From the NCBI GenBank assembly GCA_964641225.1, contig CAZXKC010000004.1:29026-93025 (forward strand): a stretch of DNA of 64,000 nucleotides, in the 5' to 3' direction. Of this stretch, positions 1-64,000 are shown piece after piece. The position numbers and the translations under genes were made by a program. Origin of the DNA: an uncultured Candidatus Saccharibacteria bacterium. Its GTDB lineage: Bacteria > Patescibacteriota > Minisyncoccia > UBA6257 > 1-14-0-10-44-23. Under the pieces are notes generated by a model. That model did not search any database. It was not told where the DNA came from and saw nothing but the letters and a program-made list of their open reading frames with translations. Positions within the stretch are counted from its first letter, which is position 1; every line of letters starts with the position of its first letter.

Positions 1-1855
1 TTCTGTCGGTTTTCTGAACACTGGAATCGTCGGGTAGCTGAGTCGTAATCGCAGCGTCTTTGAGCTGTAGCTGCTCACCCGTAAACATATCAGTATATGA
101 TCCGCTCGATTCTCCGATTAACTGAGGAAACTCGCCAACCTGGTCGGCCGCTGGCGTTAATTCAACCTGAAACACAAGCTCAACTGGTGCGCTCAATATA
201 CCCTGCGTGGCGGTAATCGATGGCACAGACCAGGTAATTTCTTGCGTTCTATCGTTATAAAACGGGGATATCGTATTTGAAGACTTGTAGATACCGGTGT
301 AGCGCACGTTTGGGCCTAAAAAGGCCTTGAGCGCTACTGAGGTAACGTCGGTAGAGGTATTTTTTAAGGTCCAATGAATCGTAAACTGCGTCGGCCGACC
401 TACGCCAGCCGGCAATGCGCCTGCATTTGCAATTCCTGATGTTGCATCGCGATAATAGCCTGTTGCAGCAAAGCCGAGCGTACCGCGCATCTTATTGGTA
501 ATCTCTGTTAAGCCGATTGTTTTGCTTGTTGCAACTCCAACCGGTACTGTCGGCGACTCAATTTGCGCCTTGACGCCGACGGTAAAATTTTTAGAGCTCA
601 GGCGTGTAATTGGATACGAGGCCTTTGTCGCGATTTCAAAATTGACAACACCAGTTGCGCCAGCCGCGAGCAAACTTAAATCAGCTATACGCGAGGCATT
701 CCAGATAATCGTGTTGTCGCTCGCCCTCAGAGCTCCTTCTGTTTTAATTGATTTTAAATCAAACATCTCGCCCACTAACTTTGCAGAGACGATAACATCT
801 TTAAGAGCAATCTGCGTATTGTTTGTATAGGTCAAGCGATATTTTATGTTTTGACCGGCGCTCAATATCTGCGTGTTGCCGCCGTCGAGCGCAACTTGCA
901 ACGAGAGCGGCGAAGGAGAAAGCGTAATATTAGCGCCTCCCTGAGCAACATCATATCGAACCTCACCGATCAGTGCACTAAGGGCTCCGCTGATAACAAA
1001 TGCAGCATTGTCCTGTCCCACTACAAATCCTTTAACTGTGACTTTTCCGCTCTGACCTGCGCGAACAACTCCAAGATCCCAGAGTGAACTCGCCGCATCA
1101 AGCGTCGAACTACTAACTGATTTAACGACAAATCCGGTCGGATATTTTAACTTTAATTGCACGGCATCATATTCAATTGTCGTATTGTTTGTATAGGTAA
1201 TCTCGGTCAAAAACTCCTCGCTACTAAGGGCCTTTGTCGGCGCAGCGATAGAAACAGTGAAACCGCCAGGCGCAAGAACGAGATCCTTAGAGATACTTTT
1301 TTCAAAACGTGAACTCAGCGTACCCGGCACATATGAGACTGAGGCCTTAATCTGCCTGACAATATTTTCATCCCCGGTGGCCATCACCATAAATGACTCT
1401 TTACGAACAACGCCACTCTCAATATCGCCCACGGTACGATTTTCGACTGTTTTTTGACTCGGCGAACCAATAAAAATAAGTTCGCTCGGAATTTCTAGGG
1501 CAACTTGCGCCTGCTCAAGCGTGTCTCCGGAATTATTCGTCACGCCGACATCGAGCGTGGTTGGAACACCATATTGCAGTTGATCAGGAAAATTAATCAC
1601 TACGTCAACGCCCTGGCCGTTTGTAGGACGCATCACCATATATACAGCTGCGCCAAGACCAAGAATAATAAAACCAATTAAGCTCAGGAGCAGCTTTTTC
1701 TTAAACGAAGACCTGGGCGGTTCGATAGAAACTCCTCCAGCCGGGCGTTGATCTATCCACGAATTAACTCCACCTTGGCCTGCAGATTGCGGAGCTTGCG
1801 CGGACTGAGGTTGTTCTGACGGCTGCTGAGACAAACCTGGATTTTCTTGTTGCAT
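1..1855 (-). CDS. Large membrane-anchored surface protein with repeated beta-rich domains (DUF11/CARDB-like). It has a Gln/Pro-rich N-terminus and one TM helix, and is partial because it runs off the window start.
   Basis: Hand translation of the minus strand from the ATG at 1855 stays open to position 1. N-terminus MQQENPGLSQQPSEQPQ..., TM helix KKLLLSLIGFIILGLGAAVYMV, then repeated TYTNNT-containing modules. The plus-strand ORFs 495-1457 are shadows of this gene. Confidence 0.45.
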   Translation of the reverse strand, partial: MQQENPGLSQQPSEQPQSAQAPQSAGQGGVNSWIDQRPAGGVSIEPPRSSFKKKLLLSLIGFIILGLGAAVYMVMRPTNGQGVDVVINFPDQLQYGVPTTLDVGVTNNSGDTLEQAQVALEIPSELIFIGSPSQKTVENRTVGDIESGVVRKESFMVMATGDENIVRQIKASVSYVPGTLSSRFEKSISKDLVLAPGGFTVSIAAPTKALSSEEFLTEITYTNNTTIEYDAVQLKLKYPTGFVVKSVSSSTLDAASSLWDLGVVRAGQSGKVTVKGFVVGQDNAAFVISGALSALIGEVRYDVAQGGANITLSPSPLSLQVALDGGNTQILSAGQNIKYRLTYTNNTQIALKDVIVSAKLVGEMFDLKSIKTEGALRASDNTIIWNASRIADLSLLAAGATGVVNFEIATKASYPITRLSSKNFTVGVKAQIESPTVPVGVATSKTIGLTEITNKMRGTLGFAATGYYRDATSGIANAGALPAGVGRPTQFTIHWTLKNTSTDVTSVALKAFLGPNVRYTGIYKSSNTISPFYNDRTQEITWSVPSITATQGILSAPVELVFQVELTPAADQVGEFPQLIGESSGSYTDMFTGEQLQLKDAAITTQLPDDSSVQKTDR

Positions 1856-1910
1856 TGTAAATAAAAAAATCGCATTTAGTCTACGATCCACTGCGTATCG
1901 GCTACTATTT

Positions 1911-2447
1911 TTATGATACCACGACTGCAGACCCAACCGCCCTATTACGCGCAGCCATGGATCGCTGTTTGCAGTTCGCGCACAGATAACTCGTGGTTCT
2001 GATAATAAAATGTTCAGGTCGTTCTTTTTCGCATTCGCCGCAGCGTGCATGCGCCGGATCAAATCCTAATACGCGCAAGGTTGCCGCACTTGCAAGTCGA
2101 CGCGTCTCTATTAAATTCCACACCTCATCATCAGGATGATAGAGATCAGTCATCGCACTAATAAGCCCGGCCACCTCAACCAGAGCTTGAGTGGCTCGCA
2201 TATCTGTACCAACATATTTTTCAATCGCAAGGGCATCAACTACCTGCATACCACGACGCTCGACGAGGCGAACCGTTACGATCGAAAGTGGTTGTAAATG
2301 TGCCGCAAGCTTTGAATGCGCCTTTCGTGCTGCGCGCGCAAACACAATAACTCGTCCGAGTCTCTGGGTGAATAATTGTATACGCAAATCATACTCGCCT
2401 GCCGGCTGTGCATCTAAGACAAACGCTTGCGTAACGTATTCTTGCAT
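1911..2447 (-). CDS. recO: DNA repair protein RecO (short form)
   Basis: N-terminal OB-fold-like YVTQAFVLDAQPAGEYDLRIQLFT and a C-terminal CxxC...CxxC zinc motif (CGECEK...CANCK). Confidence 0.5.
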   Translation of the reverse strand: MQEYVTQAFVLDAQPAGEYDLRIQLFTQRLGRVIVFARAARKAHSKLAAHLQPLSIVTVRLVERRGMQVVDALAIEKYVGTDMRATQALVEVAGLISAMTDLYHPDDEVWNLIETRRLASAATLRVLGFDPAHARCGECEKERPEHFIIRTTSYLCANCKQRSMAARNRAVGSAVVVS

Positions 2448-2629
2448 TGTTTTATTTTATGTACCGCACAATTACATGGATCCACTTCTTATTCGGAGTA
2501 ATTAATACGCTGATTATTTCAAAAGGATGCCTGGCTAATACTATTCTAAGTTCTGTCTCAGAATAGTATTTAAAATATCGAGGCGCATCAACTTTTTCAA
2601 GCGATACTTCATGGCCTCAGTATGCCGTG

Positions 2630-2658
2630 AAAACTAAAATGACTCAATGAGCTGAGTC
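2630..2658 (-). terminator. Rho-independent terminator downstream of tRNA-Leu(GAG)
   Basis: Hairpin GACTCA-gctcat-TGAGTC, followed on the minus strand by ATTTTAGTTTT. Confidence 0.35.
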
Positions 2659-2671
2659 TTTAAGCTAATTG

Positions 2672-2753
2672 TGCACGGGGTGGGACTTGAACCCACATGC
2701 CTTGCGGCGCTACCACCTCAAGGTAGTGCGTCTGCCAGTTTCGCCACCCGTGC
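2672..2753 (-). tRNA. tRNA-Leu (anticodon GAG), class II with a long variable arm
   Basis: Cloverleaf folded by hand: acceptor GCACGGG/CCCGTGC, anticodon loop TTGAGGT, long variable arm, T-loop GTTCAAGTC. Confidence 0.75.
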
Positions 2754-2829
2754 TTGAGATTGAGACAGTATATACAATCTTTACAAAATACTCAAACACA
2801 AAACCGCCTTTTAGCGGTTTTGTTAAAAA

Positions 2830-3207
2830 CTATTTTACTTCAGCTACTTCGTTGCTCTTTGCAACCTTCGCAACTTTTTCAGCGGCAACTGCGGTCTTGC
2901 GGCGCAATTCGCGACGGCTGATATCACGTACGTAGTAAATCTTGCTGCGGCCAACTTTCTTTGGTGAGCTGAGAACTTCTACTTTGCTGATTGATGGCGT
3001 GTGGATCGGAAACACCTTTTCAATTCCTTCGCCGGACATCGTCGCGCGAACAGTAAATGATGCACCGGCCTCTGAGCCATGTTTACGAGCAAGCACAAGA
3101 CCCTCAAAACGAGTTTCTCGTGTTTTGTTGCCGTCTTTAACGGTTTCGATAACGCGTACAGTTGCGCCTGCTTTTATCTTCGGAAGTACTGATTCGTGAA
3201 TAGCCAT
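2830..3207 (-). CDS. rplS: 50S ribosomal protein L19
   Basis: The sequence MAIHESVLPKIKAGATVRVIE...RSKIYYVRD is L19-like. The start was moved to the internal Met at 3207. Confidence 0.75.
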   Translation of the reverse strand: MAIHESVLPKIKAGATVRVIETVKDGNKTRETRFEGLVLARKHGSEAGASFTVRATMSGEGIEKVFPIHTPSISKVEVLSSPKKVGRSKIYYVRDISRRELRRKTAVAAEKVAKVAKSNEVAEVK

Positions 3208-3301
3208 AGATTTGAATTCAAAGAGTATACAGTAATTTAAGAAATTACGCAAGAGGTCTATTACATATACATAAGAAGATTACAGCCTGTATAATGAACA
3301 G

Positions 3302-4441
3302 ATGAAAATCGCGATCGATATTCGCCTGCTTGCACAAGGAGGTACAACGGGTATTCCGGGCTACACGAAAGAGCTTATTGATTCACTGCTCCGTTTTCAC
3401 CCTGAACACGAGTACATTCTTTTTTATAATGCATTTACTAAGCAGCCACTTCCGCCGCAGTGGCGGCGTGCATACAACGTTACTATTGTAGAAAAAACTA
3501 TCCCAAATAGACTCCTTAACGCCTCTTTCAGGCTTTTTAATCGCCCGCACTTTGCAATATTTTCCGAGGCTGACGTTATCTTCAGTCCCCACTTTAATCT
3601 GCTCCCACGAACAAAAACTCCGCGCGTTATCACCTTTCACGATCTCTCGTTTCTACACTATCCTCAGTTTTTCTCAATGCAGCAAAAAATATGGCACTGG
3701 ATGCAGGAGTCAAAACAACAGGCGCAGAATGCCGCACGCCTTATTGCAGTTTCACAGACAACAAAAGACGATCTAATGCATTTTTATACTATTCCTGAAA
3801 AAAATATCAGTATTATATACTCCGGCATCGGAAGCGAATTTAAAAAACTAGCAACAGACAATCAAGATCTTAAACTCTTCAAGCGCAGACGATCACTCGA
3901 GAAGCCGTACATTCTCTATTTAGGCACACTTGAGTCTCGCAAAAATTTGCCGCTTATAATTCGCGGCTTTTCGCAGCTGATTACTCGCCCAGGATACAGC
4001 CAGTATCAATTACTGCTTGCTGGGCGACCTGGCTTTGGATATGACCAGATCAAAAAAGAAATTGCCTGTTCGGCTATTCCGGCAGCGATCAGAGAATTGG
4101 GACCGGTAGCAGACGAAGAGCGGGTATACTTATATAATGCGGCACGCGCATGCGTCTTCCCCTCATTTTTTGAAGGATTTGGATTTCCTCCCCTCGAGGC
4201 GCAGGCATGCCAGACGCCCGTAATCTCATCGAACCGAACCTCGCTTCATGAAATACTGAGCGATTCAGTAGTTACGGTTAATCCCTGGAAACCCGCAGAG
4301 CTGACAGAGGCAATTATCCGTCTGGAATCTGACGCGAGCTTTCGAAACAAGATCATTACGAGCGGAATTAAAAATGCACAGCGATTCACGTGGAAGCAAG
4401 CCGCACAGCAGCTGATGGATGCATTCAAATGTGTTTCTTAA
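3302..4441 (+). CDS. Glycosyltransferase family 1 (GT4)
   Basis: C-terminal GT4 signature: GTLESRKNL...FPSFFEGFGFPPLEAQACQTPVISS. Confidence 0.75.
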   Translation: MKIAIDIRLLAQGGTTGIPGYTKELIDSLLRFHPEHEYILFYNAFTKQPLPPQWRRAYNVTIVEKTIPNRLLNASFRLFNRPHFAIFSEADVIFSPHFNLLPRTKTPRVITFHDLSFLHYPQFFSMQQKIWHWMQESKQQAQNAARLIAVSQTTKDDLMHFYTIPEKNISIIYSGIGSEFKKLATDNQDLKLFKRRRSLEKPYILYLGTLESRKNLPLIIRGFSQLITRPGYSQYQLLLAGRPGFGYDQIKKEIACSAIPAAIRELGPVADEERVYLYNAARACVFPSFFEGFGFPPLEAQACQTPVISSNRTSLHEILSDSVVTVNPWKPAELTEAIIRLESDASFRNKIITSGIKNAQRFTWKQAAQQLMDAFKCVS

Positions 4442-4447
4442 AAAATA

Positions 4448-6436
4448 ATGGAAGAGGTAGAAGAGATATTACAGATTAGACGCAGAACGGCTCCGCGCCA
4501 GAAGATAGCGAAGCCTAGTAACGCAGCGCGCTGGATCACGCTCGGCATCATTGGCGCACTTATATGTGGCTCGCTCGGTTTTTATGGATGGCGACTTCTT
4601 ACACTAAAAGATTTTGCTGCGCAATCTAAAGAACAAATTATTGCTCAGCTTGCCGAGGCACGCGCCTCCTTGCAATCTCTTAACCCTGCGGGTGCTGCTC
4701 AGCCGCTTGCCGACATTCAAACTGAACTTGCGACACTACAAACCGAGGCCGGGAAATACGGCGTACTTACCCTTGCAGGCTGGTGGGGCAATGTACAAGA
4801 AAAATTTCAAGCACTACCAGGTATTTTGCAAGACCTTACCGGTATTTCCGGGACAGCAATTCATATTAATGAAGACCTTGCATATCTTAAAGAACATACG
4901 CTCAGCCTGATGCTGGGTGGAAAAGGAGAGGAATTACTTGAGCGGCTTGCCAGCCTGCAAGACAAGCTCGCCCGGCTGACTATATACGTTGAACATATTC
5001 GCTCTCAAGCACCACTTGATGCGGCAACACAAAAAACTCTCTCTGGGTTTAATGTTGAGCTCACCGAAGCCACTCAGTCACTAGGCGCCCTTCGGACACT
5101 GCTAAGCCCGCAGAAAGAACGCCACGTATTAGTCATGTTTCAGAATGAAAGCGAATTGCGTCCTGGCGGCGGCTTTTTAGGAAGCTATGCCGATGTCACT
5201 ATTGCGCACGGCGCTGTTACCAACATTGAAGTGCGCGACATTTACGATCCGGACGGACAGTTATTTACAAACGTTATCCCGCCGCGACCGCTGCAGCGCC
5301 TGACTAAAGATTGGGAGGCGCGCGACGCAAACTGGTTTGCAGACTTCCCTGCCTCTGCTCAAAAAGTGCTGAGCTTCATGAATCAATCGCGTATCTATAC
5401 CGACAGACAAGTCACCTTTGAAGGCGCAGCCGCTATCAACACACACGTTATTGGCGACATTATTGATTTAGTTGGACCTATTGAGCTGCCTGAATTTAAA
5501 CTGACTATTACCGGTGACACATTTATGCGCGAGCTGCAAAAAGAAGTAGAGGCCGGTGAAAATAAAAAAATTAATCAGCCAAAGAAAATACTACAGACAC
5601 TTGCACCTATTCTTTTAGAACGCCTTAAAACCCGGACTAGATCACAAGATGCGGCATTTTTAGAAAAAATCCGTTACAACTTTACGCGCAAAAATATCAT
5701 GCTGTATGTAGACGATCCAATTCTCGAGCATCAATTTACAACCCGCGATGTTGGCGGAAACCTTACGCATCTTGAAAAAACAAATTCCGCAACAATCAGC
5801 GACTATCTGGCAGTAATTACCGCAAACATGGCTGGCGGCAAAAGCGACTTTGTAACCCGGCAGTCTATCAAGCTCGTAAGTACATTTACCGCAACTGGTA
5901 CGCTCGTTAATCAACTCACGATAACTCGTCAGAATAAAGGCAACACAGAAACAGAGTGGTGGTATAAATCACCACATAAAACATATACCCAGATATATAT
6001 GCCACTTGGTTCAAAAATATACTCAGCGCAGGGCAACAAAGCCTGGCCAGATCCTATTGTAAGAGATTATAGCAAGTACCAGGAAGATCCTGATGTTGCC
6101 GCGATTGAAGCTACACACCTGTTTCTTGACACTGAACAACTGGATCGTTTTATCGCTTTCAATAAAACTGTTTTTGCCGGCTGGATAACAACTCCGACAG
6201 GAGCCACATCAACATTTACGATGAACTACAGAAATCCGAAAAAATTTACCCCTGCTGTAAAAAACTACGAATTCTATTTTGACAAACAATCCGGCGCCAA
6301 CACATCATTAGAAGTTTCTATTATTGCACCACCTGGTTTTATCTGGCAGGAAACTTCAAGTACGACGCTCAGCTTTGCAGATGAAGACCCGCCGGGAAAG
6401 ATAAAGATTGCAGGAACGCTTGTACGGCAACCGTAG
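4448..6436 (+). CDS. Membrane-anchored DUF4012-like protein
   Basis: N-terminal TM helix, coiled-coil, and the motif LVMFQNESELRPGGGFLGSYADVT typical of DUF4012 proteins found next to glycosyltransferases. Family assignment is from memory only. Confidence 0.35.
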   Translation: MEEVEEILQIRRRTAPRQKIAKPSNAARWITLGIIGALICGSLGFYGWRLLTLKDFAAQSKEQIIAQLAEARASLQSLNPAGAAQPLADIQTELATLQTEAGKYGVLTLAGWWGNVQEKFQALPGILQDLTGISGTAIHINEDLAYLKEHTLSLMLGGKGEELLERLASLQDKLARLTIYVEHIRSQAPLDAATQKTLSGFNVELTEATQSLGALRTLLSPQKERHVLVMFQNESELRPGGGFLGSYADVTIAHGAVTNIEVRDIYDPDGQLFTNVIPPRPLQRLTKDWEARDANWFADFPASAQKVLSFMNQSRIYTDRQVTFEGAAAINTHVIGDIIDLVGPIELPEFKLTITGDTFMRELQKEVEAGENKKINQPKKILQTLAPILLERLKTRTRSQDAAFLEKIRYNFTRKNIMLYVDDPILEHQFTTRDVGGNLTHLEKTNSATISDYLAVITANMAGGKSDFVTRQSIKLVSTFTATGTLVNQLTITRQNKGNTETEWWYKSPHKTYTQIYMPLGSKIYSAQGNKAWPDPIVRDYSKYQEDPDVAAIEATHLFLDTEQLDRFIAFNKTVFAGWITTPTGATSTFTMNYRNPKKFTPAVKNYEFYFDKQSGANTSLEVSIIAPPGFIWQETSSTTLSFADEDPPGKIKIAGTLVRQP

Positions 6437-6437
6437 C

Positions 6438-7187
6438 CTATGCAACCTCAAGTTGTCTGAGCACCTGCTGCAGGTCTGCAGGTAGTTCAGCGGTAAGCGA
6501 AAGCTTCTTGCCGTCTTCAAGCGGAAGCTCTAAATGCTCCGCGTGCAAAAATTGTCGATTTAGTTCTTCGATTGGCTCACCAAGCTCAAACACCATAATT
6601 CCCTTTTTGCCATACAGCTTGTCGCCCACCAGCGCGTGGCCGATTGAACTAAAGTGAACACGAATCTGATGCGTGCGGCCTGTCTTTGGCATCACCTTCA
6701 CAAGCGTGAGCTCATCGCGATGTTTACCGTGCCGATATAAATAATGTCCGAGCGTTTCGTATTCAGTAACAGACTCGCGCGGCATACGCCCCTTAAACAC
6801 GGTACGCTTCACGGTACCGTTGATAATACTGATTGGCTTATCAATAACGCCCTTCTTTTCGTGGATACGACCCCAGACGAGCGCAATATAGGTCTTTTTT
6901 ATTTTCTTCGTTTGAAAAAGTTTTTTTAAATACTCAAATGTCTTTTGATTGCGCGCAACAATCATCGCACCGCTCGTCTCACGATCAAGGCGGTGCACAA
7001 TCCCCGGTCGCTCTTCTGGCTTATCGCCTACTTTCGCAATCTCCGGATATTTTTTAACGAGCACGTCAGTCAGCGTCTCTTCATTGTGCTTCGAGCCGTG
7101 CTTGTCAAAAATTCCGTGCACCATTAAACCCGCGGGTTTATTTATCCCGAGAACGTTTTTGTCTTCGTAAAGAACTGGGATATCCAT
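6438..7187 (-). CDS. RluA-family pseudouridine synthase
   Basis: Catalytic HRLDRETSGAMIVARN motif. Confidence 0.8.
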   Translation of the reverse strand: MDIPVLYEDKNVLGINKPAGLMVHGIFDKHGSKHNEETLTDVLVKKYPEIAKVGDKPEERPGIVHRLDRETSGAMIVARNQKTFEYLKKLFQTKKIKKTYIALVWGRIHEKKGVIDKPISIINGTVKRTVFKGRMPRESVTEYETLGHYLYRHGKHRDELTLVKVMPKTGRTHQIRVHFSSIGHALVGDKLYGKKGIMVFELGEPIEELNRQFLHAEHLELPLEDGKKLSLTAELPADLQQVLRQLEVA

Positions 7188-7188
7188 A

Positions 7189-7770
7189 TTATTGAGTAAA
7201 TACTTTAAATTCTCCTTCGCGCAGCGTTACTGTTTCAAGCTCGGGGTGAAATGCTTTTACAAAATCATGCGCCTTCTTCCAATCTTTGATTTCGGGGTTG
7301 TAATTAGATTCAAAGTGAACAATTATTTTAACCGGTAATAATCCCAATCCTTCGTGCATATCAAAGTCACGCAAACCGTAATAATATGTTGAAAGTAAAT
7401 TAGCACCAGCAGAGTTTCCGGCAATGACTGATCCTTTGAATGCCTGCCTCCAATTCGGATATTCAGCGAAGCCTTCATTAATAAGGTCCATCTTGCCGCC
7501 ACCAATATACAGAACATCTGCCTGCGCTAACTGGGTGAGGAAATTCTCGTGCGAAGCAAGTTCTATTTTTTCAATGCTATCACCCAAGTGTTCTTGAAAA
7601 AAATCGACATCTTTTTGAAAATTTTCAGCTTTGTTTTGCTCAGGAACAGCAAAAAGACATACCAAAATTTTTATTGGCTTGCTTTTATTTTCAACAAAAT
7701 GCTGGCAAAAAGCTTTGCCTTTATCTGCCGCCTTACTGCGATAACCACCAAAAAGAAGATACTTTGTCAT
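7189..7770 (-). CDS. Peptidase S51 (dipeptidase E-like, class I glutamine amidotransferase-like fold)
   Basis: Nucleophile motif IAGNSAGANLL (GxSAG) plus the LYIGGG motif. Confidence 0.5.
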   Translation of the reverse strand: MTKYLLFGGYRSKAADKGKAFCQHFVENKSKPIKILVCLFAVPEQNKAENFQKDVDFFQEHLGDSIEKIELASHENFLTQLAQADVLYIGGGKMDLINEGFAEYPNWRQAFKGSVIAGNSAGANLLSTYYYGLRDFDMHEGLGLLPVKIIVHFESNYNPEIKDWKKAHDFVKAFHPELETVTLREGEFKVFTQ

Positions 7771-7771
7771 G

Positions 7772-7843
7772 TGCGCCTTGCTGGGATCGAACCAGCGGCC
7801 TTTTCAATGTCAATGAAACGCTCTACCACTGAGCTAAAGGCGC
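7772..7843 (-). tRNA. tRNA-Val (anticodon GAC)
   Basis: Hand-folded cloverleaf: acceptor GCGCCTT/AAGGCGC, anticodon loop TTGACAT, T-loop GGTTCGATCC. Confidence 0.75.
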
Positions 7844-7881
7844 GTGAATAAATTTTCAATAAACCAGAAACGCTATACAAA

Positions 7882-8020
7882 ACCCACTGAGCTATCGCGA
7901 GCCGCCCTTGGCGGCGGTTACGAATGCGGCGGTGGCCGCAACCTTGAGCGACAAGGCCCTGGTACCTCGGCGCTCCTGGTCTTAAAATAAGAGCCGAGGG
8001 GCCGCCATAGGCGCGAGAGT
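7882..8020 (-). repeat. Copy A of a roughly 140-nt conserved structured element, 5' of tRNA-Val
   Basis: About 85-90% identical to the elements at 12763-12904 and 56702-56840. It contains covarying hairpins and ends with GGCTCGCGATAGCTCAGTGG. Confidence 0.45.
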
Positions 8021-8124
8021 ACAGATATAGTACAAAAAAATGCCCATTTGGGCAAGAGAAGTCTCCTTCCGAGCGGCACAACAAGGGTCGCGCCGCTCGG
8101 GGAAATGGTTGCTGTTGTTGAGGT

Positions 8125-9582
8125 TCAGACGTGCAGTTCGGCGGTGCCGGAAAGCACGTCACAGTACTTCATCAGTGCGGGATCCACATAGGTGGCGAGG
8201 AACTGATCCACCTGCCGGGGAGCGCACCCGATGAAGACAGCGGGATCAGTGAGCAAGCGCATGCCACCACTGACTGCCATCTCGGCGAAGTAGGGATCCT
8301 CGCAGAGCCGATCCAGCAGGTCGTTGGCGCCGTCACCTTCCTTCACGCGCTTGCCGGCTTCCTGCGAATGAACCCGGATCTTCTCGTGGCAGACCTGGCG
8401 ATCCGCCCCGTACCGCTCCACCATCTCCATGATCACCTGTTCGGTGGCCAGGAACGGCAGTTCGGCTCGCAGGTTCCGCTCGATGACTTTGGGGTAGACC
8501 ACTGTCCCCTCGAAGACGTTCTGCATGATGATCAGAATGGCGTCGATCGACAGGAAAGCCTCCGGCAAGTAGATCCGGCGACCCGCGCTGTCGTCGAGCG
8601 TGCGCTCGAAGAACTGAGTCGCCTGCGTCATGAACGCATCGAGAGGCAGGATCATGGCGTGGCGCGAGAGCGAATCGGCTCGCTCGGACCGCATCGGGTT
8701 TCGCTTGTAAGCCATTGCGCTGGAGCCGATCTGGCCCTTCTCGAACGGCTCCTCGATCTCCTTGAGCATCTGGAGAACGCGCAGGTCGAGACAGATCTTA
8801 TGGACGCTGGCGGCCAGCCCGCCGAGCGCCGAGAGGACCATGGCGTCGATCTTGCGCGGGTAGGTCTGCCCGGGCACCATGAACCGCTCCGAGAAACTGA
8901 AGGCGGTCGCGACCAGGTAGTCGAGCCGCTCCACCTTTGCCTCGTCCCCCTTGAACAGCTTGAGGAACGAGTCCTGGGTGCCAGTGGCACCCTTGGCGCC
9001 GAGGAAGAAGATCTTGGGGATCAACTCCTCGATCGCCTGCAGATCCAGCAGCAGGTCCTGAATCCACATTGCAGCCCGCTTGCCGACAGTAGTCGGCTGG
9101 GCCGGCTGCAGATGCGTCCTGCCCAACGTCGGCAGTTCACGGTACTGCAGAGCGAACTTCCGCATCCGGTCGATCACTCGAGCGAGCGAAACGCAGGTCA
9201 TGCGCAGCGCGTCACGCAGGATCACCAGGTCGGCGTTGTCGGTCACATAGCAACTGGTGGCACCGAGGTGGATGATCGGCTTGGCCAGCGGACAGATCGC
9301 GCCGAAGGTCTCTACGTGCGCCATCACGTCGTGCCGCTTCTGTCGCTCGAAGGCAGCGGCGGCCGTGTAGTCGATGTCACGCAGATGGGACTCCATCTCG
9401 GCGAGCTGCGCGCTGGTGATCGAGAGCCCGAGCTTTTGCTCGGCGCGTGCGAGCTCCAGCCAGAGCTTGCGCCAGAGATAGAACTTGTTGTCGTCGCCAA
9501 ACAGCTTCTGCATGGCATCCGACGAGTAGCGGCTGACGAGCGGATTTCGCCACCGTTCGGTGGGACTTTCGGTTGCAGTCAC
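8125..9582 (-). CDS. purB: Adenylosuccinate lyase
   Basis: Fumarate-lyase signature GSSAMAYKRNPMRSE and an N-terminal region typical of PurB. Local GC is about 64% against a background of about 45%. Confidence 0.85.
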   Translation of the reverse strand: MTATESPTERWRNPLVSRYSSDAMQKLFGDDNKFYLWRKLWLELARAEQKLGLSITSAQLAEMESHLRDIDYTAAAAFERQKRHDVMAHVETFGAICPLAKPIIHLGATSCYVTDNADLVILRDALRMTCVSLARVIDRMRKFALQYRELPTLGRTHLQPAQPTTVGKRAAMWIQDLLLDLQAIEELIPKIFFLGAKGATGTQDSFLKLFKGDEAKVERLDYLVATAFSFSERFMVPGQTYPRKIDAMVLSALGGLAASVHKICLDLRVLQMLKEIEEPFEKGQIGSSAMAYKRNPMRSERADSLSRHAMILPLDAFMTQATQFFERTLDDSAGRRIYLPEAFLSIDAILIIMQNVFEGTVVYPKVIERNLRAELPFLATEQVIMEMVERYGADRQVCHEKIRVHSQEAGKRVKEGDGANDLLDRLCEDPYFAEMAVSGGMRLLTDPAVFIGCAPRQVDQFLATYVDPALMKYCDVLSGTAELHV

Positions 9583-9663
9583 GTAGCACTCCTTGAGGGG
9601 TTGTTACGCTCCTGCACACGCAGTCGCTCTTCCCCGCACCCACCCTACCAAAATATTCTGCTC

Positions 9664-10449
9664 TTAAGCAACTAATGTATAAAAATTTGAGAACAGCATT
9701 GCCACCACAATTGGCCCTGTTCCACCGGGCGTGGGAGTGATGTGGCCTGCAACGCGCGAGGCGGATTTAAAATCAACGTCGCCCGACAGCGTATCACTCT
9801 CGTCGCGGCCATATCCGTAATCAATTACAACAGCACCTTTTTTGAGATGATCGCCGTTAATGAGGCGCGGTACACCAGTACCGGTAATCACGAGGTCGGC
9901 GTTACGAACAATTTCCGGCTTATACCCGCCCTTGTTCATAATGGTGACGTGTTTAACTTTGCCCATGAGCCAATCTGCAATTGGTCGGCCGATGAGAAGT
10001 CCTGAGCCAACCACCACCACCTCCTTATCGGCCACATCAAAGGCGACTTCTTTTAAAATTCGCTTGAGCGCACCAGCGGCCGGGGCCAAAATTTTGCTGG
10101 TCTCGCCGTTTAACACATCAACATCTTTGTCGATACCAATCTCATTGAGCACCGCAATGCGGTCGTACTTGACCGGAAGCGGCAACTGAATAATGACTGC
10201 ACCGACGTCAGGATTGGTATAAATTTCATGAACTTTTTTCTGTAACTCAACCTGCGCGAGCGTGTCTGCAAAACGATATAAATGAAATTTGACCCCAAGC
10301 GAGCGAGCCGCCATCTCTTTTTGTTTAAGAAAACTTAATGAGGCCGCATCATCGCCCACTAAAATTGCCGCGAACTCCTTTTCGGGAACAAGTTGCTTTG
10401 CAAGTTCCTTTAAAATCTTCTCCGCTATTTTTGCACCGTCAATAATCAT
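9664..10449 (-). CDS. folD: Bifunctional methylene-THF dehydrogenase / methenyl-THF cyclohydrolase
   Basis: IIDGAKIA..., VVVGSGLLIGRPIA, PTPGGTGPIVVAML. Confidence 0.85.
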   Translation of the reverse strand: MIIDGAKIAEKILKELAKQLVPEKEFAAILVGDDAASLSFLKQKEMAARSLGVKFHLYRFADTLAQVELQKKVHEIYTNPDVGAVIIQLPLPVKYDRIAVLNEIGIDKDVDVLNGETSKILAPAAGALKRILKEVAFDVADKEVVVVGSGLLIGRPIADWLMGKVKHVTIMNKGGYKPEIVRNADLVITGTGVPRLINGDHLKKGAVVIDYGYGRDESDTLSGDVDFKSASRVAGHITPTPGGTGPIVVAMLFSNFYTLVA

Positions 10450-10485
10450 AGTTATTTACCTATTCGCGCGAATTAGAGAATAGGA

Positions 10486-11760
10486 TTAGTACGGAAGTGG
10501 AAACTTTTTACAGAGCGCAAGCACCTCTTTGCGAACCTTAACCGGCGACTCTTTTAAATCAATCAACCTATGAATCCAACCGGCAAGCATTTTCATTTCT
10601 TTTTCTTTCATACCGCGGCTGGTAATCAGCGGCGTACCCATGCGCACCCCAGAGGGCCGAAACGGCTTGTCGTCGCCCGGGACGGAATTGCGATTGGCAA
10701 TAATTCCAGCTTTTTCAAGCAGCTGCTCCCCTTCTGAGCCGGTAATCCCCTTATTTTTCATATTCAGAAGCAGCAAATGATTTTGCGTCCCACCGGAGAC
10801 AATCTCAAAACCAAAGCGCATAAGTTCATCTGCAAGCACCTTCGCATTTTTCACGATCTGCTGCCCGTACTTCTTAAATGCCGGTTTTTGCATAAACTCA
10901 AACATGAGCGCAATTGCCGCCGTCTGGTTGTTGTGTGGCCCCCCTTGAATACCCGGGATAATTGCTTTGTTAATCGCCATCGCAATCTGCTGGCCTTTAG
11001 AAAAAATGACAGCGCCGCGCGGTCCGCGCATGGTCTTATGCGTTGTTGCCATCACGACATCAGCATACGGAAACGGACTTGGGTGTGTTCCGGCGGCAAT
11101 CAAACCGGCAATGTGGCTAACGTCAGCGACGTGATATGCGCCAACTTTTTTAGCAATTTCACCGATACGTTTGAAGTCGATCAGATGAGAATAGGCCGTT
11201 GCGCCGGAATAGATCATTTTCGGTTTGTGCTCGTTTGCCAGTTTTTCAATCTGTGCGTAATCAAGCAAGCCTGTTTTTTCATTGAGCTCATACTGTACCG
11301 AATTATAAAATGTTCCGGAAAAATTCAATTTAAAGCCGTGGGTTAAATGACCGCCTGCGGCCAGCGCCATACCGAGCACGGTGTCGCCCGGCTTCATTAG
11401 CGCAAAATAAATTGCCATATTTGCAGCTGAACCTGAAGCAGCTTGGACATTAAGATACCAGGTGTTTGCGTCAGCTGGATTAATATCTTCAACTTTCGTC
11501 GGTAATTCTATGGATGGCTTTCCTTTTAATTTAAAAGCCTTAAAACCCTCAACTTGAGCCATGGTTTCAATCTCATCGCAAAATTCGTTGCCGGGGTAAT
11601 AGCGACGCCCCGGATAGCCCTCTGAGTATTTATTAACAAGCGGCGTGCCAAGGACACGCAAAATTTCCGGATCAACAATATTTTCGGATGGTATTAAACC
11701 AATCGTTTCATTTTGGCGCTTTGTTTCCGCGTGTATAAATTTCCAAAGTTTTTGTGACAT
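10486..11760 (-). CDS. glyA: Serine hydroxymethyltransferase
   Basis: LIPSENIVDPEIL..., PLP-binding TTHKTMRGPRGA. Confidence 0.9.
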   Translation of the reverse strand: MSQKLWKFIHAETKRQNETIGLIPSENIVDPEILRVLGTPLVNKYSEGYPGRRYYPGNEFCDEIETMAQVEGFKAFKLKGKPSIELPTKVEDINPADANTWYLNVQAASGSAANMAIYFALMKPGDTVLGMALAAGGHLTHGFKLNFSGTFYNSVQYELNEKTGLLDYAQIEKLANEHKPKMIYSGATAYSHLIDFKRIGEIAKKVGAYHVADVSHIAGLIAAGTHPSPFPYADVVMATTHKTMRGPRGAVIFSKGQQIAMAINKAIIPGIQGGPHNNQTAAIALMFEFMQKPAFKKYGQQIVKNAKVLADELMRFGFEIVSGGTQNHLLLLNMKNKGITGSEGEQLLEKAGIIANRNSVPGDDKPFRPSGVRMGTPLITSRGMKEKEMKMLAGWIHRLIDLKESPVKVRKEVLALCKKFPLPY

Positions 11761-12053
11761 ACCCGGTGCTACAACTGCGATTAGGATTTATATTACTTCA
11801 CGAGTCGACATTGCTTGATTTCTAGAACGACTATGGTGCGCCCGATACTGTGTGAGCCCGCAAGATACAATCGCGAAGAAGATCGCAGTTGTCGCACCGG
11901 GCATAATTATGTACTTTACACGAATTTATTAATTATAACAAAAAACCGCCTTCAGGGCAGCTTATATCAAAACATAAAGCCGCCGCGCGTTATGAAGCGG
12001 TGTTAGAGGTAAACGATGACCAGGTTGTACGATATTTTGAAGTAATCATAGCA

Positions 12054-12266
12054 TTACGGTTGTGCCGTATTGTAAGCGACTAACAACTTTTCTTTAAGAT
12101 TGCGCACAACAATAGAGAGCGTCATCTCTTTGTTTCGGATAAGCTCAAGCGTTACGGCCAAAAGCTGCTCCTCCGCTGTTTCGATAAACAAACGCAAAAG
12201 CTCTTTGTCATCTGCAGACACGTCTGACTCGGCAATAAGTTTTGATAAGGCCTCTTTAGTATTCAT
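12054..12266 (-). CDS. Small hypothetical protein, 70 aa
   Basis: The ORF is co-oriented with, and spaced tightly against, the 12272-12493 gene. Confidence 0.25.
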   Translation of the reverse strand: MNTKEALSKLIAESDVSADDKELLRLFIETAEEQLLAVTLELIRNKEMTLSIVVRNLKEKLLVAYNTAQP

Positions 12267-12271
12267 ATTCT

Positions 12272-12493
12272 TTAGTGATGTCCTCCGCCATGCCCACCGC
12301 CGCCGCCATGACTCTTACCACCGCCGGAAGCTACCTTGCCCGACATAAGAGCCTTATCGGCCTTTTCTAACCCACCCTCTTCGTTAACAGTGCCAAAAAG
12401 ATGATATGGGATAAGCGCGTAATTTAAAATAGACCACGCGGCAATGCCGCCTAAAAATTTACCCGTATTTTCCATTGCCGTTTCAAATTTCAT
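12272..12493 (-). CDS. Small protein with a Gly/His-rich C-terminal tail (GGGKSHGGGGGHGGGHH)
   Basis: ORF with a hydrophobic central segment and a Gly/His-rich tail. Function unknown. Confidence 0.3.
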   Translation of the reverse strand: MKFETAMENTGKFLGGIAAWSILNYALIPYHLFGTVNEEGGLEKADKALMSGKVASGGGKSHGGGGGHGGGHH

Positions 12494-12674
12494 ATAGTGG
12501 CACTATATCAAAAAATGGTGTTCGTGGGAAGGATACTCTATCGTTTATTTTTTACCTACGTAAGCTTGGTGCGCGCGGGAAGGACACCCCTTCGCTGGGC
12601 GGCTTCGGGGTGCAAGTCTCCTGAAATACATAGCAAGATACCACTAAGATAGTCAGATGACTGATGCGGTTTTG

Positions 12675-12746
12675 TGCGCGTGGGAAGGATCGAACTTCCG
12701 GCCTTTTCATTATCAGTGAAATGCTCTACCACTGAGCTACACGCGC
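12675..12746 (-). tRNA. tRNA-Ile (anticodon GAT)
   Basis: Hand-folded: acceptor GCGCGTG/CACGCGC, anticodon loop CTGATAA. Confidence 0.75.
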
Positions 12747-12762
12747 ATACGGGTATTCTATA

Positions 12763-12904
12763 CTACTGAGCTATCGCGAGCCGCCTTTGGCGGCGGTTAC
12801 AAAAGCGGCGGTGGCCGCAACCCTGAGCGACAAGGCCCGGGTACCTCGGTCCTCTTTTATTCTATAACAAGAGCCGAGGGGCCGCCACACGCGCATGTAG
12901 TCGA
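12763..12904 (-). repeat. Copy B of the roughly 140-nt tRNA-associated structured element, 5' of tRNA-Ile
   Basis: Shares its core with copies A and C. The first hairpin shows compensatory changes (CUCUU...AAGAGG here versus CUCGGCUC...GAGCGCCGAG in A and C). Confidence 0.45.
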
Positions 12905-12954
12905 ATAGGAAATATTTTAGACTAAGTCGGCAACTTTGGCAACAAGTGTATTTT

Positions 12955-13287
12955 TTAGGGCTTACTCGTGGTTGCCGGCGTCGTGGTGGTCGACGTAGCC
13001 GCTGGCGCCAAGCTCGGCGTCACCTTTACCGCAGAGGCAGGTGCATAGGTACTAAGCACTGTTGAATTGCCCGGATAAATCTCCTTCATAAGCGCATCGT
13101 ATTTTTCAAAATTAAATGTCTGCTCAGCGTGTTTTGTAAGCACATCAGTTCCAAAGACCAGCTGCGCCTTGAGCGTTATCGAATGAACAAGAAAAATCAA
13201 ATATGCAATTAAACACGTTGCGAGCACGCCGGCGATCGAGACATATATAACCTCTTGCTTGTGATTGCTTGTATTTTTAATACGCAT
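12955..13287 (-). CDS. Small membrane protein, possibly a pilus-assembly PilN-like protein (uncertain)
   Basis: Single N-terminal TM helix and a Thr/Pro-rich C-terminus. Sits next to a PilO-like gene. Confidence 0.3.
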   Translation of the reverse strand: MRIKNTSNHKQEVIYVSIAGVLATCLIAYLIFLVHSITLKAQLVFGTDVLTKHAEQTFNFEKYDALMKEIYPGNSTVLSTYAPASAVKVTPSLAPAATSTTTTPATTSKP

Positions 13288-13298
13288 ACAAATTCTTT

Positions 13299-13826
13299 TT
13301 ACTTTGTGTAGATGGCACCGGTAGTGGTCAAATTATACTGATTGTTGAGCTGATAACTTGTTGTTACCCCATCGAAGCGGATAAAATACGGAAGCTGCTC
13401 GAGAAATTGTAAAAATGAAATAATGTCATCAAAGTGACCGGTTGCACTTAACGTAAAATTAACTGAGCCTGAATCAGTCGCCGTTGCCGCTGTTTCTGTG
13501 CCAAAACTAAACCCAACATCAACATTAAATTTCTTTCCATAATTACTGATATCGCGAGAAAAACCGATCAATTGATCTTTTGGCGGTATAATACTCTGAA
13601 GACGCGCAAGTAGCGGATCCGCTTTCTTAAGATCAGTATTGCTACCTGCAATTAATTCAATCGTTCGATTGCGCAGCGTAATCTCTGCTTTTTCTTGATC
13701 GATTTGCCTAACCAGCTTGTTTAAGTGACTATTAAAAATAACTAAACCTGCACTTAAGACAGAGATCAAGCCGGCGGCAATTGATAACTTTATTAATAAC
13801 CGTTTATAAAAATGCGTAAGAACCAT
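13299..13826 (-). CDS. Membrane-anchored coiled-coil protein, PilO-like (uncertain)
   Basis: N-terminal TM helix, coiled-coil, then a C-terminal globular domain. Confidence 0.3.
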   Translation of the reverse strand: MVLTHFYKRLLIKLSIAAGLISVLSAGLVIFNSHLNKLVRQIDQEKAEITLRNRTIELIAGSNTDLKKADPLLARLQSIIPPKDQLIGFSRDISNYGKKFNVDVGFSFGTETAATATDSGSVNFTLSATGHFDDIISFLQFLEQLPYFIRFDGVTTSYQLNNQYNLTTTGAIYTK

Positions 13827-13843
13827 TTCAGTACAAGTATATC

Positions 13844-14875
13844 ATGACGTCAGAACAGATATATTATAACGCGCTGGCTCTTACCTATCGCTGCTCATAT
13901 AAGACTATGCAGCGACTTTGGGATGAACACGGCAACTGGCAGACGGCATATACACAGACAACCGACAGAAAACGCATTGATGCGCAAAAGGCTGCCGATG
14001 AACTTAAAAAGCATGACATACGCGTTGTACTGCGTAACGACGATGACTTTCCGGAATTACTCCGCGAGATCCCCTGGCCGCCGTTTGCCATCTATGTACG
14101 CGGAAAACTCCCGGCATTTAAAAGACCGGCCGTTGCAGTTGTTGGTACACGCAAAGCAACTCCAGTCGGGCTACAAACGGCGCAGCGTTTCGCTGCTGAT
14201 CTTGCCCGTAAAGGGGTTCCAATCGTTAGCGGACTAGCGCTTGGCATGGATGCAGCCGCGCATGAGGGTGCACTTGAAGCCCACGGAACTGCCGTTGCTG
14301 TACTTGCCTCAAGCGTTGATAACATTACACCGCGAACAAACGCGCAACTCGGCGAACGCATTCTTAAAAACGGCGGCGCCATAATTTCAGAATATCCGCT
14401 GGGTACAGAATCAATTCCCCGATTATTTTTAGAACGCAACAGGATCGTCAGTGGTCTTTCAAAAGCTGTGCTTGTAATTGAGGCGCCGAAACGCTCTGGT
14501 ACATTAGCAACGGCTCGATTTGCAATTGAACAAAACCGAGAACTATTAGTCGTCCCTGGTGGGATCTCAAATCCCAATTACGAAGGCTCAAATGACTTGA
14601 TAAAACAAGGCGCGCAACTGGTTACCAGCAGCGAAGACGTACTACATGTGTTAGGGATTGAGGAGGATAAAAATGCGGCAACAGAACAACAACTTCCCTT
14701 CCTCGATGAGACGCAACAAAAAATTGTTGCGTATTTGACAGAGATCGGAGAGCCGATGCATACTGACGCCTTGTGTGAAAAAGTCGCACTCTCTGCAGCC
14801 GTTCTTTCCGAAGCTTTAGCGATGTTAACTATTGCGAACATTGTGAAAGAGTCCGGTGGCAGGTACTATATATGA
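13844..14875 (+). CDS. dprA: DNA processing protein A (Smf)
   Basis: Rossmann-like core VAVVGTRKATPVGLQTAQRFAADLARKGVPIVSGLALGMDAAAHEGAL. Confidence 0.8.
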   Translation: MTSEQIYYNALALTYRCSYKTMQRLWDEHGNWQTAYTQTTDRKRIDAQKAADELKKHDIRVVLRNDDDFPELLREIPWPPFAIYVRGKLPAFKRPAVAVVGTRKATPVGLQTAQRFAADLARKGVPIVSGLALGMDAAAHEGALEAHGTAVAVLASSVDNITPRTNAQLGERILKNGGAIISEYPLGTESIPRLFLERNRIVSGLSKAVLVIEAPKRSGTLATARFAIEQNRELLVVPGGISNPNYEGSNDLIKQGAQLVTSSEDVLHVLGIEEDKNAATEQQLPFLDETQQKIVAYLTEIGEPMHTDALCEKVALSAAVLSEALAMLTIANIVKESGGRYYI

Positions 14876-14973
14876 AGAGAGAACAGTAAACTGTAAACCA
14901 TAAACTATAAATCTGAAGACTCTTGCCATTGTTTATAGTTTGGAGTTTATCATTTAAGTTTGAAATCCATTAC

Positions 14974-17133
14974 ATGAAACTTGTTATTGTCGAGTCGCCG
15001 ACAAAGGCGAACACCATAAGTAAATTTATCGGAAAAGAATATCGAGTTGAGTCATCCTTTGGGCACGTCCGCGACTTGCCCAAAAGTCGTTTTGGTATCG
15101 ACCTCGAAAAAAACTTTGAACCGACCTATATCATCCCCGTAAAAGCCAAGACCCGGGTTACTGAACTGCGCAAACTTGCTAGCAAGGCAAAGGAGATTAT
15201 TCTCGCAAGCGATGAAGACCGCGAAGGAGAGGCCATTGCCTGGCACCTGCGTCAGGTATTAGAAGGAAAGGGTTCGAAGACTAAACGCGACTCAGTCTCT
15301 GTAATCGAAGGCAAGCCGATTAACCGCATCGTCTTTCATGAAATTACTGAAACTGCGATTAAGAATGCGCTGACTCACCCGCGCGAACTCGACCAAAAGA
15401 TGGTTGACGCTCAACAGGCTCGACGTATTTTAGACCGACTTGTGGGTTATAAGCTTTCACCGTTCCTCTGGAAAAAAATTGCAAAGGGACTTTCTGCCGG
15501 TCGCGTACAATCCGTTGCGCTGCGGTTAATTGTTGATCGCGAAAACGAAATTCGCGCCTTCAAACCCGAAGAGTACTGGAGCATCTCGGCAAAACTCAAA
15601 ACTCAAAACTCAAAACTCAAAACTGAAGATGGGTTCGAAGCGGATTTAATTAAAGTTGCCGGTAAGGTACTCGATAAGTTTGATATTAAAACCAAGGCGG
15701 ATGCGGAAAAGATTGCCGCAGACCTAAAGAACGCGAGCTATTCAGTCACGAGCGTAAAAAAGACAGAGACCAAAAAGAATCCCTCCGGGCCTTTTACGAC
15801 CAGTACCCTGCAGCAAACTGCCAGCACCCGCCTTGGTTATTCTGCCAAGAAGACCATGACGCTGGCGCAGATTTTGTATGAAAACGGACACATCACGTAC
15901 ATGCGTACCGACTCTTTGAATCTTTCAAAAGAGTCACAAGCTGCCGCGGCAGAATATTTGCAAACAACCTTTGGCGAAAAATACGTTTCAGTAAAGTCAT
16001 ATCACACTAAATCAAAAGGTGCGCAGGAGGCGCACGAGGCTGTCCGCCCGACGAAACTGACTCATCCGGATGAGCTGCCGGTCTCCGACGAGGCTGTGCG
16101 CAAACTCTATCGTTTGATCTGGCAGCGCTTTTTGGCGTCACAAATGCCGCACGCTGTTTTTGATGCAACTCAAGTAGACGTTGAGACTGCCGATAAAAAA
16201 TACACGCTGCGCGCAAATGGCAATACGATGAAGTTTGATGGATTCCTTAAAGTCTATCCTCAATCATTTGAAGAAAAACAGTTGCCGGTACTCGCAGAGG
16301 CCGACAAACTAAAATTAGAGAAAGTTACGCCGGATCAACACTTTACGGAGCCCCCGGGTCGCTACTCTGAAGCCAAGCTGATTAAAACCCTTGAAGAGTT
16401 TGGTATTGGCCGTCCTTCAACCTACGTTTCGATCATTTCCGTGATTCAGGCGCGTAATTATGTGCGCAAAGAGGGCGGACGCTTTCATCCAACCGAAATC
16501 GGGGAAATGGTCAGTAAGCTTTTGACGACCCACTTCCCGCAGGTAGTCGATATTGGTTTTACGGCAAAAATTGAAAGCGAATTAGACGAGGTCGCCGAGG
16601 GCACGATTGTGTGGCAGGCCCCACTGCGCGAATTTTACGATCCGTTTGCGAAATTACTTGAAGAAAAATACGCCAGCGTTGAAAAAGAAAACCCTGACGA
16701 GGCTACCGACGAGGTCTGCGCCTGCACCGGCAAGAGTAGTTCGCCTAACTCAAAATGCGAACACGAGGGGTCCTGTGGCAAGCCGATGATTATCAAATTC
16801 GGACGCTTTGGAAAGTTCCTCGCCTGCTCCGGTTTCCCGGAGTGTAAAAATGCAAAGAACGTCAATCGCGCCGAGGCGTTGACGATTAATATGAAGTGCC
16901 CGAAGTGTCTTGAAACCCCGGAACGAAAAGATAACCCTGGTGACGTTGTCGTTAAACAAACCCGCAAGGGCCGTAAACGAATGTTCTGGGGCTGCAGCAG
17001 ATATCCAGACTGTACGTTCGCCACTTGGAACGATCCTACCAAGACACCGGAACAAATAGCGGAAGAGAAAGCAAAAGCCAAGGCGAAAAAGTTTGAAGAG
17101 AAGGATGAAAAGGTAGTTGAGGAGGAGTCGTAA
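14974..17133 (+). CDS. topA: DNA topoisomerase I
   Basis: TOPRIM N-terminus MKLVIVESPTKANTISKFIG...SFGHVRDLP, C-terminal C4 zinc ribbons, and a Lys/Glu-rich tail. The start was moved to the ATG at 14974. Confidence 0.9.
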   Translation: MKLVIVESPTKANTISKFIGKEYRVESSFGHVRDLPKSRFGIDLEKNFEPTYIIPVKAKTRVTELRKLASKAKEIILASDEDREGEAIAWHLRQVLEGKGSKTKRDSVSVIEGKPINRIVFHEITETAIKNALTHPRELDQKMVDAQQARRILDRLVGYKLSPFLWKKIAKGLSAGRVQSVALRLIVDRENEIRAFKPEEYWSISAKLKTQNSKLKTEDGFEADLIKVAGKVLDKFDIKTKADAEKIAADLKNASYSVTSVKKTETKKNPSGPFTTSTLQQTASTRLGYSAKKTMTLAQILYENGHITYMRTDSLNLSKESQAAAAEYLQTTFGEKYVSVKSYHTKSKGAQEAHEAVRPTKLTHPDELPVSDEAVRKLYRLIWQRFLASQMPHAVFDATQVDVETADKKYTLRANGNTMKFDGFLKVYPQSFEEKQLPVLAEADKLKLEKVTPDQHFTEPPGRYSEAKLIKTLEEFGIGRPSTYVSIISVIQARNYVRKEGGRFHPTEIGEMVSKLLTTHFPQVVDIGFTAKIESELDEVAEGTIVWQAPLREFYDPFAKLLEEKYASVEKENPDEATDEVCACTGKSSSPNSKCEHEGSCGKPMIIKFGRFGKFLACSGFPECKNAKNVNRAEALTINMKCPKCLETPERKDNPGDVVVKQTRKGRKRMFWGCSRYPDCTFATWNDPTKTPEQIAEEKAKAKAKKFEEKDEKVVEEES

Positions 17134-17213
17134 AAAGCAAAGAGGCTCCGGGTCGCTTGCGCAAACCGGAGCCTGAGACTCCAAGGGGCAGAGGGTCGGG
17201 ATAACCGAGCAAC

Positions 17214-17819
17214 CTAAGCCCCAAGTTTCGTTACTTGACCTCGACGAGCCACCGCAAGAGGTAGCTCCAGCCGCGGCCAGCCTGGCGGAAGAACTCGACG
17301 CCGTCGCTTCCCACGTACGGGAAGAAGACGCGGTCGGCCGGACCGACCCACGAGGCATCGGCGACTCCGACCCAGCTTCCGTCGGTCTTCGGGTAGGCCT
17401 TTCTTAAAGGCCTTGCGCCACTGGCCCTGCGGGATCTTCCCGTGCCTGGCCAGCTCCTCCTTCACCGCCTCGAAACTCGGCTGGTAGCCGATCGAGACCA
17501 GCTTGAACTTCCTGGTCTGCGGCTCGGCGATCTCCTGGCCAGTGAAGCGCCAGGTGCCCGTGAAGCCTTCGTCCGTGATCATCTGGAGTCCGGTGAAAGG
17601 CTCCGTGATGGAAAGTTCGAAGACCTCGCCGTCCTGCGGATAGGTCCGCAGTTCGGGGATCTTCCGCACCGCCTCCTCGATGGCGTCGGCGCAGCGGTTG
17701 ATGGCGAAGGCGTCGATGCAGACGCCGGTCGCGGCCAGTCGCTCACGCTTGATGCCGCGCTTGACCAGCTCCTTCGCGATCGCCGTACCGAGCGCCAAAT
17801 CCACTTCGTTGCCTCTCAT
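17214..17819 (-). pseudogene. Frameshifted high-GC gene of unknown function
   Basis: GGAGGA RBS then ATG at 17819 (MRGNEVD...). About 62% GC. The last 50 or so codons continue in another frame as ...TDGSWVGVADASWVGPADRVFFPYVGSDGVEFFRQAGRGWSYLLRWLVEVK*. The ORF-track tail (Arg-rich) looks like out-of-frame translation. Confidence 0.4.
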
Positions 17820-17890
17820 CGGAATCCTCCAAGCTATTCTTGAAAACACCTACGCGGCGCATTCTTGAACAGCGGTAAGGCGGCTTTTGT

Positions 17891-17941
17891 AGCCGCACAA
17901 ATTGGGTCGTTTTTGGCCTAAAAATAGACCAATTTGTGCGG
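17891..17941. promoter_or_regulatory. Perfect 16-bp inverted repeat (TAGCCGCACAAATTGG ... CCAATTTGTGCGGCTA) upstream of the high-GC pseudogene
   Basis: Seen directly in the sequence. A stem-loop with a loop of about 20 nt. Confidence 0.3.
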
Positions 17942-18432
17942 CTAATTCAGCACAAGTAGCTTTAAAAGAACTTTATGCAGTATACATCCTTTTACTAAAT
18001 TTGTCAAAGGTCTAAAAATGTCGATTTTAAGGCTTTTTTGTAATTATCTAAAACCAGAAAGCCGCCGAAGGCGCGACTCCTGGTCAACCTTACGGCGGCT
18101 AGTATTCCTGCTTCTTTGAGATTTGCTGCCTCTCGGCAGCAAAATGCCACAGATGCTGTATGGCACAGTCCCAGCAATAGATTGCGCCAATCTGCGCATC
18201 AGGGAATTTCCAGAATTCCAAGACTGCGCCGCACCCGCCCGCACACGAAGCTACTGCCAATACGACTGGCACCTGCGAGTATCGCGGCCTCCTAGACTTC
18301 TCATTTTTCGGAAAAGTCCACGAAGCATTTGCAAGACCTGTTTGCATGGCCCCCCCCTTCTACTTATAAAACTAGAAAGCTGACTCTCTAAAGAGTTTGC
18401 CAAAAAACAAATCAACTGTAAACACGTAGAAC

Positions 18433-19353
18433 CTAAAGCGTGAACTCCTGCTCGCCCGTCGGAACTTCAGTAAAAGAAAGCTTACCTGCTACAGGGGCGG
18501 ATGGAGTTGCGGCGGGATGTGGAGCCGGCACAGACTTCACGCGCTCTAAAATTGTGTACAATTCTTCAGGGGTTGAAAATGCAATCGTGATTTTGCCCAC
18601 GCTACCGTCCTTGGTAACTTGCACAATAGTGCCGAGCGCCTCTTCGAGCTGCTGCTTGATTGAAATAGCCTCGGCATCCACCTCACCGACTGTTCCCGCA
18701 GCAGAAACGGGTGGCGCCTTCATGTAGGCAACCTTGTTACGAATCTCACGAACCGAAAGACCACGAGCAATAATATCGTCAAAAAGAGCTTGTTGTTGCT
18801 TAGGATCATCGAGCGAGAGAATTAAACGCGCCTGGCTTTCACCTATCTTCCCCATCGCGATCGCGTCTTGAACAATCGTCGGTAAATTCAAAAGACGCAT
18901 CGTATTGGCAACCACCTCGCGACTCTTACCGATACGCTGAGCGATCTCACGCTGAGTTAAACGAAACTCGTCTTGCAGTCGAGCATAGGCACGCGCAGCT
19001 TCAATTGGGTTGAGATTTGCTCGCTGCACGTTTTCAACGATAGCCAGCTCCAGCTTTTCTTTATCAAGTCCAACATTCTTAATTACGGCTGGCACGCGCT
19101 CTAAGCCCACTAACTGTGCGGCGCGAAAACGGCGCTCACCGGCGATAAGTTGATAATGGACCGTTGCTCCGTCTGGCGTTATCTCTTCAACTTTAGAAAC
19201 TACGAGCGGCTGTAAAATGCCGTATTCTCGAATTGAGTTTGCTAGCTCTTTGAGTTGCTCTTCATCAAAAAATCGCCGTGGTTGAAACGGGTTCGGTTCT
19301 ATTTTGTGAACTTCAATTAAAAAAACGTGTTCTTGAATTTGCGGGTCGGGCAT
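18433..19353 (-). CDS. parB: Chromosome partitioning protein ParB/Spo0J
   Basis: ParB box GERRFRAAQLVGLERVPAVI and an HTH. Confidence 0.85.
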   Translation of the reverse strand: MPDPQIQEHVFLIEVHKIEPNPFQPRRFFDEEQLKELANSIREYGILQPLVVSKVEEITPDGATVHYQLIAGERRFRAAQLVGLERVPAVIKNVGLDKEKLELAIVENVQRANLNPIEAARAYARLQDEFRLTQREIAQRIGKSREVVANTMRLLNLPTIVQDAIAMGKIGESQARLILSLDDPKQQQALFDDIIARGLSVREIRNKVAYMKAPPVSAAGTVGEVDAEAISIKQQLEEALGTIVQVTKDGSVGKITIAFSTPEELYTILERVKSVPAPHPAATPSAPVAGKLSFTEVPTGEQEFTL

Positions 19354-19380
19354 ATGCGTGCGTTAATTATAAAACGAATC

Positions 19381-19409
19381 TTGAAATAAGCCAACAGAAA
19401 CGGTAGAAT
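19381..19409 (+). promoter_or_regulatory. Sigma-70-like promoter for tRNA-Leu(CAA)
   Basis: TTGAAA, 17 nt, TAGAAT, ending about 8 nt before the tRNA 5' end. Confidence 0.45.
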
Positions 19410-19417
19410 GCTTTTAT

Positions 19418-19503
19418 GCTCGGGTGGCGGAATGGCAGACGCTGACGACTCAAAATCGTCCGATCGCAAGGTCATGTGGGTTCGACTCCCACCCCGAGCA
19501 CCA
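19418..19503 (+). tRNA. tRNA-Leu (anticodon CAA), class II, with CCA encoded
   Basis: Acceptor GCTCGGG/CCCGAGC, anticodon loop CTCAAAA, long variable arm, T-loop GGTTCGACTCC, 3' CCA. Confidence 0.8.
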
Positions 19504-19647
19504 AACAAAAATGGCGGGCTTTACGCCGCCATTAACACTACGGGGGCCGACGATCTTCGTCTGGCCCCCTCCCCGCTGCGTTACGCTTATTTGCGTCACA
19601 ACTGGTGACTTAAGCGCTTCGCTTCCCACCTACTACCCTGCTAGAAC

Positions 19648-20481
19648 CTAGAGCGAATTGATCATCTCCGATTCGACCTGAGCGCCCTTGATCAGGCCGT
19701 TTTCGATTGCTGCTTCAATACATTCCTGAGACTCCGATCCGGCGTAGTAGAGCATTCCAAGCTCGACGCCCTCCTGAGCCTTCTTGTTGTGGTCGGGTTC
19801 GCTGAGATTGTGCGCCCCGACGTAAGCATCGCCGGTAACAGATGCATATCCTGCAAACGGCATCTTCACCTCATGAACCTGTGACCGCAGGTCGTTGTCT
19901 TCATTGATGAGCACCTTCCACCACTTCGGAAAGGCACCGGCTGCAGCATGTTCGCCGCCCTGATGTGCGGCGATCGCCGAGAGCATCTCCAGACCGGTGA
20001 GTTGCTTGCCGACACCGTAGGCCTCACGGATTCCCGCGTGTGCCTTGAGGTCTGCACTGGTCAACGCAATCCTGTTGAGTGTTGTCGGATCCACCTTGAG
20101 CACCTTGCACCATGAGCGCAGCAGGACCTGTGCCAGAGTGCGATGCGACGGACTCTTACCGCCACTGCCACCGAAATCGTCATTGGTTGCAGCATTGAGT
20201 CGCACCACGATCTCAGAGCTACGATCACGCGTCCAGATGCAGGCGTCGTTCTTGTCCATGAACAAATTCGACGCTGCGATCTGACCCATCAGATGCAGCG
20301 GGCAGTGCATCGCCACGCGACTGTACTCGATGTAGCGAAGCATGAACTCGAGTACCGGCTCCCACGAAGCCTCGCTCCGGCCCAGGCGCACAGCACGCTT
20401 CCACGCACGTACGAACGCGTCACTTGCGTCGTAGCGAGCCAGAAGACTATCAAGATGAGCACGAAAACGATCGGTCATCAT
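19648..20481 (-). CDS. Hypothetical protein, with GC (about 56%) above the local background
   Basis: Start reassigned to the ATGATG preceded by a GGAAGGAGA RBS. No recognisable domain. Confidence 0.4.
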   Translation of the reverse strand: MMTDRFRAHLDSLLARYDASDAFVRAWKRAVRLGRSEASWEPVLEFMLRYIEYSRVAMHCPLHLMGQIAASNLFMDKNDACIWTRDRSSEIVVRLNAATNDDFGGSGGKSPSHRTLAQVLLRSWCKVLKVDPTTLNRIALTSADLKAHAGIREAYGVGKQLTGLEMLSAIAAHQGGEHAAAGAFPKWWKVLINEDNDLRSQVHEVKMPFAGYASVTGDAYVGAHNLSEPDHNKKAQEGVELGMLYYAGSESQECIEAAIENGLIKGAQVESEMINSL

Positions 20482-20656
20482 CAGCTGTCTCCTTCCGTTT
20501 TCACGGTTCCCAAGACTATTAGCATAGCCCCCTTCCACAAGGAGCTGGACTATAAGACGTTCAGCTCTCAAAAACCATTACAACTCATCCACACCTTGCA
20601 CCGCCACAAGCTTTTTGGTAAAATACGCTTAGCGACGTAATCGCTGAGCACCTCCT

Positions 20657-21058
20657 TTGGGAGGCGCTTATATTTTTTATTTCATCTCTATGGACTCAAC
20701 AGGAAAAAGTGTCAAAATTGTTGCATTATATGTCTTCCCGGCCATCATTCTTATCTTGATGACGGTTATTTTTATCGTCCCCGTTCCAAAGCGCACGGGA
20801 ACACTTGAAGGGCGCCTGGTCCTAAGCAGCGGCGAAACCCCTATCACCCGAACAATTGTTGTATACGAAAAAGGCTCAAGCGTAATCATTGCTAATATAC
20901 ATCCGGATGCTACTGGCTCATATTCCGTTACGCTACCGGTCAACACCTACGTTGTTGATTTGGCAAAAAACAAAACTGACCGATCAACAGATGTACCAAA
21001 AGTGATCCACATCGATCACGATGTGGTTACCCGTGTTGATATTGCCGTTACGCCCTAA
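20657..21058 (+). CDS. Membrane-anchored protein with a carboxypeptidase-regulatory-like (transthyretin-fold) domain
   Basis: TM helix followed by TGTLEGRLVL...ATGSYSVTLPVNTYVV. Confidence 0.4.
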   Translation: MGGAYIFYFISMDSTGKSVKIVALYVFPAIILILMTVIFIVPVPKRTGTLEGRLVLSSGETPITRTIVVYEKGSSVIIANIHPDATGSYSVTLPVNTYVVDLAKNKTDRSTDVPKVIHIDHDVVTRVDIAVTP

Positions 21059-21112
21059 AAACGGTAGGATACTGTAATTGGACTGCATCAGCTCCTGCGC
21101 TGATCGTCCGAA

Positions 21113-21197
21113 GGAGGGGTGGCAGAGTGGTCTAATGCACCGCACTTGAAATGCGGCGTGCCGCAAGGCACCGTGAGTTCGAATCTCACCTCCTCCG
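21113..21197 (+). tRNA. tRNA-Ser (anticodon TGA), class II
   Basis: Acceptor GGAGGGG/CTCCTCC, anticodon loop CTTGAAA, long variable arm, T-loop GTTCGAATC. Confidence 0.75.
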
Positions 21198-22790
21198 CAA
21201 GTTGAGATTCTTGTCATACCGAGCCTCCAAAGACCCCGTTCCGACGCGGGTTCTTGGAGGTTCGAATGAAGACTTGGTCTCTGGAACAGCAGCCGTGTAT
21301 TTTCTGATAAGAAACGCCGTGTTGCCGTTATCCCACTTCACTTTTTTGTCTAAGAGGCGGAGGTTCGAATCCTGCCCGAGGGCAGCGACAAATTCCCGTC
21401 GTTTTTCTGGCGTAGCCTTATCCCAGCGTTTAGCGACCTCAGTAGCGAAGACAAATCCTTCTTCGGCTTTATTAACCCAGTTCACCACCTCTGCGTTAAC
21501 CTCGTTAGCAACTTGATTAAGCCTAGCCTGGTCTTTAAGAAGCTCCTTTTTACGCTCCGCAAACTGCTTAGCATCAATCTCCTCATCAGCACGCATATCA
21601 ATGAGACGTTTGAGCCTCTGAGCACAGGCATCGTCGGCCCTACGCTGGGCGGTCAAGATTGCTTCCCGCTCACGGAATTGGTTCTCGTTTTCCTTTCTTA
21701 GTTTTGCCAAAGCCCAATCCCGGAAACGCGGAGAGATATCCATACCCTCAACAACCTCCTCGATCTGTTTTTCTAGAGCCTTCTCTTCCACGAGAGGCTG
21801 CGCACAGCGAGGTTTCAGCTGTTTAGTACAGTGATAATAGATATAGGTATGGACATTGCCGTTTTTCTGTCGTTTTATACGTTCCTCGGCAGTTATAGCT
21901 GCGCCACACGCCCCGCACCGAAGTATGCCGACATATTTAAACCAGCGTCGTTCCTGGGGCCGAGGCATACCTTTGCGGCCCAACAATTTTTGGACGCGAT
22001 CAAACTCTTCGAGGGTAACCATTGGCTTGTGATTTCCTTTATATAGCTTCCTGTTTTCTTCATTTCCATATTCAAACCACCCGTAGTAGAAGGGATTGTT
22101 AAAGAGATGGTAAATAGCTGCCCGAGAGATTGGATTACCACCACCGTTTCTTCGTAGAGGTGTTCGTAGGCCCCAATCCTTCGTAGCGATGTCGAGTACC
22201 TGCGGAGCGGTATAAGCACCAGTCAGCATGAGGTCCCATGCCTTGCGAACTAACGGGAAGATTTCCTCATCAACGAGAATCGTATTTGAACCCTTATCGC
22301 GCAGCCTGCTATTTTTATAGCCGATCGGAGCTGGCCCAGGACGCCAACCCATTCCGACCTTAGTATTCTGTCCGCGTTTTACGTTGGTGCTGAGGTCATC
22401 TACATATTTCTTGGCAATACCGAAGTCCAAGCTCATCATGAACTTGTCATCACCGTTGTTTCGGAAAACTTTCTCAGGTGTACGGATTTCCGTAATGAGG
22501 CCGCGATCCATAAACCAAGAAATTTTTCCACCATCCAACGCATTGCGTGCCAAACGGTCGAGCTTCCAAACTAGAAGTGCGCAACTTTTTTCTTTTTCGA
22601 GATAAGTGAGCATCTCTTCAAAGTGCGGGCGGCCCGGAGACTTGGCCGACTTGCTCTCCTTGAAGGTTGCACAAATCGTGAGCTTCTCGCGCCGCGCATA
22701 ACTCTTAAGTACCTCCTCTTGGGAATCTATCGAGAGAGCCTGCTTATCGTCTGATTCGGAACTTTTGCGGCAGTAGACAACGTACTTCAT
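21186..22790 (-). CDS. Large serine recombinase (integrase)
   Basis: N-terminal resolvase domain with catalytic Ser (YCRKSSESDD), a recombinase domain, a Cys4 zinc ribbon (CGACG...CTKQLKPRC) and a coiled-coil. The ORF 3' end overlaps the tRNA-Ser 3' end, so the true stop may lie earlier. Confidence 0.8.
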   Translation of the reverse strand: MKYVVYCRKSSESDDKQALSIDSQEEVLKSYARREKLTICATFKESKSAKSPGRPHFEEMLTYLEKEKSCALLVWKLDRLARNALDGGKISWFMDRGLITEIRTPEKVFRNNGDDKFMMSLDFGIAKKYVDDLSTNVKRGQNTKVGMGWRPGPAPIGYKNSRLRDKGSNTILVDEEIFPLVRKAWDLMLTGAYTAPQVLDIATKDWGLRTPLRRNGGGNPISRAAIYHLFNNPFYYGWFEYGNEENRKLYKGNHKPMVTLEEFDRVQKLLGRKGMPRPQERRWFKYVGILRCGACGAAITAEERIKRQKNGNVHTYIYYHCTKQLKPRCAQPLVEEKALEKQIEEVVEGMDISPRFRDWALAKLRKENENQFREREAILTAQRRADDACAQRLKRLIDMRADEEIDAKQFAERKKELLKDQARLNQVANEVNAEVVNWVNKAEEGFVFATEVAKRWDKATPEKRREFVAALGQDSNLRLLDKKVKWDNGNTAFLIRKYTAAVPETKSSFEPPRTRVGTGSLEARYDKNLNLRRR

Positions 22791-22972
22791 AGGGAATATT
22801 TTAATTTAACCATGCGAATTATATTTGAGACAATATCCGGTTTTCATATAGCTTCTGAGGGTCAGCGACCTACATCTTCTACATCACCCCAGACTCTCCG
22901 CGCAAACAAAGAAGCGCTGGGGTGTAGCCGCTCATAAACTAATCTACAACGTGCAGGCCTCTATATACACGC

Positions 22973-24409
22973 TCAGATTCCCAAGCTCCCGTCTACATTG
23001 CCAGGAGTGGCCGTCCTTTCTGGGTCAGGAGCTTCAGGTGTAGATGGTGTAGAGAAATAAGTGTCCCGGACAAGTTCTACCTTTGCCTTTTCGAAAAGAT
23101 ACCAATTTCCCTCCCCCTTTCGTTTCTTCTCGCTGTGCATGTTGTAATTTTTAATGCTCCACCCAACCCTGGCTGCTATCTGGTTTGAGCTCATTTTCCG
23201 ATCGAATAAATTTACGTCTAGAGCCTCAGCTATAAGTCTCGGTGAGAGCAATATCTGGGTTATGCCATCTTTGAACTGCTCAAGGATGTACGCCAAGACA
23301 GCATGGTCTAGCTCAGATGGCTCAGACTCAGCAAAGTCATACCGTGACAAGAAGCGCTTCCTTGCCTCTGGTATTTCTTCGGCTACGTTCATGGCACGGA
23401 ACATAACTTCAAAGGGCAACCATAATTCGAGTGTTCGTCCTGATATCTCTTTTTTTGCCCTATGCTCGACTTTGAGGATTGAGTAATCTATGGCTACCGA
23501 AGAGCCATGACCAATAAGGAACTTATAAAGTTTTCCCCTTAGGCCGCCCCAGATATCACTCTCCTCATCTGGGTCAAAAAAATTTTTGTGGCTCCGTAGT
23601 AGAGGAATAATCAGGCACCTATCGCGTAAGTCCTCTGGAAGGTCCTGTATCGAAGCGAATACCTTAGGCCCATAAGTGCTGTGTTCGACAATGCTCCTTT
23701 GCTTCTCTTTATCGAGCTGAATAATTCTTCGCTTACCGCCGCTACCCTTATAAGAATCAGCAAATATATCAAGCAGTTCTTCGCCACCCTTGCGCTTCAA
23801 CCCATCTGCTTGATCGACCAAGAACGTTCCTCTTAATGCATCCACCGTATCTCCAAGGGCCGCAACACTAGGCCGGCTCTTAACTGCGTTGAAGCAGAGT
23901 TGCTTCAGAAGATTCAGAAACTGGCTTTTGCCAGAGTGCTTCGGAGCCTTAACGTTTAAGAACGGATACGCCGAAAAGATAGGGTGGAAATATGTTCCCA
24001 CTATCCAAGCTGCTGCTAGTGAATAATCAACCTCCTTTTCTAGGCCGACATAGTCTTTAATCGTCTTTTTGATTTCCTCGAAAAGCTCCTTTGGCTCAGG
24101 GATGACATTTAAGCGGACGTCTGCGTATTCAGCTATGAACTGATTGAGGTCTTTGATGCTCCAGCGCTCCTGAAGCCAGATAAGCCGTCGACCCTTCTTC
24201 TCGATGAAGTATTCCTTGTCTTCGATAACCAAAGAATCTTCTGTAGCGAAGCGAATCGTTCCTTTCCATACTAGTAGAATTAAATCCTCAACCTTTCGTA
24301 ACTTTGAGTGGTAACGGAAACCTAGAACCAAAACACCGTCTTTTATATCAAGCGAAGGGTGGAGCGTTATTCCAGCGAATCCCTCAATGATATTTTTGTT
24401 TTCATCCAT
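22973..24409 (-). CDS. P-loop NTPase, replication-associated (D5/P4-primase-helicase or VirE-like; uncertain)
   Basis: Walker A APKHSGKS, Walker-B-like FLVDQAD, and a C-terminal winged-helix-like region. It sits next to the integrase, as in satellite or integrative-element replication modules. Confidence 0.4.
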   Translation of the reverse strand: MDENKNIIEGFAGITLHPSLDIKDGVLVLGFRYHSKLRKVEDLILLVWKGTIRFATEDSLVIEDKEYFIEKKGRRLIWLQERWSIKDLNQFIAEYADVRLNVIPEPKELFEEIKKTIKDYVGLEKEVDYSLAAAWIVGTYFHPIFSAYPFLNVKAPKHSGKSQFLNLLKQLCFNAVKSRPSVAALGDTVDALRGTFLVDQADGLKRKGGEELLDIFADSYKGSGGKRRIIQLDKEKQRSIVEHSTYGPKVFASIQDLPEDLRDRCLIIPLLRSHKNFFDPDEESDIWGGLRGKLYKFLIGHGSSVAIDYSILKVEHRAKKEISGRTLELWLPFEVMFRAMNVAEEIPEARKRFLSRYDFAESEPSELDHAVLAYILEQFKDGITQILLSPRLIAEALDVNLFDRKMSSNQIAARVGWSIKNYNMHSEKKRKGEGNWYLFEKAKVELVRDTYFSTPSTPEAPDPERTATPGNVDGSLGI

Positions 24410-24421
24410 AATGATGGTTAA

Positions 24422-24598
24422 TTAATTATTTTCATCAGCGCCAAGCCCGTCGACCTCGGGCATTGGATCGATAGCAAATTTTATGAGAGCAAGAAGCCTG
24501 CACGCTTCTTTGGCGGCGTGTTCATCAGTAAGCTCTACGCCTGTCTCGGCGAGATATAGCTGCTTAAAATTTTGGATTTCCTCTGTCGATAACTGCAT
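24422..24598 (-). CDS. Small ORF (58 aa) not in the ORF track, possibly an island regulator or excisionase-like protein
   Basis: Hand translation gives MQLSTEEIQNFKQLYLAETGVELTDEHAAKEACRLLALIKFAIDPMPEVDGLGADENN. It ends 13 nt before the start of the 478-aa gene. Confidence 0.2.
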   Translation of the reverse strand: MQLSTEEIQNFKQLYLAETGVELTDEHAAKEACRLLALIKFAIDPMPEVDGLGADENN

Positions 24599-24657
24599 TC
24601 ACTGACCTTATCGTTCAGACCTATATGCCTGACATCCGTTTCTTGTATGCCTGCAAA

Positions 24658-24682
24658 CTAAAAAAGCCGCTTATTCGCGGCA
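24658..24682 (-). terminator. Rho-independent terminator after the 237-aa minus-strand gene
   Basis: GCCGCGAATAAGCGGC hairpin followed by TTTTTT on the minus strand. Confidence 0.5.
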
Positions 24683-24728
24683 CATTTATTGAGGTTATTA
24701 ACAGGACAAGAGGCAGACTAAAAGAATC

Positions 24729-25442
24729 CTAGCTACTGAGTAGTATTTTGAATCCCGGATTAATCCCGTAGCCGCTGCCTCGTTTGCTCACAATTAATTT
24801 ATCCTTAACGCCTAGGTACTTTTTAAAATTCCTATTAATTTTTTGGATTTCTGCGCGTATCGTCTTTAGATTATCCTTGTTTAGAGCGGAAGCAATATCA
24901 CCCGTTAATTTAAATTCGGAGCCAACCTTAAGAAATTTAACAATTTTAAGGCGGTCAGATTTTTGACCCATTGGATAAGAATATTTATCCTTTGATTCAC
25001 GCCACAAATTGCCAAGCTTATCGATGGAAATAATTTCTCTCTTTTTCTTCAGGTTATTATTTTCTGCCTGCAGCAACTCAGATTGGTCGGAATACTTTTG
25101 ATAAAGCTTATCGAACTTTCCGTGGTTCACTACTATCAGGCAAACCCTACCACTTGCTGGCCGAGAAAAATCATTTGGTAGTCCTATGGTGACATAGTGT
25201 TCAGCAAGGTTCATCGAAAGATGTATTACACCCATTTCACTAAGCCAGAGAAGAATCCTCCGGCGCATTATGGGATGGGGCGCAGAAGGAAGATTGGTGC
25301 CGATGTCATCGAAAGGGGCGTTGTAGTCCGTCATTATGATGCCCTTATTTGGCTTAAAAGAGGCAGCAATTTTAATTGCCGTCATAACCCACGCGGTGGC
25401 CCCTTCCCGATAATGCTCGGCGTTAGTAGTGTCCATATACAC
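24729..25442 (-). CDS. Hypothetical island protein with a C-terminal winged-helix-like DNA-binding region (candidate replication initiator or primase-like)
   Basis: N-terminal region has an FDDIG acidic motif. C-terminal region KIVKFLKVGSEFKLTGDIASAL... has an HTH-like pattern. No confident family assignment. Confidence 0.3.
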   Translation of the reverse strand: MYMDTTNAEHYREGATAWVMTAIKIAASFKPNKGIIMTDYNAPFDDIGTNLPSAPHPIMRRRILLWLSEMGVIHLSMNLAEHYVTIGLPNDFSRPASGRVCLIVVNHGKFDKLYQKYSDQSELLQAENNNLKKKREIISIDKLGNLWRESKDKYSYPMGQKSDRLKIVKFLKVGSEFKLTGDIASALNKDNLKTIRAEIQKINRNFKKYLGVKDKLIVSKRGSGYGINPGFKILLSS

Positions 25443-25589
25443 TCTTTATGGACGAGTTGACAGGGTTATGTCAATAGACTCCATATCTTACTTCCAAGCT
25501 AACTCAAGAGGTGATAAAATGTGCTTACAATTTAATACGCCGCAAGGCAGAGCCTAAACCGCCAAGAAATTGACGGCATGGCTCCGAAG

Positions 25590-25700
25590 TCCAATAACGA
25601 CCATTAAGCTCCTAGTCAGAGCGTCGTTATTGGCTATCCAGGGAAACTTGGGTAGGTCCCGTAAGGGATCGCTGGCTGGGAGCTTTGTGTTTCTCAGCCC
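25590..25700 (+). ncRNA. Structured 5' leader RNA, copy 1 (candidate riboswitch or cis-regulator), upstream of the 25719 operon
   Basis: Four helices, each with compensatory changes relative to copy 2. Hairpin 1 has an invariant 21-nt loop CAUUAAGCUCCUAGUCAGAGC. Hairpin 2 has loop GGAAAC. Hairpin 3 has a GNRA tetraloop. Hairpin 4 has loop GAGCUUUGUG, complementary to the loop-1 sequence AAGCUCC (predicted pseudoknot). Confidence 0.45.
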
Positions 25701-25718
25701 AAATAAAATTAATAAACT

Positions 25719-26156
25719 ATGCCCAAGACTGAACCAGAAAATCAGGGCGATGGGGAAATTCAATGGGTTGAGGCTGGTCTGATAAAGCCAGAGGGAGAAA
25801 TTAAGCATCCTGTATTACCAGTTGATCTGGTTACAAGGATAGAACGATTCGTAAAAGTATTTGGCGAAACATATCCGCTCTCGCTTGAAAGGACAATTTA
25901 TAATTTCAAACGGGAAGCTCATCCCGGCAGCGAAGTGGAAAGATGGGAAGCGATGGCGGAGGTTTATAGAGATTACCTTGTGAAAACTGAAGGTCTCTCT
26001 GCTGACCAGAAAAAGGAACTACTTTCGATATTGCTTTTTAGTGCAAGCGCGGCCAACAGACCGGGTGGATTTAGGTATTTCGATAAGCCAGCAATTCTGA
26101 GAATCACGAAAGAGCTGGAGAGGGCCTATGCAGTAATCCAATCAAGTAGAACTTAA
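25719..26156 (+). CDS. Hypothetical protein (145 aa), first gene after leader copy 1
   Basis: ATG follows the leader element. No recognisable domain. Confidence 0.4.
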   Translation: MPKTEPENQGDGEIQWVEAGLIKPEGEIKHPVLPVDLVTRIERFVKVFGETYPLSLERTIYNFKREAHPGSEVERWEAMAEVYRDYLVKTEGLSADQKKELLSILLFSASAANRPGGFRYFDKPAILRITKELERAYAVIQSSRT

Positions 26157-26170
26157 AAACTAATCACTAT

Positions 26171-26362
26171 ATGAACATCTTACTGATAGCGATAGTAGTA
26201 CTCCTGATAGTTATAGCCACGGCAGCAGTTATTAGTGCACTTAGCCAATCGAGCTTCGAACTAAAAGAAGTCTGGGTTATATTTTTGTGGGTAGTCGTTG
26301 GGGCGGCCGCAGTGACTGGAATAACTTACTGGGCGCTGAACTTTTTTAATATAATTCATTAA
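26171..26362 (+). CDS. Small two-TM membrane protein (63 aa)
   Basis: Two hydrophobic helices, tightly spaced in an operon. Confidence 0.35.
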   Translation: MNILLIAIVVLLIVIATAAVISALSQSSFELKEVWVIFLWVVVGAAAVTGITYWALNFFNIIH

Positions 26363-26366
26363 TATC

Positions 26367-26615
26367 ATGAAAAGAATTATCTACGCGATTGTATGCGCCA
26401 CCATTATCATTTCCTCGTACTGGCTATGGCACGCGGATAGATTGCAGGTTGAAAATGCAGAATGGTGCCTTACGCAAGAGGTATATCAATACGAAGTTTG
26501 TGGAGCTAAGGCTGAGCGTGACATTCAGCGAACGGTTTATCTGAAGGTGCTGATGTTTTCGTTCCTGGTCTTCGGCTCAACCAGTTTAGTTCTTAAGGCC
26601 AGGAAAATTTCTTAG
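26367..26615 (+). CDS. Small membrane protein (82 aa)
   Basis: N- and C-terminal hydrophobic helices, tightly spaced in an operon. Confidence 0.35.
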   Translation: MKRIIYAIVCATIIISSYWLWHADRLQVENAEWCLTQEVYQYEVCGAKAERDIQRTVYLKVLMFSFLVFGSTSLVLKARKIS

Positions 26616-26624
26616 AGGCCCGTC

Positions 26625-27656
26625 TTGGTATTTCCCTTGCCTCCGGAGCCGCTTTCGCTATTGGAAGGCCATAGCAGTAGCCTCAGTTATATCGAGATAC
26701 AAGAGAAGGGCAGGAAAAGCCCGGAACCCTTTATTTACGGGGCTAAACATAGTAGTCTCAAGCTAAGATATATGGTGATACCGGGCACAAAGGGCGTAGA
26801 TACCACAGGAGTCACGGCGGGCAACACCGGGAACGAATTGTTTTATTTTTGCATATCCGACACAGAGGATTCAGGCTACCTAGAGCGATTTATCGAACAA
26901 TTAGACGCCCACATACCGTCATTTGTTTTTTCAAAGGACACCCTTGCGAATTATGAGAGGCTTTTAGCAGAGGGAAAAACTTCAAAATCCCCACTGGAGC
27001 ATGCGCGACACCTTCTGCAAAAGACCAGGGCGGGCGGAACGGCCGGATCAGGAGAGCTAGGAGAACTACTGATGTTTCTTTTCGCTAAAAACGTAAAAGG
27101 TGCGAACAAGCTGGTTTCCAAAATTCAGAGCCGGACTAGCACTACGACAACCCAACAGGGGCGCGACGGCAGCTTTATATTGCAGGATGAGCGAGGGGAA
27201 ATTTATATGCTTCTAGGAGAGGCTAAGATGCACCAAGACTCCAATGACGGCTTGAGAGAGGCGCAAACAGATATGAATGCATTTTGGGGCGATCAGGAAC
27301 GTTTGAGCCACGAGATTCGCCTGGCTTCCAGCCACCTCCGCGATGAATTAACTCCCCAGAACACCGCGGCTTATGAAGCCTATTTCATCGACGATAATCC
27401 TAGGCATCAAGAATTGAAATATAAGAGTGTTGTTTTTGTGGGATTCAACTTTCCAGCGTTTTCTGCGCTGATTCAGAAAACAGCAGATTTCAACGCATTC
27501 AGTCAGGAAGTATTAGCCGACCTAAACCGATGTTTCAATAATCAGGCCGCACACATTACTGCTTCTCCGCACCCCAACATTTATTGCTTCGTACCCTTCG
27601 AATCAGTGGAAAGCGCACGGACAGCATTCGCTAGTCGCCACTCATTAACCCACTAA
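26625..27656 (+). CDS. HamA-like (DUF1837-like) putative PD-(D/E)xK effector of a Hachiman-like system
   Basis: Immediately precedes a large SF2 DEAH helicase, with stop and start adjacent. Possible D...(E)xK motif in FILQDERGEIYMLLGEAKM. The true start may be the internal Met (MVIPGTKG). Confidence 0.4.
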   Translation: MVFPLPPEPLSLLEGHSSSLSYIEIQEKGRKSPEPFIYGAKHSSLKLRYMVIPGTKGVDTTGVTAGNTGNELFYFCISDTEDSGYLERFIEQLDAHIPSFVFSKDTLANYERLLAEGKTSKSPLEHARHLLQKTRAGGTAGSGELGELLMFLFAKNVKGANKLVSKIQSRTSTTTTQQGRDGSFILQDERGEIYMLLGEAKMHQDSNDGLREAQTDMNAFWGDQERLSHEIRLASSHLRDELTPQNTAAYEAYFIDDNPRHQELKYKSVVFVGFNFPAFSALIQKTADFNAFSQEVLADLNRCFNNQAAHITASPHPNIYCFVPFESVESARTAFASRHSLTH

Positions 27657-27657
27657 T

Positions 27658-30333
27658 ATGCCAGACCCGGTCATAAACTTATCCAATAAGATTCGGGAAA
27701 GCGGGAAATTCAATGAACGTTTTCTTGCGCTGCAAAAATATGCCGCTAAAAAGCGACTCACCTTTAGCGCTGAGGATGCAACCCCTGAACAACTGCAAAA
27801 ATTGATACTCCAAGCTTCGGTGCTTGCATTGAGCGATGACATTGAGCACAAACGTACAGCTCAAAAAATCATGGCCTTGTTCCACGAGATAAAGCCGGAC
27901 AATCATTTACTAAGCTACGCGATACAAATTTTAGCATCACGACTTGGAAATTTTCCTGTCGTAAGTAATGCATCCACAGTCTTTGGTGAATCCAAAATAT
28001 TTAAAGATGCTTCTGATGAGGCTTCGTTGGATACAGAGTATCTTTTTGACCCTGAAATAATCGCCAACTTATACTCTGAAGAGGCTCAGTCACGATTACA
28101 GATACAAGATAAGGTTTACCATTTTAATATTTTCCAGAAAGAAATACTTGATGCCCTGTCAGAGAAGGCGTTGGTGAGCTTTTCTGCTCCCACATCATTT
28201 GGAAAATCATTCATCGTTCGGCAGCACATAGCGCATCTATATGCTGGTCAGAAAGTTAAACGGGTCCTAGTACTTGTTCCTACCAAGTCCCTGATCGATG
28301 ATTTCTTTGCGGATTTTGTAAAAATAAAACGAGAGCTGAATCTTGATTTTGGCATTTTTACTCACGCCCGTTCCGTAGATGCGGTTCCGGAGAAGGCGGT
28401 ATTTATTCTGACGCAAGAACGGATATCATTCCTCATCACCAAGAATCCTGAATTTGTTAAGTCTTTTGACTTGATTTACTGCGACGAAGCCCACTACATC
28501 TCCAGAGGATATCGCGGATTTGTTTTGCGAAGTGCTCTGAAAAAACTTATCGAGCTGTGCGGAGTGGGCATCGAGGAGGGCAAGGCTCGATATATTTTCA
28601 GCTCCCCATTGATTAAAAATCCTGAGTACTACAAGGGGAAGCTATTTCCCTTACTTTCCTCAGAGCAATCGTTTCATAAAGAAATTCTCTATTCACCGGT
28701 CGAAAAGAATATCCATTTTATTGCCAAAGAAGAGCGGCAATTTAAGTATTATCTTTTGAAGGATTCTTTTGGTGAAGATTCATTCGATGATCGGCTGGAA
28801 GAGCTCGGTTCCAGAAATTTTCCCCAAGGATTAATGACCGAGGATACGAGAGCACAAAAAATCGACCGAGAGATTCGAATGGTTCTGGACTGCAGTGGGA
28901 CAAGCCCTTCAATCTTGTATACCACCAGCCCAATTTTCGCCCACAGATACGCCTTAGCATTGGCCGAGGCTCGACCGGAACGCAACCGAATATCTAGTCA
29001 AGAAATCGAGGATTTGAGCAGATACATTAAAGACCATTACGATGACAACTTTGGCCTAGTGAATATCTTAAAGAAGGGCATCGGCTTGCACTATGGGCCG
29101 ATGCCGACTGGGCTTCGGAGAGCAATGGTTGACCTCTTCGAGCGAGGCCTGATTGATTACATGGTTTGCACCCCAACTCTTCTTGAGGGGGTCAATCTCC
29201 CAGCAAAAAATATCTTTTTATTCTCTGATAGGTATGGAGGGCACGGTGGCAAAGAAAAACACTCGGCGCTATCTTTCTGGAACTTAGTTGGTCGAGCCGG
29301 CAGAATCACTTATGGTCTTTCTGGAAATGTATTCTGCATTGAAGATGAGCCTCAAAAATACGAAGACCTCTTCGAAAATACTGAAACCGAGATAACTGAC
29401 CCGGAGGCGAACGTCATGGAGAATGACACTCGGAGGAGTTACATTGTAAAAACTTTTCTTTCTGAAACTGATAGGTTTGACTATTTTCGGTCACATAGTC
29501 GAGGTGATATAGAATACCTAATATTTGAACTTTTGACCCGTGAAAATCCCGAACGAATCTTGGACAATTTCAATCTTAACCCCGAAGAAAAAGCTAGGAT
29601 GCTTGCTGCTATTCAGCAGCAGAGAGCGGAACTGAGCATATCGTTAGAGCTGGTCAACAAGAACCCTGGCATCGACCCGCGCTTGCAGGATAGATTGTTA
29701 GCCAATCTGCGATCGCTCCCAGAAGAAGAGCTTCGTGGTTACTTGGAAATTCCAGGTAATACTTTGGCAGTTACCGGTTCGCAGCTAGCAGATATCCTTG
29801 GGTACGTAAAACGGGATTTGGCCTGGCCAAAAAGGGATGAAAGCAGAACTGCGAACCGAATTATCCAGTGGCTACACGAACATCCTATTTCTTTTTTTAT
29901 TAACCAAGTTTTGCAATATATCGAACCGGGCAGCGAATTCGACACCCACTTGGGGAAGATTGAAAAAGCTATCGAAATTCTTCGGGAGGTTGACCGAGAG
30001 TTATCCTACAACGCTCCCAAATATCTTAAATGCTTCTACGATTTACTCATTCAAATCGCCGCTGAACAAGGGATTGCCGATATAAATATCTATGAGGAAA
30101 AAATTGAATCATTCCTATTTTCGCTCGAGTCAGGCGTCTCTTCTGTAATAGCAAAATTTCTCCTCGAGAAGGGTGTTTCAAGGCCAGTTGCCATACGAGT
30201 AAGCAGTTTAGTTGATGATATAGCTTCAATCCCAATCTCAAATGATTTTTTCGAGAAACCCGAAGTCCTCGAGAGATTGAGTCGCCTCTCAAAACTCGCC
30301 CTAGATGAGCTTAAGGAGCGACTCGGTGTTTAG
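27658..30333 (+). CDS. SF2 DExH-box helicase (Ski2/Hel308-like core), HamB-like
   Basis: Motif I SAPTSFGKSF, motif II LIYCDEAHYI, helicase C-terminal motifs GIGLHYGPMP...MVCTPTLLEGVNLPA, and a long C-terminal extension. Confidence 0.6.
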   Translation: MPDPVINLSNKIRESGKFNERFLALQKYAAKKRLTFSAEDATPEQLQKLILQASVLALSDDIEHKRTAQKIMALFHEIKPDNHLLSYAIQILASRLGNFPVVSNASTVFGESKIFKDASDEASLDTEYLFDPEIIANLYSEEAQSRLQIQDKVYHFNIFQKEILDALSEKALVSFSAPTSFGKSFIVRQHIAHLYAGQKVKRVLVLVPTKSLIDDFFADFVKIKRELNLDFGIFTHARSVDAVPEKAVFILTQERISFLITKNPEFVKSFDLIYCDEAHYISRGYRGFVLRSALKKLIELCGVGIEEGKARYIFSSPLIKNPEYYKGKLFPLLSSEQSFHKEILYSPVEKNIHFIAKEERQFKYYLLKDSFGEDSFDDRLEELGSRNFPQGLMTEDTRAQKIDREIRMVLDCSGTSPSILYTTSPIFAHRYALALAEARPERNRISSQEIEDLSRYIKDHYDDNFGLVNILKKGIGLHYGPMPTGLRRAMVDLFERGLIDYMVCTPTLLEGVNLPAKNIFLFSDRYGGHGGKEKHSALSFWNLVGRAGRITYGLSGNVFCIEDEPQKYEDLFENTETEITDPEANVMENDTRRSYIVKTFLSETDRFDYFRSHSRGDIEYLIFELLTRENPERILDNFNLNPEEKARMLAAIQQQRAELSISLELVNKNPGIDPRLQDRLLANLRSLPEEELRGYLEIPGNTLAVTGSQLADILGYVKRDLAWPKRDESRTANRIIQWLHEHPISFFINQVLQYIEPGSEFDTHLGKIEKAIEILREVDRELSYNAPKYLKCFYDLLIQIAAEQGIADINIYEEKIESFLFSLESGVSSVIAKFLLEKGVSRPVAIRVSSLVDDIASIPISNDFFEKPEVLERLSRLSKLALDELKERLGV

Positions 30334-30808
30334 AATTACCTTCCTCGTCGTTACGATGAACATTAAATTGCATGAGGATTGGGCGAGGTTCAACTTGCCC
30401 GTCACCGCTCAAAGCCTCTTTGGTACTGAAATGTTTTCGGTCTAGTCGCTCAAGTACGAACTTAGAAAGATCGGCCTTGATTGCCATAATCTTGGTGTTC
30501 CGGCGCATGATGGGCTGGCCGGTGGCCTTATTCTTCATCGGTCCGAAGGCTGTCATTACCGGCTCGCTTTCATCGAGGGTAAGCATATCTTCTAGATTAC
30601 GCTCGGCTTTTTCAATCATCGCCTGATGCATGGTGACGGCTTCCGAAAGTACTTTTGGCGATTGATGAGTTATCTGCTTAGCGTAGGCGACGCTGTACCC
30701 GGCCTTCACAGCCGACTGATAGGCGTTTGCAAAGGTGGAGCTTTTTGGATCCACGTAGTAGGCCTGAAAAGCCAACTGTCTCATATCTCTTTGTTTGATG
30801 CCCGGCAT
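30311..30808 (-). CDS. Phage terminase small subunit-like protein (Terminase_2-like N-terminal HTH)
   Basis: N-terminal pattern RQLAFQAYYVDPKSSTFANAYQSAVKAGYSVAYAKQITHQSPKV matches the TerS consensus (QeaF..Yl...N...A...AGYS...A). No terminase large subunit or capsid genes are nearby. Confidence 0.45.
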   Translation of the reverse strand: MPGIKQRDMRQLAFQAYYVDPKSSTFANAYQSAVKAGYSVAYAKQITHQSPKVLSEAVTMHQAMIEKAERNLEDMLTLDESEPVMTAFGPMKNKATGQPIMRRNTKIMAIKADLSKFVLERLDRKHFSTKEALSGDGQVEPRPILMQFNVHRNDEEGNSKHRVAP

Positions 30809-30990
30809 GAAAAAATTTTATCATCCGCTATTCCAGGGGGACAAGTGTATCGATGTGGTTGACAAGATAGAGGGGCTATGTTATCTTGTTTTTGATATGA
30901 AATCCGTGACCGCACAATTTAGTTACTATTACGCCGCATATATAACCACCCGGGTGCGGTAACTTTGTCTTAAATAATATTGTCTCTACC

Positions 30991-31016
30991 AACCGCCCCC
31001 GAGCGGTTTTTTTGTT
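30991..31016 (+). terminator. Terminator-like hairpin (AACCGC-ccccga-GCGGTT followed by TTTTTTTG)
   Basis: Seen in the sequence. No plus-strand gene lies immediately upstream, so its function is uncertain. Confidence 0.2.
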
Positions 31017-31121
31017 TTCGCGATCTCGGGGGTATAGAGCAGCGTGTTTCTGAACGATCGTTCGTTCAGGCGCTGTAGAGGCCCCGGAGCCTCAAGAGTT
31101 CTTTGAAAGGAGAATAGCGTC

Positions 31122-31391
31122 ATGGCCACGATTCGCATTACTCAGGTTCTGGCTGGCGGGAAGATACTCGACCACGACTTCGCTGTGCCGGAGTCAGATC
31201 CGGTCGGTTTCGGCTGCTCCTGCGGGTTCATGCATCCCACATGCTGCGCCCGCGGCTGTGGGTGCATGCCGCAGATCCACCGCTACGTCAAGAAACTGCC
31301 TCACTCGTTGGAGTGGGGCGACCTGGTGGAGCGTCGTGGGAAGGTCGTGGCTGTGCCCGACAAGAAATCTGACGGTGGAGAGACGTACTAG
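31122..31391 (+). CDS. Small Cys-rich protein (high-GC cassette)
   Basis: Multiple CxxC/CC motifs (GCSCGFMHPTCCARGCGCMPQ). GC about 62%. Confidence 0.3.
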   Translation: MATIRITQVLAGGKILDHDFAVPESDPVGFGCSCGFMHPTCCARGCGCMPQIHRYVKKLPHSLEWGDLVERRGKVVAVPDKKSDGGETY

Positions 31392-31393
31392 CT

Positions 31394-31969
31394 GTGCGCG
31401 ACATCCTCGGCATCATCGCCGCAATCCTGACGCTCGCTGGGTTCATCCCGGCGGGCGTCGGAGCAGTACGCGGACCAGTTCGCCCAAGCAGGGCGACATG
31501 GCTCATCTGGGCGGCGGAGGCGGTACTCATCTACCAGACCTTCGCCGCCGCAACTCCGGACTCAAGCGCACTCTGGATTCCGCTGGGATTCACCGTAGGA
31601 GCGGCAGGGATGTTTCTCCTTTCGGTTTCATTCGGGGAGGCCGGGTGGAGTGCCCTCGACAAGTGGTGCCTGGCAGGAGCGGGTGGCACGATCATCGTCT
31701 GGCAACTCGTTGGACCTATCGCGGGGCTACTAGCTGGTATCGCTACCGACATGATCGGAGCGGTGCCGACGGTGGTCAAGACATGGAGAGATCCAAGTAG
31801 CGAAAGTCGTGCACAGTGGTTGCTTTGGTGGCTCGGTGCCATCTTCAACCTCTGCGCGATCAAAGACTGGCAATCCGTGGAGGCGGCGTACCCGCTCTAT
31901 GGAATTGTTCTGACAACTACAGTAGCCGGCATTATGGCCGGTAGAAAGAGGAAGTATGCCCAAGGCTAA
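31394..31969 (+). CDS. Polytopic membrane protein (high-GC cassette), paralogous to the native gene at 61801-62355
   Basis: GTG start. Shares ATWLIW...W...P...E...W(L/M) motifs and TM topology with the 61801 protein, although the two genes differ in GC by about 17 percentage points. Confidence 0.45.
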   Translation: MRDILGIIAAILTLAGFIPAGVGAVRGPVRPSRATWLIWAAEAVLIYQTFAAATPDSSALWIPLGFTVGAAGMFLLSVSFGEAGWSALDKWCLAGAGGTIIVWQLVGPIAGLLAGIATDMIGAVPTVVKTWRDPSSESRAQWLLWWLGAIFNLCAIKDWQSVEAAYPLYGIVLTTTVAGIMAGRKRKYAQG

Positions 31970-32519
31970 GGAAAAGGGATGGGTTCGTGCCCGCGACGAG
32001 AAGTACTACGTTGGCCAAGAGATCGACTTCACGGCCAACTACGACGACCACGCTCCCGAGGCGGTATTGAAGGCCATGTTCCACAACTACATGCCCGACA
32101 GGGCAGACGCCAAGTACGTGGACCTCAACCAGAAGGGCAAAAAGCCTCTCAGGGGCTACTGGTACTTCAAGGTCAAACTGCTCAACCCGTCTCGCGGTTT
32201 CTCGTACGAGGAGTCCGTAGAGTGGGCTCAGAGCTCGTACGTCGGGGGCAAGGGCGTAGTTCCCGGACATCTGGCGGTCGCCTTCGCCGAACAGTTCCCG
32301 CTCCTCGTCATGCTCGGCGACGTGAAGCTCACGGGAGGAATCTGGCGGCACGAGAACAGACTCACCTGCATCGAGCTCACCCAAGGCATCAACGGCAGCC
32401 AAGACATCCTCGCGTTCCGCTATCAGGACGGAGGAATGGTCTCGGATCACGACATCTGTCCGGTGATCATCGAGCAGGAGCAGATCGTGGTCCCGACTCG
32501 GAGAGGCCACGGCTACTAG
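31956..32519 (+). CDS. Hypothetical soluble protein (high-GC cassette)
   Basis: Protein-like composition. The overlapping minus-strand and Arg-rich alternative ORFs look like high-GC shadows. Confidence 0.35.
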   Translation: MPKAKEKGWVRARDEKYYVGQEIDFTANYDDHAPEAVLKAMFHNYMPDRADAKYVDLNQKGKKPLRGYWYFKVKLLNPSRGFSYEESVEWAQSSYVGGKGVVPGHLAVAFAEQFPLLVMLGDVKLTGGIWRHENRLTCIELTQGINGSQDILAFRYQDGGMVSDHDICPVIIEQEQIVVPTRRGHGY

Positions 32520-32575
32520 CCCACAGCACGCGCGGCGGCATCGACCCACAAGGTTGATGACCGCCGCGCTTCATT

Positions 32576-32980
32576 TTATACTTTGACGGTCTCGCGGTTC
32601 TGGAGTAAGGTTCGAACATCGTCTAACAGCTGCCGCACAGTAAGACTATCGGTATGTGTCAGCAGTAGATTGAAGGGAGAACGTAGCGTAAAATCTAGCT
32701 TCTTGCCATTCAGGACGCAGTTCTGAAGTAAGAAGCCCAAAAACTGGCGCTTTTCTTCAACTTCGGCACTATCAAATATCTCTTTTGCCCTCTTAGCGAT
32801 GTTAAGGGTCATATTTGCTGTGAGATAGAACTGCTCGTCGGCTTCCGAATGATCTTTCATTTGATCCAACACTTCGGCTTGCTTCTCTTTGTACTCTCTC
32901 AAGAAAGTGTCATACATTTCATCCGTAATCCGCCTTGATCTGCGGTAAATCCTAGCGTTTTTTATTTTGACCGACTCCAA
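32576..32980 (-). pseudogene. C-terminal fragment of a second large serine recombinase (remnant)
   Basis: Region TFLREYKEKQAEVLDQ...KRQFLGFLLQNCVLNGKKLDFTL resembles the conserved C-terminal coiled-coil region of large serine recombinases. No catalytic domain is present. Confidence 0.35.
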
Positions 32981-33071
32981 TAAAAGCTATACTATAAGCA
33001 TATCGTTTTTATAACAATTTAATGCAGTGAAGCCTAACCCGCGCGGGCAACCACGTGGTATGGCATCAAAT

Positions 33072-33185
33072 CCGGTAAAGGTCATTAAGCTCCTAGTCAG
33101 AGCTACCTTTACCGGTCATATCTGGAAACGGATATGGGTGGGCGCAAGCCCATCGCTGGCTAGGAGCTTTGTGATTTCTAGCCTG
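33072..33185 (+). ncRNA. Structured 5' leader RNA, copy 2, upstream of the 33201 operon
   Basis: Same four-helix architecture and conserved loops as copy 1, with different stem sequences (see copy 1). Confidence 0.45.
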
Positions 33186-33200
33186 TCTGAAATTAAAATT

Positions 33201-33878
33201 ATGGACAAGCAAAAAGAGAATGCCGCAATTAAGTTCTTTCGTAAGCATCCGATCCTTTCCTCAAATATAATCGGCATCATCCTCGGCATAGCGATAGCGT
33301 GGTGGCTCTGGCTTATTGCCTGCGTTCTCGGCTTTGTATTTTATTTCCACTACCAGAAAACACTGAAGCATGAAGTTGCCACAAATAAAGCGGCTAGCAA
33401 TGATGCCGTGAAAACCAAAAAGTGCCGTGCCTGCAAAATGGATATCGCGGCAGGGGCAACAAAATGTCCGCATTGCAGAACCGCTCAACCAAATAGCGTG
33501 GCGGCTGTATTTGGGCTATTTGGAATAATAGTTGCCGTTGTTGCCATCGTCGTTATTAGTAGTAATTCCGATACTTCCACGCCAACAAAGCAGAGCAAAT
33601 TAAATGATCCCACTATTGATTGGCAAAGTATCTGTTCAGCTTTTGACAATTTGAAAACGGCAAATATCGTCAAAAAAGTTGAGGGACGAAGTGTTTACGT
33701 TGCTCCTTTTTGGTGGAATGTGGCAAACATTGAAGATAAAAAAAATATTGGCTTTGGCTCTGCCTATTGCATCGCCCGCGACTTAAACTCAACGACTGTC
33801 TGGTCAGATATTTATGACTGGCAATCTGGCAAGAAATTAGCCCATTACAGTGAAGCGTGGGGCTTTTCAGTTGAGTAG
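33201..33878 (+). CDS. Membrane protein with a cytoplasmic CxxC...CxxC zinc ribbon
   Basis: The true start is the ATG at 33201 (MDKQKEN). The ORF-track start at 33027 would translate the leader RNA. Two TM helices flank CRACKMD...CPHCRT. Confidence 0.45.
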   Translation: MDKQKENAAIKFFRKHPILSSNIIGIILGIAIAWWLWLIACVLGFVFYFHYQKTLKHEVATNKAASNDAVKTKKCRACKMDIAAGATKCPHCRTAQPNSVAAVFGLFGIIVAVVAIVVISSNSDTSTPTKQSKLNDPTIDWQSICSAFDNLKTANIVKKVEGRSVYVAPFWWNVANIEDKKNIGFGSAYCIARDLNSTTVWSDIYDWQSGKKLAHYSEAWGFSVE

Positions 33879-33916
33879 TTTTCGCCGGCGAACACAATCG
33901 CTAAAATGGCGATTTC

Positions 33917-36900
33917 TTGATATGCTCAAAGGAAGACTTTGATAGAAAAGTTATGGATGGATTAGACCTCAATAAGTTTATTAAGTATTGTCTCGGCTAT
34001 ATTCAACTTACACGGCAGAGGGCTTTTGCGGTACAGCAAAAATCAGCAGTTGAGTTCCCAAAAAAGTACTTTGAACTTTCCGGCTTACTAAACGGCGAGG
34101 AGGACGATGCGCTAGGCGAGACAATTGCATTGCCGCTTTTTTATGATCTTGATCCTAAAGAAGTGAAGAAGGAGCAGAGGGATGAGTATGAAAAGCAAAA
34201 AATGTTTGCCGCAAAGATTGAAGATATCTATAACAAATATCGCAACGATCCTTTCACAAAACAAATAGCATTCAGTTTCGGTTATTTTGAAATTGAAATC
34301 CCAATTGAGCTTGAAGGCGAAGAGCTTGAATCAATTGAGAATGGAGAATCAGAGCCGCCGCCAAAGCAGGTAAAAATTGATCGCTACCCGCTCTTTAGTC
34401 TGATCGTGAAGATTGAAAAAGAAGAGAAGGGCAAGTATGTAGTCTACGCCGTGGATCAAGACATTCAGGTTAATCTTGGCGTACTTGAGCCAGTACTAGG
34501 CGAGAATCTTTATTACCAGTTATTAGATGACGTCGGCAAGAAAGAAATGGATGGGCTTTTTTCTTTGCCGCTCAAAAACATAGAAATCTTTACAGAGGTT
34601 TGGCACAAAATAAAGACAGTATTAAAACACACAAAGGCAAACTTTGATGAGGATTCTTTTAAGTTAGAAGAGATGCGCATTGCTATCGCACCTCGCGCTA
34701 ATTATTTTTTGGCAGAAGATTTACAGAAGCTCGCTAAGGTAGATCAGGATGCAATGAAGGATACATCGCTTTGCAGTTGGACGAGCAATGAAGGCATTAG
34801 CGGTACAAGTGAGATTCCTGAAGAGAAGGACCTATATTTTCCCTTCCTTTACGATAAATATAAGTTAAAAGTTCTATCGGTAATAAACAATAAAGGTGCG
34901 ATTGTTCAAGGACCGCCGGGCACTGGAAAATCGGAAACAATTGCTAACCTACTCTGTCATTTAGCCGCTCACGGCAAGCGCGTTTTATTTGTTAGCCAAA
35001 AAGCTCAAGCACTCAAAGTTGTAAAAGATAAGTTACGCAAACTAGATGTTAAATACCTCTTTGGTTATATCCCAAATCCAAGCTCGGCACAGCTTGGCGA
35101 AGATGACGAGGCTGATAGTATATCGCCGCAACTCGCCGGCCTTGGAGCGCATATTGATTCAATGGGTTATAAGTTTTATCCCCGAAAAGCAGGGATTGCC
35201 CAGCACGGCGACGGTGTCAGCGGGAACGTATCGCTAGCGCATCCTACGGCTTTAAAAGCAAAGCTAAAAAATGACTTCAACCAAACTATTGAGGTGCAAC
35301 GCAAGGCGTGGAAATTGGATCAAGAGTTTAAGGCTCTAGCCCTTTTTGATTTGCCGGTCGGAAATCCTAGCGCATTCACTAGTAATTTTAGCGAAAGTAA
35401 CCGCAAAGAAGTTAATCATCTGAAAGACGTAATCTCAAGCGCAATCAAGACGACGCAGAAATATGACGAAAGCGAATCTAAAAATGGTTTTGATGGTCTG
35501 TTCGGAAAAATAAATCTTCGGGAAAAGAGTTTCGCTACTGCTACTTATAAAATCAAAGAAGACATCGCCCGTTCGGGATTTGACGGACACGCACAGATGC
35601 TACGAGGCATAAATAATTTTATGCGTAATATGCGGCTGGGAGGCGTTCGTTCGGAATTGCCCCGCGAGGTTAGAGATTACATTGACCAAGAGTTAAAAAA
35701 GGACATCTCGCGCAATGATGCTTGTAAGCTCTTTGAAGACCTACACGTTTATTTTTGCCACCACGAAAATCTTATCAATCTTGAACAGGCAAAAAAGAAG
35801 CTATCGGCTACTTTAGAAGCTATAGGTTTGTCCGATAAAGAGTTTGGAGCAATAGAAGAGGTCATTGGAAAAACTGGTGAAAATGTTACGGACGTTAAGG
35901 AAAAAGTTTTGAGAACGAGGGTACTTCGGAAAGAACTACACGAGCTTGGCAAGCTGGGCGTTAATCCAAACGACGTAACTGAAAACATCAAAGATGCCGA
36001 AACGGAACGCAGGGATCGCGTGGCTTTATATCTCCAGAACATCGTCAATAGAAACATCCTAGAAAAGCTCGCGCAAGGACCAACGATTCGGCAGATTGTA
36101 GCTCGCTTGGCAAAAGCATTCGGCAAATCAAAGCGTGCGTTTAGGACATTTGATAAACTTCGCAAAGATCCTGATAACTTCAATGCCATTATGGACTTGA
36201 TTCCAGTCTGGATTATGGAGCTAGATGATGCCAGCCGCATCATTCCGCTTGAAGCCGGCGTGTTTGATTACGTCATTCTGGACGAGGCTTCACAGTGCAA
36301 TGTAGCATATACCCTCCCTGTTATGTTCCGTGCCAAGCAAGCCCTATTCGTGGGCGATAGCGAGCAGATGCGCGACAGTACGGTAATGTTTAAGTCCAAC
36401 CGATCCTTTGACGAATTGGCGCGTCGTTATGGTGTTCCCGAAGAAATGCAGATCAAGGCTAGCCAAGCAACTGTTCAGTCGGTTCTAGACATAGCTACTC
36501 TCCGAGGATTCCTGCCAGTACCGCTACGTTACCATTACCGCTCGCCGAACGAGCTAATTGGCTTCAGTAACCAGTATTTCTATAAACCCAAGTCAAAGGA
36601 CCTTATAGCCCTCAATAACACTTATTTGACCTACAAGGACACTAATCGTGTGATGCTTGTCCACGAAGTGAAGTCAGATTGGTCAGATGAGATTTCTGAC
36701 AACGCTAACGTTGCTGAAGCAAGTGAGATTCTAAAGCTTTTTAAGGAGCTACGTGATGATGCCAAATATGCTAGAAAATCAGTGGGCATTTTAACATTCT
36801 TCAACGCGCAAGCCGCTTTATTGCGTAAAACTTTTGAAGATGCCGGTTTTAAAGAAGATGAAGATAATTTCAAAATCAGCATCATTGAGGGCATTCAAGG

Positions 36901-37516
36901 CGACGAAAAGGATATCGTTATTTACTCCTTTGTTATCCGTAGTCCAGAACAAAAGAAACGCTACTTGCCGCTGACCGGTGAAGGAGGCGATATACGCGGC
37001 GATATCAATCGCGGCAGAGTAAACGTTACCTTCTCGCGCGCCAAATTGCAGGTCCATTGTTTTATCAGTATGCCAATAACGGCATTACCCGAAGGCATTT
37101 GGATCAAAAAATATCTTGAGTACGTGCAAAAGCACGGCGAGGTAGATTTCTACGCAACAGAGCTTCGCCCCTTTGATTCATATTTTGAAGAAGAGTTTTA
37201 CGCACTTTTGAAAGCAGGTTTGAAGAAAGATTATCAAATCCGGAATCAAGTTGAGAGCTGTGGTTTTAAGCTGGATTTTGCCGTCACCAACACACGGACG
37301 GGCAAACAGATCGCTATTGAGTGTGATGGTCCAACTCATTTTGAAGACGAACTTGATGAAGAGTACGGTATTTATGTTGAGGATGACGAAGAGCGTCAGC
37401 GCGTTTTAGAGTCAGCCGGCTGGACCTTCTATCGCGTCAAATACCTTGACTGGCTCAATGAATCGTTTGATCGTAAAGCGGTAATAAAAAACCTTATTAA
37501 GTTAATGGATGATTAA
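33917..37516 (+). CDS. Upf1/Dna2-like SF1B helicase fused to a C-terminal DUF559/Vsr-like restriction-endonuclease-fold domain (Nhi-like architecture)
   Basis: Motif I IVQGPPGTGKSE, motif II YVILDEASQC, motif III GDSEQM, motif V/VI IEGIQGDEKDIVIYSF and NVTFSRAK. C-terminal IAIECDGPTHF...GWTFYRVKYLDW resembles the DUF559 core. Confidence 0.65.
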   Translation: MICSKEDFDRKVMDGLDLNKFIKYCLGYIQLTRQRAFAVQQKSAVEFPKKYFELSGLLNGEEDDALGETIALPLFYDLDPKEVKKEQRDEYEKQKMFAAKIEDIYNKYRNDPFTKQIAFSFGYFEIEIPIELEGEELESIENGESEPPPKQVKIDRYPLFSLIVKIEKEEKGKYVVYAVDQDIQVNLGVLEPVLGENLYYQLLDDVGKKEMDGLFSLPLKNIEIFTEVWHKIKTVLKHTKANFDEDSFKLEEMRIAIAPRANYFLAEDLQKLAKVDQDAMKDTSLCSWTSNEGISGTSEIPEEKDLYFPFLYDKYKLKVLSVINNKGAIVQGPPGTGKSETIANLLCHLAAHGKRVLFVSQKAQALKVVKDKLRKLDVKYLFGYIPNPSSAQLGEDDEADSISPQLAGLGAHIDSMGYKFYPRKAGIAQHGDGVSGNVSLAHPTALKAKLKNDFNQTIEVQRKAWKLDQEFKALALFDLPVGNPSAFTSNFSESNRKEVNHLKDVISSAIKTTQKYDESESKNGFDGLFGKINLREKSFATATYKIKEDIARSGFDGHAQMLRGINNFMRNMRLGGVRSELPREVRDYIDQELKKDISRNDACKLFEDLHVYFCHHENLINLEQAKKKLSATLEAIGLSDKEFGAIEEVIGKTGENVTDVKEKVLRTRVLRKELHELGKLGVNPNDVTENIKDAETERRDRVALYLQNIVNRNILEKLAQGPTIRQIVARLAKAFGKSKRAFRTFDKLRKDPDNFNAIMDLIPVWIMELDDASRIIPLEAGVFDYVILDEASQCNVAYTLPVMFRAKQALFVGDSEQMRDSTVMFKSNRSFDELARRYGVPEEMQIKASQATVQSVLDIATLRGFLPVPLRYHYRSPNELIGFSNQYFYKPKSKDLIALNNTYLTYKDTNRVMLVHEVKSDWSDEISDNANVAEASEILKLFKELRDDAKYARKSVGILTFFNAQAALLRKTFEDAGFKEDEDNFKISIIEGIQGDEKDIVIYSFVIRSPEQKKRYLPLTGEGGDIRGDINRGRVNVTFSRAKLQVHCFISMPITALPEGIWIKKYLEYVQKHGEVDFYATELRPFDSYFEEEFYALLKAGLKKDYQIRNQVESCGFKLDFAVTNTRTGKQIAIECDGPTHFEDELDEEYGIYVEDDEERQRVLESAGWTFYRVKYLDWLNESFDRKAVIKNLIKLMDD

Positions 37517-37521
37517 ACTTC

Positions 37522-38172
37522 GTGGAAGAAATCTTGTATAGAACATACGCAAAGGTTGGAGCTTTCTTTACTGGTTCTCAAAGAAGGTATTTGTTTTACT
37601 CTATAGCTTTAATGGGACTAGCTATCGCCTTATTGTCTGGATTTTATTTTCAATTCAACATTGGAACTGAAACCCTATCTCTCATTTTTAACTCAATTGT
37701 TCAATCGCTTATAGCATTGGTTGGTCTTATGGCTGTAGTAGTCGTTTTTAAGTACCAGAGTATGGCAACACGGGAAGATCGGCTTTTAGAAGAACTGAAT
37801 AAGACGACTTCAGATCTTGCAATGCTCGGCGGAAATCTAAACGCAACCTCTGGAGAAGATTTAATTAACAATATCAATCCGCACGTACCCAAAACGCCAA
37901 CTGCTAATGACGGATTTAGAACTATTAAACTCAGGCGAGTTAAGCAGGAGTTGGAAGCTCATAATTTTTTGAAAACATTTTTAGGAGATTATATGATTAA
38001 AATGAGTATTTATGGTTTTACTATAGTTTTATTAAGCTTCCTAGCTCTAATTTTCGTCCCCTACTTTTCACAGCACTATTATCTAGCAATCAGTAGTCTG
38101 TATGTCTCATTATTCTTCGTTGCTGATATACTACGGCTAGTAATCAAGATTATCGCCGAAGCCGTATCTTAA
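37522..38172 (+). CDS. Four-TM membrane protein
   Basis: Hydrophobic helices at the N- and C-termini. Follows the helicase-nuclease gene by 6 nt. Confidence 0.4.
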   Translation: MEEILYRTYAKVGAFFTGSQRRYLFYSIALMGLAIALLSGFYFQFNIGTETLSLIFNSIVQSLIALVGLMAVVVVFKYQSMATREDRLLEELNKTTSDLAMLGGNLNATSGEDLINNINPHVPKTPTANDGFRTIKLRRVKQELEAHNFLKTFLGDYMIKMSIYGFTIVLLSFLALIFVPYFSQHYYLAISSLYVSLFFVADILRLVIKIIAEAVS

Positions 38173-38178
38173 AACTTT

Positions 38179-38652
38179 ATGGACGCTGAATACGTTAAGA
38201 ATCTAATCAAGGGGAAAATTGCCGAAATTATCTTTGAGCAGATGTTTAGGGAGTCTGGGAAATACACCATACTTCATTCCGGCTATGAGTATACGCTTCC
38301 AGAGCTAGCGCAATATGGTCATCTGGCGGAAGTGAAAGCAGTTATGGAAAATATCCGCAATGCGCCGGATTTTATTCTTATCTCGCAGGATCACAAAGAA
38401 GTTCATTTGGTTGAGGTCAAATACCGCCGTCATCGCGATTCAAAAAACTTAAAAGAAGTTGTCGGCAAGACTCTAGAAATCTGGAATCCTTCTTGGTTAT
38501 TCGTTGCTTCGCCGGATGGATTTTTCTTTGAACCCTGTAATACAGTATTGAAAAATGATGGTAAGATTGGCGCACTCTACGAGAAATGGGTTGATCCCTC
38601 TATTCAAGCTCAATACCTAAAACTCCTGAATAAGTTTGAGCCGACATCCTAA
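38179..38652 (+). CDS. Small PD-(D/E)xK-fold nuclease-like protein
   Basis: PDFILISQDHKEVHLVEVKYRR gives a D...E-V-K arrangement. Overlaps the next gene by 17 nt. Confidence 0.35.
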   Translation: MDAEYVKNLIKGKIAEIIFEQMFRESGKYTILHSGYEYTLPELAQYGHLAEVKAVMENIRNAPDFILISQDHKEVHLVEVKYRRHRDSKNLKEVVGKTLEIWNPSWLFVASPDGFFFEPCNTVLKNDGKIGALYEKWVDPSIQAQYLKLLNKFEPTS

Positions 38653-39229
38653 GAGTATGGAGAAAACTGACCGATTTCAAAAACTGGTACAGCTCATTCA
38701 AGCAAAAGTATCTACTAATAAACTATTTGTAATTGGTATCTGCGGCTTCGGTGGTGCTGGGAAAACGACGACAGCCCATATGCTTGCCGAATTATTAGGC
38801 AACGCTAGCGTAATTAACGTGGATGACTTTATCGTAAATCGGCTCAAAGAGCGTTCAGCTGATTGGGATGGATTTGACTGGGAACGATTAGAAAAGGAGG
38901 TCCTTGAACCAATCAGGCAAGGTAAGACTACGATCACTTATGGCATTTACGACTGGAAGTCCGACAGCACCCCAGAAACAAAGACTTTAAGCTTAGAGAA
39001 GTACGTCATTCTTGAAGGTGTCGGTCTTTTTAAGCAAGAGTTCAAAAAGTACTTTGATTTCTTGGTATACGTTGATGTCCCGCATCATATTGCCCTAGAA
39101 CGTGGGAAGAAGCGCGACATACAAGACCATTGGGCTCTCTGGGATGATCTTTGGTCAAAGAATGACCACGACTACCACGAGAAGCATAAGCCTAAGGAGC
39201 AGGCTGATTTTATTCTTGAGAATAGCTAA
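38636..39229 (+). CDS. P-loop nucleoside/uridine-kinase-like protein
   Basis: Walker A IGICGFGGAGKTTTA and a lid-like YVILEGVGLF. Resembles the Udk/zeta-toxin kinase fold. Confidence 0.45.
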   Translation: MSRHPKSMEKTDRFQKLVQLIQAKVSTNKLFVIGICGFGGAGKTTTAHMLAELLGNASVINVDDFIVNRLKERSADWDGFDWERLEKEVLEPIRQGKTTITYGIYDWKSDSTPETKTLSLEKYVILEGVGLFKQEFKKYFDFLVYVDVPHHIALERGKKRDIQDHWALWDDLWSKNDHDYHEKHKPKEQADFILENS

Positions 39230-39326
39230 TTTGTCTTAGTTGCAAAATACCGCTAAACTCAATTTCTTGTTTAATATGACCCCAATCAACAGTTCTGAAC
39301 GCATCTAACCACTCCCGCCAGAAACA

Positions 39327-39352
39327 ACACCCGCTGCATAGCGGGTGTTTTA
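39327..39352 (+). terminator. Rho-independent terminator after the kinase-like gene
   Basis: ACACCCGCT-gcat-AGCGGGTGT followed by TTTT. Confidence 0.5.
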
Positions 39353-39360
39353 ATTCTTAA

Positions 39361-39816
39361 CTAGATACTCGCCGGGCGTCGCAGCTTCTTTTCAAACATG
39401 CCTGCCGCAGCGGCGATGACAACAGAAATAAAGGTAGTTACAATGCACATCGCAAGAAAACCCGCCGGATCATCGTCGACAGCATGAAATATACGGATAT
39501 ATACTCCGGCGCTCACGATCAAGAGAGCGAGGATGAGCGCAGAGTATTTAATAGTTTTTACAGCCTTCACAGATTCCGGCGAAAAGAGCTTATTCTGTCC
39601 GATATAGCCGAGTAATTTAAACGCTTGGTAGAGGGCAATAAAAAATGCGATCGATGCGAGATAGCCGTAGAGAATAAATGGATCAGAGTAAATACTAAGG
39701 AGATCTAAATTTGTGGCTCTGCCCTCTGTCAAAGGAAACCAGATCATGGCAACGAGCGCCAGGACGCCAATAATTACAATACCTGTACGAAGAAATACTG
39801 TTACACTTTTTTTCAT
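39361..39816 (-). CDS. Membrane protein (four TM helices)
   Basis: Hydrophobic ORF. Confidence 0.4.
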   Translation of the reverse strand: MKKSVTVFLRTGIVIIGVLALVAMIWFPLTEGRATNLDLLSIYSDPFILYGYLASIAFFIALYQAFKLLGYIGQNKLFSPESVKAVKTIKYSALILALLIVSAGVYIRIFHAVDDDPAGFLAMCIVTTFISVVIAAAAGMFEKKLRRPASI

Positions 39817-39946
39817 AACATAATAAATAGTTTGTATGTATCTAGCCTACTCTAGCACTTATCGTTTGTCAATATATTTTTATTGTTAATAAACCTAGTT
39901 CAACACCCGTCCACACCATATGTAATGCTAAACTATTAAGAGGTGT

Positions 39947-40567
39947 ATGATCTTCTTTAAAGGAATTCTTGTCGGACTTTTGATGGCCGTACCAGTTGGC
40001 CCGGTTGGAGTGCTCTGCATTGAACGAGCACTTCTTAAAGGCAGAGTATCAGGATTTTTATCAGGCCTCGGTGCAGCAACTGCAGATGCACTCTATGCCG
40101 CCGTAGGCGCCTTTGGACTGACTATTATCTCTTCATTTATCACCGAACATGACTTGTTTATTCGACTGATCGGAGGAGGTTTGATTTTATACCTGGGACT
40201 CAGTTCCCTGTTTGGACATAAAAAAACAAAATTGCCGAGACAAAACCAAATTTTTGAAAAAGGCAGCGACTATGTCTCAACATTTTTACTAACACTGACA
40301 AATCCTTCCACGATCGTTACCTTTGGCGTTGTATTTACACTCACCGGCTTTGATCCTAATCTTGTTTCAAATCTACTAACGCCTTCCGTGCTGGTAATTG
40401 GTGTCGGCGTTGGCTCAGCGCTCTGGTGGTGGATTTTAAGTTACGGCGTTGTGTTTCTCGCATCAAAAATGCCCTCATTCTCGCTGGAGATGGTTAAAAA
40501 AATCGCCGGGATACTGATCATCATCTTTGCCTTAGTAATCTTGAGCGGTATGAAATTTCACGGCTAA
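39947..40567 (+). CDS. LysE/RhtB-family amino-acid exporter
   Basis: N-terminal pattern GILVGLLMAVPVGPVGVLCIERALLKG with six TM helices. Confidence 0.55.
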   Translation: MIFFKGILVGLLMAVPVGPVGVLCIERALLKGRVSGFLSGLGAATADALYAAVGAFGLTIISSFITEHDLFIRLIGGGLILYLGLSSLFGHKKTKLPRQNQIFEKGSDYVSTFLLTLTNPSTIVTFGVVFTLTGFDPNLVSNLLTPSVLVIGVGVGSALWWWILSYGVVFLASKMPSFSLEMVKKIAGILIIIFALVILSGMKFHG

Positions 40568-40585
40568 TTTGATATCCTAAACATT

Positions 40586-40870
40586 ATGGCCACACAACAA
40601 TTACCAGAGGGCACACCATTTCAGCAACAAGTCTGGGCGGCCTTACTGACTATCCCGCGCGGGCAGACCAGGACGTATGCGCAGATAGCGGCGCAAATTG
40701 GCAGGCCAACATCAGCACGCGCAGTGGCAAATGCCTGCGGTGCAAATCCACATCCAATTGATATTCCCTGCCACAGAGTGATTGCCTCAGATGGATCGCT
40801 CGGCGGCTACTCAGGAACCGGCGGCGTCAAAACAAAAATCAAGCTGCTTAAGAAAGAAGGCGCCCTCTAA
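40586..40870 (+). CDS. MGMT-family (O6-alkylguanine-DNA alkyltransferase DNA-binding domain) protein
   Basis: IPCHRVIASDGSLGGYSGTGGVKTKIKLL (PCHR active-site motif). Confidence 0.6.
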   Translation: MATQQLPEGTPFQQQVWAALLTIPRGQTRTYAQIAAQIGRPTSARAVANACGANPHPIDIPCHRVIASDGSLGGYSGTGGVKTKIKLLKKEGAL

Positions 40871-41085
40871 ATTCGATCTAAGAGCGCGCGAAGCTCATCA
40901 ATAGTCCACTCTACCTCAGAGCGTATTTTTGCACGATTACTGCGCACCGATTCTTCGCTCGTCGGACCGCTTTGCCCATAGGGCCCAATCACCTTTTCAG
41001 TTAAATTCCGCGCGGCAGTGCGCGCTTTATCAACTAATGCCGTCTGATCGGCTGCGGCTTTCTGAGCATCAAACTCCTGCGCCAT
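40867..41085 (-). CDS. Hypothetical protein (72 aa)
   Basis: ORF only. Confidence 0.25.
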   Translation of the reverse strand: MAQEFDAQKAAADQTALVDKARTAARNLTEKVIGPYGQSGPTSEESVRSNRAKIRSEVEWTIDELRALLDRI

Positions 41086-41089
41086 AGCG

Positions 41090-42019
41090 TTATTTCGTAG
41101 CCGGACGCGGCGGGTATAGATCCATATCGATCATGCGCGTAAAGCAGGTTTGCCCGGCGCCATGCACCCAGGTTTCATTTCCAGCACCGGTGATTGGTTT
41201 AACCATACCGGTTGAATCGGTCGCCTGCAGGCTAAATGTGGCGCAGACTTCAAACGAGGTGTTACCTGTTTTTTTATAGCCATACGCAGCACCCTCTGGA
41301 TCCACCGGAACCATATAGCCGCTAATTGGATCATTTAACTGATCAAGAGAGGCCGGAAGCATTTGCTTACTTTGCCAATAATTTACGAGCTGCCACTGAA
41401 TAGTTTGCAGATCACTAACCCGCTGCATGTCATACTGTCGCTGACGCGCCGTTGTTGGTGAGCCGACAATAAAGAATCCGCCAATGATCGTGATGGCAAC
41501 AAGGGCAATTGATATATAGCGGAAAATCATTCTGCTGGGCGCATGCTTACCTGCGTCACGGCGCAGCTCGTAGTAGTAATATCCCCAGACAAGACCGCTA
41601 ACAACAGCAACTGCGAGTACCTTTAAGAAAAAGGTCAATGCAAATTCGCCCGAGAGGAATTGATAGAGTAACGCAATGACATCAATAATCAAAGCAAGGC
41701 TTGCCAGAGCAAGCGTTAGATACATCATCCACTTGCGAATCCGCAGATCTTTTTTCTCAGGGTGCTTTGCCAGATCGCGATTAATAAATCGAGTCACTAA
41801 AACATATACCGGAAATACAATTACCAGGCTGGCGATTGCCCAGCGCATTGAACCGCTAAACCAGGCAGAGCCGCCATAATAATAGCCGCCGGTAGAACCA
41901 AAGGCGAAATTAATATAGTCGTACAACAGGCTGACTAACCAACCTGCACAGTAATACAGAAATAAATTTGAGAGCACCTGCAGGAAAAAGTCCCGCGGAG
42001 AGGTTTTAATGTGTTCCAT
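41090..42019 (-). CDS. Polytopic membrane protein with a C-terminal pilin-like region
   Basis: Multiple TM helices. C-terminal motif QRQYDMQRVSDLQTIQWQLVNYW resembles type IV pilin/pseudopilin globular domains. Confidence 0.35.
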   Translation of the reverse strand: MEHIKTSPRDFFLQVLSNLFLYYCAGWLVSLLYDYINFAFGSTGGYYYGGSAWFSGSMRWAIASLVIVFPVYVLVTRFINRDLAKHPEKKDLRIRKWMMYLTLALASLALIIDVIALLYQFLSGEFALTFFLKVLAVAVVSGLVWGYYYYELRRDAGKHAPSRMIFRYISIALVAITIIGGFFIVGSPTTARQRQYDMQRVSDLQTIQWQLVNYWQSKQMLPASLDQLNDPISGYMVPVDPEGAAYGYKKTGNTSFEVCATFSLQATDSTGMVKPITGAGNETWVHGAGQTCFTRMIDMDLYPPRPATK

Positions 42020-42126
42020 ATGGTTTTAGTATAAGACGCTTTTGTGTATTTGACCATTACGTCTAACGAGGGTATAACGAAGCTACGGTTTAGCGCGTAT
42101 TAGGTAATACGCCAGCCGACGAAAGG

Positions 42127-42315
42127 ATGGTTACCGTGGAGGTAGCAAAGCTCGACAGAATGGTGGCTCGTCATCTGGGTCGCGGCAGAAGCGCTCAGGT
42201 GATCGCATCACAGATCGGTGTGCCGATCGAAGACGTCGAGGCATCGATCGCCCGACTCAAGGCGGCGGAGACGTCGCCGCAGGAACCCGCAACGCCTGAC
42301 GCGGAGAAGACCTAG
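42127..42315 (+). CDS. Small HTH-like protein in a high-GC (about 63%) patch
   Basis: RSAQVIASQIGVPIEDVEASIARLK resembles a sigma-70 region-4 or LuxR-like HTH. Confidence 0.3.
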   Translation: MVTVEVAKLDRMVARHLGRGRSAQVIASQIGVPIEDVEASIARLKAAETSPQEPATPDAEKT

Positions 42316-42627
42316 ATGGGCAACGCTACAATGCCCGTCGTGACCGACTGCCGCCACCCGGACCTGTACGGAGACGTCAGCGGATGCGTATTTTGTGAGC
42401 CCTGTCCGGACTGCACCATGCGGATTCCGGTCGAGCATCGGAACGCGCACGAGCGATCACATCGCCCCGCGCCGGCTAGACCTCCTCTGTCCGAGAATTT
42501 CATCGAGCAGGCCAGCGCAGATGCGGCAGCACTGAATCCGGAAAACGACCCACTCATCAATCAGGCTCAGGAGGCGGCCCGGCCTCGGACCGGTGCCGAA
42601 GGCGGCGCCACAATGAGCCCTGAGTAA
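42316..42627 (+). CDS. Small Cys/His-rich protein in the same high-GC patch
   Basis: CRHPDLYGDVSGCVFCEPCPDC, zinc-finger-like. Confidence 0.3.
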   Translation: MGNATMPVVTDCRHPDLYGDVSGCVFCEPCPDCTMRIPVEHRNAHERSHRPAPARPPLSENFIEQASADAAALNPENDPLINQAQEAARPRTGAEGGATMSPE

Positions 42628-42680
42628 GATGAGGGCCACGCACCACATAGGACCACGGAAGCCCGTGGTCCTTCACATTT

Positions 42681-43376
42681 TTAGGCCTTTTTTGAATGAT
42701 GCGACTGGATAGTGTCGGAGACAATAATCCCATCTTTAAGCATGATAACGCGGTGTGCTTTTCGCGCATACTCTTCTTCGTGCGTCACCATCACAATTGT
42801 CTGACCGCTCTTATGCAGATCCAAGAAGGCATCGATAACCGGACCGGCACTCGCCGAGTCTAAATTGGCGGTTGGCTCGTCGGCAAACAAAATATGCGGG
42901 TCGTGTGCAATCGCGCGCGCAATGGCCACACGCTGCTGCTGACCGCCCGAGAGCTGGCTCGGCTTGTTACTCAATTTATCTAATAAGCCTACGCGATCAA
43001 GCGCCTTCTTGGCCTTTGCTTCAGCTACTGGTTTTGCTATCTGCTGCACAAGCATAGGCAGCATCACATTTTCCAGTGAGGACAGTTCGGGTAGTAGTGC
43101 ATAATCTTGAAACACATATCCAAGCTTACTCAGTCGAAGTGCCGTCTTTTGAGTTTCGTTCATACCGGCAGTACGTACGCTGTCTAAATAAATTTCACCG
43201 GCTGTTGGCGCGTCAAGTAAAGAAAGCTGGTAGAGCAACGTTGACTTACCTGCTCCAGATGGCCCGATAATGGCGACAAATTCACCGTCTTTAATCGTTA
43301 AATCAAGGTGCTTAAGCACCTTGACCTCCAGCTCACCTTTTCCATAACTTTTTACTAATCCTTTTGCTTCGATCAT
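42681..43376 (-). CDS. ABC transporter ATP-binding protein (MacB/LolD-type)
   Basis: Walker A GPSGAGKST, ABC signature LSGGQQQRVAIARA, Walker B ILFADEPT. Confidence 0.85.
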   Translation of the reverse strand: MIEAKGLVKSYGKGELEVKVLKHLDLTIKDGEFVAIIGPSGAGKSTLLYQLSLLDAPTAGEIYLDSVRTAGMNETQKTALRLSKLGYVFQDYALLPELSSLENVMLPMLVQQIAKPVAEAKAKKALDRVGLLDKLSNKPSQLSGGQQQRVAIARAIAHDPHILFADEPTANLDSASAGPVIDAFLDLHKSGQTIVMVTHEEEYARKAHRVIMLKDGIIVSDTIQSHHSKKA

Positions 43377-43377
43377 A

Positions 43378-44688
43378 TTATCGTCCTAAAATTGCGTCGA
43401 GCGTGTTGCGACGCACAATTAATTTTGCAGGAATGTATCCGGCAATCAGGGTAACCACGAGCAAGATAATCACACGAATCGCCGCGCCATCAGGCGTGGC
43501 CACCAAAATACCATCAGAAAACGGAAAATCAATCGGGTGACCGGCAAAATACGGCTTAAGCAGTCCAAAGGTCAGGGCAAGTCCGATTGCTGAACCGATG
43601 ATACCGTAAAACATCGCCTGGAAAATATACGAAAATTCAATAATCATAGGCGTGATTCCAATACCCTTCATGATGCCGATAAATTTACGCCGGGTAATTG
43701 CGTTAATAAAGACGACGATGAAAATCGTGATCGAAGCTACAATCAGCGCGATCGATGAGAGCGCATTACCCAAAATACCGAATGTAGTCTCAACATCACG
43801 CAAAAACGAGGGCACGGCATCGCTAGCCGTCTGAATACGCGCTGCATAACCGTCCATAAAGGCAGTGAGCTCGCTCACCAGTGTCGGACCATACGAGGCG
43901 GGCGTTGTCAGTATTGCGATCTCCTGAAGCTGCTCCTGATTGACCGGCAGCATGCGCTTAAGCTCTTTGTCGGTAATAAACATACGCGTTGAGATCTGGT
44001 CCACCTTACTCTTAACAATCCCTTTGATAATAAAATCTTTAGCAATTTTATTGCCATCAGCGCTTGTTATTGAAACGCGCACACGACTACCTACATCGAC
44101 ATTAGTCAGCAAATCAAGTCCGGGAATATTTGCGTCGGCAAATGAAGAATATTTTTTAATCATATTTGCGCCAATGAGCGCATATCCCTCCTGAGAATCA
44201 GTGATCATATCGCCAAATTTTACAAACCGCGAAAACCCGGTCGCCACCTCTTCTTTAGCCAAATCAATTCCAACGAGCTGGACGCCGATTTGATTACGGC
44301 GCTCGCCTTTTGCCGGCAAATCATCAAGCGTCCCAAGCACCTGTGCCGAAGCCGTGTGACGCGGCGAAATTGCCGCGACGTGCGGGTGATGTTCTAAAAA
44401 CGAAATAAGGGCCGGTGAATTTTCAATATAATTTTTTTGCGCCGCCGAGGTAACAATCACGTCGCCTGCATAACTTGAACTAAATTGCGCAAAAGAACCC
44501 GCAATCAGTCCGACAAGCAGCCCGGAGACAACCACAAGGTTAAGGAAGGTCAGCACCATGATAAAGATAATTAACCCGGTCGTCCCCTTACTGGAATGTC
44601 GAATGCTGCGCACAGCTAAAAACCAGCCGACACGAACTGCGTTACGATAGCGAGAAAGTGTATGTGAAAACCACTTCAGCAGAGCCAT
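43378..44688 (-). CDS. ABC transporter permease (FtsX/MacB-like)
   Basis: N-terminal TM helix, large periplasmic domain, C-terminal FtsX-like 3-TM bundle. Confidence 0.7.
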   Translation of the reverse strand: MALLKWFSHTLSRYRNAVRVGWFLAVRSIRHSSKGTTGLIIFIMVLTFLNLVVVSGLLVGLIAGSFAQFSSSYAGDVIVTSAAQKNYIENSPALISFLEHHPHVAAISPRHTASAQVLGTLDDLPAKGERRNQIGVQLVGIDLAKEEVATGFSRFVKFGDMITDSQEGYALIGANMIKKYSSFADANIPGLDLLTNVDVGSRVRVSITSADGNKIAKDFIIKGIVKSKVDQISTRMFITDKELKRMLPVNQEQLQEIAILTTPASYGPTLVSELTAFMDGYAARIQTASDAVPSFLRDVETTFGILGNALSSIALIVASITIFIVVFINAITRRKFIGIMKGIGITPMIIEFSYIFQAMFYGIIGSAIGLALTFGLLKPYFAGHPIDFPFSDGILVATPDGAAIRVIILLVVTLIAGYIPAKLIVRRNTLDAILGR

Positions 44689-44693
44689 ATGCT

Positions 44694-46229
44694 CTATTGG
44701 GTGCCAACAATAATACTCTGACCAACCTCTAATCCGCTGATCACCTCGACATCGCCGACATTACCGCGCAGCCCGATAGTAACCGGAATTTTGTTCGGCT
44801 CCGCGCCCTCTGCACCCTGCGTACGCACGAATACGCCATCGGTGGTCATAGTCAGCGCGCGCTGAGGAATAACCACTACGTCCTGATGGCGATTTGTCGT
44901 AATTACAATATTGGCCGTCATACCAGAGCGAATGTGCTCATCAAGCTTAGCAAAGGTAAAGGTTGTTTTATACGTTGCAACGCCATCGACAATCGTCTCA
45001 GCCGGGTCAATCTCGCTCACTGTTGCCTCAAAGGCGGCACCATTCTTGTATGCATCAAGACCAATACTGGCCGCATCACCGACTTTAATCTTAGCAATAT
45101 CCACCTCTGGAATATTTGCAGTAACCTCTAATCCGCCCTCGCCGATAAGGTAATAGGCCTGATCAGTCGTAGTGACTAATTCGCCCACCTGCTTGCTTTT
45201 TACAGCAATAGTACCGGAAAACGGAGCGCGCAAATATGCCTCGGAAAGATTTTGCTGAGCAATCTCAAAATCCGCCTGCGCTTTTTCAAGATTTGCCTGC
45301 GCGGTGCGGTATGAGGCACCTGAAGAATTTACGTTAAGACTATTTTTCACCTTAGTATCTGCAAGCGTCGAAGAAGTTGTCGACTGCTTAGAAATTGCCG
45401 AATTTAAGTTTGTCTGCGCGGTTGAGAGCGAGTCTTTATATGACTGGAGAGTCGAGGCGCTCATCGAGCCGGCGGGTATGGCAGCGACCGCATTGATGAG
45501 CATCGTCAAACTCGATTTTATTTTTCGAAGCGGATCGGCAATTTTAAGAAGTGTCGCGTCAACTTGTTCACGCGTTGCATTTGACGGGAAATTTTCCGCA
45601 GCGGCACGCAGCACAATCACGGCGTCATCAGCGGTTTGCTTGCCATTATTTGCATCTAGAATCAATTGGCTCGTTAAAATCTGATTTGCAATGGTGCCAT
45701 TTAACCGATTTCCTGTGTCATAAAATGACACAATGGTCGCATATGACTGCTGCGTAAGGTTAACAATATCAGCAATTGTCTGCGGTGCATCAGCATACAG
45801 CAGGGTCAGAGACTGATTGTTCTTAATGCTCGTATCGCCAACATCTTGGTTGCTATTTTCAAGGGCGACTTGTGCGGTGACCAGATTTGCGCGCGCCTTA
45901 GTCACCTCTTTATTTAGCGATGAGGTATCCAGCGAGGCTAATGCCTGACCGGCAACGACCGTATCACCAACGTCAACGTTTGTACGCGCAATCACGCCGC
46001 TAATCTTAAAACGCAGCGAGGCATAGCTCTTTGGTTTAATCTGTCCGGTTGCAGCAACCGTCTCAGTAACAGTGCCGCGGGTAACCGTGGCTGTTTCATA
46101 GACCACCGGCTTGCTCTTACCAAAGAGTACATATATCAATGCAATTACGACAACGAGATATACTACGCGACGAACCCACTTTTTTGCCCAGATAGTTTTC
46201 AAACGATTTTTCATCCCGTACGAGATCAA
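44694..46229 (-). CDS. Periplasmic adaptor (HlyD/MFP-like) for the efflux ABC system
   Basis: N-terminal TM helix, long coiled-coil, beta-barrel-like C-terminal domain. Confidence 0.55.
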   Translation of the reverse strand: MISYGMKNRLKTIWAKKWVRRVVYLVVVIALIYVLFGKSKPVVYETATVTRGTVTETVAATGQIKPKSYASLRFKISGVIARTNVDVGDTVVAGQALASLDTSSLNKEVTKARANLVTAQVALENSNQDVGDTSIKNNQSLTLLYADAPQTIADIVNLTQQSYATIVSFYDTGNRLNGTIANQILTSQLILDANNGKQTADDAVIVLRAAAENFPSNATREQVDATLLKIADPLRKIKSSLTMLINAVAAIPAGSMSASTLQSYKDSLSTAQTNLNSAISKQSTTSSTLADTKVKNSLNVNSSGASYRTAQANLEKAQADFEIAQQNLSEAYLRAPFSGTIAVKSKQVGELVTTTDQAYYLIGEGGLEVTANIPEVDIAKIKVGDAASIGLDAYKNGAAFEATVSEIDPAETIVDGVATYKTTFTFAKLDEHIRSGMTANIVITTNRHQDVVVIPQRALTMTTDGVFVRTQGAEGAEPNKIPVTIGLRGNVGDVEVISGLEVGQSIIVGTQ

Positions 46230-46339
46230 GCAATTAATTAACGACTATGAAGATTTATTATAAATGAGAAGGCCCGTACTAGATTGAATAAATAAATTCC
46301 AGAAGCGGCGGAGCCGCTTCTTATCTCGTACGGGATCTA

Positions 46340-46813
46340 TTGCAGGAGTATACAGGAATTAAGCACGTCATTCAAGGTAAGTGGCCCCCGCCCCATAGTG
46401 CTATACTAAATGGCATGGAACCAAAGATCAACTCAGAGACATTTCATCAAGAAATTGCTCATTTAGAGGCACAGCTCGCGGCAAAGAAACAAGAGTTCAT
46501 GAAATCCGGCGAACACCTACCGGAAAAACAGGTGTTTAAAGAGGTTGTTCGCGAACACGCATTCGCAGGCGAAGGAGTTGCGTCAGCCACTCCGAGCGCT
46601 GGAACAACAACCGCTGCGCCCGCTCGAACGACGACACAAGAAGACGAGGAGCAGATCAATACGTTGATCGCTCAGGCGTTTACAAAAGGCATCGCAAGCG
46701 CCGTAGCCGAGGCGCGCAAAATTGGCGATCCATACCTGATTGATATGCTGCACGACCGACTCGCCGACGAATACTATCAAAAGCTTCTGGCTGCTCGAAA
46801 AATTAAATCCTAG
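46340..46813 (+). CDS. Hypothetical protein
   Basis: ORF with a Thr/Ala-rich linker. Start uncertain. Confidence 0.3.
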   Translation: MQEYTGIKHVIQGKWPPPHSAILNGMEPKINSETFHQEIAHLEAQLAAKKQEFMKSGEHLPEKQVFKEVVREHAFAGEGVASATPSAGTTTAAPARTTTQEDEEQINTLIAQAFTKGIASAVAEARKIGDPYLIDMLHDRLADEYYQKLLAARKIKS

Positions 46814-46818
46814 TCGCA

Positions 46819-49296
46819 ATGTACATCGGAATCGCCATCACACTTCTGCTGGCTGTGGCCGCTATCGGTTATATTTCAACACGTTTCAAGCGTACCGGCG
46901 AATTCTCGCACTCACTCGGACTTGGCCTTCTTAAGATAGAGCTTCCTCCGGCAGATCAGGCGCAACAGCAGGAGCAAAAATTTACAATCAATGACCTGCG
47001 CGAAAAAATCGCCGTGATGGAGCAGGTATATAGCCAACTTGCCGCAATTCACGAGGGCGCCTGGCATACATTTTTATATGGAAAACCATTTTTCAGTCTT
47101 GAATTAGCCGTTCCCCACACCGGGCAGCAAATTATTTATTATCTGGCAATTCCGCGGCGGTATCTTAGTAGTGCCGAAAAATTAATCCAAGGTATCTACC
47201 CGGAGGCAACAATTGAACCGGTTTCAGATTACACGATTTTTAACCCGCACAGTGCAGCCGCAACCGGCATTGTCCGTGCGCGTAACCGCTATCTGCCGAT
47301 AAAAAGCTATCAGGTGATGGAGGCAGACCCGCTGGCCACTGTTTTAAACTCATTCAGTAAAATTGCCCACACGGGCGAGGGTATGGCCCTCCAGCTTGTC
47401 TGCACAAAAGCGCAGACTGAGTGGAATCAAAAATTAGGACGCCTTACGCGTCATTTGCGCGCCGGAAAAACACTCAGCCGCGCCCTCACTGATGTGAATA
47501 AAAATCAGTTTTTAAAAACCTTCAAAGACTCGATGAAGACAACTAATAAAAATCAGCAAGAGATCAAGCCAAATGTTGAAGAAGAGGAAAAAGGAGTGGT
47601 TAATGAGTCGCTCGTAAAAATTGTTGAATCAAAGGCCTCGAAAATTTTGTTTGACGTAAACCTGCGCCTCGTCACCTCAGCGCCGACACAAGAACGCGCA
47701 CAACAACTGCTTCAGGAGCTTACAATTCCGTTTGCGCAGTATACCAATGAAGAGACAAATGGCCTGACGGTTTCTGCAGAGAGCGGCCGTTCGGCCCAGC
47801 GCGCTATTTATCAGTACTCGTTTCGAGTACCGGATGCAAACGGCCGGATGACGCTTTCTGCCGAAGAACTCACGAGCATTATCCACTTCCCCAACACCCC
47901 TATCGGCGCCCGCAACGTCTCGTCAGTAAAAGCAAAAGCTGCGGCCGCACCGGTTACTATGCCGCGCGAAGGCATGCTGCTAGGCGCCAACGTCTACCGC
48001 GGCGCAGAGACACCGGTTCATATGACCCCGGAGGACCGACTGCGTCACTTCTATATTATTGGGCAGACCGGAACCGGTAAAACGTATTTGATGCGCAACA
48101 TGATCATTCAAGACATTGCCGCAGGCAACGGCGTCTGCTTTATCGACCCACACGGTGATATGGTTGAGGAGATTCTTGGCTGCATTCCTGAGTCGCGCAT
48201 CAAAGACGTTATTTACTTTAACCCCGGAGACGTCGCCCGCCCGATGGGACTGAACATGCTTGAATACGACACTAATTATCCGGAGCAAAAAACCTTTGTC
48301 ATCAACGAGCTCTTGGAGATTTTTAACAAATTATATGACATGAAGACGGCCGGCGGCCCGATGTTTGAACAGTACTTTAGAAACGCCACCGGTCTTGTCA
48401 TGGAAGACCCTGAAAGCGGTAATACCCTCCTTGAAATCAACCGCGTCTTTGTCGACAAAAAATTCCGCGACTACAAACTTTCGCGCTGCACTAATCCGCT
48501 CATTAAAACTTTCTGGCGCGACGTTGCCGAAAAAGCCGGTGGTGATGCCTCGCTGCAAAACATTGTCCCCTACATCAGCTCAAAGTTTGACTCGTTCTTG
48601 AGCAACGAAATCATGCGTCCGATTGTCAGCCAAGAACACTCGGCCTTTAAATTGCGCGACGTAATGGATAACCAAAAAATCCTGCTCATTAATTTGAGCA
48701 AGGGACGCCTCGGCGAATTAAACTCCTCACTAATCGGACTGATCATGGTCGGCAAAATTTTAATGGCCGCGTTCTCGCGTGGCGATATGCCGGCCAGCCA
48801 GCGCAAAGACTTTTTCTTGTACGCCGATGAGTTTCAAAACGTGGCAACGGCAACTATTGAAACAATCCTTTCCGAGGCTCGTAAATATCGCTTAGGCCTG
48901 ATTATCGCCCACCAGTTCATTGCCCAACTGGAAGATGATATAAAAGACGCTGTATTTGGCAACGTAGGATCGCTGGCAGCATTTCGCGTCGGTGCAGAGG
49001 ATGGCGAATTTTTAGAAAAACAGTTTGGCCCCGTCTTTTCTGCGCGCGACTTAATAAATATCGATAACCGCAACTGCTACGTTAAGATGCTCATAAACGG
49101 TCAGACGGCTCTGCCGTTTAGCATGAAAACGCTCGCTGGCCCCAAGAGTGACCCGGCAATTGCCGCAAAAGCGAAGGAGTACAGCCGTTTAGTTTACGGC
49201 CGCGACCGTGCGATCGTTGAAGCTGAAATGATGGTGAAATTCAACGCCGTGGATGCTGCGAAACAAGTCGCAAAAGCTCCTGCGAGTCCGTTTTAA
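46819..49296 (+). CDS. VirD4/TraG/TraD-family coupling-protein-like ATPase (T4SS DNA-binding domain)
   Basis: N-terminal TM helix, Walker A IIGQTGTGKTYL followed by FIDPHGD, and a C-terminal AHQFIAQL motif. No other T4SS genes are nearby. Confidence 0.5.
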   Translation: MYIGIAITLLLAVAAIGYISTRFKRTGEFSHSLGLGLLKIELPPADQAQQQEQKFTINDLREKIAVMEQVYSQLAAIHEGAWHTFLYGKPFFSLELAVPHTGQQIIYYLAIPRRYLSSAEKLIQGIYPEATIEPVSDYTIFNPHSAAATGIVRARNRYLPIKSYQVMEADPLATVLNSFSKIAHTGEGMALQLVCTKAQTEWNQKLGRLTRHLRAGKTLSRALTDVNKNQFLKTFKDSMKTTNKNQQEIKPNVEEEEKGVVNESLVKIVESKASKILFDVNLRLVTSAPTQERAQQLLQELTIPFAQYTNEETNGLTVSAESGRSAQRAIYQYSFRVPDANGRMTLSAEELTSIIHFPNTPIGARNVSSVKAKAAAAPVTMPREGMLLGANVYRGAETPVHMTPEDRLRHFYIIGQTGTGKTYLMRNMIIQDIAAGNGVCFIDPHGDMVEEILGCIPESRIKDVIYFNPGDVARPMGLNMLEYDTNYPEQKTFVINELLEIFNKLYDMKTAGGPMFEQYFRNATGLVMEDPESGNTLLEINRVFVDKKFRDYKLSRCTNPLIKTFWRDVAEKAGGDASLQNIVPYISSKFDSFLSNEIMRPIVSQEHSAFKLRDVMDNQKILLINLSKGRLGELNSSLIGLIMVGKILMAAFSRGDMPASQRKDFFLYADEFQNVATATIETILSEARKYRLGLIIAHQFIAQLEDDIKDAVFGNVGSLAAFRVGAEDGEFLEKQFGPVFSARDLINIDNRNCYVKMLINGQTALPFSMKTLAGPKSDPAIAAKAKEYSRLVYGRDRAIVEAEMMVKFNAVDAAKQVAKAPASPF

Positions 49297-49334
49297 AAAG
49301 AAAGAGGCCCCGCACGGTGAGGTGCGTGACCTCT
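49290..49334 (-). terminator. Hairpin terminator between the convergent T4CP-like gene and the 198-aa gene
   Basis: AGAGGCCCCGCAC-ggtgag-GTGCGTGACCTCT hairpin, with a U-rich tract on the minus strand. Confidence 0.4.
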
Positions 49335-49355
49335 CCACTGCAGGGCCGAACTACT

Positions 49356-49952
49356 CTACTGAACGACTGCCGGAGCCGTGACGTCCTGCTTCTTGCCATC
49401 CCAGCTATCGAGATGACCGTGAGAGCTGAACACGAACACGCCTCGTTGCTCGGACTCTACGTCCCAACGCTTGCACTGCCACACCTTCACTTTGACGTAG
49501 TCCCAGTTGCCCTTCACGCCAGTGATACTGGCGATTGCACGGATTGTTATCCAGCGACAGGCCCCTCCGCTGGGCTGCTTCTCGTTCAACTTCACATGCA
49601 CGACGAAGAAGACGATCCGGGACTGAAAGTTGTCCTCGGGTGATGCGGGCCGACCGTAGACGCCACGCTTGTAGGCGTATTTCTCCACGGCCTCATGTCG
49701 AAACCCTCTGGCATGCGCGATGTCGACTACTGCTTCGGCGAGCCTATCGGGCTGAGGAAGAACTCGAATCTCTCGCTCTTCCGTCTTGGGCGGGACTCGA
49801 AATTCCCATTCCTCCCAAGCCGCGACCGGCAGCTTCAGACCCTTCTCGACGGCGGCTCGCACCGCTTCTTGAGCAAAGGTCATCCACTTGGAAATCTGAA
49901 GGACCGTCAGACCATCCCGCTCACGAGCAAACCTATTACGGTGACGACGCAT
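49356..49952 (-). CDS. Hypothetical protein in a high-GC (about 58%) patch
   Basis: ORF only. Basic N-terminus. Confidence 0.35.
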   Translation of the reverse strand: MRRHRNRFARERDGLTVLQISKWMTFAQEAVRAAVEKGLKLPVAAWEEWEFRVPPKTEEREIRVLPQPDRLAEAVVDIAHARGFRHEAVEKYAYKRGVYGRPASPEDNFQSRIVFFVVHVKLNEKQPSGGACRWITIRAIASITGVKGNWDYVKVKVWQCKRWDVESEQRGVFVFSSHGHLDSWDGKKQDVTAPAVVQ

Positions 49953-50115
49953 GGGAACCTCCTTTTAGGTGTAACCTGCATATGCAGGCGCCGCCACTAT
50001 GGCAGCTTTCCCATAGAATATATTATAGCACACATTATTGTATTTTGTCAATAGATACGTTAAAACGCCTCATTTTAGGAGGTTTTTAGAATTTAGCCGT
50101 TAAAAATAACGGCAA

Positions 50116-50895
50116 CTATTTGTTAAACTCATCTCGCGGCTTTGACGCTCGTACAATCTCCATCGCCTCTTTCGCAGAATCAACGATAGTGAAAATCTGC
50201 ATGTCTACCTGATCAATTGCTTTGAATTTTGCAAACACGTCGTTTTCAATCCAACGAATAAGCGGATCCCAATATTCTTTACCTACCAAAATCACAGGTA
50301 TGTGAGTTGCAATTTTTTTGGTTTGAATAAGGGTTATAAGCTCAAAAAATTCATCAAGAGTACCAAATCCGCCGGGGAAATATACGTACGCTTGCGCGGA
50401 ATAACTTAACATCAACTTACGTGTAAAAAAGTAGTGAAACCCGTGACCACGATTTACGTAGGGGTTAATACGTTGCTCTACAGGCAGCTGGATATTCAGT
50501 CCAATTGAATTGCCCCTTGCCTCATGCGCCCCTTGGTTAGCCGCCTGCATAATACCTGGACCGCCGCCAGTGACCACCGCAAACCCTGCTGTGGCAAGTA
50601 AATTACCGAGCTCCTGCGCCTCTGCATACCACCGATCAGTGGCCGGAAAACGCGCAGAACCAAAGACAGTAACTGATTTACGATATGAGGCAATAAACTC
50701 AAATCCTTCGACAAATTCCGCCATGATACGAAAAATGCGCCAGTGCATAGACGCGCGAAAGTCAGATGGCTCTTCGAAAACAGGAAGATGCGACGCAGGA
50801 AGATTTAAAGATCCGATCTTGTGAGGCTCGTGCCCCTTGTGTTCCATTTTTTTACGAAAAAGCATATGAGTTAGTATATCAGAGAAAGAATTCAA
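50116..50895 (-). CDS. LOG-family protein (cytokinin riboside 5'-monophosphate phosphoribohydrolase-like)
   Basis: VTVFGSARF..., GGGPGIMQAANQGA, PGGFGTLDE motifs. Confidence 0.75.
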   Translation of the reverse strand: MNSFSDILTHMLFRKKMEHKGHEPHKIGSLNLPASHLPVFEEPSDFRASMHWRIFRIMAEFVEGFEFIASYRKSVTVFGSARFPATDRWYAEAQELGNLLATAGFAVVTGGGPGIMQAANQGAHEARGNSIGLNIQLPVEQRINPYVNRGHGFHYFFTRKLMLSYSAQAYVYFPGGFGTLDEFFELITLIQTKKIATHIPVILVGKEYWDPLIRWIENDVFAKFKAIDQVDMQIFTIVDSAKEAMEIVRASKPRDEFNK

Positions 50896-50898
50896 AGA

Positions 50899-51321
50899 CT
50901 ACAATTTTATTCGATAAAAATTCGTTTCTTTCTTTTCAAATCCCATTTTCTCGTACAAAGCAACTGCCGCAGTACGCTCAGGGCGACTTGTGCAATGGAT
51001 TTCAGTAACTCCTTTTTCTTTAGCTTTTTCTAGCATCGCAGCCATCAATAATTTACTTAATCCCTGCCCGCGGTGACTTTCGCTGACGAATACATCATCA
51101 AAATGAGCATCTGTTCGAGAAGCTGTCGGCAAATAGCCGACCGTCGTCATCCCGACAATATGGTCATTGTCGCGGATCACAAATAAATCGCTTGAACTCT
51201 TCAGAAATTTTTTGAAATCAGCGACATCTAATACCGCACGGTCGGGCGAAAACTGCCGGTACAGCTCCTTAATATCCTCAAAATCCGCCTTAGAAAACTT
51301 TTTTAAAACCTGCGCTTTCAT
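50899..51321 (-). CDS. GNAT-family N-acetyltransferase
   Basis: Acetyl-CoA-binding motif VSESHRGQGLSKLLMAAM. Confidence 0.7.
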   Translation of the reverse strand: MKAQVLKKFSKADFEDIKELYRQFSPDRAVLDVADFKKFLKSSSDLFVIRDNDHIVGMTTVGYLPTASRTDAHFDDVFVSESHRGQGLSKLLMAAMLEKAKEKGVTEIHCTSRPERTAAVALYEKMGFEKKETNFYRIKL

Positions 51322-51333
51322 GCCGTACTAAAT

Positions 51334-52803
51334 CTACGCTTCTTTTGACACATCAACCCGCGTCTTAAGTTTAACGACTGTTTTGCCGTCGGCTCCTTTG
51401 GCTAAAAGCCATCCACGGCCGTCAGCGGTCTTAAAGGTATATGACGATCCCTCCTGTGTATAGGTCAGATACTTTCTCTGCTCAAGAATTTTTAAAAGTA
51501 TCGGCTTTAGCAGTACATCCGTGTTGCTATCTTGAAGGGTATCAAATAAAATCCTGTTTTTTGTCTGCTCAAAACGTGCAATATCTATTTTAGGATATTT
51601 TTGTTCGGCTAAAAGAGCCAGCTCCTCAAACGAAGGTAGTTCTTCCCCATGAATAAATTCATCAAGCGTGGTATTAAATTCAGCGGCGGCCAGGTAGTCT
51701 GGTGAACCCTCGAGCGGCTTAGTCGTTTCTTCTACGGGCGCAGAAGGCGCGACGGGCGCTATAACGATCTCCTCGTCTACAACAGCCGACCCGCTGGCGT
51801 CCTCAAAGACACGCGGAGCTGGAGCCTCAGCGGCAACTTGAGCTGGTTCAGGGGTCGCAGAAAACTCTTTCGGCGTTTCCGTAGCAGGAGCAACAATGGC
51901 AGGTTGCGCAACTTCCTGTACTGCAGGAACATCCGCAAGGATATTGGCGCTCGTATGAGCAGGAGCGGCCTGTCTATCAAACGAAGACTGTACCGGAATC
52001 GACTCTTTTCGAATAATGGGCGTCTCAACTCCATTTCGCGCAGCGGGCGAAGTAGCGGGTTTTTGAACTGGTTGAACCTCTGGCTTCTTCGCGCCATTTT
52101 TACCAATACCAAACAAACGTTTCCAAAAAGAAGGCTTTGCCGAGGCAGCAGGTTTTTCTTGCCCATTACGAGTATTTGGTGCGGGTGCAACAATTTTTTC
52201 TGCCTGAATTTGCTCCCATGTTTTGCCGGCAACATCCGGCCGTAATCGATAGAGCGGCCCTTCTTTTTTCCCAACAGGCGCCTCAACCAACACCGCCAGT
52301 CCATCGGCGAGCAGCTTCGCAAGAACTCGGTCTGCCTGCTGCGCAGTCATACCTTGATTACTCATCTGAATCGTACGAGGCGATATTTCAGGGCCGAGTC
52401 CGGAAATATACGTATTCCAAAAATCACTCCAAAAAACAGGCTTTTCAAGATTGCCGGCAAAATCAGTGAGTTTCTCTGCCCGACTCTGCCCATTCAATTT
52501 CGCTTCGGACTCACTGAGAAATTTTCCTAATTGTGCCGGGCTTTCAATGGCTTTTTCGTCGACAGAAGACCTCTTCCTGAGCAGGCCATACAGCCCCAAC
52601 TGCTCTTTTCGTAACTTAGCAAGCTTTTTGTCTAACGTAAGGTATTGTGCATTATGACTTACACCGCCGCCCTGCTTTGTGCGAGTCTGGAGTATAAGCA
52701 TCTGCTCTTCAAGTCCGGAGGCTTCGTTTTCAATCTCTTCAATACGCTTTTTTACCTGATCAAGACTTTTCTCAGGAGCAAAAACTTTTTCAAATCCAAG
52801 CAT
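51334..52803 (-). CDS. Hypothetical protein with an N-terminal coiled-coil and a Pro/Ala-rich linker
   Basis: ORF only. Internal overlapping ORFs are in alternative frames. Confidence 0.4.
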   Translation of the reverse strand: MLGFEKVFAPEKSLDQVKKRIEEIENEASGLEEQMLILQTRTKQGGGVSHNAQYLTLDKKLAKLRKEQLGLYGLLRKRSSVDEKAIESPAQLGKFLSESEAKLNGQSRAEKLTDFAGNLEKPVFWSDFWNTYISGLGPEISPRTIQMSNQGMTAQQADRVLAKLLADGLAVLVEAPVGKKEGPLYRLRPDVAGKTWEQIQAEKIVAPAPNTRNGQEKPAASAKPSFWKRLFGIGKNGAKKPEVQPVQKPATSPAARNGVETPIIRKESIPVQSSFDRQAAPAHTSANILADVPAVQEVAQPAIVAPATETPKEFSATPEPAQVAAEAPAPRVFEDASGSAVVDEEIVIAPVAPSAPVEETTKPLEGSPDYLAAAEFNTTLDEFIHGEELPSFEELALLAEQKYPKIDIARFEQTKNRILFDTLQDSNTDVLLKPILLKILEQRKYLTYTQEGSSYTFKTADGRGWLLAKGADGKTVVKLKTRVDVSKEA

Positions 52804-52835
52804 AGTATAAAAATTTGAAATTAATAAATCACGTG

Positions 52836-52906
52836 TGGACCTGAGGAGAATCGAACTCCTACCTCCTCCATGCCATGGAGATGTAATACCATTTTACTAC
52901 AGGCCC
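52836..52906 (-). tRNA. tRNA-Ala (anticodon GGC)
   Basis: Acceptor GGGCCTG with a G3-U70 pair (the Ala identity element), anticodon loop ATGGCAT, T-loop GTTCGATTC. Confidence 0.7.
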
Positions 52907-53061
52907 TGATGAGCGAAGTGATACTGGGCGAACTACACGTATCGGCGGAGCCGATACTAATAGTAGCAAGATTGCCCAGGTTCGCCAGTACTCTGGCGAC
53001 AATCTTACGTACAGGCCCAGCGACGAGCGTATCGCTATTGTACGATAAAACACTGTTCATT

Positions 53062-53595
53062 TCAAGACGCCGCCTTCGCACGCTTGGCTTCTTCATAGGC
53101 TTTCATAATTGTATCGCGCGCATACTCAGGATAGCGTATCCCGTAAATAACCATTTCGCGCATCTCGCCGGCGGTTTGAATATGAATATTTCCGAATTTG
53201 AAAAAAGTTGCAAAGATTCCAAGCACCTCGATTTTTACGTCTTCTATTTTCTCAAGCGGTGAAGAGGCAATATCGCGGGCAAACAAACTCACCTGATCAA
53301 CGTCAATGAGTCGTTCATTGGTAATAACCAAAATATCCAGATAATGCCCGGTCAACATTACAAAAAACGCAATCAGCATCAGGAGCATCCATGCGGCTAC
53401 GAGAAAAATTGTCAAAGACTGAAATTGATCGCCACCGATAGCAGCAGCCGTAGAGCCAAAGATGCTCTTATAAAATGGCAGCAATATAAGTGGTACCACG
53501 GCGGCAATAATCAAACCTGAGGTCTGCATCAAAAATATAAACCAGTGTTTACGCATGCCCACAATCACCTTTTCGCCAGGTAAAAAATGTATCAT
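53062..53595 (-). CDS. Membrane-anchored bacterial PH-domain protein (YdbS/YdbT-like)
   Basis: Two TM helices and a C-terminal bPH-like domain. Confidence 0.5.
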   Translation of the reverse strand: MIHFLPGEKVIVGMRKHWFIFLMQTSGLIIAAVVPLILLPFYKSIFGSTAAAIGGDQFQSLTIFLVAAWMLLMLIAFFVMLTGHYLDILVITNERLIDVDQVSLFARDIASSPLEKIEDVKIEVLGIFATFFKFGNIHIQTAGEMREMVIYGIRYPEYARDTIMKAYEEAKRAKAAS

Positions 53596-53822
53596 AGAGA
53601 TATAAGGGCAAGATACATTACGCCTAAGAGTACAATCACGCCTACTACAAAAGACACTCGAAACTCCAAAAGCTTTATCAGGCCGATACCATACGTCCGC
53701 CAGTGATAATCAAGAATGCCTCCGGCAACAACGCAAAGCACGACCGTTAACCAAAACAGGTATGGGGCGGCTTTAACCAAAATACCCGTAAAAGAAATTG
53801 ACGAAATATCTGGAAATGGCAT
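53592..53822 (-). CDS. Small two-TM membrane protein
   Basis: Hydrophobic ORF overlapping the next gene by 4 nt. Confidence 0.3.
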   Translation of the reverse strand: MPFPDISSISFTGILVKAAPYLFWLTVVLCVVAGGILDYHWRTYGIGLIKLLEFRVSFVVGVIVLLGVMYLALISL

Positions 53823-53829
53823 GTAGTTA

Positions 53830-54867
53830 TTAACGCAGCGCTAATTTTTTACGTTTACGGGCGGCAATCAATCCGTCGAGGCTCCAATTGCCTCCGTCGT
53901 TTATGACCAGATAGAGCGCGAGCGCGAGCAAAATATAATGCGGCCAGACGGCTTCTTTGAAAAAGATCACCGAGAGTAAATACAAGAAAAAGGTCATAAA
54001 GGAGGCAAGTCGTGTCTCAAAGCCCAAAATAATACATAACCCAACAAGCACCTGCGCGGCTCCTGTGCCGAGCGAAATTAAGAGCGGATCCGAGGGGAAT
54101 AGCCAGTTGATGTGGTTGAGACCATATTTCTCAACGATTTCGAGTATGATTATTGGGTGCAAAAACTTAATCGTAATTGCCGGAAATAATACTGAAACAC
54201 CATAGGTAATTCTGATAATCGGCAACTCCCACTCCTTCCATTTTTTTATAAACGTGTTCGCTTTAGTCCGCACTCCATCGAGTGAGAAAATCATTGAACC
54301 AAACAGTAGCAATGCGAGAAATTCACCAACATAGTTAACGTAGGTGAGCATATAGTCCTTATACACCACCGTCATCAATAGCATATATATAAGACCAACT
54401 GCTCCGGCAATTCGTGTGTAGATACCGAAAAGAATCATAATGCCTAACGCATACAACGCAGGCCGAAGCATGATTCCGCCCGGCAGCGATGAAAGTGGAA
54501 TCTCGGGGCCCAAAAACACATTAAAATGTGCAGAGGCAAGGCAAGAAACAGCAAGCGCAATGCGGAGCGCAACATGGCCAACCGGCTCAAGACGCTTTAA
54601 CTTTACATCGAAGATAAGACCGATTTTTGAGGATAGAAAAAAGTAATAGACAATAAAAAGCGCAGCGATACTTAGACCTACACACAGAGCGATAAACACG
54701 TTATGCGGGTCTTTGAGCGCATCAAAGACATTAATACTCCAATCCTGCATTCCCCGCTCGATAGACTCAGCCGGAAGCACATAATTTTCGTGGGCGCGCG
54801 CAAGTACAGGCACCATGCTTAACAGCAACGTTGTGGATACAAAAAAAATCTTCTGAATCGCTCGCAT
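53830..54867 (-). CDS. Polytopic membrane protein (DoxX/HTTM-like; uncertain)
   Basis: About eight predicted TM helices. Confidence 0.4.
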   Translation of the reverse strand: MRAIQKIFFVSTTLLLSMVPVLARAHENYVLPAESIERGMQDWSINVFDALKDPHNVFIALCVGLSIAALFIVYYFFLSSKIGLIFDVKLKRLEPVGHVALRIALAVSCLASAHFNVFLGPEIPLSSLPGGIMLRPALYALGIMILFGIYTRIAGAVGLIYMLLMTVVYKDYMLTYVNYVGEFLALLLFGSMIFSLDGVRTKANTFIKKWKEWELPIIRITYGVSVLFPAITIKFLHPIIILEIVEKYGLNHINWLFPSDPLLISLGTGAAQVLVGLCIILGFETRLASFMTFFLYLLSVIFFKEAVWPHYILLALALYLVINDGGNWSLDGLIAARKRKKLALR

Positions 54868-55202
54868 ATGATTACTATTTAGGATACCACACCGTGCTAC
54901 TGAGCATGCTCAGTAGCAAAAATTCCGTACATCAAAATTCTCGCGGTGAGCGGGATATTTTGACCTGCGGAAGCGGGTTTTTGTTAGCAAACAAAAACGG
55001 GCGGCTCCAGAAAAATACTCGCTTCAAAGCCGCCCAGGAATGATTCGAAAGAATCCTGCTCTTTGCGAATATTAAAATACCTCGGGTCAGTAGGTATTTT
55101 AATGTGCGGTGTGTCCCGGTCTAGAACCAGGAGCTTTCAATAAACGCAAAAAGCCCAGATGGAATTTAGGGTGTCTCGGTCCTCGATAAAAAATGTTGAC
55201 TG

Positions 55203-55290
55203 CGGTGGGGGTGGGATTCGAACCCACGGGCCTCTTTCGAGGCAGACGGTTTTCGAGACCGACCCGTTATGACCACTTCGGTACCCCACC
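55203..55290 (-). tRNA. tRNA-Ser (anticodon CGA), class II
   Basis: Acceptor GGTGGGG/CCCCACC, anticodon loop CTCGAAA, long variable arm, T-loop GGTTCGAATCC. Confidence 0.65.
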
Positions 55291-56274
55291 GGGAATAAAA
55301 CTTTTATATCGTGCAAGATGCTTCTGATTACTGCTCTTAATTTCAGCAAAATATCTCTCAATCTCTTTCTGTTTACGCAAGTAAACAGAATTTTGCTTAA
55401 CAGTGTTGGTTGGCGAAAATCCGAGGTGGACGAGCAGTTGTACGATATCTTTTCTTAGACTATCTGCATTGCTCGTAATTGTCCAGCCGAGATGATAATA
55501 CTCTTTACTCTTAATTCGGTGACGATCTACATAAATACAGCCATCAGTATCGAATAAGCCCCTTATAAATGCGCGCTGATACTTTATTTCTGAATTAATC
55601 CATCCAGGAATGATCAATCGCCCTTTCATTTTATTACCGGCAACTCCTCCATGCTCCATTAGAAATGATGCCAATGCGCGCGATGAAAACACAACTTCAA
55701 CTGCTAACTGCTCTTTTTTCTTACGAATCCTTGACGATAAACCAAATAATTCTTTAGCAATTCTTTGAACGTACAGAGCATGTTCATAGTCCGTTTCGGA
55801 ATTAGTTGTCACGCTTACCTGATACCTATCAATGTGGCCATCGCCGAATACAATACCAAAAAATTCTGCCAATTTCTCAGAATACTGTGGTTGGCGAATC
55901 TTTTTCAATTGTTTAAAGCCATTACGCGATCCTTTTTGTTCACGTGCCGATATTAATCCGCCTCGTCGACGACCTTCTGGCGTACCAAAATTACCATATA
56001 AATTAATACGCGCTCGACCACCTTTTGATGCGGCTTTCTTAATATGCCAAAAATCTTTTAGATATTGAGGGCTCAGTATTGTTTCAATAATCCCCGCAAG
56101 ATTAACCATCTTTTTAAAAACACTTGATGGTATCGAATTTTTTCCACCCCTCCAATCAGTAATCGTTCTCACGGAAACGTTAAAATATTGAGCAAGAAAT
56201 TTTGAACTATGCCCCTGAGATGATAAAGCGGCAAATAGCAAAGCTGTATTCGCGCGCGTGATCTTAACTCTCAT
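55267..56274 (-). CDS. Free-standing LAGLIDADG-family homing-endonuclease-like protein
   Basis: Two LAGLIDADG motifs (LAEFFGIVFGDGHI and FIRGLFDTDGCIYV) with an N-terminal HTH. The C-terminal 24 nt overlap the 5' end of tRNA-Ser(CGA). Confidence 0.55.
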   Translation of the reverse strand: MRVKITRANTALLFAALSSQGHSSKFLAQYFNVSVRTITDWRGGKNSIPSSVFKKMVNLAGIIETILSPQYLKDFWHIKKAASKGGRARINLYGNFGTPEGRRRGGLISAREQKGSRNGFKQLKKIRQPQYSEKLAEFFGIVFGDGHIDRYQVSVTTNSETDYEHALYVQRIAKELFGLSSRIRKKKEQLAVEVVFSSRALASFLMEHGGVAGNKMKGRLIIPGWINSEIKYQRAFIRGLFDTDGCIYVDRHRIKSKEYYHLGWTITSNADSLRKDIVQLLVHLGFSPTNTVKQNSVYLRKQKEIERYFAEIKSSNQKHLARYKSFIPGGVPKWS

Positions 56275-56387
56275 AATTTAATAGTATCATAATTTCGAGT
56301 TATTAATATAGTAACTAGTCTAGCAAGCTTCTCAAATCGCAAATCAAAAAACACCCCGTTTGAGGTGTTTTTTGAAAGATACGAATC

Positions 56388-56660
56388 TTATTTACCCATG
56401 TTGGCCATTCCGAAATCCTTCGAAACAACCTTCCAGCACTCGTGCGGACCGGCGTTTGACTTGGTTACTGCGAAGTAACGGCCGTTCTTCTCCTCAATTC
56501 TCCACTCCGCTGACTTAAACTTTGCCTTCGACTTTACATCATAAAACTCCATCTCTTCTTTTGCCATACTAAAATTAGTTAGGTTAGTGGCCACGGTCGA
56601 CATCGCAGCCGTTGTTAAGGAAAAGTATACCCTACGGCAAGCTTTTTGCCAAATTGACAA
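56388..56660 (-). CDS. Small hypothetical protein
   Basis: ORF only. The start may be the internal MAKEE. Confidence 0.3.
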   Translation of the reverse strand: MSIWQKACRRVYFSLTTAAMSTVATNLTNFSMAKEEMEFYDVKSKAKFKSAEWRIEEKNGRYFAVTKSNAGPHECWKVVSKDFGMANMGK

Positions 56661-56701
56661 TGAGCTCCCTTAAATGATGTAATTACTGCACAGCAAAAGC
56701 C

Positions 56702-56840
56702 GCCCCTGTAGTTCAATGGATGGCGGCCCCTCGGCTCTTATTATAAAATAGGAGCGCCGAGGTACCAGGGCCTTGTCGCTCAAGGTTGCGGCCACCGCCG
56801 CATTCGTAACCGCCTCCACTTTGTTTCGGCTCGCGATAGA
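56702..56840 (+). repeat. Copy C of the roughly 140-nt tRNA-associated structured element, 5' of tRNA-Arg
   Basis: Same core as copies A and B. Preceded by GCCCCTGTAGTTCAATGGAT, which resembles the 5' 20 nt of the downstream tRNA-Arg. Confidence 0.45.
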
Positions 56841-56858
56841 GCAGCTCCGTCCTCAAAC

Positions 56859-56931
56859 ACCCTCGTAGTTCAATGGATTAGAACAATCCCGTCCTAAGGG
56901 ATTGATGTAGGTTCGATTCCTACCGAGGGTA
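56859..56931 (+). tRNA. tRNA-Arg (anticodon CCT)
   Basis: Acceptor ACCCTCG/CGAGGGT, anticodon loop GTCCTAA, T-loop GGTTCGATTCC. Confidence 0.7.
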
Positions 56932-57023
56932 CACCTGTCAATATTGCATTTCTTGCTAGCGGTGCTACCGTTTATTTGTGTTGGCCATGGTGGCCAGCGC
57001 AGGACCCAAGGAGGATGTCTCAC

Positions 57024-57722
57024 ATGGAAACGCATCTGCGAATCCACGAGGCCTTCTGCCTCGTGTCCTCGCTACTCTCGCTGGTTCTCGAACCAGCCGT
57101 GAAAGAAGGCTGCGGCATCACGATCTGGCACGGTCGCCCGATCTACGACCCACACCTACAGAAACCCCTCAACGAAACGACCGAACTGCTGATGGACCTG
57201 CTGGCGGAAGAGGCGCTCAAGGAAGGGCTGCCCTCTACCCCGGAAGACGCTATCGCAGCAGTGGTGACCTACGACCGCGGTGGCATCCGCCGCACTCTGG
57301 CGGAGACGCTGGCCCGGAAAATCGGGGGTCTCCAGAGGTTCCCCTGCGAACCGTTCATCGTCGCTCACAATAAGGGGGCCGGTGGTGTCCGTGGACGGCT
57401 CGTCCTGGACCGGGAAGGACTGCGGGATCTTCGGAGGCGAAAAGCGAAGGTCTACTTCCTCACCGATCTTCTGGAAACCGAGAGTTACCTGATCCGCATG
57501 GCCAAGACCGCCCGGCAGCCGCGCCATGGTCTCCGCATCGTTCGGTTCAGTGCCGTAGTCAAACGTGATCGAGGCATCCGCAGAGTCATCCTAGATCGCG
57601 TCGGAGAAGAACTCCCTCTCGTGTACTTCCTGGACTGCCAACTGGACCCTCGACAGTCCGCCGAGGACGGCGACGCAGTGCAACACGAGATCGACAGGGC
57701 ATTCGAACCTGCAACCCTGTAG
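57024..57722 (+). CDS. Hypothetical protein in a high-GC (about 62%) patch
   Basis: AAGGAGG RBS before the METHLRIHE start. No recognisable domain. Nucleotidyltransferase- or Abi-like is speculation only. Confidence 0.35.
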   Translation: METHLRIHEAFCLVSSLLSLVLEPAVKEGCGITIWHGRPIYDPHLQKPLNETTELLMDLLAEEALKEGLPSTPEDAIAAVVTYDRGGIRRTLAETLARKIGGLQRFPCEPFIVAHNKGAGGVRGRLVLDREGLRDLRRRKAKVYFLTDLLETESYLIRMAKTARQPRHGLRIVRFSAVVKRDRGIRRVILDRVGEELPLVYFLDCQLDPRQSAEDGDAVQHEIDRAFEPATL

Positions 57723-57782
57723 CCCCAACAACGCTAAGAGAGCCGGCTTCGTGAAGAACGACCGGCTCTCTCCCTTTTAAGA

Positions 57783-58169
57783 TTACTTTTTCTTTTCTAG
57801 CTCCAAGCAAACCGAATTGATACAATAGCGCTTCCCTGTCGTTGCCTTTGGGCCATCGTCAAACACGTGGCCTAAATGAGAATTACAATTGGCGCAGAGC
57901 ACCTCGGTTCGCTCCATCCCATATTTTGAGTCGTGTTCGTATTTAACGGCTCCGGGAAGCGCCTGATCAAAACTTGGCCAACCAGTACCAGAATCAAACT
58001 TTGCATCTGAGGCAAAGAGCTTGTTGCCGCAGACAACGCAGGCAAACATTCCCTCTTCATGGGACGTGGCATATTTGCCACTGAAAGGCACCTCCGTTCC
58101 CTTTTCGCGCAATACCTTGTATTGCTCAGGGGTCAACTTCTTTTTCAGCTCCTCCTCGTTAATCTGCAT
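57783..58169 (-). CDS. msrB: Peptide-methionine (R)-S-oxide reductase
   Basis: Two CxxC pairs and GTGWPSF...HLGHVFDDGP. Confidence 0.85.
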   Translation of the reverse strand: MQINEEELKKKLTPEQYKVLREKGTEVPFSGKYATSHEEGMFACVVCGNKLFASDAKFDSGTGWPSFDQALPGAVKYEHDSKYGMERTEVLCANCNSHLGHVFDDGPKATTGKRYCINSVCLELEKKK

Positions 58170-58174
58170 ATATA

Positions 58175-58567
58175 TTAGACCGTCTTATGCATATCGTGCG
58201 GATGATGCGTATGCGAACCAGTCGTGATTACTAAATAACCGGGCACGAGCCAACCAATAAATGGGAGAGCAACAAGTGCACCGAGCCACCAGGGCTTACC
58301 AAACTTTTTACCGATTTCCGACCAGATGTATCCGGCCACAAAAAAGTTGACGTATGGGATAAACAAGCCAAGCAGCCACCACCACGGTAAGGCGGCCATT
58401 TGCGTAGCCAGATACAAATTAGCAAACGGGATCCATGCAAACCAGGGATTCTTTGCGCCCAATCGGCGCGCGAGCACCATTGTGGTATAGGCCAGATAGA
58501 TATATACGACGATGCCACCTATTGCCTGCTCAACTCCGAAACCGCTTGAAGGAAAAAATGTGTTCAT
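58175..58567 (-). CDS. Small polytopic membrane protein
   Basis: Trp-rich TM helices. Confidence 0.4.
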   Translation of the reverse strand: MNTFFPSSGFGVEQAIGGIVVYIYLAYTTMVLARRLGAKNPWFAWIPFANLYLATQMAALPWWWLLGLFIPYVNFFVAGYIWSEIGKKFGKPWWLGALVALPFIGWLVPGYLVITTGSHTHHPHDMHKTV

Positions 58568-58598
58568 ACGTTAGTTATAGACTTAAGTATATAATTTT

Positions 58599-60383
58599 TT
58601 ACGCAGAAGCAAAACCTCCAGCCTGAATGTTCCACAACTTTTGATACGTTCCTTGCTGAGCCTTAAGTAACTCCTCGTGTTTGCCCTCTTCAATTATTTT
58701 ACCATCAGCAATCACTACGATTCGATCCATTTGCATGATTGTTGAAAGACGATGAGCTACAACAATCGTTGTCCGGCCCTTCATCAAATTCTTAAGCGCG
58801 TCCTGAATAAACATCTCACTCTCGCTATCAAGCGACGAGGTCGCCTCGTCAAGAATTAAAATCGGTGCATCTTTTAAAATTGCCCGAGCAATTGCAACGC
58901 GCTGACGCTCACCCCCGGAAAGCTTAATGCCTCGCTCACCCACAAGGGTCTGATATCCGTGTTGAGACTTACTAATAAATTCGTGTGCATGTGCCAATCG
59001 CGCTGCTTCAACAACCTCTTGATCGGTGGCATCGGGTTTAGCGTAGCGAATATTTTCAGCAAGCGTACGATGGAATAAAATCGGGTCTTGCGGCACGAGT
59101 GAAAGCGCCGAGCGCACAGAATCCTGGGTTGCCTTTGAAATGTCCTGCCCGTCGATCGCGATCGTACCGCTGTTAACATCATAGAATCGGAGCAGCAACT
59201 TTAGAATTGTTGACTTACCGCCACCCGACGGACCAATGAGGGCAACGCGCTCGCCGGGGTTAATGCTCAGGTTAAATTTTTCAAGCACCGCTGAGCCGTC
59301 ATGGTATCCGAATGAAATATCTTTGAACTCAACTTTGCCTTTCACGCTCCCCAAAGTTACGGCGCCCGGAACGTCTTTAATGTCATGAGGCTTCAGAAGA
59401 AGCTCGGTCATCTCGTTGGCGTCGGCCAACGATTCATAGAGCGCGCGGATGTTTTTGCCTGTATCCCACAATTTTTCGATAATTCTAAATAAATAGACCT
59501 GCAAAAGAGTCACGCCTCCGATGCTAATCAGTCCTTGCTGCCACTGCTTCACAGAAAGGTATACGACAAAAAACTCCAAAGCGACTACCAAAAGACCCTG
59601 GACAAATTCGCCGATGACACCAATATCCCAACTTTTTTTCCGAACTCGAAATTGTTTTTCAGTAACCCCTGCAAAACGTCCATTTTCAGTAGCATAGCTT
59701 GTGAACACCTTAAGATTTACGTTATTAGTAATACCATCAGCAAGTTCTCCAGTTGTATGCGTATCCGCATGCGCACGTCGAATATCATAAGGCATTTTAA
59801 AACGCGCAAAATAATAAACGAAAACTAAATATACAGCACACCATCCAAGGATAATAAAACCAAACAGCGGATATTGTGCCAGCAAAACAACTAAAATCAT
59901 TGCCGTGATAACGAATGTGCGTCCTAAACTGAAAAATAGCTGGTTCACAAAAACTTCAAAAGCACGCTCAACTCGTTTTACTTTTGTAACTAAACTTCCA
60001 ATAAATTTTGATGTAAAAAACCCGTAAGAATGCTGTTGTAGATACTGATAGCAGGTGTTTGTCAGCTCGCTCATTACCTTTGGCAAAAAATAATTATTTG
60101 TTAAATCGGCAACGCGCCAAAAAACAACCTCTATAAGATTAATTCCTAAGATAAGTAAAATGAGATGGACGGCAGGCGCAATATCAGCCTGCGCTGTTCC
60201 GCTTGCCAGCACATCAACTAAATTACGATAGAGAGTAGCGACTCCTGTTTGTACAGCAGTTACTATGAGAACACTTCCGAAAATCAAAAAGACCTGCCAG
60301 CGGTATTTCCGCGCATGCTGCCAAAAAATTTTGAGCGTCTGTCGTGTAAGCGATTGCATGGAACTAAAATATAAACATATCAA
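58599..60383 (-). CDS. ABC exporter, fused permease and ATPase (MsbA-like)
   Basis: Six-TM domain followed by Walker A GPSGGGKST, LSGGERQRVAIARA and ILILDEATS. Confidence 0.85.
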   Translation of the reverse strand: MICLYFSSMQSLTRQTLKIFWQHARKYRWQVFLIFGSVLIVTAVQTGVATLYRNLVDVLASGTAQADIAPAVHLILLILGINLIEVVFWRVADLTNNYFLPKVMSELTNTCYQYLQQHSYGFFTSKFIGSLVTKVKRVERAFEVFVNQLFFSLGRTFVITAMILVVLLAQYPLFGFIILGWCAVYLVFVYYFARFKMPYDIRRAHADTHTTGELADGITNNVNLKVFTSYATENGRFAGVTEKQFRVRKKSWDIGVIGEFVQGLLVVALEFFVVYLSVKQWQQGLISIGGVTLLQVYLFRIIEKLWDTGKNIRALYESLADANEMTELLLKPHDIKDVPGAVTLGSVKGKVEFKDISFGYHDGSAVLEKFNLSINPGERVALIGPSGGGKSTILKLLLRFYDVNSGTIAIDGQDISKATQDSVRSALSLVPQDPILFHRTLAENIRYAKPDATDQEVVEAARLAHAHEFISKSQHGYQTLVGERGIKLSGGERQRVAIARAILKDAPILILDEATSSLDSESEMFIQDALKNLMKGRTTIVVAHRLSTIMQMDRIVVIADGKIIEEGKHEELLKAQQGTYQKLWNIQAGGFASA

Positions 60384-60394
60384 TAATCATTATG

Positions 60395-60465
60395 CGGGAG
60401 CTGTAGGAATCGAACCCACGTCGGCCGTTTTGGAGACGGCGGTCCTACCATTGAACGAAGCTCCC
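60395..60465 (-). tRNA. tRNA-Trp (anticodon CCA)
   Basis: Acceptor GGGAGCT/AGCTCCC, anticodon loop CTCCAAA. Confidence 0.7.
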
Positions 60466-60551
60466 TAAAACAATCGCAAACGATTGTTCGGGCTGCCGCT
60501 AGCGGCTTAGCCCCTCCGCTCTTTGTATACTACGTAATTTCGCGAAAAAAA

Positions 60552-61211
60552 TCAAAGCCCGGCGGCGGTCTTCCAGAGCGTTAAATCGGTACCGGTTTCA
60601 TACCGTGTCGCGTCATACCCTCCATCGCTCTGCGCCTTTTCTAAAAACTTTTGAGATTCAAGTTGAGCAGCAAATTCATACGTAGCACTTACGCCGCCTG
60701 TTATGTATAAATAAAATAATCCATTGGTCAGATTACTACTTGGATCGAGCGGCAGCGCGCTTAGCGGCGAACCTGCGGTACTAAATGTACCGCCACCCGC
60801 AGCAAGGAATGCGTCAGCGCGAGCGTTGTTTCGTCCTAGCGGATTACTAAAATCAATCGGTATCCAACCCTGCCCATCAACACGAGACGACACATCGCTT
60901 GCACAGGTATATATCCAAGGAAAAACGAGCGTAGGTAATGGCGGAGCTACACACGCTGGATCTGTATTTCTTGCAGATATATATACCCTATTTACACTAC
61001 CGATACTTTTACCGCCAAACTGAATAAAATTAATAACTTTAGTGAGCGTATCTAAATCGCTAATACGCTGCGCATCACGCGCCTGTCGAAATAACTCTGC
61101 CGGATTTAATATTAATACAGTAACCGTTGAAAGCACAGCAAGAATACCGATAACAATCAAAAGCTCGATCAACGTGAAACCCTTCCGTTTGAAGACGGAG
61201 ACGTCGTGCAT
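60552..61211 (-). CDS. Type IV pilin/pseudopilin (prepilin)
   Basis: Class III signal peptide KRKG|FTLIELLIVIGILAVL. Confidence 0.6.
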   Translation of the reverse strand: MHDVSVFKRKGFTLIELLIVIGILAVLSTVTVLILNPAELFRQARDAQRISDLDTLTKVINFIQFGGKSIGSVNRVYISARNTDPACVAPPLPTLVFPWIYTCASDVSSRVDGQGWIPIDFSNPLGRNNARADAFLAAGGGTFSTAGSPLSALPLDPSSNLTNGLFYLYITGGVSATYEFAAQLESQKFLEKAQSDGGYDATRYETGTDLTLWKTAAGL

Positions 61212-61280
61212 ACTCTATTAAGTATAAGGCCTAACTAACAACAATGGCTGGGTATAACCCCAGCCATCATCTGTACGCTC

Positions 61281-61451
61281 TTATTTCTTTGTCTCTTTGT
61301 GCATCGTGTGTGCACGACACTTGCTACAAAACTTCGACAGCTCAATTTTACGCTCAACAAGCTTCTTATTCTTGCGCGTCCAATAGTTGCTGCTCTTGCA
61401 CGTCGGGCAGCGCAACTTGATCATGTTCTTACTGAATTTTGAATCGGCCAT
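61281..61451 (-). CDS. rpmG: 50S ribosomal protein L33 (56 aa, not in the ORF track)
   Basis: Hand translation gives MADSKFSKNMIKLRCPTCKSSNYWTRKNKKLVERKIELSKFCSKCRAHTMHKETKK, with the C4 zinc ribbon typical of L33. Confidence 0.65.
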   Translation of the reverse strand: MADSKFSKNMIKLRCPTCKSSNYWTRKNKKLVERKIELSKFCSKCRAHTMHKETKK

Positions 61452-61550
61452 ACATCAATTAAATAGGTTAAAACGATTGGGATAGTATACATAATCCCCG
61501 CTTTTTTTGCAAGCGTCCCCTTATCTACTATCTACTTACTACTATACTTT

Positions 61551-61570
61551 TGAGCCGATGGCCAGAATTG
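61551..61570. repeat. 20-nt direct repeat of the tRNA-Thr(GGT) 3' end (TGAGCCGATGGCCAGAATTG), about 90 bp from the tRNA
   Basis: Exact 20/20 match to 61661-61680. Confidence 0.5.
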
Positions 61571-61659
61571 CTATCGATTTCTTCGCGAGAGCTTGAGCGA
61601 CTCAGAAATCGGAATCCCTTTAGGGAAACTGGCCTACCAGTTCAACTGACCATTGCTTG

Positions 61660-61732
61660 AGCCGATGGCCAGAATTGAACTGGCGACCTATTCCTTACCA
61701 TGGAATTGCTCTACCATCTGAGCTACATCGGC
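61660..61732 (-). tRNA. tRNA-Thr (anticodon GGT)
   Basis: Acceptor GCCGATG/CATCGGC, anticodon loop ATGGTAA. Confidence 0.7.
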
Positions 61733-61800
61733 ACTATTCCACCATAGGCGAAAATGGTAAACAAATAATACCTGAATAGCTAAAAAATGCAAAGATTCGA

Positions 61801-62355
61801 CTATCCCTTCTTGTCGCGAGCGTGCAAGACCGCCATGGCCCCGTTTGCAAGACAAGAAACAGTCGGATAAAAACTATTCGCAAACGTCCAAGAGCCACCA
61901 CCAATCACACTGAGCAAACCACCAAGAGAATACATCAACCACGGCAAAAACTGTTTCCTTTCTGGTTTGCTATAGGCGTCGCGCAGGCTCGGGGCGATAG
62001 CGATAAAATATTTTATAACCACAATCGTTAGCGTTGCCGCAAAAGCACTCACGTAGTACCAAACGCCCAGAGAAATAATTGCTCCTACCAAAACAGTTGT
62101 TTCGAATGAACGCCAACGCCACTCGCCTCCTTTGAGAATAAATAAAACCACGACAATGTTCCCAATTTCAAAAGCACCCGCGAGGAATGCGCTCGCGTTG
62201 TTCGCCAAAAGTGCAAAAAATAAAACGGCATCTACAAAGGACCATATTAACCAGGTCGCGATGTTAAGCCTTATGTTGCCACGCCAGATATCGAGAAGCA
62301 AAGGAATATAGGCAAGAAAAGCAATCGCGGCACCTGCCCAAACGATGTATTGCAT
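61801..62355 (-). CDS. Polytopic membrane protein (native low-GC paralog of the 31394-31969 gene)
   Basis: Shared motifs NIATWLIWSF... and ...KPERKQFLPWLMYS, with the same TM layout. Confidence 0.45.
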   Translation of the reverse strand: MQYIVWAGAAIAFLAYIPLLLDIWRGNIRLNIATWLIWSFVDAVLFFALLANNASAFLAGAFEIGNIVVVLFILKGGEWRWRSFETTVLVGAIISLGVWYYVSAFAATLTIVVIKYFIAIAPSLRDAYSKPERKQFLPWLMYSLGGLLSVIGGGSWTFANSFYPTVSCLANGAMAVLHARDKKG

Positions 62356-62374
62356 ATATCGCTATAATACCATG

Positions 62375-62447
62375 AGCCACCTCCCAGACTTGAACTGGGG
62401 ACCTTCTCTTTACAAAAGAGTTGCTCTACCAGCTGAGCTAAGGTGGC
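62375..62447 (-). tRNA. tRNA-Thr (anticodon TGT)
   Basis: Acceptor GCCACCT/AGGTGGC, anticodon loop TTTGTAA, T-loop AGTTCAAGTC. Confidence 0.7.
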
Positions 62448-62558
62448 GTGCATCTATTTAAGCTTAAAATCAGTAAATTGACAACATTGCCTTCGAGGGT
62501 GGTATTCTAAAGACGGGTACGGATGGGTGGTCAAACGACATGGAAGGAGGTGATCAAA

Positions 62559-62798
62559 ATGTCGACGACCAACCCCAGTGACCCGAAGCATCGGGTAGCC
62601 AAGCTCGTTACGGAAGGACTCGTAACGCGCGTAGCGGCGATCTGCTATCTGCACAGTAAGGGCCTTGCCCTGCTGCCAGACGGCTTTAGGCATATCAGCG
62701 ACAGCGAGTATGCCGATCACATCGCCGACGTCGAGGAGGTGCTCAAGAAGGAGCCCGAACCGACGCCCGTAGCAAGCGAGAACGGGAGCAAGAACTGA
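62559..62798 (+). CDS. Small acidic hypothetical protein in a high-GC patch
   Basis: GGAAGGAGG RBS with 7-nt spacing before the ATG at 62559. A TTGACA...TATTCT promoter-like pair lies upstream. Confidence 0.3.
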   Translation: MSTTNPSDPKHRVAKLVTEGLVTRVAAICYLHSKGLALLPDGFRHISDSEYADHIADVEEVLKKEPEPTPVASENGSKN

Positions 62799-62944
62799 TG
62801 GGAGGATGGGATGACCCGTGCGCCTGCAGCACCGTCCGGCCGTCGCCGGCGGCTAGTGCCTCACTCATCCGCGATGCGGGTCCGAGCGAGGCACTTCAAT
62901 TTTCATAACAAAAAATACGCGCATGATAGGCGCTTTTTATTTTG

Positions 62945-63028
62945 TGGGCAGAGAGGGATTCGAACCCCCGTAGCCATAAAGGCGTCTCGTCTACAGCGAG
63001 ATGCAATTGACCGCTCTGCCATCTGCCC
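62945..63028 (-). tRNA. tRNA-Tyr (anticodon GTA), class II
   Basis: Acceptor GGGCAGA/TCTGCCC, anticodon loop CTGTAGA, long variable arm. Confidence 0.7.
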
Positions 63029-63087
63029 ATTTCCACTAGACGAGGATACCGTGTTTCTTCAAAAAAATAAAGACCCGCACCGGCTCT

Positions 63088-63441
63088 CTACTTTTTATCC
63101 TCGTCACTCATCACGCTGGCCATGTGCTCCATTTTTTCTTTGAGTGCAGCACCCTGCTTTTCCCTAAGAACTGGCGAGTGTTTCCGCAGATGATCGAGGT
63201 TGCGATTAATCCCCGCGTCGATTTTACCAATTAAGATGCGTGCTTTGCGCAGCATATTTTCAAGCATATGCACCAGCACGTTATCAACCTGCTCAAGCGG
63301 CAACCGGTCAACCAGCTTATCAAAAGCGCTTGACGGAGCGGCGGTCGGATCATCTGCAATGCGTGGGAGCGCCCGCGCAAACAAATAGACCATTACGATC
63401 AGCGATGCAACGAAGATTATGTGAGTTATGAAGTCGAACAT
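63088..63441 (-). CDS. Membrane-anchored hypothetical protein
   Basis: N-terminal TM helix. ORF only. Confidence 0.35.
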   Translation of the reverse strand: MFDFITHIIFVASLIVMVYLFARALPRIADDPTAAPSSAFDKLVDRLPLEQVDNVLVHMLENMLRKARILIGKIDAGINRNLDHLRKHSPVLREKQGAALKEKMEHMASVMSDEDKK

Positions 63442-63550
63442 GCCATTATTATATCCTTAAGCGCCGAATAGGCGCAATTTACTTAAATAATATGGCGCAT
63501 ACCGCCATTGCTTGTACTCACGCAATGCAGACGGTAAATTCCATACATAA

Positions 63551-64000
63551 TTACTGACCAAGCTGATACCGGGTAAATCGATTGATTTTGATGTTCTCGC
63601 CAACTTTAACGATGACGCTTTTAAGGTATTCCTGGATGGTCATCTTGTCATCGCGCAGATACGGCTGAGCTAACAGCTCTTCAACGGTCGCCGGAGCGGT
63701 TGCTGAAATCTGCATTGCAATATTTTTAGCCGCCTCACGAAACACCTCTCCGCGAGTCACAAAGTCGGTCTCCGCGTAGATCTCTAGAAGCACGGCAATG
63801 CGGCCTGAGTGAATGTAGGCCTCAAAATGACCGGCACCCGTCACACGATCGCCCTTCTTGTCTGCCTTAGCAGCTCCAGCAGCCATTAAAGCTGCCTTTG
63901 CCTTTTCCAAGTCCCCGCCTGCGGCGTCGAGCGCGCGCTTAGCGTCCATTAATCCTGCGCCAGTTTCCTCTCTCAATTTTGCAACGTCTTGTGCTGCCAT
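63551..64000 (-). CDS. tsf: Elongation factor Ts (short form)
   Basis: UBA-like N-terminus AKLREETGAGLMDAKRAL, then IAVLLEIYAETDFVTRGEVF. The ATG lies at the window end. Confidence 0.8.
   Translation of the reverse strand: MAAQDVAKLREETGAGLMDAKRALDAAGGDLEKAKAALMAAGAAKADKKGDRVTGAGHFEAYIHSGRIAVLLEIYAETDFVTRGEVFREAAKNIAMQISATAPATVEELLAQPYLRDDKMTIQEYLKSVIVKVGENIKINRFTRYQLGQ

Follow-up and report, generated by a model that had tools for sequence, protein, structure and literature searches.

Upstream of three tRNA genes in a 64-kb window, the whole stretch of DNA analysed here, lies a repeat of slightly more than one hundred nucleotides, and the question it raises is whether it is a mobile piece of DNA or a new RNA gene, and how it came to lie where it does. 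The original prediction had described a structured repeat in three copies, each 5′ of tRNA-Val, tRNA-Ile or tRNA-Arg-CCT and oriented like that tRNA. Both parts of this description are borne out at all three loci, and the boundaries can be refined to 113-116 nt.

A three-copy repeat beside tRNA genes

The repeat, which we term E, is real and is unannotated. Its 43-nt core pattern matches exactly at three places in the window and at none in 100 shuffles; blastn, nhmmer and a covariance model agree on three copies only, and the covariance model scores these at 135-146 bits, with the next match in the window at 10.6 bits. The copies are E_A (113 nt, GGCGGCC...CTCGCGAT, positions 7894..8006, minus strand), E_B (114 nt, 12773..12886, minus strand) and E_C (116 nt, 56722..56837, plus strand), the last with its 3′ hairpin replaced. 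They share 83-89% pairwise identity, and their GC content is 60-66% versus 47% for the whole window. Conservation along E is uneven, the 43-nt core having 2 variable sites. Every copy is 5′ of a tRNA gene in matching orientation (3/3). Copy B served to check for an assembly artefact: two independent Logan assemblies (runs SRR14271336 and SRR14271332) contain it and its flanks with 100% identity, so it is not an artefact. The genes neighbouring E are purB and those for hypothetical proteins of 110 aa and 248 aa.

So far, this Paceibacteria-like Patescibacteria genome is the only one in which E has been seen. No further copies were found in the sequence collections and additional DNA searched beyond the window, and the closest relatives available lack E in their orthologous leaders. 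The evidence on E comes from three copies in one genome, with no empty-versus-filled polymorphism observed, and spread between genomes is unproven, no E having been found outside this one.

Insertion into relic tRNA halves

The genes downstream of E are functional tRNA-Val(GAC) (7771..7843, minus strand), tRNA-Ile(GAT) (12674..12746, minus strand) and tRNA-Arg(CCT) (56859..56932, plus strand), the last of the allele type found in relative L086. The tRNA-5′-like flanks of E are as originally described; in addition, they resume 3′ of E and reach the anticodon arm. Judged by sequence, these pieces are relics, each the 5′ half (positions 1 to ~40) of an older tRNA gene. At the Val locus, positions 1-8 (GCGCCTAT, 8007..8014, minus strand) are followed after E by a continuation (AGCTCAGTGGGTTTTGTATAGCGTTTCTGGTTTATTGAAAA, 7853..7893, minus strand) that aligns to tRNA-Val positions 8-43 with a score of 25 (shuffle maximum 20), and a 9-nt spacer (7844-7852) separates it from the tRNA. 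The Ile relic has positions 1-8 (GCGCGTGT, 12887..12894, minus strand) and a degenerate continuation reaching the tRNA (AGCTCAGTAGTATAGAATACCCGTAT, 12747..12772, minus strand), and the Arg relic has positions 1-20 in the allele type of relative L088 (GCCCCTGTAGTTCAATGGAT, 56702..56721, plus strand) and a continuation through the anticodon loop (AGAGCAGCTCCGTCCTCAAAC, 56838..56858, plus strand). The relics sum to only ~125 nt of the window, yet they contain all three copies of E. The working tRNA starts 0-10 nt downstream of its relic, with no room for a promoter between the two, and promoter-like sites are found upstream of the relics. At the Val relic, TTGCCC-17-TACTAT (8027..8055, minus strand), read from the sequence, is kept in relative L002 and scores under the promoter-scan threshold. 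Promoter analysis gave TTGCCA-17-TAAAAT upstream of the Ile relic (12914..12942, minus strand), and TTGACA-18-TGTAAT (56654..56683, plus strand) was read from the sequence and its alignment with L088, where the same site stands directly 5′ of an intact tRNA-Arg.

Within these halves, E is a clean insertion without target duplication: no target-site duplication of 2 bp or more is present, and the boundary ambiguity is only 1-2 nt. All three insertions split a T|AG step of the D-arm region; for the Val and Ile relics this is U8|A9, and for the Arg relic it is U20|A21. When E is excised in silico, the Ile relic reads GCGCGTGT|AGCTC, identical to tRNA-Ile, and the Arg relic reads GGAT|AGAGC, a stretch that the L088 allele carries without interruption (GGATAGAAC). 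The 3′ flanks of E are alike, TAGCTCAG in two copies and TAGAGCAG in one. Relics A and B both have a GTAGAG-to-GTATAG change 3′ of E, and because this change is common to them, the E copy there may have spread by recombination rather than by transposition.

Relatives have relics without E, so that E was not what produced the tRNA duplications. A relative has relic 5′ halves lacking E at its orthologues of the tRNA-Ile, tRNA-Val and tRNA-Ala loci, and the orthologous Ile and Val relics of L002 bear other inserts, namely a palindrome of 20 nt at position 9/10 and ~63 nt of sequence within the D-loop. As an analogue of E, the palindrome CCTGCCTNCCGGCAGGCAGG occurs three times without mismatch within 43 kb of a relative, always in tRNA-flanking relic modules (one copy, being a palindrome, matched on both strands and is counted among the three). 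All relic 5′ halves inspected have one or more inserts in the D-arm or close to it. The tRNA-Arg genes of L086 and L088 have neither relic nor E. The Arg relic matches the L088 allele at 36/41 positions, ungapped, and the window's own tRNA-Arg at 32/39 positions, gapped; by this comparison it is an older allele and was not copied from the tRNA beside it. Since the relic and its promoter match the allele of another lineage, they point to tRNA gene replacement. The loci suggest that tRNA genes in this lineage have been repeatedly replaced, not simply inherited, with the old halves kept in the transcript. A mobile element duplicating the tRNA 5′ portion had been among the explanations first offered; the tRNA-targeting mobile element is the part that we favour, and the duplication is given up because relics exist without E and the Arg relic is an older allele.

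Predicted fold and probable co-transcription with the tRNA

E has the orientation of its tRNA and is downstream of a promoter-like site, and hence must be co-transcribed. An early proposal of a co-transcribed leader noncoding RNA is to this extent supported by position; its RNA function loses ground, as the covariation claimed for it fails. E could be a functional structured module of the pre-tRNA 5′ leader, kept by selection and spread among leaders by recombination, in the form of a protein-binding or stabilising domain or of a small RNA freed by RNase P cleavage; we regard this as the leading alternative, though an unlikely one. The predicted fold is a compact four-helix junction with a closing stem of 7 bp, in which 98% of cells are paired across all copies. 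The tip of hairpin 1 changes in sequence between copies and is still predicted to form a hairpin, and variation is concentrated in loops and bulges (6/66 columns variable in predicted stems versus 9/34 elsewhere, p = 0.036, three copies), a pattern that would also be expected of a functional RNA or a functional DNA hairpin. Related leaders also appear constrained, the Ala leader/relic being 85% conserved between genomes whose ABC-transporter proteins are 67% identical; within it, one hairpin has been exchanged for another.

Against a functional leader, none of the 33 predicted pairs changes on both sides among the three copies. There are four one-sided changes, of U-A/U-G type, and the compensatory changes formerly read in hairpin 1 of copy B are not found, the CG-to-GA difference lying at an unpaired bulge position. 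Folding z-scores are modest (-1.9 to -2.3, folded as RNA), and in copy C the 3′ hairpin is gone and the closing stem contains a mismatch; with these results the fold carries no signature of selection as RNA. E also accompanies just 3 of the 12 tRNAs in the window, is missing from the orthologous leaders mentioned above and has no Rfam family. A search of the whole window against Rfam 15, with gathering thresholds applied, matched tRNAs and two LOOT RNAs and nothing else, none of these on E, so that the original statement that E fits no known RNA family holds for this release. The copy C region, searched at E-value ≤10, gave nothing beyond weak matches at chance level, and E was not detected as a tRNA, tmRNA or tRNA-like gene by ARAGORN or the Rfam tRNA clan. 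The 3′ETS-leuZ of E. coli is a regulatory small RNA cut from a tRNA precursor, and E could be compared with it as a structured by-product of pre-tRNA processing that might act in trans.

Origin of E and its meaning

E is, in our view, more probably a small element of selfish DNA than a new gene for an RNA. The explanation that we tentatively favour is that E is a non-autonomous repeat that favours tRNA D-arm-like DNA and survives only in dead halves, its leader being co-transcribed with the tRNA and removed by RNase P. For the mechanism of mobility and the fate of the RNA, we infer the following course. The relics would be remnants of older resident tRNA genes at their native promoters, with the complete tRNA gene now downstream. 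In a first step, recombination or integration would have partly duplicated or replaced a tRNA gene, with the break falling directly 3′ of the anticodon arm, and a dead 5′ half would have remained. Transposition, or recombination between relics of similar sequence, would then have brought E into the D-arm-like DNA (TAGCTCAG / TAGAGCAG), and E would persist solely where the target is dispensable. The tRNA promoter would drive E within a 5′ leader of ~160-180 nt, which RNase P would cut off.

Among the 50 window ORFs scanned, no transposase, Y1/HUH enzyme or tyrosine integrase was found by Pfam domain, nor was a TnpB. No terminal inverted repeats were found at the ends of E, whose inverted repeats are internal hairpins and one 13-nt pair joining the 5′ end (including flank) to a segment ~10-20 nt inside the 3′ end; copy C has no such pair. 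With no enzyme in the scanned ORFs, no terminal inverted repeats and no target duplication, no known route of mobilisation is demonstrated for E, and the last two features reject a DDE-type MITE. REP/BIME, Rickettsia palindromic elements, Correia/NEMIS and mitochondrial GC clusters occur in transcribed non-essential sequence and are often co-transcribed with their neighbours. Like E, these are short, GC-rich, hairpin-forming, multi-copy and non-coding (for reviews of small non-autonomous bacterial repeats, see PMC2229807 and PMC3184786), whereas E has four hairpins and not one palindrome, lacks the GTAG/CGTC REP tag as well as terminal inverted repeats and target duplication, and is known in three copies only, all in relic tRNA halves. 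IS200/IS605-type elements and their ORF-less derivatives (PATEs) have in common with E a strict orientation, a short conserved flank, no target duplication and sub-terminal hairpins near both ends, the hairpins being those of copies A and B since copy C is without the 3′ one. However, the scanned ORFs include no Y1 transposase or TnpB, and the flank motif of E is merely T|AG. The hairpin-to-end distances of E presumably also differ from those of characterised IS200/IS605 members.

A different order of events, in which E hit live tRNA genes first and killed them and the downstream intact tRNAs are later rescue replacements, for example by recombination with DNA of related lineages, is in our judgement quite unlikely. 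It would agree with the D-arm inserts of the inspected relics, with an intact tRNA-Arg of foreign (L086-type) allele beside a resident-type (L088-like) relic, and with the homing-endonuclease-like protein genes that lie beside tRNAs in this lineage, but the loss of an essential tRNA present in one copy, such as Ile(GAU), should kill the cell too early for a rescue, and the Ile, Val and Ala relics without E in a relative imply that E is not needed for relic formation.

It is very unlikely that E, instead of being an independent element, is what remains of an integrative element's end (its att-proximal arm) or of foreign DNA brought in with the replacement of the tRNA gene. Integration-type relics made of tRNA fragments are frequent here and in other CPR/DPANN loci, and the window has a large serine recombinase directly beside tRNA-Ser(TGA). 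Integrated DNA is, however, expected between relic and intact gene, and E lies within one relic (8/9 or 20/21); moreover, no recombinase gene is adjacent to E, and the same 114 nt are found in relics of three different tRNAs. An att scar was rejected on the position of E inside one repeat unit and the lack of a recombinase among its neighbours. Williams reportedly described, in 2002, tRNA gene fragments left by integrating genetic elements. That such elements leave these fragments is a known process (van der Gulik et al. 2023, PMC9897764). The relic halves here are similar, as are the 17-38-nt 3′ tRNA fragments that adjoin tRNAs and look like integration scars, with breakpoints at the anticodon loop or T-loop; unlike such scars, many relics are 5′ halves 0-10 nt from an intact gene with nothing integrated between, and E sits inside its relic, not bounded by repeats.

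The explanations first offered also named a remnant of an intron-like or permuted tRNA arrangement. That E is an intron of the self-splicing or enzyme-spliced kind, or a piece of a split or permuted tRNA, with the interrupted copy yielding a functional tRNA, is scarcely credible. In its favour are the clean insertion and the frequency of group I introns in the tRNA genes of Patescibacteria (PMC13011429), but the interrupted copies stop at the anticodon arm without a 3′ half and their sequence has degenerated, the insertion site is in the D-arm region and not in the anticodon loop, and the 113-116 nt of E in four helices give no match to Intron_gpI or, beyond the chance-level matches noted above, to another Rfam family, even at E-value ≤10. 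The group I introns of this phylum are self-splicing ribozymes in the anticodon loop (e.g., 35/36) of complete genes (Nakagawa et al. 2026, PMC13011429); they resemble E in phylum, kind of host gene and clean insertion, and they match the Rfam model and are much longer than E, which sits in truncated copies and has no such match. A group I intron was rejected on the missing match, the incomplete host gene and a P3-P9 core that needs roughly 200 nt or more, and an archaeal-type (bulge-helix-bulge) intron or split tRNA is made unlikely by the lack of any 3′ half belonging to the interrupted copies.

A broader reading, which we think unlikely, is that E and the unrelated hairpin inserts of relatives form a selected, lineage-wide architecture in which Patescibacteria tRNA genes are embedded in their own older remains, E being either a new mobile element that targets the D-arm without duplicating its target, or a functional RNA, in the leader or freed by RNase P as a small RNA. 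Should E prove to be just a decaying repeat, it would be of less practical use, as a warning to annotators about tRNA-like fragments and repeat-induced contig breaks adjoining CPR tRNA genes. If E is mobile, as in the non-autonomous repeat that we favour, it would be a small element targeting the most conserved stretch of tRNA genes, would help to explain the turnover of tRNA loci in streamlined genomes with single-copy tRNAs, and would point to a class of long, structured leaders of pre-tRNAs in Patescibacteria that annotation at present passes over.

A GC-rich repeat within relic tRNA halves

The repeat, E, is a hairpin-rich stretch of about 114 nt, with copy A at 7894-8006 (minus strand, 113 nt) beside tRNA-Val, copy B at 12773-12886 (minus strand, 114 nt) beside tRNA-Ile and copy C at 56722-56837 (plus strand, 116 nt) beside tRNA-Arg, the borders being set by comparing the junctions with the neighbouring tRNAs and with relatives. 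The copies have 60-66% GC, against 47% for the window, and are 83-89% identical pairwise. Twelve tRNA genes were counted in the window. A 43-nt core of E gives three exact matches there and none in 100 shuffles, and blastn, nhmmer and a covariance model found no further copy in the window; the last, which was trained on the three copies, gave them 135-146 bits with filters off, and the next match reached 10.6 bits. Copy B with 120 nt on each side is identical in two independent Logan assemblies (runs SRR14271336 and SRR14271332), so the repeat is not a product of assembly, and artefact is an unlikely account of it. E is genuine and carries no annotation. We note that the Logan contig with the window's SHMT gene is 1,770 nt long and ends short of tRNA-Ile, and that Logan contigs end inside tRNA-Ile, at sequence in common with tRNA-Val.

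On both sides, E is flanked by the 5' part of the adjoining tRNA, which continues across the repeat. The Val relic, a remnant 5' half of an older tRNA gene in the leader of the working one, reads GCGCCTAT|E|AGCTCAGTGGGTTTTGTATAGCGTTTCTGGTTTATTGAAAA and aligns to tRNA-Val positions 8-43; the Ile relic, GCGCGTGT|E|AGCTCAGTAG..., is built in the same way, and the Arg relic reads GCCCCTGTAGTTCAATGGAT|E|AGAGCAGCTCCGTCCTCAAAC. At all three loci the relic ends at or just past the anticodon arm, and the complete tRNA starts 0-10 nt downstream. Excision of E in silico restores the tRNA sequence with no duplicated target, save for 1-2 nt of border ambiguity. E is inserted at a T|AG step, which corresponds to U8|A9 in the Val and Ile relics and U20|A21 in the Arg relic, and the 3' flanks are similar (TAGCTCAG, TAGCTCAG and TAGAGCAG). 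Relics A and B have in common a GTAGAG-to-GTATAG change adjoining E, and tRNA-Val and tRNA-Ile share 90% identity at positions 8-48; given this change and the close similarity of the two relics, the Val/Ile pair of E copies may have arisen by recombination between them.

Relics and tRNA fragments in related genomes

The best matches of the window's SHMT and of an ABC-transporter protein are in Patescibacteria MAGs of Paceibacteria/Harrisonbacteria type. The closest usable relatives are GCA_964549935.1 (loci L002 and L086; SHMT 86% and ABC transporter 67% identity), an ENA contig (locus L004; SHMT 83%) and GCA_023255625.1 (locus L088; ABC transporter 70%); an SHMT-anchored genome scan gave relatives that, among the matches listed, were all at most 57% identical. 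The window's tRNA-Val (7771-7843) and tRNA-Ile (12674-12746) are 100% identical to those of L002, against 86% for the SHMT proteins. At the orthologous L002 loci of both tRNAs stand relic 5' halves with inserts other than E: the Ile relic reads GCGCGTGTA[CCTGCCTGCCGGCAGGCAGG]GCTCAAGGAATCATTGATAATGAAA and the Val relic GCGCTTTAGCTTAGTGGG[about 63 nt]AGAGCGTTTC..., the bracketed parts being the inserts. Judged from these alignments, relics exist independently of E, and the part of the original prediction in which E itself duplicates the tRNA 5' portion does not hold.

The tRNA-Arg(CCT) loci of L086 and L088 carry neither relic nor E. Aligned without gaps, the Arg relic of the window agrees with the L088 allele at 36 of 41 positions; with the window's own tRNA-Arg it agrees at only 32 of 39, and gaps are needed. 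The promoter sequence TTGCCAAATTGACA...AAATGATGTAAT, which precedes the window relic, directly precedes the intact tRNA-Arg gene in L088. The functional tRNA-Arg of the window, together with the sequence downstream of it, belongs to the L086 type. Because the relic is L088-like in allele and promoter and the working gene is L086-type, we take the relic to be the old resident gene; on these comparisons the working tRNA-Arg has taken its place, the junction falling immediately 3' of the anticodon loop. The tRNA-Ala(GGC) leader (window 52907-53020, minus strand; L086 17360-17475) likewise opens with a relic of its own tRNA 5' end (GGGCCTGTAGTAAGATT...). It is 85% identical between these two genomes, against a much greater divergence of their proteins, and one hairpin has been exchanged (TCGCCAGagtaCTGGCGA vs TCGTCTCCtcgcAGGAGACGA), a combination that suggests constraint on leader structure.

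Downstream of tRNA-Ile and tRNA-Thr(GGT), both the window and L002/L086 carry short copies, 17-19 nt long, that begin in the T-loop and include the tRNA 3' end. In the window there are two for tRNA-Ile (12523-12584, minus strand), one followed by CCA, and one for tRNA-Thr(GGT) (61552-61570, minus strand); they comprise the last 16-19 nt and are found some 90-150 nt beyond their gene, at distances equal in the relative. The tRNA-Thr(GGT) trailer resembles the 3' part of a relic whose T-loop carries an inserted hairpin; as a candidate relative of E, with which it shares GTCGCTCAAG...CTCGCGA...GATAG, it was rejected, being not significant by nhmmer or covariance model. In L002, positions 36-73 of tRNA-Val recur in a perfect copy that begins 28 nt past the end of the gene. 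In L002 12100-12380 a perfect 15-bp inverted repeat (CCATATGCCAATGCA / TGCATTGGCATATGG) brackets tRNA-Val, and the whole lies between the relic 5' half and this copy, an arrangement resembling a tRNA gene nested in an older one. By a strict test, tRNA fragments occur in 10/70 flanks in the close set and in 4/50 in other CPR/DPANN and bacterial loci. Integration or recombination at tRNA genes is known to leave such fragments (PMC9897764).

A perfect GC-rich 20-nt palindrome of the relative, CCTGCCT(G/A)CCGGCAGGCAGG, is present in three identical copies over 43 kb (L002 624-643 and 8126-8145; L086 6844-6863), one of which, being palindromic, matched on both strands, and all of which lie in tRNA-flanking relic modules; a variant occurs near L086 15350. 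By analogy, we regard the palindrome as the counterpart of E in another lineage. A further structured module, ...TCGAATCGCCGGA[hairpin]GAGGCGGTGCCCAGACC[hairpin]GAGTCGAGGGCGA(A/G)TCCCTCC, is found downstream of class II tRNAs in both L002 (~1680-1830, tRNA-Leu-CAA) and L086 (~6790-6960, tRNA-Tyr) and has no Rfam match. The tRNA-Tyr copy, which begins GGGCAG and finishes with CTGCCCACCA, resembles a gutted tRNA.

DNA element or leader RNA

The clean, oriented insertion of E in three of three cases at similar words in relics, which offer a target of only about 125 nt, and the distribution of the relative's palindrome lead us to favour E as a small non-autonomous DNA element preferring tRNA D-arm-like sequence. 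The element would persist only where its target is dispensable. The mobile-element idea of the original prediction is thus still the best fit. E belongs with small structured repeats, a known kind. It has no terminal inverted repeats, and the 50 window ORFs scanned include no transposase and no enzyme for its mobilisation. Among them are a single large serine recombinase, encoded at 21186-22790 and abutting tRNA-Ser, and a single LAGLIDADG protein.

A serious rival is that E functions as a leader RNA. Promoter-like sequences stand directly upstream of the Ile relic (TTGCCA-17-TAAAAT) and, by eye, upstream of the Val (TTGCCC-17-TACTAT) and Arg (TTGACA-18-TGTAAT) relics, the latter two kept in L002 and L088, respectively. 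Since the gap between relic and tRNA is too short for a promoter, we infer that E is part of a ∼160-180-nt 5' leader that RNase P must cut off. RNAalifold predicts a 7-bp closing stem enclosing three hairpins, with 98% of 99 pair cells paired. Predicted stems have proportionally fewer variable columns than the rest of E (6/66 against 9/34; p=0.036), a test that is partly circular because the structure came from the same three sequences. Folded as RNA, E gives z-scores of about -2; folded as DNA, from either strand, it gives -1.9 to -3.2. The 3' hairpin has been lost from copy C, whose closing stem also contains a mismatch. Compensatory changes had been claimed for copy B, but the actual difference is a bulge change plus U-G/U-A switches; among the copies no pair is altered on both sides and only four are altered on one, so that covariation as proof of an RNA is unsupported. 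The expectation that E lies outside known RNA families is borne out for Rfam 15, which gave no match.

E as an intron, as part of a split tRNA or as an att-site remnant is unlikely. Neither an integron attC nor a tRNA-derived origin fits the motifs on reading the sequence, and there is no tRNA-model match; a coding role was dropped because of non-triplet indels between copies.

Beyond the window, E was not found in species-representative genomes, viral contigs or JGI metagenomes (exact-pattern scans needing 17-32 conserved bases), in 1.41 Mb of fetched loci (nhmmer), in 0.53 Mb of Patescibacteria loci (covariance model) or in phages and plasmids (blastn), searches of limited reach with the closest relatives 14% apart in SHMT protein. 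Its two-block hairpin pattern hit 39 metagenome loci, all chance matches by nhmmer.

Neighbouring genes and the wider arrangement

Two full-length LOOT RNAs (RF03000) lie on the plus strand at 25551-25670 and 33031-33154 (83.5 and 89.4 bits; gathering threshold 46.4). Between them lie a HamA-domain gene and, next to it, a helicase gene (26625-30333); a gene for a 1199-aa helicase-nuclease comes after the second LOOT RNA. The whole looks like an island beginning at the large serine recombinase, which abuts tRNA-Ser(TGA). LOOT is not known from sources other than marine metagenomes, where it has no assigned organism. Genes with 58-64% GC in this 47% GC genome lie at 8125-9582, 17214-17849, 31394-31969, 42316-42627, 49356-49952 and 56976-57722; purB and the 248-aa gene adjoining tRNA-Arg have 61-64% GC in relatives too, so their composition is old. 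In L002, purB is missing at the corresponding position.

A free-standing LAGLIDADG endonuclease ORF (55267-56274, minus strand) adjoins tRNA-Ser(CGA) (55202-55290), its stop codon falling inside the D-loop of this downstream tRNA. Other endonuclease-like genes lie next to or between tRNA genes in relatives: a LAGLIDADG-motif ORF (L004 226-987; motif read from sequence, no Pfam match on record), an HNH gene (L086 7924-8160), a GIY-YIG gene (L087 1507-1743) and a NUMOD3 gene (L088 6426-7208). Perhaps worthier of attention than E itself is this wider pattern of functional tRNA genes set among relic halves that accumulate hairpin inserts, with endonuclease genes nearby.

Follow-up and report, generated by a model that had tools for sequence, protein, structure and literature searches.

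GC-rich gene patches in a Patescibacteria genome probably reflect repeated lateral acquisition

Results

Eight high-GC patches of distinct composition

We analysed a 64,000-nt stretch (the window) of a small Patescibacteria (CPR) genome with a native GC of ~46%. Its nearest TopA relatives are mixed, comprising auto-labelled 'Saccharibacteria' TPA assemblies and members of the Parcubacteria group (Giovannonibacteria, Liptonbacteria), so the assignment to Saccharibacteria that the initial annotation considered is not demonstrated. With a threshold of at least 57% GC in 200-nt windows, we recovered all eight high-GC patches that had been listed there, and at the same places: P1 (7818-9665), P2 (17088-17923), P3 (19386-20555), P4 (31018-32671), P5 (42066-43015), P6 (49197-50019), P7 (56941-57790) and P8 (62485-63021). 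Mean GC is 56-61% in the patches, 47.3% in the whole window and 45.7% in the background, and the patches take up 13.5% of the window. They hold 11 genes, 10 intact and one frameshifted, in cassettes of one to three between native genes. GC at third codon positions (GC3) is 0.66-0.83 in the patch genes and 0.32-0.58 (mean 0.461 ± 0.059) in 54 native genes. These ranges are disjoint (z-scores of the patch genes 3.4-6.3; Mann-Whitney p = 1e-7), and every patch gene has the coding pattern GC2 < GC1 ≤ GC3. The long antisense ORFs at 8131-9675 and 17442-17843 each mirror a real gene on the opposite strand (GC1 0.82-0.85) and had rightly been called spurious. Most patch genes have a strong Shine-Dalgarno site in front of them, and P2, P5, P6 and P8 are preceded by consensus promoters, as the earlier reading of these signals had it. 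The elevation of GC corresponds almost exactly to coding sequence plus terminator, and the promoters are AT-rich. To account for this, inserted DNA would have to be trimmed afterwards or to capture promoters.

Abrupt changes in GC are a well-known warning of chimeric joins, and the window comes from a metagenome-assembled contig 97,843 bp long. However, we regard it as very improbable that assembly or binning has artificially joined this genome to a GC-rich co-occurring organism. Logan contigs (SRR14271332, SRR14271336) are 100% identical to the window across borders of P2, P4, P5 and P6, crossing P5 and P6 at both ends, P4 at its right border and P2 on the topA side; one of them, L160, matches positions 30922-34118 (P4) at 100%. 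Because these contigs were assembled independently from two runs, chimera and contamination are rejected for these four patches. In addition, complete genes are set precisely between native signals, and a mosaic of the same type recurs in a related genome with a 602-kb contig.

P1 to P3 and the corresponding sister loci

Sister loci were compared for P1-P5, with P6 and P8 outside this comparison. The order rluD, tRNA-Val, folD-glyA, tRNA-Ile, topA, parB, tRNA-Leu, tRNA-Ser is kept in sister genomes L004, L005 and L006, from which purB and p3 are missing. L006 has high-GC genes of its own, one of them in the tRNA-Leu slot.

The P1 insert (8077..9655, minus strand, ~1.58 kb) is a purB unit. Its coding sequence (8125-9582, GC3 0.83) encodes a 485-aa adenylosuccinate lyase (Pfam Lyase_1 and ADSL_C). 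It is preceded by an AAGGAG Shine-Dalgarno site of its own and followed on the 3' side by a GC-rich hairpin (8087-8120). The borders are exact, with the folD stop codon (9664) on one side and a conserved native terminator (8041-8054) on the other, and the insert is upstream of the tRNA-Val leader. By alignment, L004 has an empty site with just 184 nt from tRNA-Val to folD, and purB is missing at the syntenic site in four sister genomes. The best database match (62% identity) comes from contigs that are non-CPR and have 55-63% GC, the named top matches are Planctomycetota and eukaryotes, and the best solved structures are human/fungal-type ADSL (550 bits against human-type structures). The enzyme is of the eukaryote/Planctomycetota type and its affinities are non-CPR. 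Nothing indicates Actinobacteria, and the actinobacterial donor that had been suggested is thus not supported.

A GC-rich structured repeat of ~125 nt lies upstream of tRNA-Val (7880..8015, minus strand), with further copies before tRNA-Ile (12760-12895, minus strand) and tRNA-Arg (56715-56845, plus strand). The copies are 87-89% identical with fold z-scores of -2.0 to -3.1, and none was found at any sister locus or in Rfam. This is the tRNA-associated repeat of the initial annotation and the source of part of the GC signal at the P1 edge.

Six-frame translation of P2 (17150..17849, minus strand) reveals an orphan gene whose first frame covers 17819-17214 (201 aa), with another phase carrying on to ~17150. 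The frameshift is at ~17414, where there is an extra G in AAAGG, and the GC3 phase moves from position 3 to position 1 at ~17,400. The 201-aa product is also present on Logan contigs from two runs, both extending into topA. The gene is decaying, and its description as frameshifted holds. A promoter of the form TTGACA-17-TATACT is located at 18007-17979, with a 25-nt palindrome at 17890-17944. The topA-parB slot varies among the sisters. It measures 135 nt in L005, is occupied by a RelA/SpoT gene in L006 and L007, and contains unrelated DNA in L004.

P3 follows the terminator of tRNA-Leu(CAA) and stops short of the promoter that serves the next native gene. It encodes p3 (19648..20481, minus strand), a 277-aa protein with M31 as its true start and a heme-oxygenase-like di-iron oxidase (HDO) fold of the CADD/PolF/BesC-like kind, which marks it as a real gene. 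The AlphaFold model has a pLDDT of 96.3, with Chlamydia CADD, PolF, BesC and UndA as top Foldseek matches, and an alignment of the family shows nearly invariant His/Glu columns. Distant homologues number 64 (23-31% identity), and the nearest among 1.84 billion representatives is 28% identical. In the tRNA-Leu slot L004 has a 288-nt gap without p3, and L006 has an unrelated 143-aa ORF (GC3 0.79).

P5 to P8 and the tRNA-adjacent slots

In the P5 unit (42049..42690, plus strand) a native promoter (42049-42078) drives p5a (42127-42315), a 62-aa HTH protein with a weak match to sigma-factor region 4-like, and p5b (42316-42627), a Cys/His-rich protein of 103 aa; a terminator hairpin comes after p5b. 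L004 keeps this promoter and the divergent DUF5671 gene start with different cargo; the slot between the DUF5671 and ABC genes holds a different Cys/His-rich ORF (58.7% GC) in L004 and a 41%-GC membrane protein in L006. The P6 unit (49356..50051, minus strand), with its own promoter (TTGACA-17-TATAAT, about 50051-50022) and terminator, is flanked by the gene for a T4SS coupling protein on one side and a LOG/SLOG gene on the other. Its 198-aa orphan p6 (49356-49952) has no match in Pfam, PHROG, NCBIfam or PADLOC and is the one member of its 90% cluster. P8 is a 79-aa orphan (62559..62798, plus strand, GC3 0.73) between tRNA-Thr(TGT) and tRNA-Tyr, with a GGAGG Shine-Dalgarno site, a TTGACA-17-TATTCT promoter and no family match in profile searches.

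The 232-aa orphan p7 (57024..57722, plus strand) lies 92 nt 3' of tRNA-Arg(CCT) and adjoins msrB. In 5.8 billion clusters it has a single relative, P0194 from a sister CPR, which is 63-66% identical and aligns end to end, indicating that p7 is a real gene. P0194 is on a 4.2-kb metagenome contig with the gene order seen here, p7-msrB-(M24 peptidase)-DUF5684-ABC. The structure model of p7 has a pLDDT of 33. Its fraction of G, A, R and P residues (GARP) is 0.32 versus 0.25 in the orthologue, so GC varies between orthologues.

This variation would fit high GC made in place, by GC-biased gene conversion or local hypermutation at fast-evolving native loci, for instance recombination hot spots. So would the restriction of high GC to coding sequences with AT-rich promoters around them, and the DUF5671/ABC slot, which is high in GC yet non-alignable in two sister species behind the same conserved promoter. 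However, codon positions 1 and 2 and the dinucleotide signature are shifted in the patches too, beyond GC3. Furthermore, purB is a conserved enzyme, absent from its four sister sites and with its nearest homologues in GC-rich non-CPR bacteria, and the p3 site lacks the gene in L004 and has an unrelated one in L006. We know of no bacterial process that lifts GC by 15 points in kilobase-sized blocks, and consider an origin in place quite unlikely.

It had also been claimed that six of the eight patches abut tRNA genes or the tRNA-associated repeat. We found just four (P1, P3, P7 and P8) in a tRNA-adjacent slot. With 23 of 70 native slots adjoining a tRNA, the probability of at least four of eight is 0.24, and the tRNA link is not supported as a general rule for the patches. 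A recombinase occurs only at the tRNA-Ser island described below. The other seven patches have neither a recombinase nor direct repeats nor a border motif in common, so that no mechanism of insertion is visible at them.

The P4 module and the source of the cargo

P4 lies 10 kb inside an island of ~18.7 kb (21186..39900) integrated at the 3' end of tRNA-Ser(TGA). The island encodes a large serine recombinase (21186-22790; Pfam Resolvase, Recombinase and Zn_ribbon_recom) whose stop codon overlaps the tRNA, and it also contains helicases, an REase-fold protein and two LOOT RNAs. L004 is without the island, and there tRNA-Ser is followed directly by homologues of window positions 39947-46229. The P4 operon (30877..32577, plus strand) consists of a conserved leader with a promoter, an invariant 45-nt block and a terminator (30877-31018), p4a (31122-31391; 89 aa, Cys-rich), p4b (31394-31969; a 191-aa membrane protein), p4c (31956-32519; 187 aa) and a terminator hairpin (32531-32577). 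The related genome L003 (GCA_023255625.1) has the leader (80%), p4b (87% nt, 88% aa) and the terminator (47/47 identical), with different genes flanking p4b on either side and a different outer context. Of the 70 differences between the two p4b genes, 49 affect the third position of a codon, which identifies p4b as a real gene. BLASTP confirmed that p4b is a second, divergent copy of a native membrane protein, the native-GC paralogue (184 aa, GC 0.47) at 61801..62355 on the minus strand (27% identity over 180 aa, E = 2.8e-11).

Patches and background are separated by a Karlin dinucleotide distance (delta*) of 163-190, where the null is 33 ± 11. Individual patches are 59-96 from each other and 140-233 from the background, with the exception of P2 (149 to other patches versus 168 to background); P8 is too short for significance in this test. 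Distances to the high-GC patches of L003 are 28-29, with within-genome noise of 26, and this match persists once the homologous gene is taken out. Two unrelated high-GC contigs are 100-125 away. Tetranucleotide z-score correlations are 0.45-0.50 with the L003 patches and 0.38-0.44 with unrelated high-GC contigs, too noisy to confirm a shared source, the signal for which is not robust. One recurrent donor lineage, for example a host cell, may lie behind the shared signature.

The donor was not found in current databases. Seven of the ten non-purB patch proteins were searched widely, with no close homologue outside related CPR genomes, and the searched orphans have no homologue in any high-GC organism. 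Near-identical homologues would be expected after a recent transfer from a co-sampled host.

Several of these results would suit patches that are cargo of the organism's own mobile gene pool, made up of GC-rich CPR phages, plasmids or integrative elements, and that were swapped among related Patescibacteria instead of coming from an unrelated high-GC host or neighbour. P4 rides on a serine-recombinase island and its module recurs in a related CPR with conserved leader and identical terminator, p7 recurs solely in another CPR, and the cargo other than purB consists of short orphans typical of mobilomes. A 60%-GC contig, L096, bears a homologue of the native ABC transporter and may come from a GC-rich relative. 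Moreover, where transfers into Patescibacteria have been detected, the donor is mostly another member of the group (PMC12455944). By contrast, patch proteins had no matches in GenBank phages and plasmids, and the four tried in IMG/VR (p3, p4b, p6 and p7) had none there. The backbone of the tRNA-Ser island has native-like GC, with P4 as its sole GC-rich part, the nearest purB relatives sit on non-CPR bacterial contigs, and the signature of L096 differs (delta* 120-125). Mobile elements are usually at or below host GC, which also counts against such a pool, and we consider it unlikely, if worth keeping in mind.

Discussion

The eight patches are best explained as a second compositional compartment, and it is likely that their 11 accessory genes were acquired horizontally from one or a few sources of ~60% GC. 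These data support the idea of repeated lateral acquisition from a high-GC source put forward in the initial annotation: the patches are physically linked to native DNA yet distinct in composition and dinucleotide signature, sister genomes lack the cargo or carry different cargo, purB has non-CPR affinities, and purB and p3 encode folded products, that of p3 being a heme-oxygenase-like di-iron enzyme.

Under repeated acquisition, each unit of one to three genes would enter and settle in a permissive intergenic slot. For purB this would be the position after a stop codon and ahead of a native terminator; for p3, p7 and p8, immediately 3' of a tRNA gene; and for p5, behind a pre-existing native promoter; p4 would have come as cargo on the recombinase island. 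The units retain a Shine-Dalgarno site and a GC-rich terminator hairpin of their own and would thus be expressible. Entry was most likely by uptake of foreign DNA through the machinery for competence and type IV pili that is typical of CPR bacteria. Illegitimate or homology-facilitated recombination would have come next, and then deletional trimming. In Patescibacteria, genomic islands and transferred genes are reported to number in the hundreds and to reach 13% of genome length, with competence and pili proposed as an entry route (PMC12455944).

Acquisition would seem to be ongoing, with turnover of cargo, in that purB and p3 are absent from the closest sister, p7 is common to another relative, p2 is decaying and the same slots hold different high-GC cargo in sisters. 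The acquisition of these patches is ordinary horizontal gene transfer in kind, and unusually dense.

Eight GC-rich patches with atypical codon composition

Patches were called from a 200-nt sliding GC profile as stretches with at least 57% GC and a length above 500 nt. This gave eight segments, P1 (7818-9665), P2 (17088-17923), P3 (19386-20555), P4 (31018-32671), P5 (42066-43015), P6 (49197-50019), P7 (56941-57790), and P8 (62485-63021), which match the patches listed in the initial annotation. High-GC segments make up 13.5% of the window, which has 47.3% GC as a whole, and the density of the gene units is approximately 10-13%. The genes are purB (8125-9582, minus strand) in P1, p2 (17150-17849, minus) in P2, p3 (19648-20481, minus) in P3, p4a, p4b, and p4c (31122-32519, plus) in P4, p5a and p5b (42127-42627, plus) in P5, p6 (49356-49952, minus) in P6, p7 (57024-57722, plus) in P7, and p8 (62559-62798, plus) in P8.

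The GC content at third codon positions (GC3) is 0.66-0.83 in these eleven genes compared with 0.461 ± 0.059 (maximum 0.58) in 54 native genes, the genes of the window's approximately 46% GC background. The two ranges do not overlap (Mann-Whitney p = 1e-7; z 3.4-6.3). All patch genes follow the order GC2 < GC1 ≤ GC3, as expected of true coding sequence from a GC-rich genome. Most have a Shine-Dalgarno sequence (AAGGAG or GGAGG) upstream, and consensus sigma-70 promoters are found ahead of P2, P5, P6, and P8. In agreement with the initial annotation, the long antisense ORFs (8131-9675 and 17442-17843) are not genes but mirror artefacts. We also considered whether the patches are non-coding RNA and rejected this; there was no Rfam match in any patch at E ≤ 1 and codon-position periodicity was seen in every patch.

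The window is part of a 97,843-bp NCBI contig. As a comparison, we used independent assemblies, the Logan contigs from SRR14271332 and SRR14271336. These are 100% identical to the window over 49083-50995 (both P6 borders), 41169-43233 (both P5 borders), and 30922-34118 (P4 and its right flank), and at the P2/topA junction, and the frameshifted p2 product is identical in both runs. It is next to inconceivable to us that the patches come from an assembly chimera.

Dinucleotide signature of patches and background

We compared the patches with the background using the Karlin composition-normalised dinucleotide distance (delta*), with native segments of matching lengths as the null. Pooled patches are at 163-190 from the native background versus 33 ± 11 for the null. 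Single patches are at 59-96 from the other patches and 140-233 from the background, with the exception of P2 (149 versus 168); P8 is too short for this measure. The related genome L003 (GCA_023255625.1) has a similar mosaic, with patches of 57-60% GC on a 45% background. Window patches and L003 patches are 28-29 apart, also after the shared gene was removed, as compared with 26 between two halves of the native sequence, and the two backgrounds are 26 apart. The distance from the window patches to two unrelated high-GC contigs is 100-125. Together, these results indicate that the same two compartments are present in two related genomes. Tetranucleotide correlations between window and L003 patches (0.45-0.50) and with unrelated high-GC contigs (0.38-0.44) are too noisy at this length, so that one donor lineage is a lead and not a finding.

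On a 15-kb metagenome contig with 60% GC (Ga0209541_10003936), there is a homologue with 60% identity to the native ABC transporter of the window. Judging from this homologue, GC-rich relatives may exist. The dinucleotide signature of this contig is at 120-125 from the patches.

Relatives of the host and their orthologous sites

Native genes typical of CPR bacteria include those for DUF5671 and DUF5684 proteins, a pilin with an N-methylation motif, and a T4SS coupling protein, and there are 12 tRNAs in the 64 kb. When TopA was searched against one genome per species, the closest sister loci were L004 (89% amino acid identity), L005 (74%), and L006 (65%), followed by Patescibacteria/Parcubacteria-group genomes at 55-60%, including Giovannonibacteria and Liptonbacteria. 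The 'Saccharibacteria' names on the closest matches are automatic TPA labels. An actinobacterial host had been suggested earlier as the donor of the patches; actinobacterial affinity was seen in no patch protein, which leaves that idea without support.

The order rluD, tRNA-Val, folD-glyA, tRNA-Ile, topA, parB, tRNA-Leu(CAA), a 133-aa gene, and tRNA-Ser(TGA) is kept in L004-L006, and comparison with the sister loci covers P1-P5 and P7 of the eight patches. At the orthologous sites, L004, L005, and L006 all lack P1 and P3, unrelated cargo is found in the P2 and P5 slots, and P4 lies in an island that is absent from L004. The exception is p7, which one relative has in the same gene order. For genes distributed in this way and set apart by signature, a rival reading is that their GC content was enriched in place, which we regard as very improbable. 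A metagenome scan with the native ABC transporter, made for sisters that cover P6-P8, gave relatives of at most 65% identity, none of them with synteny.

The sisters have unrelated high-GC genes of their own in the same or neighbouring slots (L006 15013-15444, 6087-7487, and 1356-1856; L004 17955-18386). One of those in L006 is a 466-aa patatin-like ORF between glyA and tRNA-Ile.

purB in P1

The distance from tRNA-Val to folD is 184 nt in L004, and in the window approximately 1.58 kb is inserted there. This insert is bounded exactly by the folD stop codon and a conserved terminator hairpin (8041-8054) and consists of purB, its own Shine-Dalgarno sequence, and a GC-rich hairpin. purB is absent from this site in every sister. 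The protein matches the Pfam families Lyase_1 (83 bits; cut-off 27) and ADSL_C (62 bits; cut-off 32.7), and its translation contains the fumarate-lyase signature GSSAMAYKRNP. Residues 9-483 match human ADSL structures at 550 bits, as compared with ≤236 bits for a second class of ADSL structures, which we take to include the mycobacterial enzyme 4NLE. By sequence, purB is predicted to encode a full-length adenylosuccinate lyase of the approximately 477-aa eukaryote/Planctomycetota type.

The predicted enzyme resembles known members of this type in having both domains at full length, the signature, and 55-62% identity to bacterial and eukaryotic members. It differs in being encoded in a CPR genome, behind glyA-folD, with relatives that have no copy at the site, and in having a best match of only 62% identity. 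The best matches, at this identity, are on contigs with large non-CPR gene sets and 55% and 63% GC; the named matches are Planctomycetota and eukaryotes. glyA, folD, and purB (8125-11760, minus strand) form a one-carbon/purine string in which purB continues glyA-folD, 5' of their terminator.

p3 in P3

In L004 only 288 nt separate tRNA-Leu from the next gene, and a terminator is duplicated around a tRNA-like scrap. L006 has an unrelated 143-aa ORF (GC3 0.79) in this slot 3' of tRNA-Leu(CAA). The p3 family is small and uncharacterised, with 64 representatives at 23-31% identity, and its alignment has near-invariant columns at H113, H173, E177, H224, E228, and H231. The AlphaFold model of p3 has a pLDDT of 96.3, and its top Foldseek matches are CADD, PolF, BesC, and UndA (probability 1.0). 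From this model, p3 is predicted to have a heme-oxygenase-like di-iron oxidase (HDO) fold, with the conserved His and carboxylate residues as putative metal ligands. It is like the known HDOs (CADD/CT610, PolF, BesC, UndA; PF14518) in its seven-helix fold (TM-score 0.55-0.74) and His/Glu columns, and unlike them in being 11-15% identical to solved members and below the Pfam threshold. A Pfam search found no match for p3 itself; three homologues reached only 16.5-18.9 bits, two to PF14518 (cut-off 28.9) and one to SOUL (cut-off 27).

The p3 gene lies approximately 10 kb from purB and has the fold of CADD, the chlamydial pABA synthase. With purB, this hints that folate and purine metabolism may be a common theme of the acquired genes.

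P4 and the tRNA-Ser island

P4 is contained in an island of approximately 18.7 kb (21186-39900) at tRNA-Ser(TGA). In L004, which lacks the island, the sequence past tRNA-Ser consists directly of homologues of window 39947-46229. In the window, the island's large serine recombinase gene ends in a stop codon that overlaps the tRNA-Ser 3' end, and the island backbone has a native GC content. The island also encodes two helicases, one of the DEAD/ResIII type and one of 1199 aa that combines AAA_11/AAA_12 with an MTES_1575 nuclease domain. Its plus strand contains two LOOT RNAs (25551-25670 and 33031-33154; Rfam RF03000, 83-89 bits). Similar terminators follow both, and the RNA at 33031-33154 overlaps the start of a mechanically called ORF (33027-33878). 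In L004, tRNA-like scraps follow tRNA-Ser.

L003 also has the P4 operon, with 80% identity in the leader, 87% nucleotide identity in the membrane-protein gene p4b, and a terminator identical at 47/47 positions. Third codon positions account for 49/70 of the p4b differences. The small genes that flank p4b are non-homologous between the window (31122-31391 and 31956-32519) and L003 (9509-9997 and 10567-10962), with a Cys-rich upstream gene in both, and the outer context also differs. This variable-conserved-variable layout is reminiscent, by analogy, of polymorphic toxin/immunity or peptide loci. The p4b protein is 27% identical to a native membrane protein (61801-62355).

The P4 leader (30877-31018; L003 8928-9078) has a promoter, a 45-nt block that is identical in both genomes (ACGCCGCATATATAACCACCCGGGTGCGGTAA...), and an intrinsic terminator. 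Its first hairpin has a 3' strand that could alternatively base-pair with the terminator stem, a layout like that of an attenuator or riboswitch. A riboswitch is not established by these two sequences, whose fold z values are -0.4 and -1.5.

P2, P5, P6, P7, and P8

In L006 and L007, the topA-parB slot of P2 is occupied by a RelA/SpoT gene; in L005 it is 135 nt long, and in L004 it has unrelated DNA. A frameshift in p2, noticed earlier from the sequence, is borne out by the GC maximum, which moves from codon position 3 to position 1 at approximately 17,400-17,414. L004 shares with the window the divergent native promoter of P5 (42049-78) and the genes on either side of the slot. The slot itself is occupied in L004 by a different Cys/His-rich ORF that is again high in GC (58.7%), and in L006 by a membrane protein of 41% GC. 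p5a is a small HTH protein with a weak sigma-factor region-4-like match in PHROG, NCBIfam, and PADLOC scans.

Among 5.8 billion clusters, the sole relative of p7 has 63% identity and lies on a 4.2-kb metagenome contig. The gene order there is that of the window, namely p7, msrB, an M24 peptidase, DUF5684, and ABC, so the p7 unit is older than a species split. AlphaFold on the two-sequence alignment gave a pLDDT of 33 for p7, and a profile search of the PDB gave no match. We tried p7 as a phosphoribosyltransferase on the basis of a VYFLTDLLETES motif, but this was an unsupported guess.

The patch proteins other than purB, p3, p4b, and p5a had no match in Pfam, PHROGs, NCBIfam, or PADLOC. The orphans had no match by tblastn against GenBank phages and plasmids, and no IMG/VR relatives were found for the four proteins tried (p3, p4b, p6, and p7). 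It was also considered that the patches are the lineage's own GC-rich mobilome, which we think is unlikely.

Association with tRNA genes and comparison with known systems

The initial annotation had placed six of the eight patches beside tRNA genes or a tRNA-associated repeat. Our count is four of eight in tRNA-adjacent slots, which is not significant (p = 0.24) because 23 of 70 native slots are also tRNA-adjacent. The repeat is a separate GC-rich structured element, with three copies just 5' of tRNAs. The copies, of approximately 125 nt, lie at 7880-8015 (minus), 12760-12895 (minus), and 56715-56845 (plus), have approximately 66% GC and 87-89% mutual identity, and are 19-43 nt upstream of tRNA Val, Ile, and Arg in the same orientation. 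Their predicted fold has a closing stem and three hairpins (-55 to -63 kcal/mol; z -2.0 to -3.1), and the 3' end resembles a tRNA 5' half (TCGCGATAGCTCAGT). Neither Rfam nor any of the sister loci retrieved contains the element.

When flanking genes were scanned, a recombinase was found only at the tRNA-Ser island and none near P1-P3 or P5-P8. A repeat and border k-mer search found no att-like flanking direct repeats, including the tRNA 3' end, at any patch, and patch borders share no 8-9-mer or hairpin motif. The tRNA-Ser(TGA) element, with its large serine recombinase at the tRNA 3' end and its absence from L004, is like the known tRNA-targeting integrative elements. Unlike these, P3, P7, and P8 lie 3' of tRNAs with no integrase or tRNA-end repeat, purB is on the 5' side of tRNA-Val and upstream of a native terminator, and the tRNA enrichment is not significant.

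Like integron cassettes, the patch units carry a single gene or no promoter, are exchanged behind a native promoter that stays in place (the P5 slot), and differ in cargo in the same slot among relatives. Unlike integron cassettes, they have no IntI integrase in the flanking genes scanned and no attC-like border motif, and their slots are scattered and form no array. Most bacterial alien genes are AT-richer than their host. The patches share with alien genes and islets of the Lawrence and Ochman type an atypical GC content, codon-position pattern, and dinucleotide bias, a patchy distribution among close relatives, accessory or orphan cargo, some units by tRNA genes, and one classical recombinase island at a tRNA. 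They differ in that most units are a single gene (0.3-1.6 kb) and lack mobility genes, direct repeats, and donor-gene fragments, and in being unusually dense and GC-richer than the host; the donor search found none.

Origin and meaning of the patches

The patches are real, well delimited, and a known kind of phenomenon. They stand out by how dense they are, by a bias toward GC, by their orphan cargo, and by a composition that is coherent across two genomes. The evidence best supports a reading in which small, putatively expressible gene units were acquired horizontally and repeatedly from one or more GC-rich sources, with turnover. Evidence for turnover comes from the recent gains purB and p3, the older shared gain p7, the decaying p2, module shuffling in P4, and re-use of the P3 and P5 slots. 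Many genomic islands and transferred genes have been documented in Patescibacteria, with pili and competence proposed for uptake (PMC12455944), and acquisition in patches agrees with this picture. DNA uptake is the favoured route of entry; illegitimate or homology-facilitated recombination would then follow, and deletional trimming would reduce the DNA to neat gene units.

The patch proteins have no close homologue in very large databases, which argues against recent transfer from a sampled organism. To our knowledge, hosts and gene sources have not been determined for most Patescibacteria. The high-GC genes of this CPR genus may belong to one coherent compartment, with a shared dinucleotide signature in two related genomes and changing cargo in recurrent slots. 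From this we put forward tentatively, as a rather unlikely possibility, that a single unsequenced partner lineage, most plausibly the epibionts' physical host, has been a sustained donor via DNA-uptake pili. Alternatively, there could be an unrecognised, recombinase-independent capture of genes behind native promoters and terminators. If the single-donor reading is true, the compartment signature and its genes would be a fingerprint with which to identify the host. If the signature is not that of one donor lineage, the patches would be a clean, well-controlled case of ordinary horizontal gene acquisition.

Approximately a tenth of this chromosomal stretch appears to be recently gained, predicted-expressible genes, including purB and a CADD-like di-iron enzyme. 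Patescibacteria rely on partners for nucleotides. Gains of this kind, such as purB, a predicted purine-salvage enzyme placed behind glyA-folD, would be examples of a minimal genome patching its metabolism.

Follow-up and report, generated by a model that had tools for sequence, protein, structure and literature searches.

Tycheposons, which have been described in Prochlorococcus and other marine bacteria, carry a specific clade of tyrosine recombinase in 474 out of 501 cases, are flanked by partial tRNA copies, and occur on one backbone both as cargo-carrying and as PICI-like (terS, MCP) variants (bioRxiv 10.1101/2020.12.28.424599). The locus analysed here resembles them in several respects: they are likewise tRNA-adjacent integrative elements, with tRNA-Ser(tga) among their sites, they likewise pair an integrase with a helicase/primase module for replication, and they likewise build islands as tandem integrations and degenerate remnants, among them fragmented integrases, accumulate by the tRNA. 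On the other hand, our locus differs from them in that it uses a large serine recombinase (LSR) and not a tyrosine recombinase, lies beside a tRNA with no distal partial copy of it, belongs to a host of the CPR, and has a LOOT RNA leading its cargo operon. The integrases of PICIs/SaPIs are tyrosine recombinases, and these islands also carry a master repressor together with a divergent regulatory module, as well as defined packaging/capsid-remodelling genes (PMC6092414). Here too a site-specific integrase gene stands at one end, by the tRNA-Ser 3' end, though it encodes a serine, not a tyrosine, recombinase, and unlike in PICIs/SaPIs the small terminase subunit (TerS) is found in one family member only. 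Another phage satellite, the PLE of Vibrio cholerae, integrates and excises by means of an LSR and has a replication initiator of its own; it is ~18 kb long, inserts into VCR repeats and carries a RepA_N initiator and many interference genes specific to ICP1, with no TerS-only packaging module. With PLE our intact element shares the LSR integrase and, going by predicted fold, a probable replication gene of its own, and there is no sequence relationship between the genes. From the SCC elements (SCCmec) our element differs in its recombinase, whose matches to CcrB and CcrC reach 72.6 and 65.7 bits against NCBIfam cutoffs of 900, so that it is not a Ccr orthologue; neither a CCPol primase nor an LP1413 partner was detected, and the SCC target is rlmH whereas the site here is a tRNA 3' end. 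No SCC element is known to have a LOOT RNA.

Our window is a stretch of 64,000 nucleotides from an uncultured Candidatus Saccharibacteria bacterium (GCA_964641225.1, contig CAZXKC010000004.1). We consider it likely, with a probability of roughly 70%, that tRNA-Ser(TGA) seeded a genomic island spanning 21.1 to ~39.2 kb, and that this island contains two members, the first (E1) intact and the second (E2) decayed, of a family of compact integrative elements with a wide distribution in Patescibacteria (CPR). This family is apparently undescribed, as we found no published description of it.

Gene content of the tRNA-Ser locus

As listed in Table 1, an LSR, a P-loop NTPase, a gene for a 58-aa protein and a 237-aa orphan adjoin tRNA-Ser(TGA), and after the orphan follow a Hachiman system, a TerS gene without partner, a high-GC cassette and a C-terminal LSR fragment. 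E1, the intact copy with the Hachiman genes, starts at 21.2 kb and reaches at least 30.3 kb; E2, at 32.6-39.2 kb, is the decayed one and consists of the LSR fragment, a second LOOT RNA and a helicase-nuclease operon.

Table 1. Features of the island in window coordinates
Feature	Position	Strand	Evidence
tRNA-Ser(TGA), attachment site (attL side)	21113..21198	+	ARAGORN + Rfam
LSR (integrase), 534 aa, apparently intact	21186..22790	-	Pfam, PHROG 95
P-loop NTPase, 478 aa, probable C-terminal winged helix	22973..24409	-	Walker A; predicted fold
Conserved 58-aa protein, directly upstream of NTPase	24422..24598	-	Homologs
Variable "X" gene, 237 aa, orphan	24729..25442	-	No homolog
LOOT RNA copy 1, cargo-operon leader	25545..25716	+	Rfam RF03000 covers 25551-25670
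LOOT-led cargo operon 1: 145-aa ORF, two small probable TM ORFs (63, 82 aa), HamA, HamB	25719..30333	+	Pfam, PADLOC
HamA	26625-27656	+	Pfam HamA 1.8e-27; PADLOC HamA2 1.3e-30
HamB	27658-30333	+	PADLOC HamB1 6e-119
Orphan phage-type TerS, 165 aa, full length, no TerL	30311..30808	-	Homologs and their context
High-GC three-gene cassette (89, 191, 187 aa)	30877..32577	+	GC, L031 homology
Second LSR C-terminal fragment, 134 aa, E2 remnant	32576..32980	-	L016 / L025 similarity
LOOT RNA copy 2, second cargo-operon leader	33025..33200	+	Rfam covers 33031-33154
LOOT-led operon 2	33198..39229	+	Pfam, PADLOC

The final 13 nt of the LSR gene, stop codon included, overlap the tRNA-Ser 3' end in antisense. 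The protein unites a resolvase domain bearing the Ser nucleophile with a Recombinase domain and a zinc beta-ribbon, each above its Pfam cutoff (Resolvase 66, Recombinase 38 and Zn_ribbon_recom 33 bits), and matches the integrase family PHROG 95 with E=6e-62; moreover, all residues invariant in the family alignment are kept, among them R8, S10 and the cysteines of the Zn ribbon. The LSR of one relative (L035) shares 71% identity with that of E1, and the 3' half of a tRNA-Ser likewise forms the end of this element. Breaks in independent Logan contigs fall at the tRNA 3' end and within the X gene, just as would be expected for a variable element.

The NTPase has a Walker A motif, KAPKHSGKS, that is conserved throughout its family, and at the fold level it is probably an SF3/MCM-like replicative (initiator) helicase. 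The best significant structural matches of its predicted model are phage primase-helicases, the ATPase core of the model (residues 175-258) being of low confidence; neither Foldseek against the PDB nor a sequence profile search of the PDB gave a positive result, and a weak match to PHROG 21086 was obtained. No primase domain accompanies this helicase-like NTPase in E1, nor were iterons or ori-like repeats found there. Directly upstream lies the 58-aa protein, homologs of which stand at this place in L035 (54% identity), L011 and L025 as well; as a guess, it could be a putative excision/directionality factor or a partner of the helicase. The next gene, X, has neither a homolog nor an HMM match, and the genes at this position in other elements are mutually unrelated; a single-sequence AF2 model of the protein reached a pLDDT of 32 and is unusable. 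A terminator-like hairpin is located by this gene at 24666-24681.

Most of this was already contained in a sequence-only reading of the same DNA, which had proposed an integrated island formed by a serine recombinase whose gene overlaps the tRNA-Ser(TGA) 3' end, followed by a P-loop gene with a Walker A motif, a 58-aa ORF and a 237-aa ORF with its own terminator, and our results bear out each of these; the 58-aa ORF turns out to be a real member of a conserved small-protein family. Its description of the P-loop gene as a replication-type NTPase holds as far as a helicase-like fold goes, but no replication HMM matched. For the 237-aa protein, which it called wHTH-like, no HMM gave a match that would bear on this. 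It was mistaken in calling the genome low-GC, since the GC background is ~0.46.

A recurrent element core in Patescibacteria

The LSR, the NTPase, the small protein and a divergent LOOT RNA form a conserved core of 4-7 kb in 26 related Patescibacteria loci, the LSR at one end, then the helicase, a protein of ~60 aa and a variable gene, and LOOT at the other end. In 9 of the 26 loci the LSR gene has its stop codon within the 3' end of a tRNA. Insertion sites differ between genomes, with 9 tRNA identities in use besides sites outside tRNAs, contrary to the fixed gene order in relatives that the sequence-only reading had named as evidence against a mobile element. In many genomes the module of LSR, NTPase and LOOT is bounded by host genes, and the closest relative of E1 carries different cargo. 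The identity of the NTPase is ~50% across CPR classes, which suggests horizontal spread.

As for the far boundary, no displaced copy of the tRNA-Ser 3' end was found in the window with up to 3 mismatches or by sensitive local alignment, no significant flank repeat marks an attR, and searches for an empty-site relative and for a circular or episomal contig of the element gave none, so that Hachiman, TerS and the cassette are at most putative parts of E1. We infer that the cargo belongs to the element.

LOOT RNA at the head of the cargo operons

The "leader RNA" of the sequence-only reading is the LOOT RNA of Rfam (RF03000). Against a gathering threshold of 46.4 bits, the two copies in the window score 83.5 and 89.4 bits, respectively, and both match the model over its full length (positions 1-121 of 121); with our own covariance model they score 168.5 and 156.8 bits. 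In copy 1 a co-oriented ORF begins 3 nt past the 3' end of the model. Among the related loci there are 14 LOOT copies, each of which either exceeds the gathering threshold by far or matches the model built from such copies. In an alignment fitted to the model, 92% of the cells are paired and compensatory changes occur at 39 of 49 pairs, and the conserved structure runs ~30 nt past the 3' edge of the Rfam model.

LOOT is transcribed divergently from the rest of the element core and, wherever present, heads a variable operon reading outward, except for the orientation in L030, where it is co-oriented with the NTPase. It is missing from L004/L019, L016, L017, L021 and L026 despite enough upstream sequence. 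In Rfam, LOOT is entered as an sRNA gene whose function is unknown; in these elements, by contrast, it is consistently the 5' leader of a cargo operon beside an LSR and a helicase, and it may act as a cis-regulatory leader.

In operon 1 the cargo is a Hachiman system, since HamA (DUF1837) and HamB, a DEAD-box helicase, are adjacent and 1 nt apart, so that the "HamA/HamB-like" pair recognised earlier can be given its name; the small ORFs before them have no homologs. Elsewhere in the family the cargo consists of R-M systems or cell-wall proteins.

The orphan TerS and competing origins of the island

The 165-aa ORF converges on HamB with an overlap of 23 nt and lies 4.6 kb beyond the conserved core of E1. 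Judged by its homologs and their genomic context, it belongs to a genuine phage TerS family, as had been proposed. Its own score against Pfam Terminase_2 is 17.1 bits, below the cutoff of 26.1 and over residues 11-50 only. An exhaustive HMMER search yields 549 homologs, and the protein aligns with homologs over its full length; of 42 homologs, 12 match Terminase_2 (best 9.5e-5), and the family shows weak but consistent matches to Terminase_2 and the TerS PHROGs. One homolog with 55% identity (P0127) lies upstream of Terminase_3/3C and another (P0129) upstream of Terminase_6N, and in about 60 of 65 IMG/VR loci with a TerS homolog the next large ORF is TerL.

With such a gene, E1 might be a PICI-like phage satellite, as the sequence-only reading had labelled it: upon infection by a helper CPR phage it would excise, replicate with its own helicase and redirect the large terminase and capsids of the helper by its own TerS, with Hachiman as anti-phage cargo. 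We regard this as unlikely. Neither tblastn nor the TerS family profile detects TerS in any of the 26 related loci, so it is not a family trait, and being a satellite would be at most the trait of this single copy; the TerS gene stands past the cargo operon, on the opposite strand and beside an independently acquired cassette, and with the far boundary not found it cannot be placed inside the element. Moreover, IMG/VR (2.9 million viral contigs) contains no relative of the NTPase family, none of 80 TerS-bearing phage loci has a LOOT RNA, genes for capsid remodelling, a repressor or other packaging functions were not detected, and no helper phage is known.

It is still less probable that the region represents one or more decayed CPR prophages, with the LSR, helicase and TerS as leftover lysogeny, replication and packaging genes and the defence genes accreted in the scar. 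All three kinds of gene are common in phages, the structural and PHROG 21086 matches of the NTPase point to phages as well, and one recombinase is clearly fragmented; nevertheless, the genes of E1 are intact, and the compact module of 4-7 kb recurs between host genes without structural genes, capsid genes being found in none of the 26 loci. The absence of the NTPase family from viral contigs also speaks against a prophage. From 19.6 to 39.2 kb there is no structural or lysis PHROG match and no HMM match to TerL, capsid, portal or tail genes, in agreement with the earlier remark that such genes are absent. Finally, a fixed domesticated locus, in which the recombinase serves the host, for example by developmental or phase-variable excision or inversion in the manner of XisF and SpoIVCA, the neighbours are host accessory genes and LOOT is a host regulatory RNA unrelated to mobility, would agree with XisF being among the weak best NCBIfam matches, far below cutoff, and with the lack of detected excision products, direct repeats and empty sites, yet it is very improbable in view of the varying insertion sites, the different cargo of the closest relative, the probable horizontal spread of the NTPase and the Logan contig breaks.

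Probable serial integration and the second element

The best reading is a tRNA-seeded island shaped in a tycheposon-like way by serial integration and decay. The recombinase would integrate the element at the extreme tRNA 3' end, with its own stop codon falling within the tRNA; after excision, the helicase of the element may recruit the replication of the host so that the circle is copied; the cargo behind LOOT, which is often anti-phage, would benefit the host and so maintain the element in the population; and repeated integration followed by deletion would build the island, as in the tycheposon model. The order of the integration events is likewise inferred.

The orphan TerS and the high-GC cassette sit between E1 and E2. 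The high GC content noticed earlier at 31.1-32.5 kb was measured as 0.53-0.60 in the 31-32.5 kb block. The cassette is homologous to positions 8928-11036 of L031 (GCA_023255625.1), where the context is unrelated, with 80% identity at the left end, 87% in the membrane-protein gene and 100% in a 47-nt GC hairpin at the right end; it is an independent, horizontally acquired block.

Next to it, the decayed second recombinase proposed by the sequence-only reading is a true LSR C-terminus, with 46% identity over 109 aa to the C-terminus of the L016 LSR and 27% to residues 488-579 of LSR1 in L025. It shows no similarity to the window's own LSR and comes from a different LSR clade than the E1 integrase. 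No tRNA remnant abuts its 3' end, and E2 therefore did not come from a second integration into the same tRNA. The fragment backs the serial integration suggested earlier, and the suggestion that the operon at 33-39 kb is part of the same hotspot is supported too. In E2, everything between the last 134 codons of the recombinase and its LOOT is gone, and the defence-like helicase-nuclease operon has been kept. This operon encodes a membrane/zinc-ribbon protein, a 1199-aa SF1 helicase-nuclease, two unknown proteins of 216 and 157 aa, and a PRK-like kinase (PRK match 3e-11). The 1199-aa protein has the Pfam domains AAA_11/AAA_12 and an MTES_1575 nuclease domain (PDC-S37/Hhe-like), and in PADLOC it matches PDC-S37 with 1.5e-72 and Hhe with 8.5e-37.

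A conserved core of integrative elements in Patescibacteria

The region next to tRNA-Ser(TGA) is best read, with a probability of about 0.7, as an island seeded at this tRNA by integrative elements that combine a large serine recombinase (LSR), a helicase and the structured RNA LOOT (Rfam RF03000) and that occur throughout Patescibacteria (CPR): an intact copy carrying Hachiman, a decayed copy carrying a helicase-nuclease and, trapped between them, an orphan phage small terminase gene (TerS) and a horizontally acquired cassette.

Features of the tRNA-Ser island, with positions in the window
Feature	Position	Strand	Remarks
tRNA-Ser(tga)	21113-21198	+	ARAGORN, Rfam
LSR, 534 aa	21186-22790	-	Resolvase, Recombinase and Zn_ribbon_recom above Pfam cutoffs; PHROG 95 (integrase) E=6e-62
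P-loop NTPase, 478 aa	22973-24409	-	Walker A KAPKHSGKS; LSR strand
58-aa ORF		-	LSR strand; family of the conserved ~55-70 aa proteins of related loci
X gene (variable gene), 237 aa		-	LSR strand; terminator-like hairpin downstream
LOOT copy 1	25551-25670	+	Rfam 83.5 bits
LOOT-led genes, intact copy		+	145-aa ORF, two small hydrophobic ORFs, HamA, HamB
TerS, 165 aa	30311-30808	-	
High-GC cassette	30877-32577		Homologous to 8928-11036 of L031 (GCA_023255625.1), between the unrelated genes BtpA and FtsH
LSR C-terminal fragment, 134 aa	32576-32980		46% identity (109 aa) to the C-terminal end of the L016 LSR; also matches residues 488-579 of L025 LSR1
LOOT copy 2	33031-33154		Rfam 89.4 bits

The NTPase has a large family, with at least 222 members at a mutual identity of about 50%, whose named records come almost all from Patescibacteria (Nealson-, Nomura-, Doudna-, Kaiser-, Zambryski- and Saccharibacteria, Paceibacterota). 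Across the 26 distinct related loci examined the gene order is constant: a variable gene of 140-520 aa, often a DUF5659-like gene of ~80-100 aa, the conserved ~55-70 aa protein, the NTPase, sometimes one extra ORF, and the LSR. Unrelated host genes (sigma-70/DnaG, YebC/RuvC, DNA ligase, SecDF) border this block directly, so the unit occupies different sites in different genomes. In the closest relative, L035, the NTPase is 78%, the LSR 71% and the small protein 54% identical to those of the window, and the match at the DNA level is confined to 21164-24561 and LOOT, while the variable gene and the cargo differ. The X proteins of different elements are in fact unrelated and no alignment of them could be built; the 237-aa protein had no HMM matches, and its single-sequence AF2 model reached a pLDDT of 32.

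For the NTPase no sequence match was obtained in Pfam, NCBIfam or PADLOC, nor in PDB by phmmer or by a family-profile search. An AlphaFold2 model based on a 28-sequence alignment has a pLDDT of 70.8, with low confidence at residues 175-258, a stretch that contains the putative Walker B region. Foldseek gave nothing significant for this model against PDB, and against viral models 13 matches at E<=1e-3 (best 1e-14), namely phage primase-helicases, 'DNA helicase', VapE, DUF927, NrS-1-type and SF3 helicase proteins. At the fold level only, the protein is thus probably a stand-alone SF3/MCM-like replicative or initiator helicase, and to this extent the comparison with viral models agrees with the sequence-only reading, which had called it a replication-type NTPase.

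Recombinase genes that end inside their tRNA

All family-invariant residues, among them R8, S10 and the cysteines of the zinc ribbon, are kept in the window LSR. The final four codons of its gene and the stop lie antisense to the acceptor stem of tRNA-Ser, which confirms the overlap of the two 3' ends proposed from the sequence. Moreover, an LSR ORF terminating within the antisense 3' end of a tRNA is found in the window and in nine related loci, and this geometry is therefore a family trait, far beyond chance.

Length of the overlap between LSR and tRNA genes
Locus	tRNA	Overlap
Window	tRNA-Ser	13 nt
L002	tRNA-Asn	15 nt
L012	tRNA-Gly	10 nt
L025 (second LSR)	tRNA-Gln	13 nt
L008	tRNA-Met	35 nt
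L023	tRNA-Asp	40 nt
L027	tRNA-Ala	63 nt
L021	tRNA-Glu	64 nt
L004/L019	tRNA-Leu	whole tRNA (84 nt)

L035 likewise extends into the 3' half of a tRNA-Ser, which differs from that of the window by compensatory changes in the T stem and the acceptor stem; five LSRs with complete flanks have no neighbouring tRNA. In L004/L019 the gene caller missed the LSR ORF (11584-13338), which extends across the whole of the antisense tRNA-Leu(gag) gene; by tblastn, its ~22 C-terminal residues match the tRNA-Leu locus of the window. This suggests that the C-terminal tails of these LSRs may simply be whatever the antisense strand of the tRNA encodes.

Two independent Logan contigs, L001 and L035, both stop ~30 nt inside the tRNA 3' end. 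If the Logan assembly uses k=31, as we presume, this would be suggestive, though suggestive only, of a branch point in the assembly graph at the very 3' end of the tRNA, and such a branch point would fit a crossover there with alternative right-hand neighbours in the population. L001, a contig of SRR14271332, is identical to window 21170-24753; its other break lies within the X gene, 8 codons from the 3' end, and its breaks fit population variants that have the LSR, the NTPase and the 58-aa gene in common but differ in X gene and cargo.

LOOT as the leader of the cargo operons

Besides the two copies in the window, the Rfam model finds LOOT once each in L002/L003, L005 and L007. A covariance model built from five copies gave 18 matches, which after removal of duplicates correspond to 14 copies in 13 related loci and the two in the window. 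All of them but the L030 copy are encoded on the strand opposite to the NTPase, 1-3 kb upstream of it. The L030 copy (7595-7767), the only one on the NTPase strand, has a tRNA-Asp 630 nt away, and three ORFs separate it from the NTPase downstream; this is possibly a rearranged or composite element.

Conservation and pairing extend ~30 nt past the 3' edge of RF03000 (window 25671-25716 and 33155-33200), and the Rfam model may be truncated. In a helix of 20 bp, AAGCTCCTAGTCAG pairs with CTGGCTrGGAGCTT to close a three-way junction, a U-rich stretch follows, and 15 of the 20 pairs show compensatory changes. Over 15 distinct sequences, in an alignment fitted to the model, the paired fraction of cells is 92% and compensatory changes occur in 39 of 49 pairs, values reached by none of 500 shuffles, with slid controls at 34-45% paired. 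A co-oriented ORF starts at -46 to +79 nt from the LOOT 3' end in all 16 copies; LOOT thus forms the 5' leader of an operon that reads outward and varies in content, and we infer for it a putative cis-regulatory function.

As to this content, the pair described from the sequence as HamA/HamB-like is indeed Hachiman, both genes being confirmed by Pfam and PADLOC (HamB 6e-119). Because LOOT belongs to the core and leads this operon, Hachiman is plausibly part of the intact copy. The second LOOT leads an operon with a PDC-S37/Hhe-like SF1 helicase-nuclease and a PRK-like kinase. Elsewhere the LOOT-led cargo is a type III R-M system (L011), an MTase-Mrr fusion (L015), an MTase (L025b), secreted proteins of PG_binding_1 and trypsin-like type (L007, L035, L029, L014, L015) or a giant S8 protease (L002), and thus defence or envelope cargo driven from LOOT is typical of the family. 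The operon of the second LOOT (window 33917-39229) comprises the genes of this helicase-nuclease, a 1199-aa protein whose nuclease domain is of MTES_1575/DUF559 type (PADLOC PDC-S37 1.5e-72, Hhe 8.5e-37), two unknown proteins and a P-loop kinase of PRK/uridine-kinase type, a combination that may be an uncharacterised defence system.

A decayed second copy and an independent cassette

The decayed serine-recombinase fragment suspected at 32.6 kb proved to be a relative of the LSRs of other elements, with no similarity to the window's own LSR, and it starts 45 nt from the second LOOT. With an LSR fragment of element type beside LOOT, the second copy is therefore a deletion derivative, which lost the N-terminal ~400 recombinase codons, the NTPase, the small protein and the X gene and kept LOOT and the cargo operon; no further LSR or NTPase fragments exist in the window. 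After tandem insertion at the same site, the LSR fragment would be expected to have a remnant of the tRNA at its 3' end; none is present. Since the fragment has no such remnant and abuts the high-GC cassette directly, the copy was not simply displaced from tRNA-Ser.

An independent tandem of two LOOT and LSR units is found by tRNA-Gln in L025 (8872-19676), where LOOT, NTPase and LSR1 are followed by 3.5 kb including an MTase and then by another LOOT, a gene of 1.1 kb and LSR2, which overlaps the tRNA; the unit nearest the tRNA is without NTPase, and at LSR1 a tRNA-Gln remnant is likewise absent.

The cassette resembles its L031 counterpart at the left end (80% identity over 150 nt), in a 191-aa membrane-protein gene (87%) and at the right end, while the other genes differ. 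The right end is a 47-nt GC-rich hairpin (GCGCGGCGG...CCGCCGCGC, then TTCATTTT), at window 32531-32577 and L031 10990-11036, which in the window ends precisely where the LSR fragment has its stop codon; being 100% identical beside a gene at 87%, it could be a conserved terminator or a recombination or attachment site. The genome had been taken for a low-GC one, which does not hold, the background GC being ~0.46. On this background stand patches of ~1 kb with a GC of 0.55-0.62 (8001-10000, 17001-18000, 31001-32600, 42001-43000, 49001-50000 and 57001-58000), one of which includes the adenylosuccinate-lyase gene at 8125-9582; L031, which comes from a different CPR genome, shows a comparable patchiness (GC 0.37-0.64), and the patches may stem from genes often acquired horizontally from donors of high GC. 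Given the homology to L031 in an unrelated context and the similar patches elsewhere, the cassette is therefore an independent acquisition outside either element.

The orphan small terminase and the phage-satellite reading

Taken alone, the TerS protein has only sub-threshold matches, at residues 11-50 (Terminase_2 17.1 bits against a cutoff of 26.1; PHROG 51 E=0.009), and a word-indexed homolog search returned the query itself only. An exhaustive HMMER scan gave 549 homologs, 207 of them at E<=1e-10, covering residues 8-135; among 42 sampled, Terminase_2 is matched by 12, PHROG 51 by 11 and PHROG 1482 by 6. The closest homolog (55% identity), on the phage-like contig L032, directly precedes a Terminase_3/3C gene, and another (47%) lies upstream of a Terminase_6N gene. 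With an 11-sequence alignment as query, IMG/VR yielded 94 relatives, and in ~60 of 65 non-redundant viral loci a large terminase gene (TerL; Terminase_6N 30, Terminase_3 24, GpA 5, TerL_ATPase 1) is the first large ORF that follows in the same orientation. The window protein aligns full-length with its homologs, its gene overlapping the 3' end of HamB convergently by 23 nt, and no TerL, portal, capsid or tail family matches in 19.6-39.2 kb. It is therefore correctly an orphan terS, and the sequence-only reading was right both in this and in the absence of large terminase, capsid and tail genes.

From the layout of integrase, replication module, defence genes and orphan TerS it had been concluded that the element is a phage-inducible chromosomal island or similar satellite. 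TerS is present in no related element locus, either by tblastn or by the TerS family profile, and the reading rests on a single gene unique to the window copy. Moreover, the NTPase family has no relative in IMG/VR, and LOOT is absent from 80 TerS-bearing phage loci, all of which argues against TerS as a part of the element family. We thus consider the satellite reading unlikely. Its strongest form is just as doubtful: the intact copy would be a functional satellite, the first in CPR, in which the family-wide backbone of LSR, SF3 helicase and LOOT would have captured a phage TerS in order to take over the terminase and capsids of a helper phage, Hachiman being delivered by the element at the same time, with the LOOT leader coupling cargo expression to the state of the element. 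A decayed prophage fits the comparative data poorly and is quite improbable, and a domesticated locus, which fits them no better, is the least probable of all.

On L032, a protein at 6958-7209 matches the Acb2/Tad1 hairpin family of anti-CBASS/anti-Thoeris sponges, which suggests that phages akin to the TerS donor carry counter-defence genes.

Boundaries of the island

The direct repeat of the tRNA-Ser 3' end expected from the sequence was not found; neither a 27-mer nor an 18-mer at up to 3 mismatches nor blastn-short revealed a second copy (attR). A 32-nt block (window 26623-26654, L035 1725-1756) is common to the two closest elements only, with 87.5% identity of marginal significance (E about 0.008). 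It stands just after the small LOOT-led genes in both, in the window upstream of the HamA domain and probably non-coding, and may be an old element end, a terminator or chance; as an att repeat with the tRNA-proximal flank it was not significant (p=0.29 direct, 0.90 reverse complement). An empty site was not found by comparison, the 307-aa gene of the left flank being an orphan and the relatives of ParB at most 60% identical, with synteny ending exactly at ParB. There were no circular contigs among the 31 element loci and no iterons or ori-like tandem repeats in 21-33.3 kb, and promoter and terminator counts were not above those of shuffled sequence.

Relation to known islands and occurrence

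Patescibacteria have tiny genomes and an epibiotic lifestyle; to our knowledge their mobile elements are poorly characterised, with few plasmids or prophages recognised. We found no publication on this element family, on LSR elements of CPR or on the context of LOOT, in a search that did not cover the supplement with the original LOOT description. Tycheposon islands grow from tRNA seeds by tandem integrations, with fragmented integrases and both cargo-carrying and PICI-like variants (bioRxiv 10.1101/2020.12.28.424599), and this growth model matches that of the window. However, the elements here are not tycheposons, since they have a serine instead of a tyrosine recombinase and lack partial tRNA repeats. 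The combination of an LSR, a possibly Cch-like helicase and cargo recalls SCC elements, but the window recombinase is not a Ccr orthologue.

Altogether, a compact and widespread family appears to spread defence systems and genes of the cell envelope among CPR lineages and to give rise to islands at tRNA genes, similarly to the tycheposons of Prochlorococcus but with a serine recombinase gene ending inside the target tRNA. The orphan Rfam family LOOT receives a genomic role as the conserved leader of the cargo operon, which makes its function directly testable, and together with the NTPase and the LSR it provides a simple marker for accessory and defence cargo in CPR genomes. The tRNA-specific LSRs, with about nine distinct targets, could interest genome engineers. 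Some MAGs under the names Pseudomonadota, 'uncultured archaeon', Woesearchaeota and Micrarchaeota also include short contigs with the NTPase (L010, L012, L024 and L028); these are either CPR contigs binned wrongly or a sign that DPANN archaea have the element too.
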